NCBI GenBank assembly: GCA_030650495.1
Contig: JAUSEB010000004.1
Span: 1-44,872, forward strand
Direction: 5' to 3'
From: Armatimonadota bacterium
GTDB taxonomy: Bacteria; Armatimonadota; UBA5829; JAUSEB01
DNA: 44,872 bases
Shown: positions 1-44,872 of the stretch, one piece after another
Numbering within the stretch: position 1 is the stretch's first letter
How the letters are laid out: every line of letters starts with the position of its first letter
The notes under the pieces: model-generated
The model's database searches: none
The model's input: only the letters and a program-made list of their open reading frames with translations
Told to the model about the DNA's origin: nothing
Program-made: the position numbers and the translations under genes

Positions 1-30
1 GATAGTGTAGTATTACATCAGCCATTATTG

Positions 31-59
31 TTTATAGCATTTGAGCGTATCATTGTCAA
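31..59 (-). promoter_or_regulatory. sigma70-type promoter for a gene left of the window
   Basis: Minus strand TTGACA-N17-TATAAA with TG upstream of the -10 (extended -10). Confidence 0.6.
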
Positions 60-102
60 GTGTTTTATACCATAGCGCCGCAAATAATAAACACGAGTTT
101 TA

Positions 103-741
103 TTAGCGGGATGTATTGCGCAGAGAGGCTGGATCGCTGACACCTTTGAGGGTAAGCATGCCGCCGTCGGAGCTGATCTCGGTGATCTGAGCCGGAAGAA
201 CTGAAGGTCCGAACGCGATATATGCGTTGATCATCTCGTCCACTTTGGCCGCTAATTGACCCGGCGCGGGGAGTTTTCCCACAGTGACCGAATCGGAGCG
301 AAAAGCAATTTTGCCGCCGGTCGCATGGGAGAGTTGTCCGCTTACGGTGACATAAACTCTTCTCCCGTGGAAAGTTACGTACCCGGACCCATTGACGCGA
401 TCTGACTGGAATTCTATTCGCGGCTTTTCAACTTTGCGATTTGCTAAAACACCGGCGGCGGACTTGTCCGTTCGTAGAAAGTTGGTAGCGTCCTGCTGAG
501 CAATGCTTACCTGGAAGGATTTCTTCTCACCGGCTTTTGCGGCCTGGCTCGCTTCCTCCAATTCACGCTCGGCTGCTTCTATGGCCTGCCTGGCATGCTC
601 GGCTTCCGACCATGTTATTATCTCCGGTTCTTCGGGAGGAGTGTATGTAGCGAGTCGTGCTGCGACGAGCAGTCCGATTATCAATATCCCTGCCGCCAGA
701 TAAGCTATAGGTGATAGTTTCCTGCGTCTTGAAGACCTCAT
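103..741 (-). CDS. Membrane-anchored hypothetical protein (weakly DUF2140/LmeA-like)
   Basis: 212 aa ORF; basic N-terminus, one hydrophobic helix, coiled segment, beta-rich C-terminal part. Confidence 0.65.
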   Translation of the reverse strand: MRSSRRRKLSPIAYLAAGILIIGLLVAARLATYTPPEEPEIITWSEAEHARQAIEAAERELEEASQAAKAGEKKSFQVSIAQQDATNFLRTDKSAAGVLANRKVEKPRIEFQSDRVNGSGYVTFHGRRVYVTVSGQLSHATGGKIAFRSDSVTVGKLPAPGQLAAKVDEMINAYIAFGPSVLPAQITEISSDGGMLTLKGVSDPASLRNTSR

Positions 742-787
742 TTGTGTTTTTGAGACTCCACCCGAATAGTTTTCACCTCACCGCGCC

Positions 788-854
788 CGGCGCCTTCGGC
801 ACCGGCATCGGCAGCAGGCTACCGATGCAACAGACTTCTAACTTCTAACTTCTA
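788..854 (+). repeat. 44-bp double-hairpin REP-like element (family A, copy 1) followed by (ACTTCTA)x3
   Basis: CGGCGCCTTCGGCACCGGCATCGGCAGCAGGCTACCGATGCAAC at 788-831 recurs at 22781-22824 and, inverted, at 5785-5828; heptamers at 834-854. Confidence 0.85.
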
Positions 855-859
855 AACCC

Positions 860-1522
860 TCAACCCGTCCCCATAAACACCGCTCTCAGCTGTGGCTCAA
901 GATCCGATTCGACAAGCGCTATCACGCTGTCATGCATCTCCAGTTCGGTATTAACATGCGGAATAAGCGCATGATCGTCCCGGACGATTGAAATAATGAG
1001 CGTGTTCGGCGGAAGCCCCAGTTTGCCGATTTCCTTGCCGACCACCGGCGACTCCTCGCCCAAATCGATTTCCACTATCTCGATGTTGCCCCGCTTGAGA
1101 GCGGCGATCGGGAACATATGGTCGGTCTCGATCTGCTGCTCGATCAGATTGAATATTATCTTAGTGCTGCTGACCGTCTCATCTATACCCAAACGTTGGA
1201 AAATCTCCTCGTTTTCGGGGTTATTTACGCGCGCTATGGTTCGCGGCGCTTTGAAGCGATGTTTCGCCATCTGGCAGATCACTAAATTATCTTCATCGTC
1301 TCCGGTAGTCGCGACGACCACGTCCGCCCGCTCCATACCGTACTGTTTCATCGTCCGCACTTCGCATGCATCCCCGCGGACCGCGACTTCGCCCAGTTCC
1401 TCAAACAACTTCTCCGCCCGCCCCCTGTCTTTCTCTATCAGAACGACCTCATGCCCCGCGCTCATGAGACCTTTGGTCAGGTAATAGCCTACCCTGCCGC
1501 CGCCGCCTATTATAATGAACAT
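860..1522 (-). CDS. trkA: TrkA/CeoC-family K+ transport regulatory subunit (RCK_N + RCK_C)
   Basis: Rossmann motif IIGGGGRVG; DVVVATTGDDEDNL; IARVNNP; C-terminal RCK_C (SPVVGKEI..L.LP). Confidence 0.9.
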   Translation of the reverse strand: MFIIIGGGGRVGYYLTKGLMSAGHEVVLIEKDRGRAEKLFEELGEVAVRGDACEVRTMKQYGMERADVVVATTGDDEDNLVICQMAKHRFKAPRTIARVNNPENEEIFQRLGIDETVSSTKIIFNLIEQQIETDHMFPIAALKRGNIEIVEIDLGEESPVVGKEIGKLGLPPNTLIISIVRDDHALIPHVNTELEMHDSVIALVESDLEPQLRAVFMGTG

Positions 1523-1539
1523 CTTCTATCCTCCATACC

Positions 1540-1998
1540 CTAAAAGTTCAACTCGTCTTCTATTTCGCAGTATTCCAACACCGGACGCGGCTCCTTGCCA
1601 AGCAGGAAATCCGTCATCAGACCGGCGCCTATGGAAGTAGTGCACAGCGTCTCGATGCCGAGTTGGTGATAAGCGGTCGCCCGGACGGGATCGTATATTC
1701 TGGCCAAGACTTTCGGCGCTTTGAAGATTTCTTTGGCTATCTGAACCGACATTATATTGGTGTTGTCGCCGTTGGTCACCGCGACAAACGCGTCCGCGGT
1801 TTCTATGCCGGCCTTTTTCAGCACATCCACTTCTGTTCCCGACCCGACAATCGTGCGTATATTGGGGTCAGGCTCGCTGCCCAAACGACGAAAAGAGTCC
1901 GCGTTCCAGTCGATAATCGTCACGCTATGACCTTCACGGGACAACATGCGGGCCATGGTCGAGCCGACTCTCCCACAGCCTAATATGACTACCTTCAT
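1540..1998 (-). CDS. trkA: TrkA/CeoB-family NAD-binding subunit, RCK_N only
   Basis: MKVVILGCGRVG; DAFVAVTNGDNTNI; ARIYDP; ATG at 1998 with GGAGG upstream. Confidence 0.85.
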   Translation of the reverse strand: MKVVILGCGRVGSTMARMLSREGHSVTIIDWNADSFRRLGSEPDPNIRTIVGSGTEVDVLKKAGIETADAFVAVTNGDNTNIMSVQIAKEIFKAPKVLARIYDPVRATAYHQLGIETLCTTSIGAGLMTDFLLGKEPRPVLEYCEIEDELNF

Positions 1999-2061
1999 TA
2001 CTCTACGTCCCTCCGTCAACTTCTCTCACTAGAAATACGATGTTATAAGAAACCTGGTTCC

Positions 2062-2092
2062 AGCTTCGGGGTAAAAAGGTTCCCTAAGCATA
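2062..2092 (-). repeat. 31-bp TATGC-footed hairpin repeat (family B, copy 1)
   Basis: AGCTTCGGGGTAAAAAGGTTCCCTAAGCATA; 30/31 identical to 11282-11312; partial copy at 2428-2450. Confidence 0.8.
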
Positions 2093-2094
2093 CA

Positions 2095-2274
2095 TTAATG
2101 GCGGGTTAACATGATTGCGCGGAATAGCCCATAGATAACAGCCAGCGCGCCGAATACCATGCTCCCGGTCTGGCGTTCCGGCAGGCTGCTTATTATGAGC
2201 AGAATACCCGCTATGATAAGCCCAATGGAAATTATTAACCTGAATTTTCGTAACTGCTCGACGCGATCCGGCAT
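2095..2274 (-). CDS. Small two-helix membrane protein (59 aa)
   Basis: ATG at 2274 with GGAGG RBS and a near-consensus promoter upstream; two hydrophobic segments. Confidence 0.65.
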   Translation of the reverse strand: MPDRVEQLRKFRLIISIGLIIAGILLIISSLPERQTGSMVFGALAVIYGLFRAIMLTRH

Positions 2275-2302
2275 TTTAGCCTCCCTGAGCAAACATCAAC
2301 AG

Positions 2303-2331
2303 AGTATACCTCCGGGGGAAAGGCATGTCAA
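2303..2331 (-). promoter_or_regulatory. sigma70-type promoter of the small membrane protein/trkA unit
   Basis: TTGACA-N17-TATACT on the minus strand. Confidence 0.65.
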
Positions 2332-2340
2332 CGCGGATTT

Positions 2341-2372
2341 GGTTGTCGGTTGATGGTTGACGGTTGTCGGTT
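2341..2372. repeat. Heptamer tandem array (GGTTGNN)x4.5
   Basis: ggttgtc ggttgat ggttgac ggttgtc ggtt. Confidence 0.8.
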
Positions 2373-2427
2373 TCTATGCGTCGGAAGGCTTTTTGCGCCG
2401 ACGCAGGCTTTATATCTATAGCTGAGC

Positions 2428-2450
2428 GCTTCGGGGTAAAAAGCTTCCCT
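2428..2450 (-). repeat. Family B hairpin repeat, partial copy
   Basis: GCTTCGGGGTAAAAAGCTTCCCT identical to the core of 11282-11312. Confidence 0.75.
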
Positions 2451-2472
2451 CATAAGAAAACCTCCGTCGCGT

Positions 2473-2928
2473 TTACGTAAGTGAGATTAAAGTAACGAAT
2501 ATGGCAGTTGTTAACACTGTTGCAATTGCATAAACTTTCAGATGTCTATAATCTCGGCTTTTCTTGAGTTTTACGCCAATGAATGTGCCCCAAACGCCAA
2601 AAGCAACGAACGCCGCGAGAAGCGCAATTAATAGTATGTTATCAGCGGTTTCTGACTCTTGGGCATCATTTGTGAAAGACATAATCGCTGGGCTTGTTAA
2701 GATCGAAAGCATCCAGCCCAAGCATACCGGAACAAAAATCAACTGTGAGGATACAAGGCCAAGTAAAACGCCTGCGCCTGAGGCAAACAGGATGCCCGAT
2801 GCCCAGAATAGACCCGTTTCGATAGCGGAACTGGACCCGGTTGCGACAATCAAAGACATAAACCAGACCCCGCAGGCTACTACGCCGAACACAAGTGCGA
2901 GTAAAAAGCTCAAGATGATCTTACGCAT
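2473..2928 (-). CDS. Hypothetical integral membrane protein
   Basis: 151 aa with about 5 hydrophobic segments; AAAGGAG RBS; follows the UroD-like gene closely. Confidence 0.7.
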   Translation of the reverse strand: MRKIILSFLLALVFGVVACGVWFMSLIVATGSSSAIETGLFWASGILFASGAGVLLGLVSSQLIFVPVCLGWMLSILTSPAIMSFTNDAQESETADNILLIALLAAFVAFGVWGTFIGVKLKKSRDYRHLKVYAIATVLTTAIFVTLISLT

Positions 2929-2959
2929 CAGATCGATCTCCTTTTGGCTAGCATTAGTC

Positions 2960-4069
2960 TCACAGCATCGCCTCTGCCGCCGTCAGCCATTCCATATAAT
3001 TACGCTTGTAGGTATCAGTGCAGGGGATGTCGAAAGGCGTGCAAGTGGGGCTCATTATGTAACCAGTGCGACCGCCTACCGTTTTGGCAATCCCCTTAAC
3101 CCAAGTCGTAAAATAGCCTTCGGGAGCCGAATAGAAGTCCTGATCCTGCACGTGGCCCATAAGACAGATGGCGCCGCTGGCCTGGTTGAGCAGCTCGGAC
3201 AGTGAGATGTCACCCTGCGGCGGTGGCTCTATCGGTTCCAGCATATCGGCGCCTGTTTCGATCATCTGCTCGAACACCTGCCGCACACGACCGTGGCAGT
3301 GGATGGCGGCCAATTTGCCTGCTTTGTGCGCGACTTCGACTAATTGCCGCATATACGGCGTAACGAGCTCCGCGAATACGGACGGCGGGATCATCGGAGG
3401 CGTGCATAACTCCGGTCCGCTGGTGTGGAAAACGCAGTCCATATCGCCGGACGCAGCCACCACAAGCTTCATATTCTCCAGGCTACGCTCGAACGCCCAA
3501 TCGACCATCCGCTTGATCGAAGGCAAATCCGTAAGCGTGCGTATGCAGAAATCCTCATAGTGAAATAGTGACGCCATTTGATACATGGGATCGTCGAAGC
3601 CGAGCAGGATTATTCCTCTATCCCCAACAGACTTGTGGAGCGAGAACGCATTGCTCAGGTCATATTCCGGCGGTTCATAAGGCAGCGACATATACTTCTC
3701 GATGTCCTCATCGTCAGCAATAAGATGCTTCATCATCAATCCGGGCTTGTTCAGATAGTTGCGATACTCGCTTTTCAAATCACCTTTGGGCGTGTGGATT
3801 GTGGTCGTGACGATTCTTTCCTCGCCATTGATCTCCGTCACGGTATCGACAACACCTTCGGCTGGCCGCGAGAGACCAACGCCGGCTCCCACCGAGCTGA
3901 CTTTGATAACCACGCCCACGTTGGTCTCGATCTGCTCCATAATTTCGCAATAAGAAGCGTCGCGTGTATGATCGTTGTCCGAATAGGGATGGATATTATA
4001 GGTGGCGTACGGGACCCTATCCACCGCCCCTCGCCTTATTGCGGCTAACAGCCGTTCTTTTCTCGTCAA
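2960..4069 (-). CDS. Uroporphyrinogen decarboxylase (UroD/MtaA-like) family protein
   Basis: MTRKERLLAAIR...DRVP N-terminus; IHCHG; EPIEPPP; LMGHVQ; YIMSPTC are typical of the family. Confidence 0.8.
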   Translation of the reverse strand: MTRKERLLAAIRRGAVDRVPYATYNIHPYSDNDHTRDASYCEIMEQIETNVGVVIKVSSVGAGVGLSRPAEGVVDTVTEINGEERIVTTTIHTPKGDLKSEYRNYLNKPGLMMKHLIADDEDIEKYMSLPYEPPEYDLSNAFSLHKSVGDRGIILLGFDDPMYQMASLFHYEDFCIRTLTDLPSIKRMVDWAFERSLENMKLVVAASGDMDCVFHTSGPELCTPPMIPPSVFAELVTPYMRQLVEVAHKAGKLAAIHCHGRVRQVFEQMIETGADMLEPIEPPPQGDISLSELLNQASGAICLMGHVQDQDFYSAPEGYFTTWVKGIAKTVGGRTGYIMSPTCTPFDIPCTDTYKRNYMEWLTAAEAML

Positions 4070-4093
4070 TTTGGAAACCTCACTATCAGTTGT

Positions 4094-5587
4094 TCAGAAC
4101 AAATTTCCCGGATTCAGACGCCCGTCGGGATCAAATAGCATCTTTAACTCGCGCATTTGCTCGATGTCTTCATCATTGTACATCATCTTCAGGAACGGCG
4201 CTTTGAGCTTGCCGATGCCGTGCTCGGCGGAAACCGAACCTCCCATTTCCACAACACGCTTTGCCCAGGAGAGATACAGCGACTTGCCCCGCTCATACTC
4301 CTCCATATCGCGCGGCAGGATGTTCACATGCACGTGGTTGTTGCCGATGTGTCCGAATATCACCGACTCCAGCCCGTTCTCCTTCAAACCGGCGTTGTAC
4401 ATGTCCATCGCGGCTTCCAGGCTATCGTCAGGAACGGACATGTCGGTCCCCAGCTTGGTAAGATCGGGATTACTCCGTTTTCGCTCATCTATGAGCAAAT
4501 TCACCGCCTCAGGTGTAGCGTGGCGGAACGCCTTCAGCGGCTCCAACTCGCGGCTGTTGACGGCGTACCAGGTGTCCTCATCGCTTCCGCCAATCTCCAT
4601 AATTGCGTCCATAACCTGCATCACGGCTTCTTCGAGAGCTTCATCGCTATCTCCGTGAAACTCGATATATACCGCCGTGTGGTAGTGCGGCTTGAGGACT
4701 GGGATTTCGACGAACGCCGGGTTGTCCGATTTCATCCCGCGAAGCAAATTCAGCGCGTCGTGATTGAAATACTCTATCGCGACCGGACGTGAGGCTATCC
4801 CGCGCGCGAACCGTACGAACTTGAGCGCCGCTTCCTCCGAAGGCAGGAATATAGTCAAGCCGTTGATCGCCTTAGGTTTGGGAATCAGCCGCAATTCGAT
4901 CTCAGTGACTACCCCCAGTGTGCCTTCCATTCCGATGAACAGGGCGAGCATATCCATATCGTCGGCGACGAAATATCCCGCCGCGGACTTGACGTTCGGC
5001 TGGGTGTATGAGGGCAATTGGCCGGATATGACGCGGCCATCTTCAGTTGCAAGAGAGAACGACCGCCCGCTCGCGTGGCTCTCTCCTCTTGCAAGCGAGA
5101 GCATTGAACCGTCGCTAAGCGCCATACGAAGCGATTGCACCCAGTTGCGGGTCGAGCCGTAGGAGAAGGTCAACGCCCCGGAAGCATTTGCGGCGGCCAT
5201 GCCGCCGATGGAGCACGAAGTCTCAGTGGGATCGGGCGGGAAGAACAGACCCTGCGCCTCGACGACTTTGCGAATATCCGCAAGAGTGGCTCCCGGCTGA
5301 ACCGTCAGACTATGGCCGGAATCATCATTGCCGATTTCGCCGATCTTGTTCATCCGGCTCAGGTTCAAAACAAGCCCGCCATAAGGCACGGCTCCGGCGA
5401 CAAGTCCCGTCCGCGCCCCCTGCGTCGTAATGGCAACGCCCCGCGCCCGCGCTTCATTGATAACCTCGATGACCTCCGCCTCGGTCGCCGGAAACGCGAT
5501 GAAATCCGCCGTCCCCACCCGCCGCGACTCATCGCGCAGGTAGTCGGTGTATTCGTCACTCCAGGGTCTGATCAAGTCTTGGGCCAA
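4094..5587 (-). CDS. FAD-linked oxidoreductase, GlcD/D-lactate dehydrogenase family
   Basis: QGARTGLVAGAVP; FPPDP...SIGGM; GMEGTLGVV; FGHIGNNHVH; SAEHGIGK; FDPDGRLNPG. Confidence 0.9.
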   Translation of the reverse strand: MAQDLIRPWSDEYTDYLRDESRRVGTADFIAFPATEAEVIEVINEARARGVAITTQGARTGLVAGAVPYGGLVLNLSRMNKIGEIGNDDSGHSLTVQPGATLADIRKVVEAQGLFFPPDPTETSCSIGGMAAANASGALTFSYGSTRNWVQSLRMALSDGSMLSLARGESHASGRSFSLATEDGRVISGQLPSYTQPNVKSAAGYFVADDMDMLALFIGMEGTLGVVTEIELRLIPKPKAINGLTIFLPSEEAALKFVRFARGIASRPVAIEYFNHDALNLLRGMKSDNPAFVEIPVLKPHYHTAVYIEFHGDSDEALEEAVMQVMDAIMEIGGSDEDTWYAVNSRELEPLKAFRHATPEAVNLLIDERKRSNPDLTKLGTDMSVPDDSLEAAMDMYNAGLKENGLESVIFGHIGNNHVHVNILPRDMEEYERGKSLYLSWAKRVVEMGGSVSAEHGIGKLKAPFLKMMYNDEDIEQMRELKMLFDPDGRLNPGNLF

Positions 5588-5643
5588 TACGGTATTCTCC
5601 TCACTATCAAATGAATACTTCGATATACCCCGATAATACCCTT

Positions 5644-5790
5644 CGTCGTGCGTTGAGCGTCGTGCGTCGTTCGTAGTGCGTCGACCGTCGTGCGTGGCGC
5701 GTGGCGCGTAGTTCGTCGCGCGTGGTCCGTCGTGCGTGGTCCGTCGAGCGTCGACCGTCGTCCGTCGTTCGTGGTTCGTGGTTCGTTGCT
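5644..5790. repeat. Degenerate heptamer tandem array (CGTNGNN)x21
   Basis: 21 consecutive 7-mers with invariant CGT-N-G and variable positions 4, 6 and 7; no indels. Confidence 0.95.
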
Positions 5791-5828
5791 TCGGTAGCCT
5801 GCTGCCGAAGCCGGCGCCGAAGGCGCCG
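5785..5828 (-). repeat. Family A double-hairpin element, copy 2 (inverted)
   Basis: Reverse complement reads CGGCGCCTTCGGCGCCGGCTTCGGCAGCAGGCTACCGAAGCAAC. Confidence 0.85.
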
Positions 5829-5830
5829 AG

Positions 5831-5869
5831 TCCCCTCTCCCTTGACGGGAGAGGGTTAGGGTGAGGGTG
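5831..5869. repeat. CCCTCTCCC...GGGAGAGGGTTAGGGTGAGGG palindromic repeat
   Basis: Hairpin CCCTCTCCC-TTGAC-GGGAGAGGG plus G-rich tail; related half copy CTCACCCCAACCCTCTCC at 8338-8355. Confidence 0.7.
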
Positions 5870-5879
5870 ATAAAATCAC

Positions 5880-5933
5880 TTGAATACACTAAGACTTGTG
5901 GTATAATGATATTGCATATTTCGCAAATTGCGA
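5880..5933 (+). promoter_or_regulatory. TA operon promoter with putative operator palindrome
   Basis: TTGAAT-N16-TATAAT with TGn extension (5880-5907); inverted repeat TCGCAA-A-TTGCGA at 5921-5933. Confidence 0.6.
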
Positions 5934-5948
5934 TTTTCGGAGATTGTT

Positions 5949-6221
5949 ATGTTACTAAAACTCAGGAAGAACGCGCAGATCACGCTGCCAGCCCAAATCC
6001 GCAAGTCCGCGCATCTTGAAGAGGGGGATTTGCTCGACTGTGAGGTTCGGGAGGGGCATATCGTGCTGACCCCCAAGAAGCTCATAAACAAGAGTGACGC
6101 ATGGTTCTGGTCAAAACAGTGGCAGAAGGCGGAGGCCGAAGCCCAGAAGAACATCCAGACCGGCGACCTTCAGGAATTCGACACCGTGGACGATTTGCTG
6201 AAACACCTGAAGGGGGAGTAG
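5949..6221 (+). CDS. AbrB/MazE/SpoVT-family antitoxin
   Basis: QITLPAQIRKSAHLEEGD AbrB motif; C-terminal AWFWSKQWQ..E.EA..I..G...FD; ATG at 5949 after GGAG. Confidence 0.85.
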   Translation: MLLKLRKNAQITLPAQIRKSAHLEEGDLLDCEVREGHIVLTPKKLINKSDAWFWSKQWQKAEAEAQKNIQTGDLQEFDTVDDLLKHLKGE

Positions 6222-6222
6222 C

Positions 6223-6483
6223 GTGCGGTTTGTTATCACGAAAAGGTTCGCGGAAGCCTACCGCTCGCTGCCGGAAACCCTGCGTAAGAAAGCCAATAAA
6301 GCACTGCGCCTGCTCGTCGAAAACCCCAGGCATCCGTCGCTGCGCCTGAAGAAGATACAAGGCGCCGGTGGGATATGGGAGGCGAGGGTCGATAAAGCCT
6401 GCCGGATGACGCTGGAGATACACTCGGATTACTTCCTGCTGAGGAATATCGGGAAGCACGATGAGACGCTTGGGGAACCGTGA
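6223..6483 (+). CDS. RelE/ParE-superfamily toxin (type II TA)
   Basis: 86 aa basic protein; TKRFAEAYRSLP, NPRHPSL, IWEARV, NIGKHD; starts 1 nt after the antitoxin stop. Confidence 0.85.
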   Translation: MRFVITKRFAEAYRSLPETLRKKANKALRLLVENPRHPSLRLKKIQGAGGIWEARVDKACRMTLEIHSDYFLLRNIGKHDETLGEP

Positions 6484-6501
6484 TTTACCGATTCATATAT
6501 A

Positions 6502-7635
6502 CTAAGTATTGAACCCCATTTCATTGAGTATCATTTGGCGGGCTATATATTTTACTAATGGAAGATGGCGATATACTTCGTCAAGATTTAACATCTCTTC
6601 TGCTGGGCGAGCAGCAGGCCCCTCATTATCCAGGAAAGCATGAGCGACACCGTGTCTTATCGGACGTAGTATATTATCGCAGATATTTGTATAATTTTTA
6701 CCAATTGCCTGTTTCAACAGATCATGAGGTACGTGCTTATTCAGCCAATCTTCCTCTTGAAGTCGTTCTTGTGGAAAAGAGATAGATGCTCCGCTTGCCT
6801 TCGCTGCTTTATTACGTACTCTCCGTAATTCTCTCACCAACTCAATTACCTTGAAAAAACATAGGAACTGGTATACCGGGCTTGCAGTACCTAGAGCTTC
6901 TCTATATAGAACAAGAGGGTGGTATAGCTTCGGCACTTCTCCAACCACTGGTTCAAGTTTATTGTTTAGTGCCGAACGCTTGTACGGTGGATGGATAAAC
7001 TCACATATGTAAGTCCCTGACGATTTCTCCTCAACACGTATTCTGGCAATATCAATCGGCACATCACGTTCAAATGACAACTGAGTCAGAATCGCAGTCA
7101 AATGCTTGAGCGCAACACTCTCAGCATTTTCAAATGACTCAGCTTTGATAGTTGTATTAATATGAGACAATGATCCCGCCTCATTGGGATAACAGTAATA
7201 TATGATATTATTTGGCTTCACACTTCCGTCCATAAGCATAATATCCAAACGAACAAAAACTGATCCTATATCCTTCGATTGAATAGGTGGGTAAAGCGCA
7301 AGCAATGAATCTCCTTTTATATTTGGTCTGGTTTCAAATATCGTATCTGTAAGACATAACGCCGTAGGGGACCTCATTGTGAACTCAACTTCATATTCTC
7401 CTGTTGCACCATTGAGACGTTCAAGATCAACGCTTGATGGTATTGATGAGTTTGTAGGCTGAATCACCAACCTCTCTTTCCGTAGATAGCCGTGTGTTAG
7501 CATATCATCGGCTACTTTCTGATCGAGTGTGACATTCAGCGAATGCTGTTCAGGTGCTTTGTTGCCTATATAACAACAATGCTTGTACTTGCGTCCACTA
7601 CCACATGGACAAGGCTCATTTCTACCAATCTTCAT
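6502..7635 (-). CDS. SEC-C motif protein with MauJ/HEPN-like C-terminal domain
   Basis: KIGRNEPCPCGSGRKYKHCC; YREAL....PVYQFLCFFKVIE helix; RHGVAH (Rx4H); visibly AT-rich; alternative start at 7701. Confidence 0.7.
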   Translation of the reverse strand: MKIGRNEPCPCGSGRKYKHCCYIGNKAPEQHSLNVTLDQKVADDMLTHGYLRKERLVIQPTNSSIPSSVDLERLNGATGEYEVEFTMRSPTALCLTDTIFETRPNIKGDSLLALYPPIQSKDIGSVFVRLDIMLMDGSVKPNNIIYYCYPNEAGSLSHINTTIKAESFENAESVALKHLTAILTQLSFERDVPIDIARIRVEEKSSGTYICEFIHPPYKRSALNNKLEPVVGEVPKLYHPLVLYREALGTASPVYQFLCFFKVIELVRELRRVRNKAAKASGASISFPQERLQEEDWLNKHVPHDLLKQAIGKNYTNICDNILRPIRHGVAHAFLDNEGPAARPAEEMLNLDEVYRHLPLVKYIARQMILNEMGFNT

Positions 7636-7697
7636 ACTCTTATACTCACTCCTTCTTTGACGCCATCCCACACTAAAAATGGCGGATAGTCTCCAGC

Positions 7698-8306
7698 TCA
7701 TTCAATCTTCGCCCCGTAACACTGCGCGAAGTGAATAGCCTGTGTGATGTCCATTCGCGCGCCTTTAATGTCCGTGTTTCGCAAATCTACTTCGGTTAGT
7801 ATTGCGCCACGCATGTCCGCTCCATCCAACACGGCTTGCGCCAAATTGGCTCTCGTTAAATCCGAATCGCGCAAATCGGTTTCGGTGAGGTCGGCGCCGT
7901 AGAGGTCGGCTTCCACCAACTTGAGGCCGCGGAGGTCGAGGCAGCCCAGGTTCTGATGCCGCAGGCTTATCCACGACCAGTCGCAGTCCTTGACCGTAAC
8001 GCTGTTCAGGTCAGCGTCGATAAACACCGCGCCGAGCAGACGGCAGTTGTCTAACTTGGCCGCGAACAGGCTGGTCTTGGTGAAGGCGCTGTTGGTGAAA
8101 TAGCAGTCGGTGAACTCGGCGGAGTTAAGGCGGGCATTAGTGAAGTCGCACTCCTCGTACCGGCAGCCTTCCGCGCGGGCCTCGCTCAGTTTAACGCCGA
8201 CGAACCGGCAGCGCAGAAATTTGCAGCGTAGGAACTCCGTCTCTGACAAATCCTTCTCATCGAAGACCTGGTCTACGTATTCCGCGTCGGTCCAATTCTG
8301 CTCCAA
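7698..8306 (-). CDS. Pentapeptide repeat protein
   Basis: Continuous A[D/N]Lxx and C.F.. pentapeptide repeats; TTG start at 8306 after AAAGGA (track start 8342). Confidence 0.9.
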   Translation of the reverse strand: MEQNWTDAEYVDQVFDEKDLSETEFLRCKFLRCRFVGVKLSEARAEGCRYEECDFTNARLNSAEFTDCYFTNSAFTKTSLFAAKLDNCRLLGAVFIDADLNSVTVKDCDWSWISLRHQNLGCLDLRGLKLVEADLYGADLTETDLRDSDLTRANLAQAVLDGADMRGAILTEVDLRNTDIKGARMDITQAIHFAQCYGAKIE

Positions 8307-8534
8307 CCGGTGTTCCTTTCTATATATTGCGGAAGACCTCACCCCAACCCTCTCCTAAAATTTTCCGCCTGCGGCAGCGCAGCTATTATCCATCAGTTAG
8401 GGGAGTTGTGGCAATAGAATGAAGTGTATTGAGCGGAAACCTTCGGTCGGTTCATGTGCGGGGTCGGGAGACCCGCGCACAGCGATGTGTGGGGGAATCT
8501 ATGGCGGGGTATTAATTCTTGCTTCCGAACATCG

Positions 8535-10535
8535 CTACGGCTTTCTGACTCGGATCAGCCCCTGTGCCCAGACGCCTGTCGGGGTGCGGACTGATGCACT
8601 TGCTCCAGTAGGAGTATTACGCGAAATTTTACGGGTACTACGGTCGTCCGGACGTCCAGTCACCTGGAATAGAAATGGAAAGGTTCTTTGATAAGAACTG
8701 TCATCGCTGTAGGCCACCTTGGTACTGTAATGAATATTCACTGTCCCATAGCCTGGAAGTGAATCGGGGATCCAGCTGGACCCTCCGCCCTCATCCTTCT
8801 CCGGTTTGCTGTTTCGTAGAGCGAGCGCAGGCGCTCCCCACGACGCCACGTTTTGTATATCAGGAGTTGTGAGTTCAAGTCGCGGAGTTTTGGAATCACT
8901 CCGCAGGACAAAACTCAGCAGATATATCCCCATCCCAACCTTGGGTTCTTCTAATGGAACATCCGTTGCTAAAGCTCCTAATATTGCAGACCCACCGCGC
9001 CCTTGCTTTGCAAGATCAGACAAGCGGCACAGTTGCCTGCCTGCATCGTCATTCCAGGCGATCAAAAAGCGATGCTTACGGTCGCGATCCAGATAAAGTA
9101 AATCGGAAGAGCCATGCTCCCAATCCACACCTTTGGGAACTCTGCGGGCTACCTCCGAGAGCATAGCCCGCTCGTCTTTCTGGCTTTCTAATGCCGCCTG
9201 ATTATCCAAATCCATGCTCAGGCTAAGCGCAGGCTTGGCATCCCCCGGCCACTCATACAACCAGATGGATTTCATGTACTTGACTTTGTCGTTGGGAGTA
9301 TAGATGGTACTTCCTTCTTGTGCTATACCCATTGCCCAGCTAATGTGGCCCTTGTCGGTTCTTATGTCCAGCGGGTAATCAGCCTGACTGCCCGTGGATC
9401 CGCTTAGCCGCCAGACAACAGCGCCATCCTTGGGAATCAACCTTACGTAATAGACATCCCCTGGAAGCTCCGGCGTAGTAGCGATTCCATTCACTTGTAT
9501 AAGGCACACAGGAATCTCCCAGTTTTCGGAGTCAATCCGCTCTCCGGCCATAGCCTGGGCAATATCAACGAAATGCTCTCGTAGACCATCTCTGAGACCG
9601 CTCACCGGCGCGATCGTACAACTAAACCTCATGCCTTTAGTCTTGCTGACTTCACTTATAAGCTCTGAAGGTTGCCAGCGCGCGTCGGGGAACCGAGCTG
9701 CCAGCCTCTGCAGCCCTTCATTCCAGTCTAGTTGCTCACCATTTTGCGGCGTAAAAACGGAATTCTGTTTACCAAGCGGCGTCCCGGCGTCGCTGCCGGA
9801 TTCCGCTTTCGGCAAGGCAGTAACAGATGGTTCTCCCTGATCCCGCGCTATCAGCGCCTGGCCGGCGTTTACCTGACGCCTGTAGTTACCCTTCCTCACG
9901 GAAACCAAGCCTTCTTCAACTAACACATAATCCAACGCCTGTCTCGTTCCTACTTCAAACCGCGTGCCTTGGTCAATTACCTCGAGGCGGCGAGTTAGGA
10001 CGCGAAGGCCGGACCCATGGCGCACTGAAGCAGTAACCCATCCTTTATCAAGTCGTATGGATTTGTCATCAATACGGCTGATCTTCGAGCCAGGCCCAAC
10101 TTTAAGTTGAATATCGCCTTCCATCCGTACAGTCTGCGTTTGGATGCCGGCGGCTATCTGTGTTCCCACCTTCAGGAATTGCGGCGCTGCCGCAAAGTGA
10201 TGGATTACGAATCCAATTATTACCGTTGCAGCCAATGCCCCCATCCAAACCAAACTCCGGCGGCCCCATATCGGTGTTCGGTATATCTTTTCTGTGATTG
10301 ACATGCGTGTCTCCTTCCGAGCCGGCTCCTCCAGCCATTCGGCTCTCGTCTCTTCCGGCGCTTCGATGGTATAAGTCCATTCGAACATTCTCCGCTGTTC
10401 CCGCCACTCTTCCAACAGCTTGCGGCATTCGGCGCAATGCTCCAGGTGTGCGATAGCGCGCGCCGCCTCTTCAGAAGTGGCTTCGCCATCCGAATAGCAC
10501 GATATAAGCAATATGATTCCCCTGTCGCACGCCAT
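8535..10535 (-). CDS. Zinc-finger (zf-HC2) anti-sigma factor with TM helix, FecR-like domain and long C-terminal extension
   Basis: HLEHCAEC (HxxxCxxC); TM helix LVWMGALAATVIIGFVI; FecR motifs LDKGWV, DQGTRFEV, VEEGLVSV; ATG at 10535 with GGAGG. Confidence 0.8.
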   Translation of the reverse strand: MACDRGIILLISCYSDGEATSEEAARAIAHLEHCAECRKLLEEWREQRRMFEWTYTIEAPEETRAEWLEEPARKETRMSITEKIYRTPIWGRRSLVWMGALAATVIIGFVIHHFAAAPQFLKVGTQIAAGIQTQTVRMEGDIQLKVGPGSKISRIDDKSIRLDKGWVTASVRHGSGLRVLTRRLEVIDQGTRFEVGTRQALDYVLVEEGLVSVRKGNYRRQVNAGQALIARDQGEPSVTALPKAESGSDAGTPLGKQNSVFTPQNGEQLDWNEGLQRLAARFPDARWQPSELISEVSKTKGMRFSCTIAPVSGLRDGLREHFVDIAQAMAGERIDSENWEIPVCLIQVNGIATTPELPGDVYYVRLIPKDGAVVWRLSGSTGSQADYPLDIRTDKGHISWAMGIAQEGSTIYTPNDKVKYMKSIWLYEWPGDAKPALSLSMDLDNQAALESQKDERAMLSEVARRVPKGVDWEHGSSDLLYLDRDRKHRFLIAWNDDAGRQLCRLSDLAKQGRGGSAILGALATDVPLEEPKVGMGIYLLSFVLRSDSKTPRLELTTPDIQNVASWGAPALALRNSKPEKDEGGGSSWIPDSLPGYGTVNIHYSTKVAYSDDSSYQRTFPFLFQVTGRPDDRSTRKISRNTPTGASASVRTPTGVWAQGLIRVRKP

Positions 10536-10591
10536 ATCAATTACCTCCAGCAAAACCTCAGGAGACTTCGTCTATTCCCACAAAAACCTTG

Positions 10592-11098
10592 CTAACGTTT
10601 CTCCGGAACCTTAACTCCGGCGCCCCTAAGAATCTCTCTCAGGCGCTCTTTTGCCCGAAGACAACGAACCCGAACGGCGCCCTCCTTGATCCCAAGCGAG
10701 TCCGCCAATTCTTTATAAGAAAGTCCGAGCAAGTATTTCCCAGCAAGTATCTCTCGATCTTCTTCAGCCAGCTTCAACATCTGCTCTATTACGATTCCCC
10801 GTACTAAGGACTCCGCGTCCTCCGGTCCCGCAACCACGCGTTCTTCCAAAAGCTCCACTTCCGGCCTCCGAGACCGGCGATAGCCAATAACCTTTCGCCG
10901 CAAGATAGCGTACAACCAGGCTCCTGCTTTCTCAGGTTCGCGCAGTCCCGCAAAGCCTCTATAGGCGTCCACAAGCGTATCCTGGACAATATCGCAGGCC
11001 GCTTCCCGATCACCACAAAGATGGTATGCCGCTCCTGTCAGCGGTTGTCGGTAGCGTAGCACGAGAGTATCAAATGTAAAGTCATTTAAAGTGTGCAT
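10592..11098 (-). CDS. ECF sigma-70 factor
   Basis: Region 2 ACDIVQDTLV...AWLYAILRR; region 4 GLSYKELADSLGIKEGAVRVRCLRAKERL; start uncertain (11098 or 11167). Confidence 0.9.
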   Translation of the reverse strand: MHTLNDFTFDTLVLRYRQPLTGAAYHLCGDREAACDIVQDTLVDAYRGFAGLREPEKAGAWLYAILRRKVIGYRRSRRPEVELLEERVVAGPEDAESLVRGIVIEQMLKLAEEDREILAGKYLLGLSYKELADSLGIKEGAVRVRCLRAKERLREILRGAGVKVPEKR

Positions 11099-11281
11099 AG
11101 ACTGTCCTATGACCGGGCTGATCGCACTTAAGAACGCGTCGTCAGTAATTAAGTGGAAGATTCTCATGCAAGTGTTACAAAAACTCTACGAAAATGCAAA
11201 ATAATTTTCCGGGTGATTTTGCGGGCAGAGCCAGCGGCGCCCGGCTGTTGGTTTATGTGCGGGATGAGTCGTCCAACGTCG

Positions 11282-11312
11282 AGCTTCGGGGTAAAAAGCT
11301 TCCCTAAGCATA
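11282..11312 (-). repeat. Family B hairpin repeat, copy 3
   Basis: AGCTTCGGGGTAAAAAGCTTCCCTAAGCATA just downstream of the motB stop. Confidence 0.8.
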
Positions 11313-11348
11313 GGAAGCGGAAAAATGCAGCGCGATAGACTAATACGC

Positions 11349-12209
11349 CTAATTACCTATGGAAACGCCTTTGTACTCTTGCCTTTCTGCTGTCTTGCCA
11401 CCACCGCCGTTGTTCAGTAAGCCGAATTTTTTCTCCTCCATCACGCTCTTCAGCACGACTGTTATGCTGACACGCCTGTTTGAATAGTGTTCTGGATGCT
11501 TAGGGTCGCGGGGATCGGTTGCCGCGTAACCTCTTACTTGCGCGACCTGGTTTTCTTGAAGGCCGGCGGCGTCCATCACTTGCCGCGCGGCGTTTGCGCG
11601 GTTGGATGACAGTTCCCAGTTGGTGTAGCCATATCGACTGGAGAGAGGACGGGAATCGGTATGCCCGGAGATGATTATATTATTCGGTAATCCGCGCAAT
11701 TCAGCGGTCATAAGCGCCAGCAAATGGCGCGTGGTGGGTTTAATGGCCGCGCTGCCGCTGTCAAAGAAAAGCGATTCCTTGTCGTCCAGCAAGTCTATTC
11801 TCAATCCCTCGTCCACCAGCTTAATATCGACGAAATCCTTCATCTTCTTAAACTCAGGATCGGAAGAGACCATCTTCACAATCCTCTCTTTGGCGCCTTG
11901 AAGAACCTTTCTTTCATCGGCATCGTAAGATGCTTTTGTGCGGTTGGATATGCTTCCCGCCTGGGCATCAGTAATTTTGAATAACGCGTTTCCGGCTTTC
12001 ACCTCCTGCATAAAAGCTTCGGGGTTTTTGAAATAACCTGCAATGGCGGCCTTCACCTCTTGGCTCATTCCGGTGATCCACATGACCAGGAAGAACGCCA
12101 TCATCGCGGTCACGAAGTCGGCGTATGCGACCTTCCACGCGCCTCCATGATGTCCAGCATGCGTCTTTTTGCGCTTTACAATACGAATATTAGCCTTTTC
12201 CTCGGCCAT
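11349..12209 (-). CDS. motB: Flagellar motor stator protein MotB
   Basis: HHGGAWKVAYADFVTAMMAFFLVMW plug/TM with conserved Asp; OmpA-like domain GHTD..., NWELSSNRA, NRRVSI. Confidence 0.95.
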   Translation of the reverse strand: MAEEKANIRIVKRKKTHAGHHGGAWKVAYADFVTAMMAFFLVMWITGMSQEVKAAIAGYFKNPEAFMQEVKAGNALFKITDAQAGSISNRTKASYDADERKVLQGAKERIVKMVSSDPEFKKMKDFVDIKLVDEGLRIDLLDDKESLFFDSGSAAIKPTTRHLLALMTAELRGLPNNIIISGHTDSRPLSSRYGYTNWELSSNRANAARQVMDAAGLQENQVAQVRGYAATDPRDPKHPEHYSNRRVSITVVLKSVMEEKKFGLLNNGGGGKTAERQEYKGVSIGN

Positions 12210-12218
12210 AACGTCTCC

Positions 12219-13121
12219 TTAAGCCGCCGCCTGCTCTGATTCTGACGAGGGCGCGGCTTTGTCAGCTTTATTGCGCCTCTTGCAGGTATCCTCAAGTTCC
12301 CTGAAGCTTGGCCGCATTTCCGGCTCGATGCCGCGGCGCGCGAACTCAACGGAAACCAGAGGGTTGTCCCCCCTGGCGAATGAAACAACAGCGTTCTTAA
12401 TACACGACATATACTGCCCCTCGCATTTTGCCACATTTTCACAAGCCTTCGAGAGAGGAGCAAAGATCGCATAAGCCAGCAATACGCCAAGAAATGTTCC
12501 AACCAGGGCAGCCGCGACTTTTTCACCGACTTGCTCCGCCGGACCGCCGATGGCCTGCATTGTGATTACGACGCCCAAAACCGCCGCGACAATACCGAAT
12601 CCCGGCATCGCGTCACCTATTGTCGAAAGTATGCCGGAAATCTTCATCGCGTCTTCGTGCTGGGCTTCCAGGTCTATCTCCATCATATCCGAGAGGTCGT
12701 ATACGCTGATCCCCCCCATAACAACCAGTTTCAGCGTATCGCACAGAAGATCGACCGCGTGGTGGTTGTTTTTGAATGAAGTATAGTTTGCCAGGATGTC
12801 GGATGTGTCAGGGTCTTCCACATGACGCTCCAAAGCCATCAGTCCGTCGCGACGGCTATGTTGGAACATATCGTACATCGCCTGCAGAAGTTCGAGGAAA
12901 GTCGCCTTTTTATACGGATTGCCCTTGAGCAAGCCCATAACGGACTTGATGATTGCGCCTAATGCCTTTGGCGAGTAACCGATGATGACGCTGCCGAGGG
13001 CGGCCCCACCAATTATGATGAACTCGGAATACTGCATCAGCACGGCGATGTTACCGCCGTGCATCAAGTATCCCGCAAGTATGCTTGCGAATACTACAGC
13101 CAGTCCTATTATCAGGAACAT
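12219..13121 (-). CDS. motA: Flagellar motor stator protein MotA
   Basis: EFIIIGGAALG; RRDGLMALE; PGFGIVAAVLGVV; AALVGTFLGV; VEFARR. Confidence 0.95.
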   Translation of the reverse strand: MFLIIGLAVVFASILAGYLMHGGNIAVLMQYSEFIIIGGAALGSVIIGYSPKALGAIIKSVMGLLKGNPYKKATFLELLQAMYDMFQHSRRDGLMALERHVEDPDTSDILANYTSFKNNHHAVDLLCDTLKLVVMGGISVYDLSDMMEIDLEAQHEDAMKISGILSTIGDAMPGFGIVAAVLGVVITMQAIGGPAEQVGEKVAAALVGTFLGVLLAYAIFAPLSKACENVAKCEGQYMSCIKNAVVSFARGDNPLVSVEFARRGIEPEMRPSFRELEDTCKRRNKADKAAPSSESEQAAA

Positions 13122-13341
13122 TGGCGTATAAAACCTTTCTTCTTATAAAGCATAAATATGAATGATGGCAGCCACCAACAGGCGAATTCACGCCCTGAAC
13201 CGGCGGCGACAAACCAGGTTGCGCACGATCTCCGGTAATGGCCGCAAAAGAAGTGTTCCATAAAACAAGCGTGGCGTCCAAGTAAATTCTACAGGAAATA
13301 GCGCCGATGTCATTATGAAAACGCCCAACGGCGGTTTTGGT

Positions 13342-13400
13342 GGTTGTCGGTTGAGGGTTGAGGGAAAGCTGTCAGCTGTCAGCTGACAGCTGACAGCTTT
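13342..13400. repeat. (GGTTGNN)x3 followed by the perfect heptamer-built palindrome AGCTGTCAGCTGTCAGCTGACAGCTGACAGCT
   Basis: Palindrome at 13367-13398, extending to 13365-13400. Confidence 0.9.
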
Positions 13401-13430
13401 GACTCTCTCGACTCCCTCAAACACACAAAA

Positions 13431-13458
13431 AAGGACATAACCCACCATTTGGCGAAGT
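13431..13458 (+). promoter_or_regulatory. Putative alternative-sigma promoter AAGGACAT-N15-GAAGT
   Basis: Same motif and spacing at 19089, 20263 and 39068, each upstream of a + strand gene. Confidence 0.5.
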
Positions 13459-13501
13459 TGCCGAATGTTGAATTATCAGATTTGTAAATGGAGGAAAGTA
13501 A

Positions 13502-16500
13502 GTGGCGAGAATTATGGAAAGAAGTAAGCCCGTAAAGCTTACGACAAATAACCACATCGAGCCTAAAACCGGCGAGATGATGGACGCCGCGCCGTTCGGC
13601 GAAATACGAAGTTGGGAAGACGGAAAAGACATTGGTGTCCTTTGGGAAGATTTTAGGGACATCTTCAAAGTGGTGGTCGAATTCGCCGACGCCCCGCCTG
13701 ATCCGTCGACCGTAAAACTTCAATACTGGAGCTCCGTTTGGCCCAAACGCCGCGTGCCCCGGAACGTAGTCTCAGGTTCGGGTGGAGCCGGATGGATTAA
13801 CATCGGAGACTGGTACAACGGCGAATGGATAGACGCCGATGTTGACGTGAAGATCGACGGCAAGGTGTGGACATACACCTTCCGCTCTTTGATCGCAAAA
13901 GAGTTCCCCGATCTCAAGGACTTCGACGCCGACTATCGCGCCACATACAAAGTGCGGCTTCTGTTCTCCGGCAAAGCCGCCCAAATGGCCGCGTTTCATG
14001 CGTTCACGGACACGACCTGGGATCAGACCAAAGCAATCGTCGAATGGAGCGGAAACACGGCAGCCGGGCAAGTCTGGGACAAGGTCGAGGCGTTCAACGG
14101 CTATGCTGCCAACGTCAAGCCAAAAGACGGCGGACTTGCTATGGACATCTGGTACAGCAAACCCGTAGCGATCCACTCTTTCGACGACACGATTGTCACT
14201 ATCAGAGCTAAAAAGAACAGCTTCTCATTTGCCGCAAAAGAGCTGGTAAAGGGAAAGCGAATCTACATCCGCGAATACGGCGTTCTCGTCCAATCCGCGC
14301 AAGAACCGGCGACATTTGAGGAGGTCGAGGAGGCGTATCAGAAGGCGACCAAGGACCTCTACCGGCAGATTCACGATCTTCCAGAACAAACGCTAGACAG
14401 GGCGTGGAGCGATATGCCTCGCAAGGGCAGGATTTACATGCCGCTGGCGGTCGAAGGCGGCAGGCAGCATTTCGGGATTCAGCCGAACGGCGACATCAGG
14501 ATGAGCCGCAACTGGCAAATGCGCATCCAGGCTTCGGACAGCGACAAGGCCAAGTGGAAAACAAAGGAGATGTTCATCAAGTTCGGCCTGCCACACGGCT
14601 CCAAAACCGGCGCTTGCCGTGAAGAAGGCGATTTGCCGATTGCAAATACTTGGTACGAGAAAGACGGCGTTCGCTACGTCCAGGACGCATTTGCGACCGT
14701 CCTCTACGGCAAACTCCCGCCCGAAGGCCGGATAAACGCCGAAGAAGCGCAGGCTCTGATGCTGAGATTTCGTTTTACCAACTGCAATGACATGCCATCG
14801 AAAGTCGTTCTGCCAATTGAGGTCGAGTTGCAGAAAGAGGGACTTGAGCCGCTGGTTGAGAAAGCCGGCCTGATCTACAGCAAAACGGACGAAGGCGATT
14901 TGCTTCGCGTTTATGTGAATACCAATGGCATCGCCAAGCTGACCGGCGAAGAGAAAACGATCAAATGCGAAGTCGAAGTTCCCGCGCGGAAGACCGTCGA
15001 GTTCTACGCGACTATTGCGTTCCAGACGCTGGAAACTGCTGATGAAATCGCGCAATTAAAGAAGCTGAACTTCGACGAGCAGCACAAGATGATAGCAGGT
15101 TATTGGCGTAAACGGCTGTCCGAAAGCTCCCAGCTAAAGACGCCTGAGCCGATGATAAACGAGTTCTACTCCGCCCACGCGAGCCATTTGCTCATCAACA
15201 GCGAGAATGAGGTCAATGGCCGCAACGACCACGCTATGCTGAAGGTCGGCACCTTCCATTACGGTGTATTCTCGAACGAGTCCGTTATGATGACTTCCGA
15301 TATGAACCGCCGGGGCTATCACGATCTGGTCGAAAAATGCATGCAGACCTGGATTGATTATCAGAGCACTGCCGAGCTGCCGGGCGATTACACGAACATC
15401 AACGGCGTATTTTACGGCGCAGGCGGCTATGAGGACGGCGGCTACAACCAGCACCACGGTTGGACCCTTTGGGGAATGGCCGAGCATTACTGGTTCACCG
15501 GCGATAAGAAATGGCTTGAGAAAGCCGCGCCAAATCTTATAAAAGGCTGCGACTGGATCATCGAGCAGCGAAGCCGCACCAAGACCGATGAGTGCGCCGG
15601 CCTCAGAGCCATCGAATACGGGCTTATGCCTCCGGGATCATTGGAAGATATTCCCGACTGGCGCTGCTGGATGTCCAATAACGACTTCAACTTCTGGGGT
15701 ATGAATAATGTCGCCAAGGCGCTCATCGCCATAGGCCACCCGGACGGCAAAAGGCTGCTTAAAGAGGCCGGAGATTACCGCGAGGACATCCGAAAAGCGT
15801 TCTTCGAGGCGATGGCCCGCTCTCCCGTTGTCGCCCTGCGCGATGGCAGTTACGTTCCGAGCATCCCGTCGGAAGTCCACCGGCGCGGGCGGTGTTTCGG
15901 CTGGATAACCGAGACGCTCGAAGGCTCCATCTATCTGCTCCGCACCGGCGTTATTGACCCGGACGAGCCGATGGCCCAATTGATAATGAAAGACTACGAG
16001 GACAACCGCTACTTATCCGACAGCTACGGCTACCAGATTCCGTTCTTTGAGCGCGACTGGTTCAGCCTTGGCGGGTTCTCGCAGCAGCCAAATCTACTAT
16101 GCAGTCCGACGCCGTATCTGACCCGCGATGAGATCAAGCACTACATTCGCGCGTATTTCAACGCGTTCGCGGCGGGCTACTTCCCCGAAAGAGGAATGAT
16201 AACGGAACATCCCCTACCCAATTTAGGCGACTATGCGGGCGACCATTTCAAGTCCTCCGACGAAGCGCTCAATACGAGTTGGGTCAGATGGATGTTCATT
16301 TGGGACGAGACGGACGAGCTGCATTTGGGCAAAGCGATACCGAGATATTGGCTGGCCGACGGCCAAGAGATCGGCGTCGAGCGCGCCCAAACCCACTTCG
16401 GCGAAATGAGCATCCGCCTGAAGAGCAGCGCCGCCAGCGGCAGCATTGAGATGACCGTTGAGCCTCCGACCCGCCGCGCGCCCACCGCCACCTACGCCCG

Positions 16501-16639
16501 CTTCAGGCATCCCGAAGGCAAGAGTATGAACCGCGTAACCGTAAACGGCAAGCCTTACTCCAACTTCAACGCGGAGAAAGAGTGGGTTATCCTTGAGCCG
16601 TTGAAAGAAAAGACGGTGATCGTGGCTTATTACGATTAG
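13502..16639 (+). CDS. Large putative glycoside hydrolase with C-terminal (alpha/alpha)6-barrel-like domain
   Basis: 1045 aa; HGWTLWGMAEHYWFTGDKKWL...L.KGCDWI six-hairpin glycosidase pattern; C-terminal AQTHFGEMS beta module; GGAGG RBS; no signal peptide. Confidence 0.6.
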   Translation: MARIMERSKPVKLTTNNHIEPKTGEMMDAAPFGEIRSWEDGKDIGVLWEDFRDIFKVVVEFADAPPDPSTVKLQYWSSVWPKRRVPRNVVSGSGGAGWINIGDWYNGEWIDADVDVKIDGKVWTYTFRSLIAKEFPDLKDFDADYRATYKVRLLFSGKAAQMAAFHAFTDTTWDQTKAIVEWSGNTAAGQVWDKVEAFNGYAANVKPKDGGLAMDIWYSKPVAIHSFDDTIVTIRAKKNSFSFAAKELVKGKRIYIREYGVLVQSAQEPATFEEVEEAYQKATKDLYRQIHDLPEQTLDRAWSDMPRKGRIYMPLAVEGGRQHFGIQPNGDIRMSRNWQMRIQASDSDKAKWKTKEMFIKFGLPHGSKTGACREEGDLPIANTWYEKDGVRYVQDAFATVLYGKLPPEGRINAEEAQALMLRFRFTNCNDMPSKVVLPIEVELQKEGLEPLVEKAGLIYSKTDEGDLLRVYVNTNGIAKLTGEEKTIKCEVEVPARKTVEFYATIAFQTLETADEIAQLKKLNFDEQHKMIAGYWRKRLSESSQLKTPEPMINEFYSAHASHLLINSENEVNGRNDHAMLKVGTFHYGVFSNESVMMTSDMNRRGYHDLVEKCMQTWIDYQSTAELPGDYTNINGVFYGAGGYEDGGYNQHHGWTLWGMAEHYWFTGDKKWLEKAAPNLIKGCDWIIEQRSRTKTDECAGLRAIEYGLMPPGSLEDIPDWRCWMSNNDFNFWGMNNVAKALIAIGHPDGKRLLKEAGDYREDIRKAFFEAMARSPVVALRDGSYVPSIPSEVHRRGRCFGWITETLEGSIYLLRTGVIDPDEPMAQLIMKDYEDNRYLSDSYGYQIPFFERDWFSLGGFSQQPNLLCSPTPYLTRDEIKHYIRAYFNAFAAGYFPERGMITEHPLPNLGDYAGDHFKSSDEALNTSWVRWMFIWDETDELHLGKAIPRYWLADGQEIGVERAQTHFGEMSIRLKSSAASGSIEMTVEPPTRRAPTATYARFRHPEGKSMNRVTVNGKPYSNFNAEKEWVILEPLKEKTVIVAYYD

Positions 16640-16652
16640 GAAAACAACTAGA

Positions 16653-16684
16653 GTTGGGCGGGGAACTCCAAATCCCCGCCCAAC
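16653..16684. terminator. GC-rich hairpin after the GH gene (terminator or REP-like)
   Basis: GTTGGGCGGGGA-N8-TCCCCGCCCAAC 12-bp stem; no clear U tract. Confidence 0.45.
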
Positions 16685-16752
16685 GTCTATCTGACAGGAT
16701 TGTTTTATTTTAGGTATGTCTGTTTAGCAGCTTCGAGGAGGAAGAGGCCAAA

Positions 16753-18960
16753 GTGACTATTAAACGGCTATGCTTGGTTGGTTTTCTTGTATTCCCTCTA
16801 GTTATTCTATATATGGCGCTTGCCTACAACGAGCAAGCAGTAAAAGGCGTAAAAGCTGTTGATCCTAGACAACCTCTATATAGACATATTGTAATCCAAC
16901 CTTCCCCTATGAGTCAGAATGAGCCTGAATTAGTTCTTCAGTACGCTCATACCGACTATCCACTCGATGTCTCATTCGCCGTAAAAGCGCCGATTTTTGC
17001 CGCGAACGATGGAAATGGTCATATAGACATTTGGAACACAAGGACACAAACTCTGGAGCGCGTCATTGATACCGGCGTTAAGGAGAGCAGGCGGAACTAC
17101 ATCACTAGGGCTATCGCTCTTTCGCCAAGTGGGAAAACGCTTGCTTATTTAACCAATGATGGTGAGGCTCAGATTTGGGACACTAGTTCAGGTAAATTGC
17201 TAAAGAAACTTCCCAAGCCACTTGGCGAACTGCCCGTAAGCGTAACTTGGTCGGCAGATGGGCTGAAAGTCGCAGCCGGAAGCACGACATCTGTTCGCGT
17301 ATGGATCGTTGAATCCGGTAAGACACTCCGCACATTCCCCGCTGCCGGTGATGTCGCATTTTCAAAAGACGGGCGAATTCTTGGGATAGCCAGTGAAAGC
17401 GGCGCGTCTTTGTTCGATATAACTACAGGCCGCAAGATACGCTCCTTCCACGATAAAGCAGGAGTGAGTTGGCCAATCGCAATTTCACCTGATGGGCGGT
17501 ATGTCGCTACAGGCGGGGAAGACCCGAGCTGGGACCCTGGACCACTCCCTCAAGACGAGGATGGAAATGAGTACCCGCCAACAGAATCGTTTTACTCACA
17601 TGAACTGAAAGTGAAGATTTGGGACCGTCGCACAGGCAGGCGGCTTAGACTGCTGCCGGGCCATAATAACCTTGATGGCGGCACAAAAACACTGCAATTT
17701 ACATCAGACAGCCGCAGACTATTTAGCAGCGGAGATAGTTACACTGCCTTGTGGGATATCCGGTCGGGTAAAAAAGTTAAAGACATCAATGGATATGGCT
17801 CCATATCTCTTTCCCCCGATGGCAAGTATTTGTTAAAACCGCACATGCCGCCTCTCCCAATACGGTCTATTGCTTTTTCACCTGATGGAAAAATACTTGC
17901 CGCAGGAGATGAAACCGATGGTTCAACAGGTCTGCGCTTATGGGACATTGGAAGTGGCCAGCTTGCTCTCGCTCTTCAAGGACCACCGCCGAATTTGCAT
18001 AGCGTCAGCTTTATCTCAAATCATAAGGTATTAAGTAATAGCCTAAACGGAGGATACATTTGGGACGCCTCCACCGGAAAAATACTCACAAAGCACAGAG
18101 GGCTGACGGAAGAGCTTTTTTCTGGATGGGCGCTGCTTACACCAGATGGTTCAAAAATAGTCAACGAATCCATGGGCGGTTTCCAGAAGTCTTTTGCGGT
18201 TTTAGATGCGGTGACCGGCAAATCCATTACAACCCTCCCCACAGGTCACACCGGTTCACTGAATAACGTCTCATTTTCACCTGATGGACGCTATTTGGCG
18301 AACGAGAATTCCCGTGACTCTACCGTAACAATCTGGAATCTGGACACAGGCAGAAAGGTATCAGAACTCGATAATATTGGTAGGGGAGGCGCTTACCTTT
18401 TCTTCTCCCACGATGGTAAGACTATGGCAGGGTCTCTACCGGGTCTTGTGCGCATGCCTGATAACAAGCAGATGACGGATAATAGGCTTATTCTATGGGA
18501 CACTAATTCAGGTAACACAAAGAAGCAAATCATTTTGAGCGAAAAACCGGCGCGTGTTCTGGCATTCACACCCGATGGGCGGACTCTTGCCGCAGGAATA
18601 GGCGCCGATATCCATCTATATGATACTAAAACCCTACATGACAACGGATCGCTAAGCGCAGGCAAATCCCCAATAACCGCATTGGCATATTCTCCAGACG
18701 GCAGTCGCATCGCCGCTGGTCACGAAGACGGCATAATACAAATATGGGATGTGGAACCTTACAAACTCTTGATCACAATGCTTGGTTTCACATCCGCTGA
18801 CGGTAAGAATATTTCTCAAGATTGGATTGCTTACACCCCTGACGGCTTCTATGACTGGTCTCCGGGAGCGACAAAGCTGATAAGGTGGAGATATAAAGGG
18901 AAACTCTACCCGGCAAGTGCATTTACTCAAAAACTACAACAGGATAAGTTGCTCAAGTAG
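16753..18960 (+). CDS. Exported or membrane-anchored WD40 beta-propeller protein
   Basis: Many SPDG...WD repeats; hydrophobic N-terminal signal/TM segment. Confidence 0.85.
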   Translation: MTIKRLCLVGFLVFPLVILYMALAYNEQAVKGVKAVDPRQPLYRHIVIQPSPMSQNEPELVLQYAHTDYPLDVSFAVKAPIFAANDGNGHIDIWNTRTQTLERVIDTGVKESRRNYITRAIALSPSGKTLAYLTNDGEAQIWDTSSGKLLKKLPKPLGELPVSVTWSADGLKVAAGSTTSVRVWIVESGKTLRTFPAAGDVAFSKDGRILGIASESGASLFDITTGRKIRSFHDKAGVSWPIAISPDGRYVATGGEDPSWDPGPLPQDEDGNEYPPTESFYSHELKVKIWDRRTGRRLRLLPGHNNLDGGTKTLQFTSDSRRLFSSGDSYTALWDIRSGKKVKDINGYGSISLSPDGKYLLKPHMPPLPIRSIAFSPDGKILAAGDETDGSTGLRLWDIGSGQLALALQGPPPNLHSVSFISNHKVLSNSLNGGYIWDASTGKILTKHRGLTEELFSGWALLTPDGSKIVNESMGGFQKSFAVLDAVTGKSITTLPTGHTGSLNNVSFSPDGRYLANENSRDSTVTIWNLDTGRKVSELDNIGRGGAYLFFSHDGKTMAGSLPGLVRMPDNKQMTDNRLILWDTNSGNTKKQIILSEKPARVLAFTPDGRTLAAGIGADIHLYDTKTLHDNGSLSAGKSPITALAYSPDGSRIAAGHEDGIIQIWDVEPYKLLITMLGFTSADGKNISQDWIAYTPDGFYDWSPGATKLIRWRYKGKLYPASAFTQKLQQDKLLK

Positions 18961-18982
18961 GTATCTGATTGTCTGCTATAAG

Positions 18983-19065
18983 TATGCTTCGGGATACGCA
19001 TTTCATCCCGAAGCGCTCTCACATGCCAGATACTTCGGGACGAAAGACGAGTCCCGAAGTATAGC
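18983..19065. repeat. Pair of CTTCGGGA...TCCCGAAG hairpins (family B-related)
   Basis: TATGCTTCGGGAT..ATCCCGAAGC (18983-19014) and TACTTCGGGACGAAAGACGAGTCCCGAAGTATAGC (19031-19065); the latter recurs, interrupted, at 41600-41757. Confidence 0.75.
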
Positions 19066-19088
19066 TTTCCCTCCTCCCCATTTTCATT

Positions 19089-19116
19089 AAGGACATTTCC
19101 GCCAATACGCCTAAGT
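19089..19116 (+). promoter_or_regulatory. Putative alternative-sigma promoter AAGGACAT-N15-TAAGT upstream of dapF
   Basis: Part of an approximately 41-bp block duplicated at 20250-20291. Confidence 0.5.
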
Positions 19117-19186
19117 ATTTCTTGGTAAATCATCCCTGAGGGTGGAGTTTTCGGCGCCTCGGCGGAAACGAAATCAGGAGTAGAAA

Positions 19187-20026
19187 GTGCATTTCGCAAA
19201 ATATCACGGCTTGGGCAATGACTATATCGTTATCGAGCCTGGAGAGTTTGATGGTGAGCCTGCAACCGGCCAGATCGTGCGGATATGCCACCGCAACTAT
19301 GGCGTTGGATCTGACGGCATTCTATATGGGCCACTGAGCGCTAAAGATGCGGATTTTGGGCTGAGGATATTCAACCCGGACGGAAGTGAAGCGGAAAAAA
19401 GCGGCAATGGGCTTCGCATATTCTCACGCTATCTCTGGGACAAAGGCATGGTTCAAGAAGAACCTTTTACCATATCCACAATTGGCGGGCTTGTGCGCTC
19501 ACGTGTCTTCGATGGCGGCAAGCAAGTGACCGTTGAGATGGGAAAGGTCAGCTTCAACAGCAGGGTTATACCTATTGTAGGACCAGAGCGTGAGGTAATC
19601 AACGAAAATATCTCAATTGCGGGGGGCCAACTCACATTTTGCGCCGCGACCATAGGCAATCCGCACTGTGTGGTGATTTGCGATACTATAAGTGAAGAAG
19701 AGACCAGGCGATTAGGCCCGCTTATAGAGAACGACGTGAGGTTTCCAAATAGGACTAATGTCCAGTTTTTGCAAATAATAGACCGCGAAAATATCCGCAT
19801 CGAGATATGGGAACGCGGAGCCGGATACACGCTGGCGTCAGGCAGCAGCAGTTGCGCGGCGGCGGCTGTCGCTCACAAACTTGGTCTGTGCGGTTCGCGG
19901 ATAACGGTCCACATGCCGGGAGGCCAAATGGAAGTTTCCGTTGCTGAAGATTTCTCAATTAAGATGACCGGCCCCGTCATTAATGTATGCAGCGGCGAGG
20001 TTTCAGATGAAGCATTCCTGCATTAG
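19187..20026 (+). CDS. dapF: Diaminopimelate epimerase
   Basis: KYHGLGNDY; GVGSDG; FNPDGSEAEKSGNGLR; GNPHCV; WERGAGYTLASGSSSCA. Confidence 0.9.
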   Translation: MHFAKYHGLGNDYIVIEPGEFDGEPATGQIVRICHRNYGVGSDGILYGPLSAKDADFGLRIFNPDGSEAEKSGNGLRIFSRYLWDKGMVQEEPFTISTIGGLVRSRVFDGGKQVTVEMGKVSFNSRVIPIVGPEREVINENISIAGGQLTFCAATIGNPHCVVICDTISEEETRRLGPLIENDVRFPNRTNVQFLQIIDRENIRIEIWERGAGYTLASGSSSCAAAAVAHKLGLCGSRITVHMPGGQMEVSVAEDFSIKMTGPVINVCSGEVSDEAFLH

Positions 20027-20057
20027 CAGAATTCGCGAAAGGAATTATTTTCCCCGG

Positions 20058-20083
20058 TGTTTCGGGAATCTTGTTCCCGAAAC
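20058..20083. repeat. 26-bp palindrome TGTTTCGGGAATCTTGTTCCCGAAAC (copy 1)
   Basis: Identical copy at 27072-27097. Confidence 0.8.
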
Positions 20084-20087
20084 GATT

Positions 20088-20229
20088 GTATGCTGCGGGA
20101 ATGGTCTTATAGTAGAGACTTATATATTTAATCCACCGCAATTCCCGCAGTACGTGAGTGAGTTTGCTGCGGGAACTACTTTATTCTTAATCCAAGGCTT
20201 TATCCAAATACACCGTTCCCGCAGCATAG
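20088..20229. repeat. Two ~65-bp elements bounded by TGCTGCGGGAA/TTCCCGCAG inverted repeats
   Basis: 20088-20153 and 20165-20229; third copy inverted at 21526-21591. Confidence 0.8.
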
Positions 20230-20262
20230 CGCGCCAAGCAACAACCCCACCCATTTTTCATT

Positions 20263-20290
20263 AAGGACATTTCCGCCAATCCGCCTAAGT
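20263..20290 (+). promoter_or_regulatory. Putative alternative-sigma promoter AAGGACAT-N15-TAAGT upstream of the DUF2961 gene
   Basis: Near-identical to 19089-19116. Confidence 0.5.
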
Positions 20291-20329
20291 AGTCTCATGG
20301 TAAATAAGCAACTCTAACCGGAGGGTAGG

Positions 20330-21505
20330 ATGTTAGACGACACAGGTATACTTGGTGGATTGACGAAAGTTAGGAAGGCGCGGACGCTTAGGGCCTCATC
20401 CTGGGCGGTTGACGGGCGGAACCGCGATTCATGGGACATCCCGCTCGGCAAGTCGGTCGTGCTGGCCGATCTCAAAGGCCCCGGCTGCATCACGCATATT
20501 TGGATGACGCAGAACAGGCCGGGCGTTTTGCGCAACGCCGTGCTCAAATTCTACTGGGATGACGAGGAAGAACCCAGCGTCCTCGTTCCATTAGGCGATT
20601 TCTTCTGCATGGGGCATGGGATAATAAACTCGTTCCAGTCGCTGCCGTTCACGGTATCGGTCAACGAGGCGCTAGAGAAGAAATTCGGCACACCCGCCGC
20701 CTTTAACTGCTATTTACAAATGCCGTTTCGGAAGTCCGCCCGCATAGAACTTGAAAACCAGGCTTCCGAAAAGCACGTCCAGTATTTCTATATAGACTAT
20801 GAGGTTTATGACGAGCAATTTGATGATGATGTCGCGTATCTCCACGCGCAATTCCGCCGCGAAAACCCCTGCGACGGCTGGGGGCACGAGATACTCGCTA
20901 ACGCGCCCGAATGCGACATTGTGAACAAAGAAAAAGAGGCGTGGGACAACAACTACGTCATCTTGGAAGCCAAAGGTCGCGGGCATTATATCGGCTGTAA
21001 TTTGTCCGTCACGAACCTTCAGGGCACGCGCTCATGGTGGGGCGAAGGCGATGATATGATATGGGTTGACGGCTACAAATGGCCGCCCGACATTCATGGC
21101 ACCGGCTCGGAGGACTATCTCAACCAGGCTTACGGTATGCAGAAAAACGCGTATCTGATGAATGGTTCGTCCATTTACGAGAAGCAGACCGACGGTTATC
21201 AGACCTCCTACGTTTTCCATCTGACCAACCCGATCAGGTTCAACAAAGAGATTAAGGCGACTATCGAACACGGCCACGGGAACCATTTGGCTGATGAAAT
21301 GGCCTCGGTCGCGTACTGGTATCAAATAGAGCCGCATAAGCCGTTCGGCATTTTGCCCGTCGAGCAGCGGCAGCCAATCAAGAAAGAGCTTTGGGGAGAT
21401 TGGATTATTGATCCGGCCAATCAGACTCCGCAGAAAAAAGTCAAACTCAACGCCGAGATGAAAGAGATGAAAAAGCGTTACGCTGACCGAATGAAGGCGA
21501 AATAA
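20330..21505 (+). CDS. DUF2961 / glycoside hydrolase family 172-like protein
   Basis: GPGCITHIWMT; FYWDDEEEPSVLVPLGDFF; NCYLQMPF; WWGEGDD; GTGSEDY; EHGH; SVAYWYQ. Confidence 0.85.
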   Translation: MLDDTGILGGLTKVRKARTLRASSWAVDGRNRDSWDIPLGKSVVLADLKGPGCITHIWMTQNRPGVLRNAVLKFYWDDEEEPSVLVPLGDFFCMGHGIINSFQSLPFTVSVNEALEKKFGTPAAFNCYLQMPFRKSARIELENQASEKHVQYFYIDYEVYDEQFDDDVAYLHAQFRRENPCDGWGHEILANAPECDIVNKEKEAWDNNYVILEAKGRGHYIGCNLSVTNLQGTRSWWGEGDDMIWVDGYKWPPDIHGTGSEDYLNQAYGMQKNAYLMNGSSIYEKQTDGYQTSYVFHLTNPIRFNKEIKATIEHGHGNHLADEMASVAYWYQIEPHKPFGILPVEQRQPIKKELWGDWIIDPANQTPQKKVKLNAEMKEMKKRYADRMKAK

Positions 21506-21525
21506 TAGGAAGTCGCGGGGTCACT

Positions 21526-21591
21526 GTGCTGCGGGAATTGCGATAGACTAAGCGCATCAATCTCTGCTATAAGACCATTCCCGCAGCATAC
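21526..21591 (-). repeat. TGCTGCGGGAA-bounded element, inverted relative to 20088-20153
   Basis: Reverse complement matches 20088-20118 at 30/31 and 20137-20153 at 16/17. Confidence 0.85.
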
Positions 21592-21592
21592 T

Positions 21593-21670
21593 AACCCCCC
21601 TCAATCCCCCCTTCTCAAGGGGGGAAGTGTCGTAGCTCCCCTCCTTACGAAGGAGGGGTTGGGGGAGGTT
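21593..21670 (+). repeat. Family C double-hairpin repeat (copy 1), core CTCCCCTCCTTACGAAGGAGGGG
   Basis: Recurs at 25672-25740 and 36150-36224. Confidence 0.9.
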
Positions 21671-21688
21671 AAAAAGGAACACGGTAAT

Positions 21689-22762
21689 ATGAAAAGCAAA
21701 TATCCCGTCACGCAAATCTCATCCGGCGCCGGTCCCGCTGTCCACAGCTATTTCGATCTGTGTCCCGAAAGCTTCGATGCAACGCGGGTGTTGTATTACG
21801 AATTTACGGAAGACTCGGCGAGAAACGGCTATGTGATGGTCGCGACCCTGAACAAGTCCGCCAAATTGCCGCTTCGCCACGATCCCACGGGCGAGCCATG
21901 CTCCGGCTCCTCGCACGAGGGAGTGGAGCAGCAGTGGGTCGATAATAATACAATCGCTTACAGGGGAGGCGAACGAGATCACCGCGAAACCGTTATTTGC
22001 TCTATCCACGACAATTCAATTCGCCGCCTGCCGGGAGCGATACGCATGTTCTCACCCGTGAACGGAATGGGACTCAACACGTCTGGGACCTCGCGGAACG
22101 ACGAGCCTGCCGTCTACCTGATGGATTTCCAAAGTGGTAAAACCCGCCGCTTATTTACCCGAAAGGATTTATTTGAGCGCCACCCCTGGCATGACAGCAT
22201 CAAGGACCTCGATAAAATCTACTTCAAGCACTCCAAATGGACCCTTGACGGCAAACGTTTCTTTGTCGTGTTCACAAACGAAGGCTATGACAGGCCGGCG
22301 GGAGTCAGGGGTGTAAAGTCCATATTCGTGGCGGACGCCGGCTGCTCCAACATCCGTTATCTCTGCGAATTCGGCCATCACCCGATGTGGGCGGATGATG
22401 GGACTTTCGCATACGCGTTCGATTTCAGGCAGGACAAAATGCTCAATTTGGTAGCGCATCCAATTGACGGACGCGAGGCGTATCCACTGTTAAGTAATAT
22501 TCACGGCTGGCACGCGAGCCTTAATCCTGAAGGAACCAAAGTGGTCACTGACGTGGGTGCATGGAAGGAAAAAGGCAACGGAGCGTTGTTGTTATACGAT
22601 CTGAAAACGGGCGAATACACCGAGCTTGTCATATATAAGATGGTAGACGCCAGCCACGCGGGCTGCCACGCGCATCCGGTATGGTCGAGGAATGGCAAGC
22701 GTGTATATTTCAACTCCAGCGACACCGGCGTACCGCAGTTGTATGCGATTGATTTGGTTTAG
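21689..22762 (+). CDS. TolB/oligogalacturonate lyase-like beta-propeller protein
   Basis: HSYF..CPES.D; HSKWTLDGKRF; GHHPMW; HAHPVWSRNGKRVYFNSSDTGVPQLY; ATG at 21689 after AAAGGA. Confidence 0.65.
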   Translation: MKSKYPVTQISSGAGPAVHSYFDLCPESFDATRVLYYEFTEDSARNGYVMVATLNKSAKLPLRHDPTGEPCSGSSHEGVEQQWVDNNTIAYRGGERDHRETVICSIHDNSIRRLPGAIRMFSPVNGMGLNTSGTSRNDEPAVYLMDFQSGKTRRLFTRKDLFERHPWHDSIKDLDKIYFKHSKWTLDGKRFFVVFTNEGYDRPAGVRGVKSIFVADAGCSNIRYLCEFGHHPMWADDGTFAYAFDFRQDKMLNLVAHPIDGREAYPLLSNIHGWHASLNPEGTKVVTDVGAWKEKGNGALLLYDLKTGEYTELVIYKMVDASHAGCHAHPVWSRNGKRVYFNSSDTGVPQLYAIDLV

Positions 22763-22776
22763 TGATTAAGCTTTCA

Positions 22777-22837
22777 GTAGCGGCGCCTTCGGCGCCGGCA
22801 TCGGCAGCAGGCTACCGATGCAACAGAGCTGACAGCT
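22777..22837 (+). repeat. Family A double-hairpin element, copy 3 (GTAG foot) followed by AGCTGACAGCT
   Basis: GTAG-CGGCGCCTTCGGCGCCGGCATCGGCAGCAGGCTACCGATGCAAC between convergent genes. Confidence 0.85.
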
Positions 22838-22843
22838 TTTCCG

Positions 22844-23866
22844 CTACAACTTCCTATCCACCGCCTCGGCGATTCGGCGAAGCTGGTTCATTAAGGCTGC
22901 AAACTTTTCAGGCTTTAACGACTGCGGGCCGTCGCTCTTAGCGTGGGGCGGATCGTTATGCACCTCTATCAGCAGGCCGTCCGCGCCTGCGGCAACCGCT
23001 GCTCTGGCCACAGCCCCCACCATTCGCCAATCACCCGTCGCATGGCTTGGATCGACCATAACGGGCAAATGCGTCCATCGCTTGAGAACCGGAAGAGCGT
23101 TGATGTCGGTGGTGTTCCTGGTCGAGTCCTCAAAAGTGGTGATTCCGCGCTCGCATAGTATGACGTTCTGGTTACCCTCCGCCATTATATACTCAGCGGA
23201 CATTAGCAAATCTTTGACTTTCGCCGCAGGACCTCTTTTAAGCAGCACCGGCCTGACGCCTGAGCCTACCTTCTTCAGCAGGGCGAAGTTCTGCATATTG
23301 CGCGCGCCTATTTGCAGAATGTCGGCGTAATCCGTCACCAGGCGCACGTCATGGGTATCGATGACCTCGGTCACTATCGGCAGGCCGACTTTGTCTCTCA
23401 CCCTGGCAAGCATCTTAAGACCTTTTTCGCCAAGTCCCTGGAAACTGTATGGAGAGGTTCTGGGCTTGAACGCGCCGCCTCGGAGTATCTTGGCGCCGGA
23501 TTGTTTGATCGCTTCCGCAATTTCCAGGAGATGGCCTTCATCCTCAACGCTGCACGGACCGGCGGCAACTGTAATCTCATTTCCGCCGATAATAACGTCC
23601 CGCACTTTAACGATCGAGCCTTCGGGATGATAGGACCTCGACGCAAGCTTCCAGAGATCGGAGATAAGGTCCACACGAGCAACTCCCGGCATATTCGAGA
23701 AATGCTCGATCAGATCCGCCTTGTGCGCGTCGACTTCACCCAAAACCGCTATGACCTTGCGCTCAACGCCGGGGTTCATAAACGGCCTAAACCCTACTCT
23801 CTCTATCTCCTGCTCCACCTCGCGGATTTCATCCGGCGTGGCGTCCAAGTCCATAATTATAATCAC
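22844..23866 (-). CDS. aroF: 3-deoxy-7-phosphoheptulonate (DAHP) synthase, type I-beta with N-terminal regulatory domain
   Basis: AGPCSVE; [19 protein letters not shown]; [10 protein letters not shown]; CERGI; DPSHATG; SDGPQSL. Confidence 0.95.
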
Positions 23867-23926
23867 GGCGTATCCTCCGTCTCTTCTTTCAAATACTCAC
23901 GCAAATCAAACATAGGCCGTGGAAAC

Positions 23927-23955
23927 AGCTTATCCGAGGAGGAACTACATGTCAA
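23927..23955 (-). promoter_or_regulatory. sigma70-type promoter of aroF
   Basis: TTGACA-N17-TAAGCT on the minus strand. Confidence 0.5.
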
Positions 23956-23977
23956 TACGGGGAGGGAGTTGGGTTTA

Positions 23978-24008
23978 AGCTGTCAGCTGTCAGCTGACAG
24001 CTGACAGC
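23978..24008. repeat. AGCTGTC/AGCTGAC heptamer palindrome
   Basis: 31 of the 32 bp of the palindrome at 13367-13398. Confidence 0.9.
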
Positions 24009-24014
24009 ATAAAA

Positions 24015-24626
24015 CTAATCTCCGCGCTTATCTGTGGTTATCCGCAGTTGGCTCTCAACACCAGCGTCCGCCATCTCCTGCACAGAGCGTATGAACCTGC
24101 GCATGCGTTTGCGGTCCCAGTCATCGGCTGAAAGCTGGTAAGCCCTTCTGAGATAGGGCAGCGCCTTTCCCGGCTGATTGAGCTTTCTTGCGTAAATTGT
24201 GCCCATTATCTCATGAACGGCCATATTGTCGGGGTTATTATGAACGCCTTCTTTCAGATATTCGATTCCCTCGTTGGTGCGGTCCATCCCCATGCACAGC
24301 ATCCACGATCCGAGTAAATAGGCATCCACGAAATGCGGGTCCAAATCCGTGATGACTTTGACCAGAGGGAGTATCTCTTTGTTAGCGCGCCAATTGGTGT
24401 TCGTGCGGATGAATTCATGATGGTACTTTTCCACTTTAATCCACAACACATTTGCTATCACCGATCGGAATTCACCGGCTAAGGCGTACATAGCCGATTC
24501 ACTCTTACCGGCGCGTCCAAGGCTGGTCTTCTCATAATTGGCGTCAACAACGGGTTCGAGGATGCATAATGCAGCGAATATGGCTATGAATGGCAAAAAT
24601 TTCCGAATGGCTGCCGTTTTTCTCAT
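24015..24626 (-). CDS. Membrane-anchored TPR-like protein (PilG-like partner of the ABC system)
   Basis: ATG at 24626 with GGAGG; N-terminal TM; FRSVIANVLWI; ITDLDPHFVDAY; TPR-like helices. Confidence 0.7.
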   Translation of the reverse strand: MRKTAAIRKFLPFIAIFAALCILEPVVDANYEKTSLGRAGKSESAMYALAGEFRSVIANVLWIKVEKYHHEFIRTNTNWRANKEILPLVKVITDLDPHFVDAYLLGSWMLCMGMDRTNEGIEYLKEGVHNNPDNMAVHEIMGTIYARKLNQPGKALPYLRRAYQLSADDWDRKRMRRFIRSVQEMADAGVESQLRITTDKRGD

Positions 24627-24844
24627 GTCATTCGCCTCCGAACCGCAATTCGCCGGATAGCCTTGACAATAAAGAACACAACAATGAGCGCGGCTATACC
24701 CAGCATTTGGAGGCGAGTTTCGCACCGATAATCGGGGCAAATCCAGTGATACTCTGCGCCCTCATGCTTATGCGCCAAGACCGCCGGCATGCTAAGCGCA
24801 AACAAGCCTATACTTGGTAGGAGTAATAAAATCAGACGCCGCAA
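24623..24844 (-). CDS. Small protein (73 aa): signal peptide, His/Cys motif, C-terminal TM and Arg-rich tail
   Basis: TTG at 24844, 11 nt after the permease stop; stop overlaps the next ATG (ATGA). Confidence 0.6.
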   Translation of the reverse strand: MRRLILLLLPSIGLFALSMPAVLAHKHEGAEYHWICPDYRCETRLQMLGIAALIVVFFIVKAIRRIAVRRRMT

Positions 24845-24855
24845 CTTTCCCACAG

Positions 24856-25629
24856 CTACAACTCCCGCCTTGCGAAGATGGCGCAGGCCAAACCTACAGT
24901 GAAAGCCGCATATAAAACACCATAAGCGGCCACAAGCAGCAAGTAAGATGTTGGGGTTTGCACACCGTGTACAAGAGCGTCCTTGAAGTTGAAACATTCG
25001 AGATTAGGTATAAGGTGGTATAAGAATTTTCCAATAACCTTAACAGTTCCATTATCGTTCGCATTCAGCAAAGTGGCAAGATAACCGATCTTGACCGTCC
25101 CTAACACGAACACCAGAAACGACACGACCGCAGCCGCCACGGGAGTTGCAAATGTGGACAAAAGCACTGTAATACCCGCGAGTACCGCAGACTCCAGCAA
25201 AACAAATCCGATTGCCGTGAACATGAAAGTATCCACATGATGCTGATACCTGAACAGCAGCGCGCTAAACGCTAATGTCATAACCGCGACACTGGCAATT
25301 GTGGTAATGAGCGTGCCGAGGTACTTCCCCATCACGTATTCCCACCGCCTCAACGGACGGGCGAGTATCGGATAGATAGTCTTATTCTCCACATCAGTGG
25401 GTATCGATCCGCATCCAAGCGCAATGGCTATCATGCCGGCGCTGAGCATTATGCTCGCCAAGCATAAATCTTTTAATACCTTAACCTGCACGCCTAACGT
25501 AAAGAACGACAGGAGTGTCGAGCTGAAGATAACTACAACCGTGCCCAACACGAGCACGTGGAAAACCTGCTTGCGAGCATTCTCCAGAAGATTCAGCCTT
25601 GCCAGTATGAGCGTTCTTCTTAAAGCCAT
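24856..25629 (-). CDS. ABC transporter permease (ABC-2 type, PilI-like)
   Basis: Six TM segments; DVENKTIYPILARPLRRWEYVMGKYLG. Confidence 0.85.
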   Translation of the reverse strand: MALRRTLILARLNLLENARKQVFHVLVLGTVVVIFSSTLLSFFTLGVQVKVLKDLCLASIMLSAGMIAIALGCGSIPTDVENKTIYPILARPLRRWEYVMGKYLGTLITTIASVAVMTLAFSALLFRYQHHVDTFMFTAIGFVLLESAVLAGITVLLSTFATPVAAAVVSFLVFVLGTVKIGYLATLLNANDNGTVKVIGKFLYHLIPNLECFNFKDALVHGVQTPTSYLLLVAAYGVLYAAFTVGLACAIFARREL

Positions 25630-25671
25630 TTCTTACTATTACCTCAGAAACTGTCCAGCATGATTAGCAAT

Positions 25672-25740
25672 ACCCCCCTCAGTCCCCCCTTCTAAAGGGG
25701 GGAAGCTCCCCTCCTTACGAAGGAGGGGCTGGGGGAGGTT
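25672..25740 (+). repeat. Family C double-hairpin repeat (copy 2)
   Basis: CCCCCCTTCTAAAGGGGGG + CTCCCCTCCTTACGAAGGAGGGGCTGGGGGAGGTT. Confidence 0.9.
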
Positions 25741-25748
25741 AAACCTCA

Positions 25749-26672
25749 CTACGCGGCCAATCGCATGAACGCGTCTTCCAGTGTTTCCCGTTCAGGAGAG
25801 ACCCCAAGAAGTGGTAAACCGTGAGCTTCCAGCGTTTTAATCGCATCGAAAACTCTATTCGCGGGAACCTTAACGACTGCCGCTCCCAGCGCCTCGGATC
25901 CATCGGACATTTGTCCGCCTAATAGGATTAACTGTTCCGCCGCTTCTTTTGTCATCCGAGCGCACGCCACATTCATCATATCGCCGGTTTGTTTGATCTC
26001 ATCCGGCGCGCCGCGACATACGAGAGTTCCTTTGCTTAGTATCGCAACCTGGTCGCAAATCTCTTCAACTTCCGAAAGCAAGTGCGAACTCATAAAGACC
26101 GTAGAACCGGCGTTTTTCAAAGACAAAATAAGGTCCTTCATCTCCCTGCGGCCGATTGGGTCCAGGCCGGACGTCGGCTCATCCAGTATGAACAGCCGGG
26201 GATTGCCGATAAGCGCCTGGGCTATACCGACCCTCTGCATCAAGCCCTTGGACAACTTGGCCACGCGCACTTGCTGATACTCCTCAAGCCCTGTGATCGA
26301 TAAAGCGGACTCTATCTGCGCTTTCCGCTCCTTGCGCCCAAGACCGAGCAGCGCCGCATGCAGCGAAAGAGCCTCGCGAGGAGTCAGAAACTTGTGGAAA
26401 TAAGGCTGTTCCGGCAGATACCCCACATCCCGCCTGACCTCAGGGATGGATATGTCACGCCCGAATATCTCCGCTCTGCCGCTGGTAGGACGGATGAAGC
26501 CAAGAAGCGCCTTTATGGTGGTGGTCTTTCCTGCTCCATTTGGCCCAAGAAAGGCGAACACCTGCCCTTCCATAACGTCCATTGTAAGCTCATTCACCGC
26601 GACTCGAGCGCCGCGCCTGCGAGGAAGCGGATATACTTTCGTGAGGCTTTCCGTTCGAATTGCAATTCCCAT
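25749..26672 (-). CDS. ABC transporter ATP-binding protein (PilH-like)
   Basis: Walker A GPNGAGKTT; signature LSKGLMQR; Walker B ILDEPTSGLDP; SSH; ATG at 26672 after GGAGA. Confidence 0.9.
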   Translation of the reverse strand: MGIAIRTESLTKVYPLPRRRGARVAVNELTMDVMEGQVFAFLGPNGAGKTTTIKALLGFIRPTSGRAEIFGRDISIPEVRRDVGYLPEQPYFHKFLTPREALSLHAALLGLGRKERKAQIESALSITGLEEYQQVRVAKLSKGLMQRVGIAQALIGNPRLFILDEPTSGLDPIGRREMKDLILSLKNAGSTVFMSSHLLSEVEEICDQVAILSKGTLVCRGAPDEIKQTGDMMNVACARMTKEAAEQLILLGGQMSDGSEALGAAVVKVPANRVFDAIKTLEAHGLPLLGVSPERETLEDAFMRLAA

Positions 26673-26699
26673 AACTGCGATACACTCTCCCAAATGAGA

Positions 26700-26726
26700 T
26701 TATCGGCAACAGAGCGTATCACTGGA
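26700..26726 (-). promoter_or_regulatory. Putative sigma28 (FliA/SigD) promoter
   Basis: TCCAG-N14-GCCGATAA on the minus strand, 27 nt upstream of the ABC ATPase start. Confidence 0.5.
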
Positions 26727-26832
26727 GGTCAAGCGTCAATAGGCGGCGAGGCGCTTGTCAAATGTGGGGAAACCGTAGGGGCGAAGCATATCGAAATAAA
26801 GGGCGCCGATAGTGAAATCGGCGCCGTAATTC

Positions 26833-26902
26833 CGTCATCCTGAGCGAAGCGAAGGATCTACCCAAGTAACCGATTAGATTCTTCACTTCGTTCAGAATGA
26901 CG
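26833..26902. repeat. CGTC-type REP doublet
   Basis: CGTCATCCTGAGCGAAGCGAAGGATCT...AGATTCTTCACTTCGTTCAGAATGACG; a related half copy lies at 38595-38621. Confidence 0.8.
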
Positions 26903-27071
26903 GGTTTGCTTCTGTCGATTCATGAATAATGCGAATTTATTCGCCGGGCGCTGCGCCAAGCCTCCACGGCCATGCATGCTATGGAATACGTGGATAATCT
27001 CTTCACATATATGCTGTATGTGCCTGTCGCCAACGGCTGATTCGCAATGACTTTCACATAGTAGGTTCCGA

Positions 27072-27097
27072 TGTTTCGGGAATCTTGTTCCCGAAAC
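27072..27097. repeat. 26-bp palindrome (copy 2)
   Basis: Identical to 20058-20083. Confidence 0.8.
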
Positions 27098-27179
27098 CAA
27101 CCAACCCCCGTATCCCCGAGTAGGAGCAAAGCGACGTATCAAGGGGCGGCACAACCTATCGCAAACATCCCACTAACAA

Positions 27180-29933
27180 CTATCGACTATCGACTGAACT
27201 CAGCGCCGCCAATCGCTCCTCCAGCTTCGCCTTCTTCTCCTGAAGCTCCTGCTGGATGCGGCGCTCTTTTTCCACAACCTCAGCAGGCGCCCTTGCAATG
27301 AACTGCTCGTTCGACAGCTTGCCCTCGGTCCTCGAAAGCTCTTTCCCAAGCGCCTCAAGCTCCTGCTCGATCTTCGACAGTTCCTTCTCTACATCGATCA
27401 GACCGGCCACGGGAACGTGCAAATCGAAGTCCATAAAATGCGAGCTGACATAATTCCTCTTCTCGCTGTCGGGCAGAGACTCCGCGAATGTAATCTCCCC
27501 AACCCTTGCCAGCGACTTCACGCCTTCTGAGATAGCCTGAATTCGTTCTCGCACGGCATCAGATGGCGAAGTGACGAGCACGTTGACCGGGCGGCCCGGC
27601 TGCGCGCCCAGTTCAGTCCGCAGATTGCGAATAGCGCGGGTAATCTCCATCATCTCATCCATCTGCTTCTCGGCTGTTTCATTCACCCAAACCGAGTCAG
27701 CCACCGGGAACGGGCGGATCATCAAGCTGTCTCCGCTGTGCGGGATTGCCTGCCAAATCTCTTCGGTGATAAACGGCATAACGGGATGCAGCAGCCGCAT
27801 CGTCGTCTCCAGCACGTGCCAGAGAAGATATTGGACCTGCTTGCGCTCATCGGAAGTATCTCGCAGACGCGGCTTTGCAAGCTCCAAATACCAGTCGCAG
27901 TACTCGCTCCAGATGAACTCATACAGCGCGCGGCAGGCGTCGTCCATATCGTATGCGGCAAACCCCTTGTTGACCGTAGTGACAAGCCTGTTCAAACGGC
28001 TGAGTATCCAGCGGTCTTCCAACCGCAGCTCGAAGGTGGAAAGGCGTATATCCGGGTCTTCGCCCAGATACCAATTCTCGACCCATTTGTGCTCGTTCCG
28101 AACTACCGGAACACCAGGCGGCAGGTGTTCTTCTTCGTGATCCAGGTTCATCAGGACGAAGCGGGAAGCGTTCCAAATCTTATTGCAGAAGTTCCGTATG
28201 ACTTCCACGCGCCCGCCGGAGAATCGCATGTCCTGCCCCTCACCGGCCTGCTGGAGAAGGGCAAATCGAAGCGCGTCCGCGCCGTATTGGTCGATAAGAT
28301 CGAGCGGATCGACCCCCGTGCCCAGCGACTTGCTCATCCTGCGGCCTTCTTCGTTCTGGACCGTCGCGTAGATATAAACGTCGTGGAATGGAATCTCTTT
28401 CAAGAACTCCAGGCTCGTGAAGATCATCCGTGCGACCCACAAATAGATAATATCTCGCGCCGTGACCAACACATTCGTGGGGTAGAAATAGTCGAGATCA
28501 GGCGTCTTCTTAGGCCAGCCGAGAGTTGCGAAAGGCCAAAGAGCTGATGAGAACCACGTATCCAGCACGTCCGGGTCTTGTGTCAGATTCTTGCTACCGC
28601 ATTTAGAACAAACCTCCGGCGCGCTCTTTGCCGCGATATACTCGCCGCAGTCGTCGCACCGCCAGACTGGTATGCGATGCCCCCACCAAAGCTGCCTCGA
28701 TATGCACCAATCCCGGACGTTTTCCATCCAATCCAAGTATAATTTTGTATATCTTTCCGGGATAAACTTGATCTTTCCGCTCTTCACGACATCGATGGCG
28801 GGCTGCGCCAATTCCTTCATCCGGCAGAACCACTGCTCCGAAAGAAGCGGCTCTATTACGGTTTCACAGCGCCTGCAGGTCGCCACCGAAAGCGCATAGT
28901 CGTCAACTCTTGTAAGATAACCCTTGTCGCGCAATTCCTCAACCAGCTTCGCGCGAGCTTCGTAGCGGTCCATACCGGCGTATTTGCCTGCTTCTTCGGT
29001 CATCTTGCCGTCGGGACCAATCACAATCACGCTGTCGAGATTGTGCCGCAGGCCCATCTCGAAGTCGTTGGGGTCATGCGCGGGAGTCGTCTTGACCGCC
29101 CCAGTTCCGAATTCGGGATCGACATAACTGTCATCGAAAATGGGTAGCTTGCGACCGACAATCGGCAGAATTGCATTCTTGCCGACCAGACCCAGATATC
29201 TATCATCTTCAGGGTTCACGGCCACGCCCGTATCGCCGAGCATCGTTTCCGGCCTTGTCGTCGCCACACGGATATTCCCCGTGCCGTCCTCCAGCGGATA
29301 GTCTATATAGTAGAGCTTGCCGTCAATGGCCTCGTATTCGACCTCAATATCGGAAATCGCCGTATGGCAGCGCGGGCACCAGTTGATGACTCGCGCGCCG
29401 CGATAGATATAACCCTTATTGAACAGGCGCACAAACGACTCGATCACCGCGTCGGAATACTGCTCGTCCATCGTGAACCGCTCGCGCTCCCAATCGAACG
29501 AATACCCCATCCGCTTGAATTGATTGAGAATCGTCCCGCCGTAGTGCTCCTTCCACGCCCAAACGCGCTTCAGGAACTCCTCGCGCCCAATATCGTGCCT
29601 GGTCAAGCCCACTTCGGCAAGCTGCTGCTCGACTTTATTCTGAGTAGCAATCCCGGCATGGTCCGTCCCTGGAAGGCACAGAGTCTCATACCCCTGCATC
29701 CGCTTCCAGCGAGTCAGGACATCCTGGATGCTGTAACAAAGCGCATGGCCGATATGCAGCGAGCCTGTCACATTTGGAGGGGGAATAGTTATACAATACT
29801 GCTTCTTCCCCGGCTCAATCTGCGCGGCAAAGTATAACTTTTCCAGCCAAAACTTATACCATTTGTCCTCTACGGTCTTGGGATCATATACCTTCGGAAG
29901 CTGCAACTCATCTCTCTCATTCTCTGTCGCCAA
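27180..29933 (-). CDS. valS: Valine--tRNA ligase
   Basis: PPPNVTGSLHIGHA (HIGH); DHAGIATQ; DWCISRQLWWGHRIP; RMSKSLG (KMSKS); C-terminal coiled coil; TTG start at 29933 after GAGGAG. Confidence 0.97.
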   Translation of the reverse strand: MATENERDELQLPKVYDPKTVEDKWYKFWLEKLYFAAQIEPGKKQYCITIPPPNVTGSLHIGHALCYSIQDVLTRWKRMQGYETLCLPGTDHAGIATQNKVEQQLAEVGLTRHDIGREEFLKRVWAWKEHYGGTILNQFKRMGYSFDWERERFTMDEQYSDAVIESFVRLFNKGYIYRGARVINWCPRCHTAISDIEVEYEAIDGKLYYIDYPLEDGTGNIRVATTRPETMLGDTGVAVNPEDDRYLGLVGKNAILPIVGRKLPIFDDSYVDPEFGTGAVKTTPAHDPNDFEMGLRHNLDSVIVIGPDGKMTEEAGKYAGMDRYEARAKLVEELRDKGYLTRVDDYALSVATCRRCETVIEPLLSEQWFCRMKELAQPAIDVVKSGKIKFIPERYTKLYLDWMENVRDWCISRQLWWGHRIPVWRCDDCGEYIAAKSAPEVCSKCGSKNLTQDPDVLDTWFSSALWPFATLGWPKKTPDLDYFYPTNVLVTARDIIYLWVARMIFTSLEFLKEIPFHDVYIYATVQNEEGRRMSKSLGTGVDPLDLIDQYGADALRFALLQQAGEGQDMRFSGGRVEVIRNFCNKIWNASRFVLMNLDHEEEHLPPGVPVVRNEHKWVENWYLGEDPDIRLSTFELRLEDRWILSRLNRLVTTVNKGFAAYDMDDACRALYEFIWSEYCDWYLELAKPRLRDTSDERKQVQYLLWHVLETTMRLLHPVMPFITEEIWQAIPHSGDSLMIRPFPVADSVWVNETAEKQMDEMMEITRAIRNLRTELGAQPGRPVNVLVTSPSDAVRERIQAISEGVKSLARVGEITFAESLPDSEKRNYVSSHFMDFDLHVPVAGLIDVEKELSKIEQELEALGKELSRTEGKLSNEQFIARAPAEVVEKERRIQQELQEKKAKLEERLAALSSVDSR

Positions 29934-29961
29934 TTCGCTCCTCCTCATATACGCTTTTGAA

Positions 29962-30046
29962 TGTAGCCTAGCCCCCTTGTGGGCGTAAATGAAACTGTAG
30001 CCTAGCCCCTTGTGGGCGTTATAACGGGGACAAGCCCCTAGGCTAC
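29962..30046. repeat. GTAG-type REP cluster in the valS 5' UTR
   Basis: TGTAGCCTAGCCCC(C)TTGTGGGCGT twice (29962-29986, 29996-30019) and inverted arm GGGGACAAGCCCCTAGGCTAC (30026-30046). Confidence 0.75.
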
Positions 30047-30055
30047 GGCAAATAC

Positions 30056-30378
30056 AAAAAGCCCCACTCGACCCGCACAAGGACGAGAGGGGCGCAAATG
30101 CTCCTTCGTGGTACCACCTTGATTCTCCCGACAAATCGGGACTCGTTTTCGCTATAACGGGCTTACCCGGCGAAGGTTACATGGAAGAGTGTAGTTAGTT
30201 GTTAGTTGTTAGTGGCTAGTAAATACTAGCAACTAACTACTAGCTACTAACAACTTATCTTTCACCTTCGCGGCTCCGGGGCGACCTTCGGTCGGGGCTT
30301 CACAGCCGGGAGACTCACACCAAACGCTCCCTCTCTGAGGCCGGCTTGCCGCCTACTCCTCCCCATCACTGCCTTTGC
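30056..30378 (-). ncRNA. T-box riboswitch leader (Val-specific) with intrinsic terminator
   Basis: T-box AAGGTGGTACCACG (30107-30120); stem I motifs GAGTA, AGAGA, GGTGTGA; specifier GAAG-GTC-G (GTC at 30283-30285 = Val); CCGTTA of stem IIA/B; terminator GCCCC..GGGGC-TTTTT (30056-30093). Confidence 0.92.
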
Positions 30379-30419
30379 TTATATTATCAAGTCATTTTAC
30401 CGGATATAGCGGCTAAAGG

Positions 30420-32237
30420 TCAACCGGCAGCTGACAGTTGACAGCTTTTCCCATCTGATACTTCACCAACCGAGATAGCGCCTCGCACCGAGTTGCCTAT
30501 GATTATTTCATCAGCGGCGCTCAACTCTTCAACAGAAATCGACCTCTCTACCCCGCCCGTTTCTCGCAGATAGTCCGCGCGCCAGACACCGGGCAGAAGA
30601 CCGTCTCCTATCGGAGGAGTGATCCATTCATCGCCTATCCGCACGAAGATGTTCGTAATAGACCCCTCAGTCAAATTCCCCTTTTCGTTCTGGAAAATAA
30701 CTTCATAAAACCCCTGCTCGACCGCCTGCTCCCGCGCCTCGTTGTATAGCTTTCGCTCAGTCGTTTTGTGGAAAAGAAGCCGGTCTCGCGAGTCCGTGCG
30801 CCGCGATGATAGCAGTATACGGACCGGCTCCGCCGGAGCCGCCGCTATGGGACGCGAATTCAAGCGCAGTTTACCCTTCTCGTCCAATTCCATCCGAACA
30901 ACCAAGGGAAGGACGCCGCACGATCGGACGAATTTCCGCGGCGCAACTCTGGCGCAGGCCTTTTCGAATGGGAAATCCCAATACTCCGCCGACTTCGCCA
31001 GCCGTTCAATATGCTCGTTTTCGTATAAATATACTCCTGATTCCGTGAGCAGCATAGTCTCAAACAGCCTAAGATCGGGAATCAAAGAAAAAGCAAAGCT
31101 GGATTTGAGTAACGTCTCCTCATACTCGCTCTGGGGGTCAGAGTCCCATACTATTCCTGAACCTATACCGAGGTCGAATTCGCCGCCCTTATGAACCAGC
31201 GTGCGAATAGCTATATTGCAAGTGAAGTCACCTCCGGGGGCAAAAATGCCGATTGTCCCCGTGTAAACGCCCCTCGGTTCGCGCTCCAAATCACGGATTA
31301 TCTCCATAGTCCTTCGCTTTGGCGCGCCGGTGATAGATGACCCCGGAAAAGTAGCCGCCATTATTTCCCTGAAAGAAACTCCCTCCCTGAGAACCCCGGT
31401 CGCGGCGCTGGTCATCTGCCACACGCTGCGATACTTCTCCGTCGCGAACATCTCAGGAACGTGAACAGTCCCGTAACGGCAGATACGTCCGAGGTCGCTG
31501 CGCATCATATCGAGAATCATCACGTTCTCGGCGCGGTCCTTTTGGCTCTCCACAAGCTCGCGAGCCAAATCTACATCTTCCTCCAATGTGCGGCCGCGGC
31601 GGCGGGTTCCCTTCATCGGGCGAGTATCCAGAATGTCCCCGCGCTTTTGCAGAAACATCTCCGGTGATAAGCTGAGAATTTGCGCCTCCCCTAAATTCAG
31701 ATAGGCCGCGTAAGGAACCGGATGAGAACGCGCAAGAGCCAAAAAGTAGCCAAGCGGATCGACTTCCGCCGAGAACCGGGCGTGGCAAGTGTAGTTGACT
31801 TGATAGGTGTCTCCCGATGCGATAAGCTCTTTGATTCGGGCAATAGCAGCGTTAAAGTCATCAACTGTGACATTCAGGCTCACATCGGAATTGCCGATAC
31901 TCACGGCGTCATCAATCAGACGCAGTTTGTCTTGACGAACCGCCAGCACATTGGACGCTGGATAGCAGCCCAACCAGACAAGAGGCGTCTGACCATTTGG
32001 CTGATGCGTCGAGAGGTCGAAAGCCCGTCCCGCTTCATAAGATAAATATCCGGCGACGTAATGGCCACGGCGGATTTCCGCTTCCGCCTCATCAAGCAGT
32101 CCGGACACAAGTTCGGGATCATCAGTCGAGAGTACGCGCGCGGGATCGTGGAGAAGCAGGGCTTCGCAGCCCGGAAGCCACGTATCCTCTCCCCATAACA
32201 AAACACCGCCCGGATTTTGGAGCAAATTAGAAATCAT
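30420..32237 (-). CDS. pabB: Aminodeoxychorismate synthase component I fused to an ADC lyase (aminotransferase class IV) domain
   Basis: GYLSYEAG; GDTYQVNYT; SPEMFL; RPMKGT; KDRAENVMILD; FPGSSITGAPK; GIGSGIVWDS; C-terminal HKTTER, TEGSITNIF, GLLPGVWR, NSVRG. Confidence 0.92.
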   Translation of the reverse strand: MISNLLQNPGGVLLWGEDTWLPGCEALLLHDPARVLSTDDPELVSGLLDEAEAEIRRGHYVAGYLSYEAGRAFDLSTHQPNGQTPLVWLGCYPASNVLAVRQDKLRLIDDAVSIGNSDVSLNVTVDDFNAAIARIKELIASGDTYQVNYTCHARFSAEVDPLGYFLALARSHPVPYAAYLNLGEAQILSLSPEMFLQKRGDILDTRPMKGTRRRGRTLEEDVDLARELVESQKDRAENVMILDMMRSDLGRICRYGTVHVPEMFATEKYRSVWQMTSAATGVLREGVSFREIMAATFPGSSITGAPKRRTMEIIRDLEREPRGVYTGTIGIFAPGGDFTCNIAIRTLVHKGGEFDLGIGSGIVWDSDPQSEYEETLLKSSFAFSLIPDLRLFETMLLTESGVYLYENEHIERLAKSAEYWDFPFEKACARVAPRKFVRSCGVLPLVVRMELDEKGKLRLNSRPIAAAPAEPVRILLSSRRTDSRDRLLFHKTTERKLYNEAREQAVEQGFYEVIFQNEKGNLTEGSITNIFVRIGDEWITPPIGDGLLPGVWRADYLRETGGVERSISVEELSAADEIIIGNSVRGAISVGEVSDGKSCQLSAAG

Positions 32238-32320
32238 GAGTTTTTGAACCGCTGCAACTGAATAGAATGATACAGCCTACGGTGTGGAAATGGGAAGAGT
32301 TTTTGTTGTTGGTTAGTTTA

Positions 32321-32390
32321 AGCTGTCAGCTGACAGGTGACAGCTTTTCCATCTGCGTTTATCTGCGCTTATCTGCGTTAATCTGCGTTC
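32321..32390. repeat. Partial AGCTGTC palindrome followed by a decamer array (ATCTGCGYTN)x4
   Basis: agctgtcagctgacaggtgacagct (32321-32345); atctgcgttt atctgcgctt atctgcgtta atctgcgttc (32351-32390). Confidence 0.8.
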
Positions 32391-32404
32391 TTCCCTGAAC
32401 TAAA

Positions 32405-34837
32405 CTACAACTTCGCGCGTGGCGATGCGCCTTCGGGGTTCAACAGAGCTATTCGCAGAACGTCGTCCGCATGCTCGACCATCTCGAACTTTATCTGCTT
32501 GCGAACATTCTCGGGGATCTCTTCTAAATCTTTTTCGTTTTCCTTGGGGATAATTACCGTACGTATGCCTGCTCTATGCGCGGCCAGGACCTTCTCCTTG
32601 ACTCCGCCCACGGGCAGCACACGGCCTCGAAGCGTTATCTCGCCGGTCATCGCCACATCCTTGCGTACCGGACGTTTCGTCAAAGCCGAAGCCAAAGCCG
32701 TTGCAATCGTGACTCCAGCCGAAGGACCATCTTTCGGCACGGCGCCCGCCGGAACGTGGATGTGAACGTCAGTCCGCTCGTAGAACTCTTCGTCCAAATC
32801 CAGCGCGCGCGCCTTGGACCGCACATAGGTAAGCGCGGCCTGCGCCGACTCCTTCATCACGTCGCCCAACTGCCCGGTAAGAAGAAGTTTGCCGTCATCG
32901 GAACGCATCAAGCCAACCTCAACGGAGACTATGTCGCCGCCAAATTCCGTGTAGACAAGGCCGGTCGCCACCGCGATTTCGTCCTTTTCTTCAGCCAGAC
33001 CGTAGTGGTATCTGCGCTGGCCGAGGTATTTCTTCACATCGTCTTCCTTGACGATAACGAGCTTCTTTTTCCCCTTTGCGACTTGTTTGGCGATCTTGCG
33101 GCAAATGCTGGCCACTTCGCGTTCGAGGTTCCTTACGCCCGCTTCGCGCGTATATTCGCGCATTATCTTCCGCAGGGCTTCCGACTCGAATTGTATATTC
33201 TTGATAGTCAGGCCATTTTCTTTGATTTGCTTAGGAACCAAAAACTGTTCGGCTATTTTGAGTTTTTCATCTTCGATGTAGCCTGCGAACGGGATAACCT
33301 CCATCCTGTCGCGCAATGCCGGAGGCACGGTGTCCAAGACGTTGGCTGTGGTGATAAACATAACGTCCCTAAGATCGAACGGAACTTCCAGGTAATGATC
33401 GCTGAACGCGTCGTTCTGCTCAGGGTCGAGAGCTTCCAAAAGCGCCGCCGATGGATCGCCGCGAAAGTCAACGCCGATTTTGTCTATCTCATCCAGCATG
33501 AACACGGGATTTCGATATCCGGACTGTTTGATACCCTGAATGATCCTGCCGGGAAGCGCGCCGACATAGGTGCGCCTGTGCCCTCTGATCTCGGCTTCGT
33601 CGCGCACGCCGCCGAGAGAAACACGGAAGAACTTGCGCCCCAGCGCCCGCGCGATGGACTTTCCGATGGAGGTCTTGCCTACGCCCGGAGGGCCGACGAA
33701 ACACAGTATCGGGCCTTTGTTGGTCCCGGTCAGCTTCCTCACGGCGAGGAATTCCAGCACTCGCTCCTTGACTTTTATAAGTCCGTAATGATCTTCGTCG
33801 AGGACTTTGGCCGCTTCGTCCAAATCTAGCGTTTCGTCCGTGCGCTTGTTCCACGGAAGAGATATAATCCAGTCAAGATATGTCCGCACCACAACGCCTT
33901 CGGGAGAAGCGTAAGGCATCTTTTCAAGGCGGTCAACTTCTTTCAGCGCGCGCTCCGAGACCTCCTGCGGCATCACGGCCTGGGCGATTTTGTCTTTGTA
34001 TTCATCTATCTCACCCGTACGCTCGTCCTGCTCGCCGAGTTCCTGCTGGATAGCCTTGAGCTGCTCGCGCAAAATGAACTCGCGCTGGGTGTTCCCCATC
34101 TCTTTTTCGACGCGCGACCTGATGTTGCGCTGGATTTCGAGTATTTCACACTCTTTCTGGAGGATAACATTCAAGCGTTCCAGACGCTGCCGGATCGGAA
34201 CTATCTCCAGTATCTCTTGCTTCACTTCCACCCGTACCGGCAGCATGGGAGCAATTGTGTCCGCCAGCTTCCCCGGATCGTCCATATTCACGACACTGAC
34301 CATCACCTCAGGCGGAATTGTCCGCCCGTTCTGGACTATCTGCTCGAACTGGGTCACCACGCTTCGCATCAGCGCCTCGATCTCGACACCCCGCTCGTCC
34401 TCAGCATAGAGTATCTTATACCGCGCTTTGAAATAGGGTTCGACTTGGGTGTATTCATTGATCTTCACGCGCTCGATGCCTTCTAGCATAACGCGAACCG
34501 TGCCGTCCGGAACCTTCAACACCTGCATTATTTCCGAGAGCAGACCCACTTCGTGTATGCCGTCAATGTCCGGGTCTTCGGCGGCTACTTCGCGCTGGGC
34601 CGCCAGGAGGATAAACTTGTGTTTCGACATCGCCAATTCGAGGGCGCGTATGGACTTTTCCCGGCCTACAAATAGTGGAAAAAGCTGTCCCGGAAAGTAG
34701 ACGGCCTCGCGCAGAGGGACAAGCGGAAGCGTTCGCGGGAGCTTGCGTTCCATAGTTGGAGTCGCAGCCACCGCTATTAAGTGTTCCGGCAGTTCCACCA
34801 CCGGTGTTTCATCGTGAGGAGTTACTTTACGAGCCAT
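32405..34837 (-). CDS. lon: ATP-dependent protease La
   Basis: LON N domain; GPPGVGKTS; [12 protein letters not shown]; PKDGPSAG; GGVKEK. Confidence 0.97.
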
Positions 34838-34840
34838 TGT

Positions 34841-36109
34841 TTAAGAGGCTGCTTTCATTTCGCTCAGCGTTACTAGGATCGGCTCCTTGGCTTCGAGAAT
34901 CGTTTCCGCCGAGACTATACACTTTTTAACGTCTTTTGTAGACGGGATTTCGTACATTATATTCAGCATTACTTCTTCGATGATGGTCCTGAGAGCCCTT
35001 GCCCCCATTCCCCGCTTGAAAGCCTGAGCAGCTATTGCCTGCAGGGCGTCTTCCGTGAATATTAAATCTACGCCGTCGTAATCGAAGAACTTTCTATATT
35101 GTTTGACCAGAGCGTTCTTTGGCTCAACCAAAATCTTGACCAGGGCTTCTTCATCCAGCGCTTCGAGTGTGGCTAAGACGGGAAGCCGACCAACGAACTC
35201 CGGTATGAAACCGTATCGCAGCAAGTCTTCGGGAAGAGCCTTTTCAAGGATTTTGCCTCTATTGACGGCGTTTTTCCCTGATGACGCGGTGCGGAATCCC
35301 ACGCTTGAGTGATCTCCTATACGCCGTTCGATTATCTGATCCAACCCCTCAAATGCTCCGCCGCAGATGAAGAGTATGTTCGACGTGTCGATCTGCACGT
35401 ATTCCTGCTGCGGATGTTTACGTCCGCCCTGTGGTGGAACGTTGGCGACCGTACCCTCCAAAATCTTGAGCAAGGCTTGTTGAACTCCCTCGCCGGATAC
35501 GTCGCGAGTGATGGAAGGATTCTCGGACTTGCGCGTGATCTTGTCTATCTCGTCTATGTAGACGATTCCGCGCTGCGCGTTTCTTATGGTTGCCTGAACG
35601 CTCTCACCGGTGTCAGCAGCCTGTATGAGCTTGAGGAGGATATTCTCCACATCCTCGCCCACATAACCCGCCTCGGTCAGCGAAGTCGCGTCGGCGATTG
35701 CGAACGGAACATTGAGTATCTTTGCAAGAGTCTGGGCCAGAAGCGTCTTGCCTGAGCCGGTCGGGCCGATAAGAAGAATGTTACTCTTCTGCAGCTCGAT
35801 GTCCGAATGAGAGGCGTTGATTCGTTTGAAGTGGTTGTATACGGCTACTGAAAGCGACCGCTTGGCCCTTTCCTGCCCCACCACATACTGGCTCAGTATA
35901 CGGTAAATCTCTTTCGGTTTTGGAATGGACCCTATACTGGTAAAGTCGTCGGTCTGGGCTGTCTCGCCTCGAATAATGTCGTTACAAAGCTCGACGCATT
36001 CCAGGCAGACTCCACCGTATACACCGAGAATCAGCTTCTTAACCTGGTCGCGGCTTTTGCCGCAGAGCGCGCAACGCCCATCTATGCGGTCTAATCCAGC
36101 TCTCGCCAA
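34841..36109 (-). CDS. clpX: ATP-dependent Clp protease ATP-binding subunit ClpX
   Basis: C4 zinc finger; GPTGSGKT; AGYVGEDVE; [16 protein letters not shown]; GRKHP. Confidence 0.97.
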
Positions 36110-36149
36110 CTCTTCATTCTCCTTATAAGACGGACTAGGGTATTGGATT

Positions 36150-36224
36150 AACCCCCTGTAGTCCCCCTTCTAAAGGGGGACGGTATGGACTCCCCTCCTT
36201 ACGAAGGAGGGGCTGGGGGAGGTT
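36150..36224 (+). repeat. Family C double-hairpin repeat (copy 3) between clpP and clpX
   Basis: CCCCCTTCTAAAGGGGG + CTCCCCTCCTTACGAAGGAGGGGCTGGGGGAGGTT. Confidence 0.9.
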
Positions 36225-36236
36225 AATCTCTAACGC

Positions 36237-36824
36237 TTAGCCTTCGGTTTTCTCAAGTACCGTGTCTACTATTCCATATTCGCGCGCTTCTTCCGCCGAC
36301 ATGTAATAGTCGCGGTCAATATCTTTTCCGACCTTCTCCACAGTCTGGCCGGTGTGCTTCGCAAGTATCTCCGTCAGCAGCGTTTTATACCTGAGCACTT
36401 CCCTCGCCTGGATGTCTATATCGGAAGGCGTGCCCTGGAATCCCGCGCTGCCCTGGTGGATCATTATTCTCGCGTTCGGAAGCGCGTTTCTCTTGCCTTT
36501 AGCGCCGCCGGACAGAAGCACCGCTGCCATGCTCATGGCTTCGCCAATGCACCACGTCGCTATGTCTGGCTTGATGAACTGCATCGTGTCGTAGATCGCC
36601 AGTCCCGCGCGCACGTACCCGCCTGGGCAGTTGATGTAGAGATCGATGTCCTTATCGGGGTCTTCTTTCGCCAAGAACAGCATCTGCGCAACGATCAAAT
36701 TGGAGATGTCTGTGTCGATCGGCGTTCCGATGAAGATGATCCGATCTTTCAGCAAGCGGGAGTATATATCGTAGGCGCGCTCGCCGCGCGCCGTTTGTTC
36801 CACTACCATTGGTATTAGAGCCAC
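36237..36824 (-). CDS. clpP: ATP-dependent Clp protease proteolytic subunit
   Basis: [14 protein letters not shown]; YINCPGG; catalytic AMSMA and IMIHQ; DRDYYMS. Confidence 0.97.
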
Positions 36825-38128
36825 TATTCGGAATCTCCTTTCATAGCTATATCTTTAATATTGGATGATTCGACCAAAAAAACGAGTGTTTTCTTTCTAA
36901 GTATTTGCGATGAAAGCCTGGATTTTCCTTCCGTACGGTCCAAATAGGCTTCCATCGATGCTTTCGCGACCTTCCGCTCGTTAGCCAAGCGCTCGATTTC
37001 CGCTTCCACGTCTTCATCGGTGACGGCAATTTTCTCACGCGCCGCCACTTCGAATACGGCAAGATTAACCTTGATGTCCCGCTCCGCGTTCGATCTCAAC
37101 TCATCCTGCAACTGGTCGAAACTCTTATCCATCTCTTTCAAATAATCCGTGAGATCGATCTTGGCTTCCTGCAAACGCTGAAGCAGGTCTTGCAAGCGAT
37201 GCTGGGCCTCGTGCTCAAGCATGGCTTCGGGAAAGTGAATATCCGACTTCTCGACTATCTGCCAGATCAGTTGTGATTCCACTTGCCGGTTAGCTACATT
37301 GGCGGCGGCATCCTCCATCCCTGAGCGCATAGTCGCTTTCAGTTCCTCAACGCTTTCCTTCCCGAGGGATTTCGCCAATTCATCAGTCAGTTCGGGAATC
37401 TTCCGCTCTTTAATTCCCAAAACTTTTGTCTTGATCTGGATAGTCTTGCCTGCAAGCTCAGTGTCTTCGAAATCTTCGGGATAACCAATATCTATTACCC
37501 CTTCTTCGTCGATACTCATACCTATGAGCTTTTCATCGAATTCAGGAAGGTTCGCGCCAGCCTGCACGGTCTGCGTAAACGGCTTGCTGTCTTCGGCCAA
37601 CTCGTCCACGCGCTGCATCTCGACAGCCACTACATCGTCCTTCTGAACCGGGCGGCCTGTGACATCCTCCAACTTGGCGGCGCGTTCGCGCACATCATTA
37701 ATTTGCCGCTCAACGTCCTCATCCGAGACAACATGAGCCATTCGTTCAATCGTCAAGCCCGTGTATTCGCCAAGTTCAACCTTGGGAGCTAATGGGACCG
37801 TAGCCTTGAACACAAACGGCTGCTCCGCTTCCATCTGTACGACCTCCACATCGGGAAAATCGTACGGATCGATCTCCGCCTCCGTGATAGCTTGCGCGTA
37901 TGCCGGGGGTATGAGCGACCGCGCGGCCTCATCCTTTACTTCGCCCTCATCAATATAACGCTCAAGAATAGCGCGAGGCGCTTTCCCTTTTCGGAAGCCC
38001 GGAATAGACACCCGCTTCGCCAAATGCCTGTAAGCGTCATTTATCGCCTCGGCGACTTGCCCGGCCTCTACCTCGATGTTCAACTCAACCTTACACGGTT
38101 CCAACTGCTCTTTTGCTTTTAGCGCCAA
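36824..38128 (-). CDS. tig: Trigger factor
   Basis: [10 protein letters not shown] ribosome-binding signature; PELTDELAK; standard tig-clpP-clpX-lon order. Confidence 0.95.
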
Positions 38129-38261
38129 CGCATTCTCCTACTTAAATGTCTTGAACGATTATTCAAACAAAATAGGGTATGACATATAGGATAATTCAGC
38201 GGCTATTGGAAAACACATCCACTGCCTATCCTTTATCCCATACCCTGGTCTAATGTAAGAA

Positions 38262-38336
38262 TGGAGCGGGAGACGGGATTCGAACCCGCGACATCCACCT
38301 TGGCAAGGTGGCGTTCTACCACTGAACCACTCCCGC
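38262..38336 (-). tRNA. tRNA-Gly(GCC)
   Basis: GCGGGAG...CCACC-TT-GCC-AA-GGTGG...GGTTCGAATC...CTCCCGC-TCCA; CCA encoded. Confidence 0.97.
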
Positions 38337-38338
38337 GT

Positions 38339-38482
38339 TTAGATGTTAGAGGTTAGAAGATAGAAGATATCTTTCCCTAACCTCTTACCTCTAATTCCTA
38401 ACCCCTAGACTTTCAAAGTTAGATGTTAGAAATCAGAAACAGTTCGTTCTAACCTCTAACCTCTAACTTCTAGCCTCTAGAC
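38339..38482. repeat. Two heptamer-built hairpins, (TTAGANN)n...(CTAACNN)n, in the Leu-Gly tRNA spacer
   Basis: ttagatg ttagagg ttagaag atagaag / ctaacct cttacct ctaattc ctaaccc, then ttagatg ttagaaa tcagaaa / ctaacct ctaacct ctaactt ctagcct. Confidence 0.85.
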
Positions 38483-38566
38483 TGGTGGGCGAGAGGAGAG
38501 TCGAACTCCTACGCCTCGCGGCACTAGGTCCTAAGCCTAGCGTGTCTGCCATTCCACCACTCGCCC
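38483..38566 (-). tRNA. tRNA-Leu(TAG)
   Basis: GGGCGAG...CTAGG-CT-TAG-GA-CCTAG; long variable arm; GTTCGAC; CCA end. Confidence 0.97.
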
Positions 38567-38568
38567 GG

Positions 38569-38655
38569 TTTAGATGTTAGATGTTAGAATAGACCGTCAT
38601 TCCGAGCGAAGCGAGGAATCTGCTTTTCTAACTCCTAACTTCTAACTTCTGGACT
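38569..38655. repeat. Heptamer hairpin with a CGTC-type REP half in its loop (Lys-Leu tRNA spacer)
   Basis: ttagatg ttagatg ttagaat - CGTCATTCCGAGCGAAGCGAGGAATCT - ctaactc ctaactt ctaactt. Confidence 0.8.
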
Positions 38656-38658
38656 GAC

Positions 38659-38734
<76 letters not shown>

Positions 38735-38759
38735 ACGCCCCCGCTCTTAGTCGGTAGAT

Positions 38760-38858
38760 ATTATACCGACTCATTCAGCCGGCCGTCAAGCCTTAGCCGC
38801 GTCAAGCCCTCACAACCAAGAGCAAAATCATTATGTCAAATGGTATGTGATTTGTCAA
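38760..38858 (-). promoter_or_regulatory. Tandem sigma70 promoters of the tRNA-tig operon
   Basis: TTGACA-N17-CATAAT (38858-38830) and TTGACG-N18-TATAAT (38789-38760). Confidence 0.65.
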
Positions 38859-38863
38859 ATAAA

Positions 38864-38998
38864 GTATCAGTTCAGTTCTGTGGGATCGAACTGCCTCAAT
38901 ACACGTCACCCTGAACTCGATTCAGGGTCTATTCCTTCGTAGAATAGATGCTGAATCAAGTTCAGCATGACGTAATTCCCACAGAACTGAACTCTTAC
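38864..38998. mobile_element. 135-bp MITE with IS66-like ends and 8-bp target-site duplication
   Basis: TIRs GTATCAGTTCAGTTCTGTGGGA / GTAAGAGTTCAGTTCTGTGGGA (inner 17 bp perfect); direct repeat CAAATAAA at 38856-38863 and 38999-39006. Confidence 0.85.
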
Positions 38999-39021
38999 CA
39001 AATAAAAAGCCAACTGGAGAA

Positions 39022-39053
39022 AGCTGTCAGCTGTCAGCTGACAGCTGACAGCT
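39022..39053. repeat. Perfect 32-bp AGCTGTC/AGCTGAC palindrome
   Basis: Identical to 13367-13398. Confidence 0.9.
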
Positions 39054-39067
39054 AAATACACTCCAAG

Positions 39068-39095
39068 AAGGACATAAGCCCCCCATTGTTGAACT
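39068..39095 (+). promoter_or_regulatory. Putative alternative-sigma promoter AAGGACAT-N15-GAACT
   Basis: Same spacing as 13431, 19089 and 20263. Confidence 0.5.
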
Positions 39096-39122
39096 TCTTG
39101 TGCGGCGGAGGTGTCATAACTG

Positions 39123-40211
39123 ATGGCAAAACTATACGGTAAGAACTACACGAAAGATGAACTACTGAAACGAGTAGGCGATATATCACAGATAGCCGAG
39201 GCTCGAAGCGTTGAACTGCAAAATGGAAACGAGGCCGGATTGCGCGCTATCGAGTTCCGCACCGGGTCCGGGTTCAATTTCACCGTCCTTGCCGACAGAG
39301 GCATGGACATTTCCTCTTGCGACTACAGCGGGCAATCGCTCTCGTGGCAGTCTTCTACAGGCAATGTCGCGCCGGAATTTTACGAGCCGGAAGGTCTCAA
39401 ATGGCTTAGGACCTTCTACGGCGGCCTTGTGTGCACCTGCGGCGTGACTTATGCGGGAGCGCCATGTGTCGATGAAGGTGAAGAGCTTGGCCTCCACGGT
39501 CGATTCTCTCATATTCCGGCAAAGAATGTCTGTGTCGATAGCGAATGGCAGGGCGATGACTACGTGATTTGGGCGCAGGGTAAGATTCGCGAAACCCGCG
39601 TATTCGGCGAAAACATCGTCGTCACCAGGAAGATATGGACCAAACTCGGCGAAAATAGATTCTGGCTGCGCGACATAGTCGAAAACATCGGCTTCGACAC
39701 CGTTCCCCACATGATGCTTTACCACATCAACGGCGGCTTTCCGGCTGTTGACGCCGATTCCGAACTCCTCTCCCCCACCCTCTCCGCCAAACCCAGGGAC
39801 ACGGAAGCGGAAGTGGAGAAAGAACTGTATAACAAATTCCCAGCGCCTTCCGTGGGTTTCAAAGAGCGGGTTTACTATCACGACATGGCGACGGACAACG
39901 AAGGCGCGGTGTACACAGCATTAGTCAATAAGAATTTCAACAACGGCCAGGGCTTCGGCTTCTACGTGAAATATATCAAGTCCCAATTGCCGCGATTCAT
40001 CGAGTGGAAAATGAACTGCGCCGGGACGTACGTTGTCGGCATGGAGCCTGCCAACTGCCTGGTCGAAGGTCGCGACAAAGACCGCGCCAGGGGAATTCTC
40101 CAGTTCCTCCAGCCCGGCGAAAAACGCGAATACGAGCTAGAAATCGGCGCGCTGCCGTCAAATAATGAGATCGCCGAACTCGAAGAGCGGATACGAAAAA
40201 TCAGACCCTGA
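39123..40211 (+). CDS. Aldose 1-epimerase family protein (DUF4432)
   Basis: FTVLADRGMDI; WLRTFYGGLVCTCG; GLHGR; MLYHIN; YVVGMEPAN; GGAGG RBS. Confidence 0.85.
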   Translation: MAKLYGKNYTKDELLKRVGDISQIAEARSVELQNGNEAGLRAIEFRTGSGFNFTVLADRGMDISSCDYSGQSLSWQSSTGNVAPEFYEPEGLKWLRTFYGGLVCTCGVTYAGAPCVDEGEELGLHGRFSHIPAKNVCVDSEWQGDDYVIWAQGKIRETRVFGENIVVTRKIWTKLGENRFWLRDIVENIGFDTVPHMMLYHINGGFPAVDADSELLSPTLSAKPRDTEAEVEKELYNKFPAPSVGFKERVYYHDMATDNEGAVYTALVNKNFNNGQGFGFYVKYIKSQLPRFIEWKMNCAGTYVVGMEPANCLVEGRDKDRARGILQFLQPGEKREYELEIGALPSNNEIAELEERIRKIRP

Positions 40212-40228
40212 ACAGCGGAAAGTGAGAA

Positions 40229-41578
40229 ATGGAAATGGCAATCACAAATGAACACAGATTGGGATTAGGATTAGGGTGGGCGTTTACAGCTCTGCTTGTC
40301 GCGTTGCTGGCGCTGGCGCTATGCGTCCCATTGTGGGCAGCAACAGCCGTCGAAGATCAATCGTATTCGCGGGCGACCCCGGAGCAAATGAAATGGTGGA
40401 GCGAGGCGCGCTTCGGGTTGTTCGTCCACTGGGGGCCGATAAGTCTGAAGGGGACGGAGATCGGTTGGTCGCGCGGCAAGTACGGTGGCCGGGGTCTGGA
40501 GCAGGGCGGAGGCATTATACCGGTTGAAGAGTATGATAATCTCTACAAGCAATTCAACCCGGTGAAATTCGATCCCGACGAATGGGTCCGCATTGCCAAG
40601 GCCGCCGGGATGAAATATCTTGTCTTCACTACTAAACACCACGACGGCTTCTGCGAGTTCGACAGCAAACTGACCGACTACAAGATCACGAACTCGCCTT
40701 ACGGCAAGGACATCGTGGCGCAGCTTGCCAAAGCCTGTTACAAAGCCAAGTTGCCTCTGGGATTCTACTATTCGCCGCTGGACTGGCATCATCCCGATTA
40801 CTTCACAGCCAACCATGCTCGGTACATCGAGTATATGCACGGCCAATTGCGCGAGTTGTGCACGAACTACGGAAAGATCAGTATAATCTGGTTCGATGGG
40901 CTTTTTTCGACCGCGGAGGACATGGATTCGCCGCGCATGATCAAGATGATCCGCGAATTGCAACCGGGAATTCTGATAAACAACCGAGCGGGACTGCCGG
41001 CGGATTTCGGCACACCCGAACAGGAGATTGGCGGTTTCGACAACACCCGGCCATGGGAGAGTTGCATCACTATTGGGAACAGGTGGTCGTGGAAGCCGAA
41101 CGACAACATCCAGTCGCTCAAAGAATGCATCGACACATTGGCGCTCTGCGCCGGCGGCGATGGCAATCTGCTGCTGAATGTTGGCCCTATGCCGGATGGG
41201 CGCATCGAAGACCGACAGGTCGAGAGGCTCAAGGAGATCGGCGCTTGGCTGAAGAAGAACGGCGAGAGCATCTATGCGACCCATGGCGGGCCGTTCATGC
41301 CGACCAAGAACATCGCCAGCACATACAAGAGCAAGACCGTCTTCCTGCACATTCTTAAATGGCCGGAAGGCGCCGATGAGATCAAGCTGCCAGGTATTGG
41401 GAAGAAAATAGTGTCCGCCAGACTCTTGACCGGTGGCAAAGTGAACGTGGAGCAGCGCGCCGATTGCATTCAGGTAATGATCAAGCCGGAAGATCGAAAC
41501 GCGTTGGACACCATAGTCGCGCTCAAGCTGGACGGACCGGCATCGGATATCGAACCGGTTCGGTTAACCACGGATTAA
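40229..41578 (+). CDS. Alpha-L-fucosidase (GH29), exported
   Basis: ARFGLFVHWG; AGMKYLVFTTKHHDGF; GFYYS..DW; IWFDG; INNR; PEQ; WESC; GNLLLNVGP; N-terminal signal. Confidence 0.93.
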   Translation: MEMAITNEHRLGLGLGWAFTALLVALLALALCVPLWAATAVEDQSYSRATPEQMKWWSEARFGLFVHWGPISLKGTEIGWSRGKYGGRGLEQGGGIIPVEEYDNLYKQFNPVKFDPDEWVRIAKAAGMKYLVFTTKHHDGFCEFDSKLTDYKITNSPYGKDIVAQLAKACYKAKLPLGFYYSPLDWHHPDYFTANHARYIEYMHGQLRELCTNYGKISIIWFDGLFSTAEDMDSPRMIKMIRELQPGILINNRAGLPADFGTPEQEIGGFDNTRPWESCITIGNRWSWKPNDNIQSLKECIDTLALCAGGDGNLLLNVGPMPDGRIEDRQVERLKEIGAWLKKNGESIYATHGGPFMPTKNIASTYKSKTVFLHILKWPEGADEIKLPGIGKKIVSARLLTGGKVNVEQRADCIQVMIKPEDRNALDTIVALKLDGPASDIEPVRLTTD

Positions 41579-41615
41579 CGCAAATAATCCCTATGCTTCC
41601 TTCGGGACGAAAAAC

Positions 41616-41735
41616 GGGAGTGTTCAAAAACCGTAGCCCCGGCCCTTGTGGCCGGTCGGCGATAGTGAATCTACGCTCAGCAGACGGGGCACAAGGCCCC
41701 GAGCTACAGGTATATAGGACTTTTTGAACATTCCC
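41616..41735. mobile_element. 120-bp MITE with 15-bp TIRs and 5-bp target-site duplication
   Basis: GGGAGTGTTCAAAAA / TTTTTGAACATTCCC (14/15); AAAAC duplicated at 41611-41615 and 41736-41740. Confidence 0.85.
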
Positions 41736-41849
41736 AAAACGAGTCCCGAAGTATAGCCTTTCGTGTTTTTAATATTTCGTGCTTTCGTGATTCATGAACT
41801 CCCCATGGATGCTATAATATCCTAGCTCATCAGGAAAGGACGAACTAAT

Positions 41850-43130
41850 TTGCGAATCAAATCATTCATCTCTCTCGTCATTATTCTTGCATTTGCCGCA
41901 AGCATGGCCTGGGCCAAATCGAGCGATAAATCCGCTCCATTTGGCGCGGTCAGCGTGAAATCCTTCGGCGCCAAAGCCGACGGCAAGACCGACGACACCG
42001 CCGCATTCCAGAAAGCCATAGATTCTCTTAAAACTAAAGGCGGAACAGCTTTCGCGCCGGCGGGAGCCTATCTCATCGCCGGATCTCTGACTCTGTATCC
42101 CGGCGTGACTCTAAGCGGAGTATGGGAGGCCCCGCATCTGTCCATCAACAAGGGGACTGTCATCCTTGCCACCGGCGGCGAAGGAGATGAGAACGGTAAG
42201 CCTTTGGTCAACATGGACTGGAACACTTGCGTAAAAGGCCTGACCGTCATTTACCCAAACCAAAAGGCTAACAAGATCACGCCTTACCCCTGGACCTTCA
42301 TCGGCAAAGGAATGCACTGCACCATCGAGAACGTTACCCTGGCCAATTCATACAAAGCCATCGCTTTCCCGACCTGGAACGAAGTGCATTACATCAAGAA
42401 CGTCTACGGCTGCCCCCTCAAAGAAGGCATTTTCATAGACAACTGCACCGACATCGGTAGGATCGAAGACGTTCACTTCAGCATCAACTACTGGACTCGC
42501 GCCGAAGCCCCTTACGTCGTACCGAAAGAAGATCACGACAAGCTGGAAAACTTTATTGTGAACAATCTGGTCGCTTTCCGTATTGGCAGAACCGACTGGG
42601 AGTATATGACCAACTGCTTCAGCATACTTGCCAAAATTGGCTACCATTTCGTAAAAACCGAAAAGGGCAACGGAAACGTGGTTCTGACCCAATGCGGCGC
42701 TGATGGAACAGCCATCGCCGTTCAGGTTGATTCCTGCCAGCCGCACGCGGGCATTGCCTTCGTAAACAGCCAGTTTATGTGCAAAGTAGTTATTACGGAC
42801 ACGAACAACGGTCCGGTGAAGTTCTCCAACTGCGGCTTCTGGCCAACAGCCTTGGTAGAAGGCCAGGCGATTCTCGAAGGATATTCCACGGTCACATTCT
42901 CCACTTGCCACTTCCTCGAATGGGGAAGGAAAAACCCAAAAGCCGTTTGCATCGTAGCAAAACACGGTTCGCTAATAGTCACGGGCTGCGACTTCATGGC
43001 CGGAAAGCCACAGATAGAACTTGGACCGGACGTCAGTTCCGCTGCGATATTCGGCAATCTCTTGCGCGGCGGTCAGAAGATCATCAACAACAGCAAGGGT
43101 AACATTCAAATCGGGCTGAATATCGATTGA
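41850..43130 (+). CDS. Exported right-handed beta-helix protein (Pectate_lyase_3/GH28-related N-terminus)
   Basis: Signal peptide; SVKSFGAKADGKTDDTAAFQKAI...GG....PAG.Y motif; beta-helix periodicity. Confidence 0.8.
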   Translation: MRIKSFISLVIILAFAASMAWAKSSDKSAPFGAVSVKSFGAKADGKTDDTAAFQKAIDSLKTKGGTAFAPAGAYLIAGSLTLYPGVTLSGVWEAPHLSINKGTVILATGGEGDENGKPLVNMDWNTCVKGLTVIYPNQKANKITPYPWTFIGKGMHCTIENVTLANSYKAIAFPTWNEVHYIKNVYGCPLKEGIFIDNCTDIGRIEDVHFSINYWTRAEAPYVVPKEDHDKLENFIVNNLVAFRIGRTDWEYMTNCFSILAKIGYHFVKTEKGNGNVVLTQCGADGTAIAVQVDSCQPHAGIAFVNSQFMCKVVITDTNNGPVKFSNCGFWPTALVEGQAILEGYSTVTFSTCHFLEWGRKNPKAVCIVAKHGSLIVTGCDFMAGKPQIELGPDVSSAAIFGNLLRGGQKIINNSKGNIQIGLNID

Positions 43131-43139
43131 GTTGGAAGA

Positions 43140-43157
43140 AGCTGTCAGCTGTCAGCT
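43140..43157. repeat. Half AGCTGTC array
   Basis: agctgtc agctgtc agct; a (CAACNNN)-type array lies at about 43328-43354. Confidence 0.7.
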
Positions 43158-43353
43158 TCCCTGATGGCGCGGGATATGTATCCCGTGCCTCTTCCCCAGG
43201 GCATTTGCCCCCAAAGATAAGTTACACGAAAGATATTACTAATCGGTTATTAGAAGATTTGCCAGGGACAAATGTCCGAGGAAAAGCGCCGGGGATGAAT
43301 ATCCCCGGCGATCAGAATTACTCCCTAAACACTCAACCCTCAACCAACAACCC

Positions 43354-44409
43354 CTATTGCAATCCCGCCGGCATTTCCGCGAGCTTCGCTCGCACATCCA
43401 GCCGCTTGCCGTCTCTGGCGATTTTGAACGTGATTGTATCCCCGACTTCGATCTTCCTGATCGCCTCCTGCAATTCGTCGCCTTCGACCACAGGCTTGCC
43501 GTTTACGTGTGTAATAATATCGCCTTTTTGAATCCCGGCCTTAGCCGCCGGACTGTTGGGTTCGACCTCGCCTACTATCAACCCTTGTTTGACGGGGAGG
43601 TCGTATGCCTGCGCGATCTCCGGGGTGATGCTCCCATACGCAATACCGACCCAAGGGATAATCACCCGCCCCTTCTCCAAAACGCTTTTGAGTATGGCCG
43701 CCACCGAGTTCGACGGAACGGCAAACCCCAAACCAGCGCCCGGAGCCCTGGCGATTATAGTGTTCAGGCCAATCACTTGCGCGCGATTATTGCACAGCGG
43801 GCCGCCGGAATTCCCCGGATTGATAGCCGCGTCCGTTTGGATGAGGTTGTTCAAAGCGAGTCCGGGCACGTCTCTACCCGTCGCGCTTATGACCCCCACC
43901 GTCACCGTCCGCTGTAAGCCCAGGGGATTCCCTATTGCGATTGCCGTCTCGCCAACTCTCAACCTGTCGGAGTTCCCAAGCGCGGCCGCCGGAAGATTTC
44001 TCTGATCGATTCTCAGTATCGCGATGTCGGCCCGCGGATCGCTTCCGAGCACGCGCCCCGTCACCATCTTGCCGCTTGCCAGAGTAACGCGGACCGTGCT
44101 GTGACCCTCGATCACATGACGATTTGTGACTATATAACCATCCGGCCTGACAATGACGCCGGAACCGAGTCCCGTTGTCTCCTCGCCCAGACCTAATAGA
44201 CTCTCCGTAGTAGTCGTCACCTGCACAACCGCCGGTCCGACACGGTCAACCACGTCGGGAATCGACATAACGACCCCCGCCGCCGGAGCCACGATCCGCA
44301 TTGTGCTGACCGGCTTATTCACAGGACGCTGCGCCTGAACCACGTGATACCCGCCTATTCCCAACAAAAACCCAAGGATCAAGGCCAAAGTCACTTTGCG
44401 CCCGTTCAT
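43354..44409 (-). CDS. htrA: HtrA/DegP-like trypsin serine protease with one PDZ domain
   Basis: GSGVIV..DGYIVTNRHV; DIAILRI; IGNPLGL; IQTDAAINPGNSGGPL; PDZ SPAAKAGIQKGDII. Confidence 0.93.
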   Translation of the reverse strand: MNGRKVTLALILGFLLGIGGYHVVQAQRPVNKPVSTMRIVAPAAGVVMSIPDVVDRVGPAVVQVTTTTESLLGLGEETTGLGSGVIVRPDGYIVTNRHVIEGHSTVRVTLASGKMVTGRVLGSDPRADIAILRIDQRNLPAAALGNSDRLRVGETAIAIGNPLGLQRTVTVGVISATGRDVPGLALNNLIQTDAAINPGNSGGPLCNNRAQVIGLNTIIARAPGAGLGFAVPSNSVAAILKSVLEKGRVIIPWVGIAYGSITPEIAQAYDLPVKQGLIVGEVEPNSPAAKAGIQKGDIITHVNGKPVVEGDELQEAIRKIEVGDTITFKIARDGKRLDVRAKLAEMPAGLQ

Positions 44410-44487
44410 ATAAACTCCCCCTAACCTATTGCATTACCCGTTGCCTCTCTACCCTGCGTTGGTATACACAAAACGCCCGGCTCTTTG

Positions 44488-44522
44488 CGTGGCGCGTGGA
44501 CCGTCGTGCGTCGTCCGTTGTA
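44488..44522. repeat. Second (CGTNGNN) heptamer array, x5
   Basis: cgtggcg cgtggac cgtcgtg cgtcgtc cgttgta. Confidence 0.8.
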
Positions 44523-44529
44523 CGTGACT

Positions 44530-44555
44530 GGGTGGCTGTTTCCGAACAGCCACCC
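44530..44555. other. Perfect hairpin (terminator- or REP-like)
   Basis: GGGTGGCTGTT-TCCG-AACAGCCACCC, 11-bp stem. Confidence 0.55.
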
Positions 44556-44872
44556 TAACACCAAAGCCGGATTTCCGAATCCGATATCTCTCTTATTTCA
44601 GTTATCAAAAAAGCAATTCGTTTCAACCCGTTTTTAAGGGTAAATTTGAGCTTCCTGCGAAACGATTTCACGCTCAAGTTGAGCGTGGAGATAATTCGTT
44701 TTGGTGACTTTTTTATTTTCCGCCTCTCTCCCTCGTGAAAAGGCAAATACGGGTTGTTTGTTGATAGTTGGCAGTTGTTGGTTTTCTTGACTCATCGCTC
44801 GTTACTCGCCACTGATTTTTTCTCTCCCATGTACATGTACCTGTCATGGGGCATTTTGACATCGGTACTGGC

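Follow-up and report, generated by a model that had tools for sequence, protein, structure and literature searches.

Heptanucleotide arrays and their stem-loops in the intergenic DNA of a groundwater bacterium

Tandem arrays of 7-nt units are scattered along the window, by which we mean the whole 44,872-nt stretch of DNA analysed here, from a non-photosynthetic bacterium assembled from groundwater. This raises the question of what the arrays are and whether special machinery has to be invoked for them: a preliminary description had held that they belong to different, unrelated sequence families sharing one G-N2-G-N3 skeleton, and had proposed a dedicated generator or a protein that reads a 7-nt register. 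The question reaches beyond this genome. In many bacteria no long simple repeats are commoner than heptamers (their excess is credited to Mrazek 2007 in the parts of PMC4679880 and PMC4692102 consulted), and their origin and function lack explanation.

Period-7 arrays in the window and across the genome

Period-7 arrays were called with TRF at a score cut-off of 30, and coding and intergenic counts rest on our own ORF-based gene calls. TRF gave 22 period-7 rows in the window, and arrays are present at all the positions named earlier; those at 44488 and 44753 are degenerate and fall below the TRF threshold but can be read in the sequence. The features are as follows.

834..855, minus strand: 3.1 copies of a heptamer reading ACTTCTA on the plus strand, the G-rich strand being minus (TRF); its first base lies 4 nt past the stop of a TrkA-like ORF, 860-1522 (-) (ORF calls, Pfam)
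2341..2372, plus strand: 4.6 copies of GGTTGAC, intergenic between ORFs 1540-2019 (-) and 2473-2928 (-) (TRF, ORF calls)
5642..5786, plus strand: about 18 copies of CGTCGTG, the window's longest array; periods 14 and 28 also scored (TRF rows 5644 and 5763)
5790-5870: dispersed GC-rich hairpin modules, 3' of the array at 5642..5786
13349..13398, plus strand: 2.3 copies of GGTTGAG, then directly 4.6 units of an AGCTGAC-type palindromic array (13367), in a divergent intergenic region
18330: a period-7 row (TRF)
23978..24008, unstranded: AGCTGTC/AGCTGAC palindromic array of 4.4 units, with the stop of ORF 24015-24740 (-) 6 nt away
27179..27195, minus strand: 2.4 copies of ACTATCG, running over the stop codon of ORF 27180-30134 (-), which encodes valyl-tRNA synthetase (TRF, ORF calls, Pfam)
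30194..30255, minus strand: two opposed heptamer arrays (TRF rows 30194 and 30225) making a hairpin
30428..30446, unstranded: 2.7 copies of CAGCTGA, overlapping ORF 30420-32237 (-) at its 3' end
32321..32345, unstranded: AGCTGAC-type palindromic array downstream of lon (32405-34837, -)
32351-32389: period-10 array separating the array at 32321..32345 from the lon stop
38339..38479, unstranded: two array hairpins, each with its G/T arm ahead of its C/A arm, flanked by tRNA genes 38265-38336 (-) and 38486-38566 (-)
38570..38650, unstranded: array hairpin flanked by tRNA genes 38486-38566 (-) and 38662-38734 (-), its arms surrounding one of the dispersed GTCATTCCG...GGAATCTGC modules
39022..39053, unstranded: perfect 32-nt palindrome, (AGCTGTC)2(AGCTGAC)2AGCT, about 70 nt upstream of ORF 39123-40211 (+)
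43140..43157, plus strand: 2.6 copies of AGCTGTC, the stop of ORF 41850-43130 (+) lying 9 nt before
43323..43353, minus strand: 4.4 copies of CCCTCAA on the plus strand (TTGAGGG on the minus), abutting the HtrA-like ORF 43354-44409 (-) at its stop codon
44488..44520, plus strand: degenerate CGTNGNN array, TRF score below 30 (sequence)
44752..44785, plus strand: degenerate GTTGNNN array, TRF score below 30 (sequence)

The block 38339-38650 alone holds six period-7 rows in TRF. Across the 3.59-Mb genome there are 1233 period-7 arrays, against 11, 97, 135, 289 and 245 arrays of periods 5, 6, 8, 9 and 10, respectively, and 62 period-7 arrays in a dinucleotide-preserving shuffle of the genome. Period 7 is specifically enriched over the other periods and over shuffled DNA, and on this point, which the preliminary description had itself named as decisive, its expectation was borne out. 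The arrays are over-represented head-to-tail runs of 7-nt units, as is expected of STRR-like heptanucleotide long simple-sequence repeats. They are also biased to non-coding DNA: 1053 of the 1233 (85%) lie mostly outside ORF calls, the density being 2.0 per kb in intergenic and 0.06 per kb in coding DNA. With an array in 598 of 1576 intergenic regions (about one in three), this is an unusually dense case of heptamers outside their usual hosts. Arrays are rarer in divergent intergenic regions (1.6 versus 2.2-2.5 per kb).

The distribution of copy numbers has its maximum at 3.5-5 units and falls sharply after 5, with discrete sizes specific to families. Free slippage predicts geometric copy numbers, so this peak counts against an account by free slippage. 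Among 1228 arrays, 877 sequences are distinct; when 12-nt flanks are added the number rises to 1216, and none recurs three times. Exact-sequence classes of at least three members nonetheless take in 335 of the 1228, which indicates that part of the population was copied rather than grown in place; most copied are two palindromes (56 copies each) and one 30-nt array (24 copies). No 7-nt indels were seen at arrays in contigs from three groundwater-metagenome runs of one study, such contigs being apt to drop rare variants.

One pool of related units

The shared skeleton is real, and modest in extent. Of 142 distinct units, 72% carry, on one of their strands, two G residues at a circular distance of 3, compared with 60% after letters were shuffled within units (none of 500 shuffles reached the observed value); the share is 85% versus 64% for units found in at least three arrays, and 90% versus 62% when weighted by arrays; the spacing of 3/4 between G residues is thus above shuffles, but about 60% of random heptamers show it anyway. 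When units were aligned with phase and strand free, the pattern R-N-N-G-T-T-R emerged with 5.05 bits against 4.27 +/- 0.11 in 30 shuffles (maximum 4.49). The unit consensus is therefore 5'-G-T-T-R-R-N-N-3' on a G+T-rich, C-poor strand, and phase-aligned units do share conserved positions, the second point on which the earlier claim could have fallen.

The premise of unrelated families, by contrast, did not hold. A single network of one-base substitutions connects 53 of the 58 recurrent units (100 links, 41.5 +/- 6.0 in shuffles), and 730 of 1193 arrays (61%) mix unit variants in register. Since all families form one mutationally connected pool, the G spacing was mostly inherited and not reached independently. 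Among the genomes compared (G000 is the genome under study, G001 its sister genus and other G-numbers relatives), the G-T-T core is carried by 73% of arrays in G001 and by 5%, 28% and 32% in the array-rich relatives G023, G011 and G033. Because the core is not kept there, the skeleton is a lineage trait and no universal register; it looks inherited rather than convergent.

Composition is skewed between the strands: 45% of arrays lack C or lack G on one strand, which is true of 2% of random 28-nt intergenic segments. Only some families carry GGG (AACCCTC with 73 arrays, AACACCC and ACCCATC with 33 each) and the commonest units have isolated G; as a whole the arrays are not G-quadruplex-forming heptamers, in which an array holds at least four runs of three G or more.

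Gene ends, hairpins and arm polarity

Arrays sit at gene ends in a strand-specific manner. Arrays with the G strand in sense number 509, and 261 of them lie in the interval -25 to +10 nt around a stop codon; in antisense orientation this holds for 57 of 505. A stop is overlapped by 124 arrays and is in register with the array's own T-R-R triplets in 95 of these; for annotation this means that at least 95 ORFs terminate at a repeat-supplied stop triplet. In the sister genus, the corresponding figures for stop-overlapping arrays are 14 of 23 in sense and 0 of 15 in antisense. We considered local selection for stop codons as the source of the skeleton and rejected it, as the G strand carries a stop triplet in 79-93% of oriented arrays however far away an ORF lies, and no stop occurs in the 5' arm of the commonest palindromic family.

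Opposed arrays form hairpins of nearly fixed polarity: the G/T-rich arm is 5' and the C/A-rich arm 3' in 155 pairs, against 6 reversed, and in these six the two arrays turned out to belong to separate elements, divided by a gene or by other sequence. The AGCTGTC/AGCTGAC family gives 140:2. Neither ratio counts independent events, since part of the arrays were copied. Stable folding is likewise one-sided, with an MFE of -15 kcal/mol or below in 33% of 3' flanks of the G strand and 9% of 5' flanks (606 clusters, Wilcoxon p 2.5e-16). Dispersed modules follow a fixed grammar with respect to the arrays: around module M3 the G array is 5' in 23 cases and the C array 3' in 17, neither ever reversed, and module GTCATTCCG...GGAATCTGC, present in 246 copies, forms inverted pairs and also adjoins an array in G017, a genome of a different family. 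Pair elements have a median folding z of -5.5; their arms are about 80% complementary and uncorrelated in length (r -0.06). Array edges are sharp on both sides, in-register identity outside being at the random level (0.22-0.28), so unit decay gives no direction of growth. When loops were clustered, shared modules joined 101 of them into one cluster, which therefore yields no count of independent hairpin types.

Two places in the window argue by location, within a T-box and between tRNAs, that arrays are transcribed. In an Rfam alignment the hairpin at 30194..30255 is an insertion of about 81 nt into the loop of one stem of the ValRS T-box leader (30076-30378, -), and folds at -43.1 kcal/mol (z -6.5). 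The tRNA-spacer element at 38339..38479 folds at -56.9 kcal/mol (z -5.5); the same tRNA spacers are array-filled in G000 and G001, and are 12-20 nt long and array-free in G016 and G017. No array hairpin was among the 29 terminator-like sites between 22000 and 41999, which does not support a classical role as intrinsic terminators; some AGCTG palindromes are followed by only about three T.

Known systems, candidate machinery and origin

The preliminary description had pointed to STRR repeats of filamentous cyanobacteria, and the host does not fit that frame: Photo_RC had no match in this 95.5% complete genome, Rho is present (a Synechococcus control gave no Rho match) and the HIP1 octamer occurs 23 times where 68 are expected. 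The arrays are therefore not STRR in the strict sense, which calls for a heterocystous cyanobacterial host. Protein comparisons place the host only weakly: the top cluster for its trigger factor consists mostly of Armatimonadota (14 members of known phylum), a second protein pointed to Acidobacteriota/Planctomycetota, and ClpX matched sequences from many phyla at 58-66% identity. In the parts of PMC4679880 and PMC4692102 consulted, STRR of heterocystous cyanobacteria are tandem heptamers, many per genome, of several unit types and unclear origin, and polymerase slippage with a 7-nt footprint is proposed for such heptamers; the host arrays share the tandem heptamers, the number per genome and the several unit types, and differ in a host with Rho, without a photosynthetic reaction-centre gene and without HIP1 excess. 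Closer parallels are the G-rich intergenic heptamers GGGAATC of Xanthomonas and GGGGA(C/T)T of Nostoc PCC 7120 (Rehm et al. 2015, PMC4692102, as far as consulted), which follow the same gene-end rule. They agree with ours in period, intergenic bias, about four units, inverted pairs, unclear function and under-representation between divergent genes. In contrast to them, the host units mostly have isolated G and hence form no G-quadruplex, the pool is G-T-T-R-R-N-N, and the G strand usually carries a stop triplet, whereas inspection of the published GGGAATC unit shows none. That account, as far as consulted, likewise describes neither a strict polarity of the arms nor an association with dispersed hairpin modules. 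GGGAATC arrays occur in 33 of 101 genomes of the Stenotrophomonas neighbourhood.

We consider the arrays to be heptanucleotide simple-sequence arrays of the kind known in bacteria (STRR or long simple-sequence repeats), drawn from one unit pool and set within modular intergenic stem-loops, and we give this reading a probability of about 0.5. The layout in this reading is an ORF stop, a G/T arm, a loop or module, and a C/A arm: the G/T-rich strand starts at the stop or up to about 10 nt past it, often supplying it, and leads toward a hairpin, for which either one of the dispersed GC-rich modules or a C/A-rich array complementary to the first arm is used. Units may be gained and lost in 7-nt steps by slipped-strand mispairing, the 7-nt loops probably being too big for the host's MutS/MutL repair, and arrays and modules may also be copied from locus to locus. 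Selection at the RNA level would hold arrays at about 4-5 units with the G/U-rich arm transcribed first; this arm would shut all three reading frames and make a poor Rho substrate, and the C-rich arm would pair immediately once transcribed. The stop-first and Rho arguments fail for the polarity of the AGCTGTC/AGCTGAC family, whose 5' arm has neither a stop triplet nor G/C asymmetry. That free slippage alone hardly suffices, as had been claimed, is supported by the copy-number peak, the arm polarity and the patchiness among congeners (0 pattern matches in G016, 115 in G017), though not by the supposed unrelatedness of the sequences. The patchiness itself hints at a discrete determinant.

None of the candidate machinery examined tracks the arrays. 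Y1 HUH transposase is absent from the array-rich G017 and G006, strong in the array-free G007 and G009, and marginal in G000 (26.7 and 22.4 bits); RVT_1 was not found in six array-rich genomes (G017, G018, G011, G006, G012 and G035); MutL_C is present in rich and poor genomes alike, G000 included; and 35 of 41 relatives have a cold-shock domain (CSD) whatever their array load, with no match in G011 and G033, which are rich but incomplete. A dedicated generator or 7-nt-reading protein, as first proposed, is thus not supported by co-occurrence with the genes tested.

A reader is nevertheless conceivable, if unlikely: the arrays would be platforms for a protein that takes ssRNA or ssDNA in 7-nt steps, for example with one CSD per heptamer, and the coated, first-made G/U arm would govern hairpin formation downstream. 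The fixed period, the preferred 4-5 units and a G/U-rich strand that is always transcribed first would all suit such a protein, about four units are also seen in Xanthomonas, Nostoc (PMC4692102) and Geobacter, B. subtilis CspB binds heptamer repeats with one protein per heptamer (work cited in PMC4679880, both sources as far as consulted), and G000 has three CSD matches. The indifferent distribution of CSD argues against it, as do a unit with two of seven positions free and two merely purine and a core that varies among related rich genomes.

We hold it rather improbable that small MITE- or REP/REPIN-like elements, mobile but non-autonomous, insert beside gene ends and have the arrays as their arms or appendages, with the periodicity derived from founder elements. 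Recurrent exact arrays, the module grammar, the GTCATTCCG...GGAATCTGC pairs reaching G017, and the tRNA spacers, filled in some genomes and short in others, speak for insertion; the diversity of array sequences, almost complete once flanks are included, and the lack of co-occurrence with Y1 HUH, the REP mobiliser, speak against. In the parts of PMC3116915 and PMC3733652 consulted, REP/BIME/REPIN are similarly high-copy intergenic hairpins past gene ends and mosaics of modules, but 7-nt periodicity is no part of their definition, and the RAYT (Y1 HUH) gene that they need does not accompany the arrays here.

It is quite improbable that the polarity is a footprint, whether of making (telomere-like 3'-end extension within a bacterial chromosome, at breaks or stalls beside hairpins) or of reading (phased pads for a single-strand binder with 7 nt per subunit, which would decide on the folding of the hairpin behind them); if true, either would answer a twenty-year-old puzzle, the preference for 7 across phyla. 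Very improbable is a generator, either dedicated or tied to repair, that extends the 3' ends present beside hairpins at breaks, gaps or stalled forks: the extended strand would become G/T-rich, giving G/T arm, centre and C/A arm on both strands, and the polarity, sharp edges, uncorrelated and incompletely complementary arms (as two separate additions would give) and patchiness would follow, but no enzyme was found, RVT_1 and Y1_Tnp do not track the arrays, founder copying may inflate the polarity counts, sampled DNA of other rich relatives gave only 12 opposed pairs, split 9 versus 3, and five Xanthomonadaceae-type GGGAATC genomes (four of them the richest with matches on both strands) gave no opposed exact 14-nt arms within 30 nt in either order.

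The direct repeat TAACTGA of marine Beggiatoaceae, Cyanobacteria and Bacteroidetes (MacGregor 2015, PMC4679880, as far as consulted) offers a further comparison. It too is intergenic, in 2-6 copies, and patchily spread with no known transfer mechanism; its other strand has the same G-T-T-A core, and among its possible readers that paper considers cold-shock, S1 and CsrA proteins. There the A-A-C strand is in sense just upstream of starts, whereas here the G-T-T strand is in sense just past stops; and heptamers related to TAACTGA are rarely repeated, whereas the host repeats dozens of variants. Relative to the published accounts in the parts consulted, the 155:6 polarity, the 95 stop-triplet ORFs, the 3.5-5-unit peak, the T-box and tRNA hairpins and the congener patchiness are additions. 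Any mechanism will have to accommodate one unit pool, starts at stop codons, 4-5 units, arm polarity and an on/off distribution within a genus.

Some arrays lie close to assembly breaks: a period-7 array is no more than 60 nt away from 41 of the 928 contig ends, and metagenome contigs terminate at the repeat block 38290-39040.

Abundance and placement of period-7 arrays

The window, contig C110 of an assembly of 3.59 Mb (464 contigs, 53% G+C), carries genes for TrkA, MotA/B, an ECF sigma factor, ValRS and glycoside hydrolases, together with tig-clpP-clpX-lon. Tandem Repeats Finder (TRF) gave 39 tandem-repeat rows here, 22 with period 7, which bear out the arrays located by a preliminary description made by reading the sequence; the last two of these, near 44488 and 44753, have degenerate units and were seen by eye only. 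Genome-wide, TRF found 1233 arrays at period 7, as compared to 11, 97, 135, 289, 245, 110 and 120 at periods 5, 6, 8, 9, 10, 11 and 12. When the genome was shuffled in 1-kb blocks with dinucleotides preserved, 62 arrays were seen at period 7 (12 and 67 at periods 6 and 8), so period 7 is over-represented relative both to other periods and to shuffled DNA. Arrays occur on 201 of the 229 contigs of at least 5 kb. Judged by gene calls that we made from ORFs (2915 genes, 85% coding), 1053 of the 1233 are intergenic, a density of 2.0 per kb versus 0.06 per kb in coding DNA; at least one lies in 598 of the 1576 intergenic regions. These counts are lower bounds, since 41 of the genome's 928 contig ends lie within 60 nt of a period-7 array and metagenome contigs of the best run break off on both sides of the repeat block at 38290-39040. 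Period-10 arrays, 65% of them intergenic, number about twice their shuffled count (245 versus 110; in the window, 3.9 copies of ATCTGCGTTT at 32351-32389), and period-8 arrays are likewise mainly intergenic (61%).

The best-supported reading is that this type of repeat is already known and is met here in a new host, arranged in a new way. According to accounts in PMC4679880 and PMC4692102, the long simple repeats of many bacteria are most often heptamers, for which an origin by polymerase slippage with a 7-nt footprint has been put forward. Rehm et al. 2015 describe GGGAATC in Xanthomonas and GGGGA(C/T)T in Nostoc, scarce between divergent genes, preferring four units and of no known function (PMC4692102). 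TAACTGA repeats are the subject of MacGregor 2015, which reports them from Beggiatoaceae, Cyanobacteria and Bacteroidetes and suggests that they may be read by cold-shock proteins, with one protein to each heptamer (PMC4679880). An element of four heptamers is also described for Geobacter metallireducens, in 49 copies. In open-access text we found no report of heptamer arrays from any comparable lineage.

Unit consensus and relatedness

When rotation and strand are collapsed, 142 units account for all 1228 arrays that have a 7-letter consensus; the most frequent are ACAGCTG (240), AACTTCT (110), AACCCTC (73) and AGCGATG (59). The preliminary description had held that unrelated heptamer families share a G-N2-G-N3 skeleton, hinting at a dedicated generator or a protein reading 7 nt. 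The conserved G positions are indeed enriched: 72% of the distinct units, and 90% when units are weighted by arrays, have two G at circular distance 3, values reached by 0 of 500 shuffles. However, chance alone gives this spacing in 60% of random heptamers of the same composition (60-64% in letter-shuffled units), and the skeleton is only a thinner version of the consensus R-N-N-G-T-T-R, equivalent to G-T-T-R-R-N-N (5.05 bits versus 4.27 +/- 0.11 shuffled, from 58 units seen at least twice with phase and strand chosen freely). C or G is missing from one strand in 45% of arrays versus 2% of random intergenic 28-mers. The T-R-R of the units is mostly TAG or TGA, and a stop triplet appears on at least one strand of 76% of recurrent units versus 57% when shuffled (0 of 1000 shuffles), or 91% versus 62% by arrays; this excess is absent at periods 6 and 8-11.

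The premise that the sequences are unrelated proved wrong. Of 1193 indel-free arrays, 730 combine two or more variants of the unit in the same register, and these neighbourhoods join 22 of the 30 commonest units into one component. Independently of TRF, a single-substitution network takes in 53 of the 58 recurrent units, with 100 links versus 41.5 +/- 6.0 when shuffled. The shared skeleton is therefore largely explained by common descent of the units. Among relatives it is not conserved: in DNA sampled from other array-rich members of the order, 73% of arrays carry the G-T-T core in G001 (sister genus, same family), 5% in G023, 28% in G011 and 32% in G033, with period 7 still the leading period in all four. 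We propose that a single, evolving pool of G/T-rich heptamers would be resized by slippage and partly copied from locus to locus, its arrays persisting in intergenic stem-loop elements that start at gene ends and of which they form the leading arm. Period-7 arrays, 1.45% of the genome, contain 587 copies of CAGCTG; 173 copies lie outside them versus 958 expected, and CTAG and other palindromes containing AGCT or CTAG are avoided genome-wide in like manner.

Polarity, hairpins and gene ends

We oriented arrays by their G/T-rich, C-poor strand (G strand). Among 606 clusters, 50-nt flanks folding at -15 kcal/mol or below were seen on the 3' side of this strand in 33% and on the 5' side in 9%, and the structured 3' flanks contain four recurrent dispersed hairpin modules, as defined here, of 122, 44, 246 and 444 copies. 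Of the pairs of opposed arrays at most 200 nt apart, 155 have the G arm first and the C arm second and 6 the opposite order, all six being separate elements divided by a tRNA, by a spacer the size of a gene or by other sequence; among palindromic AGCTG arrays, T-units come before A-units 140 times and after them twice. These counts are of sequences rather than events and may be inflated through copying. We found no published statement of this polarity rule in open-access text. The pairs fold well (median z -5.5), with arms that are uncorrelated in length (r -0.06) and only ~80% complementary, random partners giving 64%. Array boundaries are sharp at both edges, and sizes are discrete and differ by family, with a copy-number peak at 3.5-5 units (680 of 1233 arrays) and a steep drop beyond 5. 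Exact-sequence classes of at least three members hold 335 of 1228 arrays; with 12-nt flanks added, nearly all are unique. Something beyond slippage may be at work, the strongest argument being the non-geometric sizes together with polarity and the on/off pattern between congeners. The elements may also have been inherited from founders, or a process may extend 3' ends towards a hairpin. The module GTCATTCCG...GGAATCTGC (window 38590-38625), with 246 copies genome-wide, often forms MITE-like inverted pairs ~100 nt apart and at times lies between array arms; it is common to two families of the order and is also found downstream of lon in G017 (locus L130).

Sense arrays start at a median of 11 nt past the upstream gene's stop, and 261 of 509 fall between -25 and +10 nt from a stop versus 57 of 505 antisense arrays. 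Where sense arrays overlap a stop, it is in register with the array's own T-R-R triplets in 95 of 124, and the ORF therefore ends on the repeat; arrays beginning after the stop show no phase preference. In G001, 14 of 23 sense arrays and 0 of 15 antisense arrays overlap the stop, and the Xanthomonas and Nostoc repeats follow the same gene-end rule (PMC4692102).

Window features associated with arrays
860, 24015, 27180, 30420, 43130, 43354: ends of ORFs whose stops are abutted or overlapped by arrays (TRF and ORF calls)
30076-30378, minus strand: T-box leader of the ValRS gene, 98 bits (gathering score 93)
38265-38734: three tRNA genes with array hairpins between them

The T-box score barely exceeds its threshold because a repeat hairpin is inserted in one stem loop: the array pair at 30194-30255 makes up an insertion of ~81 nt with a folding energy of -43.1 kcal/mol (z -6.5). 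RNA that is transcribed and structured thus tolerates array hairpins. In the congeners G016 and G017, of another family, the spacers of the corresponding tRNA cluster, which lies upstream of tig, are 12-20 nt long and array-free; tRNA spacers in G001 also carry array hairpins, but with other loops. Selection at the RNA level may contribute, through closing of frames, a C-rich arm never exposed to Rho (which the genome encodes) and a protein reading 7-nt steps. The stop content of the units is 79-93% whatever their distance to an ORF, and is therefore a property of the pool and not of local selection. A role as classical terminators is not supported for the array hairpins (0/29 terminator-like sites in 22000-41999). 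The clpP-clpX spacer (window 36109-36237) holds dispersed hairpin/heptamer modules that differ in each array-rich genome (G001, G011, G018; loci L128, L132, L133) and is simple in G016 and G017.

Distribution among relatives and candidate machinery

Sequencing runs containing the genome are groundwater metagenomes only; it has no match to a photosynthetic reaction centre and no excess of the HIP1 octamer. A four-unit G-T-T-R-R pattern matched 220 times in this genome, 157 in G001, 115 in G017, 86 in G023, 53 in G018 and 49 in G011, and not at all in 18 of the 41 genomes searched; the reversed-pattern control is not a clean null, as it also matches such arrays in another register. The pattern switches on and off within one genus, with 0 matches in G016 versus 115 in G017.

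None of four gene families tracks the arrays, incomplete genomes limiting all four comparisons. Against the co-occurrence with HUH nucleases raised in the preliminary description, the Y1 HUH transposase (PF01797) does not follow array load, giving strong matches in array-free G007 and G009 and none in array-rich G017 and G006. Reverse transcriptase (PF00078) was unmatched in array-rich G017, G018, G011, G006, G012 and G035; the cold-shock domain occurs in 35 of 41 genomes and MutL_C in 39, both exceptions being less than 70% complete. A dedicated system is not supported, the strongest contrary argument being the lack of a co-occurring gene among the four families together with consensus drift between relatives. 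G033, array-rich but incomplete, has ~59 Y1_Tnp matches of 23-27 bits on many contigs, in open frames of ~170-180 aa that form a large paralogous family. G038, a genome of the same class, is array-poor apart from one long G-T-T-G-A-T-G/G-T-T-G-A-C-G repeat locus (G038:C1:264960-265714), with blocks ~170-200 nt apart.

Follow-up and report, generated by a model that had tools for sequence, protein, structure and literature searches.

In an uncultured Armatimonadota bacterium, the apical end of stem II of the valS T-box riboswitch carries a long palindromic hairpin built of heptamers. This hairpin is probably a selfish dispersed repeat, specific to the genome, that has been retained at a permissive, outward-pointing loop of stem II. 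That heptamer repeats are enclosed by the arms of stem II came from an earlier, sequence-only reading of the window, by which we mean the whole stretch of 44,872 nt that was analysed. We find that this observation is real and correctly placed, and that the assignment to a valS T-box is sound. The evolutionary inference drawn from it, that such arrays grow as paired arms at the tips of RNA stems, is mostly not supported. The genome (G000 below) is a metagenome-assembled genome (MAG) of 3.59 Mb in 464 contigs with 52.9% G+C; it is 95.5% complete, with 5.8% estimated contamination.

A valS T-box leader with all its elements

An Rfam covariance scan showed that the reverse strand holds a full-length T-box leader, matching RF00230 from model position 1 to 219 with 98.0 bits (gathering cut-off 93, E = 1.7e-20). 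The features of the leader and its surroundings are collected in Table 1. The specifier GUC agrees with the ValRS gene downstream and with a tRNA-Val(GAC) of the same genome, encoded with A73-CCA at C123:4930-5004. The T-box motif AAGGUGGUACCACG aligns to the model, and its bulge UGGU matches the A73-CCA of this tRNA. The terminator is a competing hairpin whose 5' arm takes in part of the region that follows the T-box sequence. The S-turn-like bases of stem II are GAA (30263-30261), as in the consensus, and UGUA on the 3' strand, where the consensus is AGUA; this strand also varies among the valS leaders of relatives, which have AGUA, AUUA or AGAA. The specifier, the CCGTTA element, the T-box and the terminator had been described as intact, and the covariance alignment together with the terminator fold confirmed each of them. 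As judged from sequence, the leader is a member of the T-box family, and the region looks like a working transcriptional valS T-box riboswitch that is predicted to read tRNA-Val(GAC) through GUC.

The promoter-like site upstream of the leader, a single hit in a consensus scan where 0.3 are expected, is no more than a candidate. A PabB/PabC-like fusion and Lon are encoded upstream of the leader on the same strand. The REP-like units between the terminator and valS occur at about 44 places on 37 contigs of the genome and are a repeat family distinct from the stem II hairpin.

Table 1. Features of the valS leader region; positions are those of the window, and a dot marks features given without strand
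Position	Strand	Feature	Basis
27180..29933	-	valS, valyl-tRNA synthetase, TTG start	tRNA-synt_1, Anticodon_1 and Val_tRNA-synt_C domains
29962..30046	.	REP-like palindromic repeat units between terminator and valS start	repeat search
30056..30093	-	intrinsic terminator: arms 30093-30084 / 30070-30061, UUUUU 30060-30056	fold -22.1 kcal/mol, z -4.2
30076..30378	-	T-box leader (RF00230)	covariance-model score, whole model
30100..30123	-	T-box sequence / antiterminator 5' side, including GGUGGUACC at 30118-30110	covariance alignment
30126..30141	-	stem III hairpin	covariance alignment and fold
30155..30169	-	stem IIA/B region CGGGUAAGCCCGUUA	covariance alignment
30170..30177	-	stem II base helix, 3' arm ACCUUCGC, with UGUA just before	covariance alignment
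30181..30253	-	73-nt block, with 5 nt instead in a related population (run X3)	joint 30180>30254 in one 151-nt contig
30191..30254	.	palindromic heptamer-array hairpin: arms 30191-30221 / 30224-30254; apex GGCTAGTAAATACTAGC at 30214-30230	
30264..30271	-	stem II base helix, 5' arm GCGAAGGU, then GAA of the S-turn-like motif	covariance alignment and folds
30273..30372	-	stem I with specifier loop GAAGGUCG	covariance alignment, model positions 7-103
30283..30285	-	specifier GUC (Val)	aligned position within specifier loop GAAGGUCG
30394..30423	-	promoter-like TTGACC-18-TAAAAT, upstream of leader	consensus scan, 10/12 matches

A heptamer hairpin at the tip of stem II

The arms that the sequence-only reading had assigned to stem II are the covariance model's own stem II pairs, and they enclose 86 nt (30178-30263). 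Infernal alignment to the Rfam model places the extra sequence of the leader wholly in the apical loop of stem II, at about +73 nt relative to the model (16 insert letters plus 65 letters opposite 8 model positions) and distal to the S-turn-like bases. Tandem Repeats Finder reported 2.9 copies of GTTAGTT at 30194-30213 (100%) and 4.4 copies of ACTAACA at 30225-30255 (79%), and the two arrays lie in an inverted repeat of 31+31 nt with 84% complementarity and a gap of 2 nt. Thirteen letters that are not heptamers (30181-30193) also lie within the 73-nt block.

The RNA strand from 30276 to 30165 is predicted to fold into a single long hairpin of -43.1 kcal/mol. The mean of 200 shuffled sequences was -23.4 kcal/mol (sd 3.2), and none of the 200 folded as well (z -6.17). 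In the predicted fold of the entire 331-nt leader, the hairpin remains an independent domain. These results bear out the earlier description of heptamer units and their complements between the arms of stem II, and the folds of both the hairpin and the whole leader predict that the repeats lengthen the stem II helix.

A dispersed hairpin family private to the genome

G000 is rich in heptamer repeats. In the window, 22 of the 39 rows of the Tandem Repeats Finder output have a period of 7. Genome-wide, exact tandem arrays of at least three copies number 172 for period 7, as compared with 48 for period 4, 8 for period 5, 3 each for periods 6 and 8, and 0 for periods 9-11. When arrays of at least two copies are counted, there are 1221 with period 7 from many unit families, with units such as ACAGCTG (282), AACTTCT (119) and AACCCTC (75); the arm unit of the T-box copy, AACAACT, has 8 arrays in the genome.

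A blastn search with the 86-nt insert found similar palindromes on many contigs (e.g. C90:2047-2117, C339:1118-1183 and C309:4434-4497), with a common architecture of (TAGTGGY)n, an apex near GGCTAGTAWWTACTAGCC, and (RCCACTA)n. Scanning the genome for hairpins with a stem of at least 14, a loop of 3-9 and few mismatches yielded 317, of which 161 have period-7 arms; most of these (129) belong to a CAGCTG type, the TAGT type numbers 26 with the T-box copy among them, and the remaining 6 are of other types. The arms of the TAGT-type copies range from 14 to 33 nt. Most arms in this family are of the GTGGYTA type and the GTTAGTT-type units of the T-box copy are a minority, so that part of its arms may have arisen in place.

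That the T-box copy belongs to this family is seen at the apex. The pattern GGCTAGT-N2-7-ACTAGCC is found at 33 sites in G000 (reversed-pattern control, 1), but in none of 40 relatives from the same family, order or class (controls, 0-2). The T-box copy departs from this pattern by one letter, and its apex GGCTAGTAAATACTAGC is the same as the apex of C339:1142-1159 save the next letter. Similarly, three tandem copies of AGCTGAC with at most one mismatch have 143+140 matches in G000, compared with 0-1 in relatives. As the TAGT and AGCTGAC repeats are absent or nearly absent from relatives, the two families are private to the G000 lineage. Heptamer families that are private to single genomes in this way are recent and turn over fast.

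On a crude map of ORFs of 120 aa or more, none of the 26 long TAGT-type copies falls within an ORF, and 14 of them begin within 12 nt past the 3' end of one. That the copies lie mostly behind genes indicates that the usual home of the family is not the tips of RNA stems, and most members lie outside any known structured RNA. Inspection by eye of the 25-nt flanks of the 26 copies revealed no target-site duplication, conserved target or shared flank. Purine-rich, GGAAG-like left flanks recur in several copies. We found no transposase for the TAGT hairpin family; two weak matches to Y1_Tnp are the only ones in G000 (26.7 bits at a cut-off of 23, and 22.4 bits). With neither a transposase nor a target-site duplication nor a target, it is the dispersal of the copies that points to mobility of the family.

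The stem II tip is hypervariable across relatives

T-box matches were found in 33 of the 41 genomes searched, G000 included, and valS in all 41. For comparison we used the 20 T-boxes of relatives that precede valS and share its contig and strand, which together with G000 make 21 leaders; the distance to valS is 2.9 kb in G007 and within about 1.1 kb in the others. Partial matches (G018, G027), a near-duplicate of G012 (G006) and T-boxes beside other genes were left out. All 20 relatives have GUC at the aligned place of the specifier.

In these 21 leaders of the order, the length of the apical part of stem II relative to the Rfam model ranges from -2 to +88 nt (median +17), and G000 is the third longest (Table 2). 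The long versions fold into extended or branched hairpins whose sequences are unrelated to one another: the tip is a GC-rich palindrome in G021 and a three-way branched structure in G005. In G011, which belongs to another family, the 5' arm of stem II holds five GAGTTNN heptamers against about three complementary units in its 3' arm, and the fold shows that the unequal arms leave an internal loop. GAGTTNN is abundant in the G011 genome, with 37+37 triple arrays (control, 1+3), and this genome has palindromic arrays of its own (e.g. G011:C55:9823-9896). Two genomes of different families thus each hold their own heptamers in the same stem II loop. Other loops with inserts in relatives are the distal loop of stem I (G012, G016, G017) and stem III (G037). 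These observations show that the tip of stem II is permissive and hypervariable and tolerates unrelated inserts across the order.

Table 2. Apical departure of stem II from the Rfam model in 21 valS leaders
Departure (nt)	Leader
-2	G037
+5	G034
+6	G026
+9	G020, G016, G012
+10	G017, G002
+13	G004, G030
+17	G028
+21	G003
+35	G032
+40	G015
+44	G031
+53	G007
+57	G011
+68	G019
+73	G000
+77	G021
+88	G005

The nearest genome, G001, lacks a T-box in front of its valS, and the orthologous site in the same family therefore offers no comparison. A counterpart was found in a freshwater sediment metagenome that comes from a different study (run X3). Over 30076-30180 and 30254-30279, one of its contigs matches G000 with 9 differences and 1 difference, respectively, and it has GCAGC between these flanks in place of the 73 nt. 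This short allele is seen in one 151-nt contig with a depth of 3, the shorter side of the joint (26 nt) is below the 30 nt preferred for such a joint, and joints of this kind may stem from other organisms or from repeats. A second X3 contig extends over 30263-30376 with 4 differences and 1 gap. Taken together, the contigs suggest that a close relative possesses this valS T-box in a form with a short stem II tip, a pairing that in itself is neutral as to the direction of change; since short tips are commoner across the order, the change would have been from short to long. In run X2, a contig matches 30261-30375 and diverges beyond, which suggests yet another interior of stem II. Run X7 has the REP-like repeat of Table 1 only, and that repeat is very deep in both X7 and run X1.

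Mirrored arms and growth in place

The sequence-only reading took the two arms as a sign that heptamer arrays grow in pairs at stem tips. In this explanation, a short loop seeded slippage of heptamers, and both arms expanded since only paired additions were tolerated. Several observations are in keeping with it. The exact 2.9 copies of GTTAGTT on one arm are what recent slippage typically produces, pure direct arrays of the T-box arm unit exist elsewhere in the genome (e.g. C123:20276-20331), and G011 has heptamers in the same loop. Over the whole hairpin family, the arms have 41/531 mismatches in the true register and 156/698 when slid by 7, a contrast that is inflated because the hairpins had been selected for pairing.

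The T-box copy itself gives a different picture. Its arms have 4/27 mismatches in the true register, 3/20 and 4/20 when slid by 7, and 1/13 and 1/13 when slid by 14. Since the slid registers pair equally well, the pairing of the arms follows from a common degenerate unit, GTNGYTA, and not from mirrored growth, and we rejected the mirrored arms of this copy as a sign of paired growth. Moreover, the exact GTTAGTT triple is confined to one arm, and the arms in G011 are unequal. The apex argues against growth in place as well, because arrays grown independently would not recreate an apex that is shared with 33 dispersed sites, and sites so dispersed are not bound to stem tips. The close relative in X3 has only 5 nt where G000 has 73 nt, and its GCAGC contains no TAGT from which the repeats could have been seeded. 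That most of the family is not in known structured RNAs is a further point against this explanation.

Selection for pairing in the RNA was also considered and rejected. The sense RNA (30271-30170) folds with -39.8 kcal/mol and the antisense with -47.8, whereas selection on the transcript would favour the reverse. In the sense fold, all pairs are Watson-Crick pairs with periodic A-C mismatches, and there are no compensatory G-U pairs.

The sequence-only reading had proposed a scan of other structured RNAs in G000, and these gave no heptamer inserts. A genome-wide covariance search gave 1 T-box match, which leaves no second T-box in G000. The RNase P RNA (C320:136-562) has inserts of 37 nt and 35 nt, neither of which is made of heptamer repeats, and the tmRNA (C331) and the large SRP RNA (C29) are ordinary and lack a heptamer insert. 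No heptamer insert was seen in the TPP riboswitch (a match of 107 nt for a model of 105 positions) or in the cobalamin riboswitch (138 nt over model positions 21-170, at a contig end). The 6S RNA was not found in G000, which at its level of completeness does not imply absence. On balance, we consider growth in place unlikely.

Discussion

We argue that a single copy of a dispersed hairpin repeat private to this genome has taken the place of the apical end of stem II; in this repeat family, two inverted arrays of TAGT-containing heptamers surround a conserved apex. Most likely, a DNA element able to form a hairpin either moved into the leader or was copied there, and this would have happened during a recent burst of such repeats in the G000 lineage. 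Stem II works through a conserved S-turn that touches the specifier, as described in a preprint (bioRxiv 10.1101/2023.02.28.530422). As the distal part of stem II is directed away from the S-turn, which contacts the tRNA, a hairpin placed there would just lengthen the helix, and the copy could survive with little consequence for regulation. Its arms may afterwards have been changed by drift or by ordinary slippage of heptamer units.

It is conceivable that the hairpin has instead been co-opted. It could add the time needed to transcribe ~73 nt and so delay the antiterminator decision after capture of the specifier, it could clamp the S-turn by a stable distal helix, or it could bind a protein that recognises heptamers. 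A species-specific added domain with a role is known from stem Sa of the glyS T-box of Staphylococcus aureus, a 42-nt insertion that affects tRNA discrimination (PMC5622331). Stem Sa resembles the G000 hairpin in being a lineage-specific extra stem within a T-box leader, and differs in being part of the antiterminator/terminator domain and in having a demonstrated role (PMC5622331); the insert in G000 lies in stem II and is a copy of a genomic repeat. Long versions of stem II do recur, with about 8 of the 21 leaders at +35 nt or more, and the short allele in X3 appears, by eye, to leave little helix distal to the S-turn. However, the lengths of the extensions (Table 2) and their sequences are unrelated between genomes, which looks neutral, the sense strand has none of the G-U pairs that would compensate for its mismatches, and other members of the repeat family are scattered over non-regulatory sites. 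We therefore regard co-option as quite improbable.

That a repeat-induced chimera put the hairpin into the leader during assembly is hardly credible: the MAG is fragmented and has some estimated contamination, and in run X1 the hairpin region has a depth of 19-46 instead of 9, the extra coming from other family members, but a separately built Logan contig of 947 nt from X1 covers 30017-30450 with 0 differences at an even depth of 9.09, the flanks of the hairpin pair with each other as the stem II helix of a single T-box, and the 64-nt hairpin is shorter than typical reads. X1 is a groundwater metagenome and the probable source of the MAG, so it is not independent of it; among the sequencing runs compared, X1 alone has the whole stretch 29900-30450.

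A dispersed repeat retained in stem II can be set beside several known systems. The leader shares with the valS class of RF00230 the specifier GUC, stems II, IIA/B and III, the T-box, the terminator and the valS gene downstream, and relatives in the same order have a matching valS T-box. It differs from this class in its stem II tip, which is about 73 nt longer and built of heptamers, and in having UGUA and not AGUA on the 3' strand of the S-turn.

The sequence-only reading had drawn a parallel with the STRR heptamers of cyanobacteria, which reportedly occur inside the RNase P RNA gene of heterocyst-forming species and lengthen helix P12. The parallel is a fair analogy of behaviour. In both cases heptamers that are abundant in the genome lie within, and lengthen, a helix of a functional structured RNA, and tandem heptamers are greatly over-represented in G000 (172 period-7 arrays, compared with 3 and 3 for the neighbouring periods). 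It does not extend to the host, which is not a heterocystous cyanobacterium. In a species-level genome collection, the nearest valS loci are those of Armatimonadota MAGs, with 83% and 64% identity, and a cyanobacterial host was rejected. The RNA that carries the repeats also differs, being a riboswitch leader, as does the repeat itself, a palindromic hairpin of two arms with a family-wide apex; the RNase P RNA of G000 has no heptamer insert. By analogy, the insert would behave like an STRR without being a member of that group by host.

REP and REPIN palindromes and the small dispersed repeats of cyanobacteria offer another comparison. The hairpins of G000 resemble REP and REPIN sequences in being many, dispersed, intergenic and limited to one lineage (33 apex sites, and 0 in 40 relatives). 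They differ in that their arms are heptamer arrays of variable length and not a fixed sequence. Candidates for a RAYT are the two weak Y1_Tnp matches. REPINs are described as hairpin-forming, non-autonomous mobile DNA (PMC3116915). MITE-type elements differ from the G000 hairpins, which have no target-site duplication in 26 flanks inspected by eye and have arms of varying length.

Heptamer repeats of the unit TAACTGA occur in Beggiatoaceae, some Cyanobacteria and Bacteroidetes (MacGregor 2015, PMC4679880), with 169 direct sets and one indirect repeat located just upstream of start codons. They share with the G000 repeats the many intergenic sets of tandem heptamers and a patchy phylogenetic spread (PMC4679880); the difference is that half of the long hairpins in G000 are inverted heptamer arrays, many of them just after stop codons. 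The open-access literature searched does not describe any T-box with a genomic repeat in its stem II, and it contained nothing relevant on heptamer repeats in Armatimonadota.

We would like to point out a bolder extension of the proposal that the stem II hairpin is a dispersed repeat. Palindromic heptamer-array hairpins might be active, lineage-specific, self-propagating elements of Armatimonadota that prefer existing hairpin loops of transcribed DNA as places to enter or nucleate, their arms being kept alike by fold-back or arm-to-arm copying. We consider this rather doubtful. If it were true, the stem II tip of the valS T-box would have been a target more than once, in G000 and, with its own units, independently in G011, and the heptamer hairpins in the spacers of a tRNA operon (38337-38658) would be further examples.

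Our results show that the stem II tip of the valS T-box tolerates and repeatedly collects hairpin insertions. G000 and its relative in X3 provide a natural filled/empty pair for a 73-nt helix extension of stem II in a T-box, and this pair marks the distal part of stem II as a place that is free to take engineered tags or aptamers. A caution for annotation is that repeat inserts can pull the covariance scores of riboswitches toward the threshold, here to 98 against 93; the T-boxes of many relatives score below the RF00230 cut-off of 93. The finding extends heptamers that ride in functional RNA helices from the RNase P RNA of cyanobacteria to a riboswitch and to another phylum. Some Armatimonadota genomes hold hundreds of heptamer arrays, which make up half of the long hairpins as well, and the biology of these palindromic arrays is a more interesting question than the T-box copy itself.

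Heptamer families in related genomes

Period-7 hairpins in this genome fall largely into the CAGCTG type, whose arms read AGCTGTC/GACAGCT and which makes up the largest family (129 of 161 genome-wide). The count of (AGCTGAC)x3 is 143+140 here, as against 0-1 in 40 relatives. CGTCGTG-type heptamers also occur, with a long array in the window; they reach up to 18.4 copies and score at periods 14 and 28 as well.

A second Armatimonadota genome, G011, has a heptamer family of its own, GAGTTNN, with 37+37 triple arrays compared with 1+3 for the control. Some of its arrays are palindromic, and one array of five units is located inside stem II of the valS T-box of that genome. The nearest genome to ours, G001, belongs to the same taxonomic family and encodes a ValRS that is 83% identical. 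Heptamer arrays are also numerous there, with different units (GAGTTAG and GAGTTCT, for example). No T-box was found upstream of its valS (L112, 1-1500; contig C37), and the gene sits ~330 nt after an ATPase-like ORF.

Coordinates of the features described (C, contig; G000, genome of the window; L, sequence piece)
Feature	Location	Strand	Remark
CAGCTG-type hairpin	window 23969-24018		
CAGCTG-type hairpin	window 13367-13398		
CAGCTG-type hairpin	window 32321-32345		
CAGCTG-type hairpin	window 39022-39053		
CGTCGTG-type array	window 5642-5786		
GAGTTNN site	G011:C69:4868-4900		L146
GAGTTNN site	G011:C55:9823-9896		L177
tRNA operon Lys(CUU)-Leu(UAG)-Gly(GCC)	window 38262-38734	minus	
Spacer arrays	window, about 38658-38567 and 38482-38337		both spacers
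RNase P RNA	G000:C320:136-562		L161; 251.6 bits
(AGCTGAC)x3 array	G000:C320:62-82		
REP-like repeat	window 29962-30046		
Y1 transposase family (PF01797), weak match	G000:C324:1394-1612		26.7 bits
Y1 transposase family (PF01797), weak match	G000:C114:5966-6160		22.4 bits

Stable RNA genes and valS leaders

Both spacers of the Lys-Leu-Gly tRNA operon are filled by inverted heptamer arrays, the units being AGAAGTT/AGAGGTT and then TTCTAAC/ATCTAAC. These arrays should form hairpins within the pre-tRNA transcript. In the RNase P RNA, one helix (model positions about 129-150) is lengthened by 37 nt, and a further 35 nt are inserted close to model position 245; heptamers make up neither segment. The RNase P RNA gene is preceded, at a distance of 54 nt, by an (AGCTGAC)x3 array.

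Lineage-specific inserts are also seen in loops of valS T-boxes other than stem II (L150-L152 from G017, G012 and G016; L141 from G037). The stem I distal loop has 40, 18 and 27 letters in relatives G017, G012 and G016, against 9, 3 and 8 model positions, and stem III of the G037 leader has 70 letters against 2. The distance from the end of the T-box to the valS match is about 550-830 nt in many relatives (for example G012, G016, G017, G019, G020, G030 and G032), whereas it is about 120 nt in our genome. The longer gap may contain a small ORF or more leader sequence.

REP-like repeats and hairpins at gene ends

The interval that separates the T-box terminator from the start of valS holds a REP-like palindromic repeat. 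It consists of two direct units and one inverted unit, each of ~23-25 nt. Copies are found at about 44 places on 37 contigs of the genome. Its summed contig depth is very high both in the groundwater metagenome run that is the probable source sample (X1, 283) and in a run of another study (X7, 857), showing that the repeat is widespread beyond this genome. The two weak Y1 transposase matches are possible relatives of a REP-associated transposase.

For the TAGT-type hairpins, the dispersed family that includes the T-box copy, placement was read from a crude ORF map limited to ORFs of at least 120 aa. Genome-wide, 14 of the 26 start no more than 12 nt past the 3' end of such an ORF. Moreover, every unit contains TAG, so that three units close all three frames. 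These observations suggest a 3'-end hairpin niche for the TAGT-type family.
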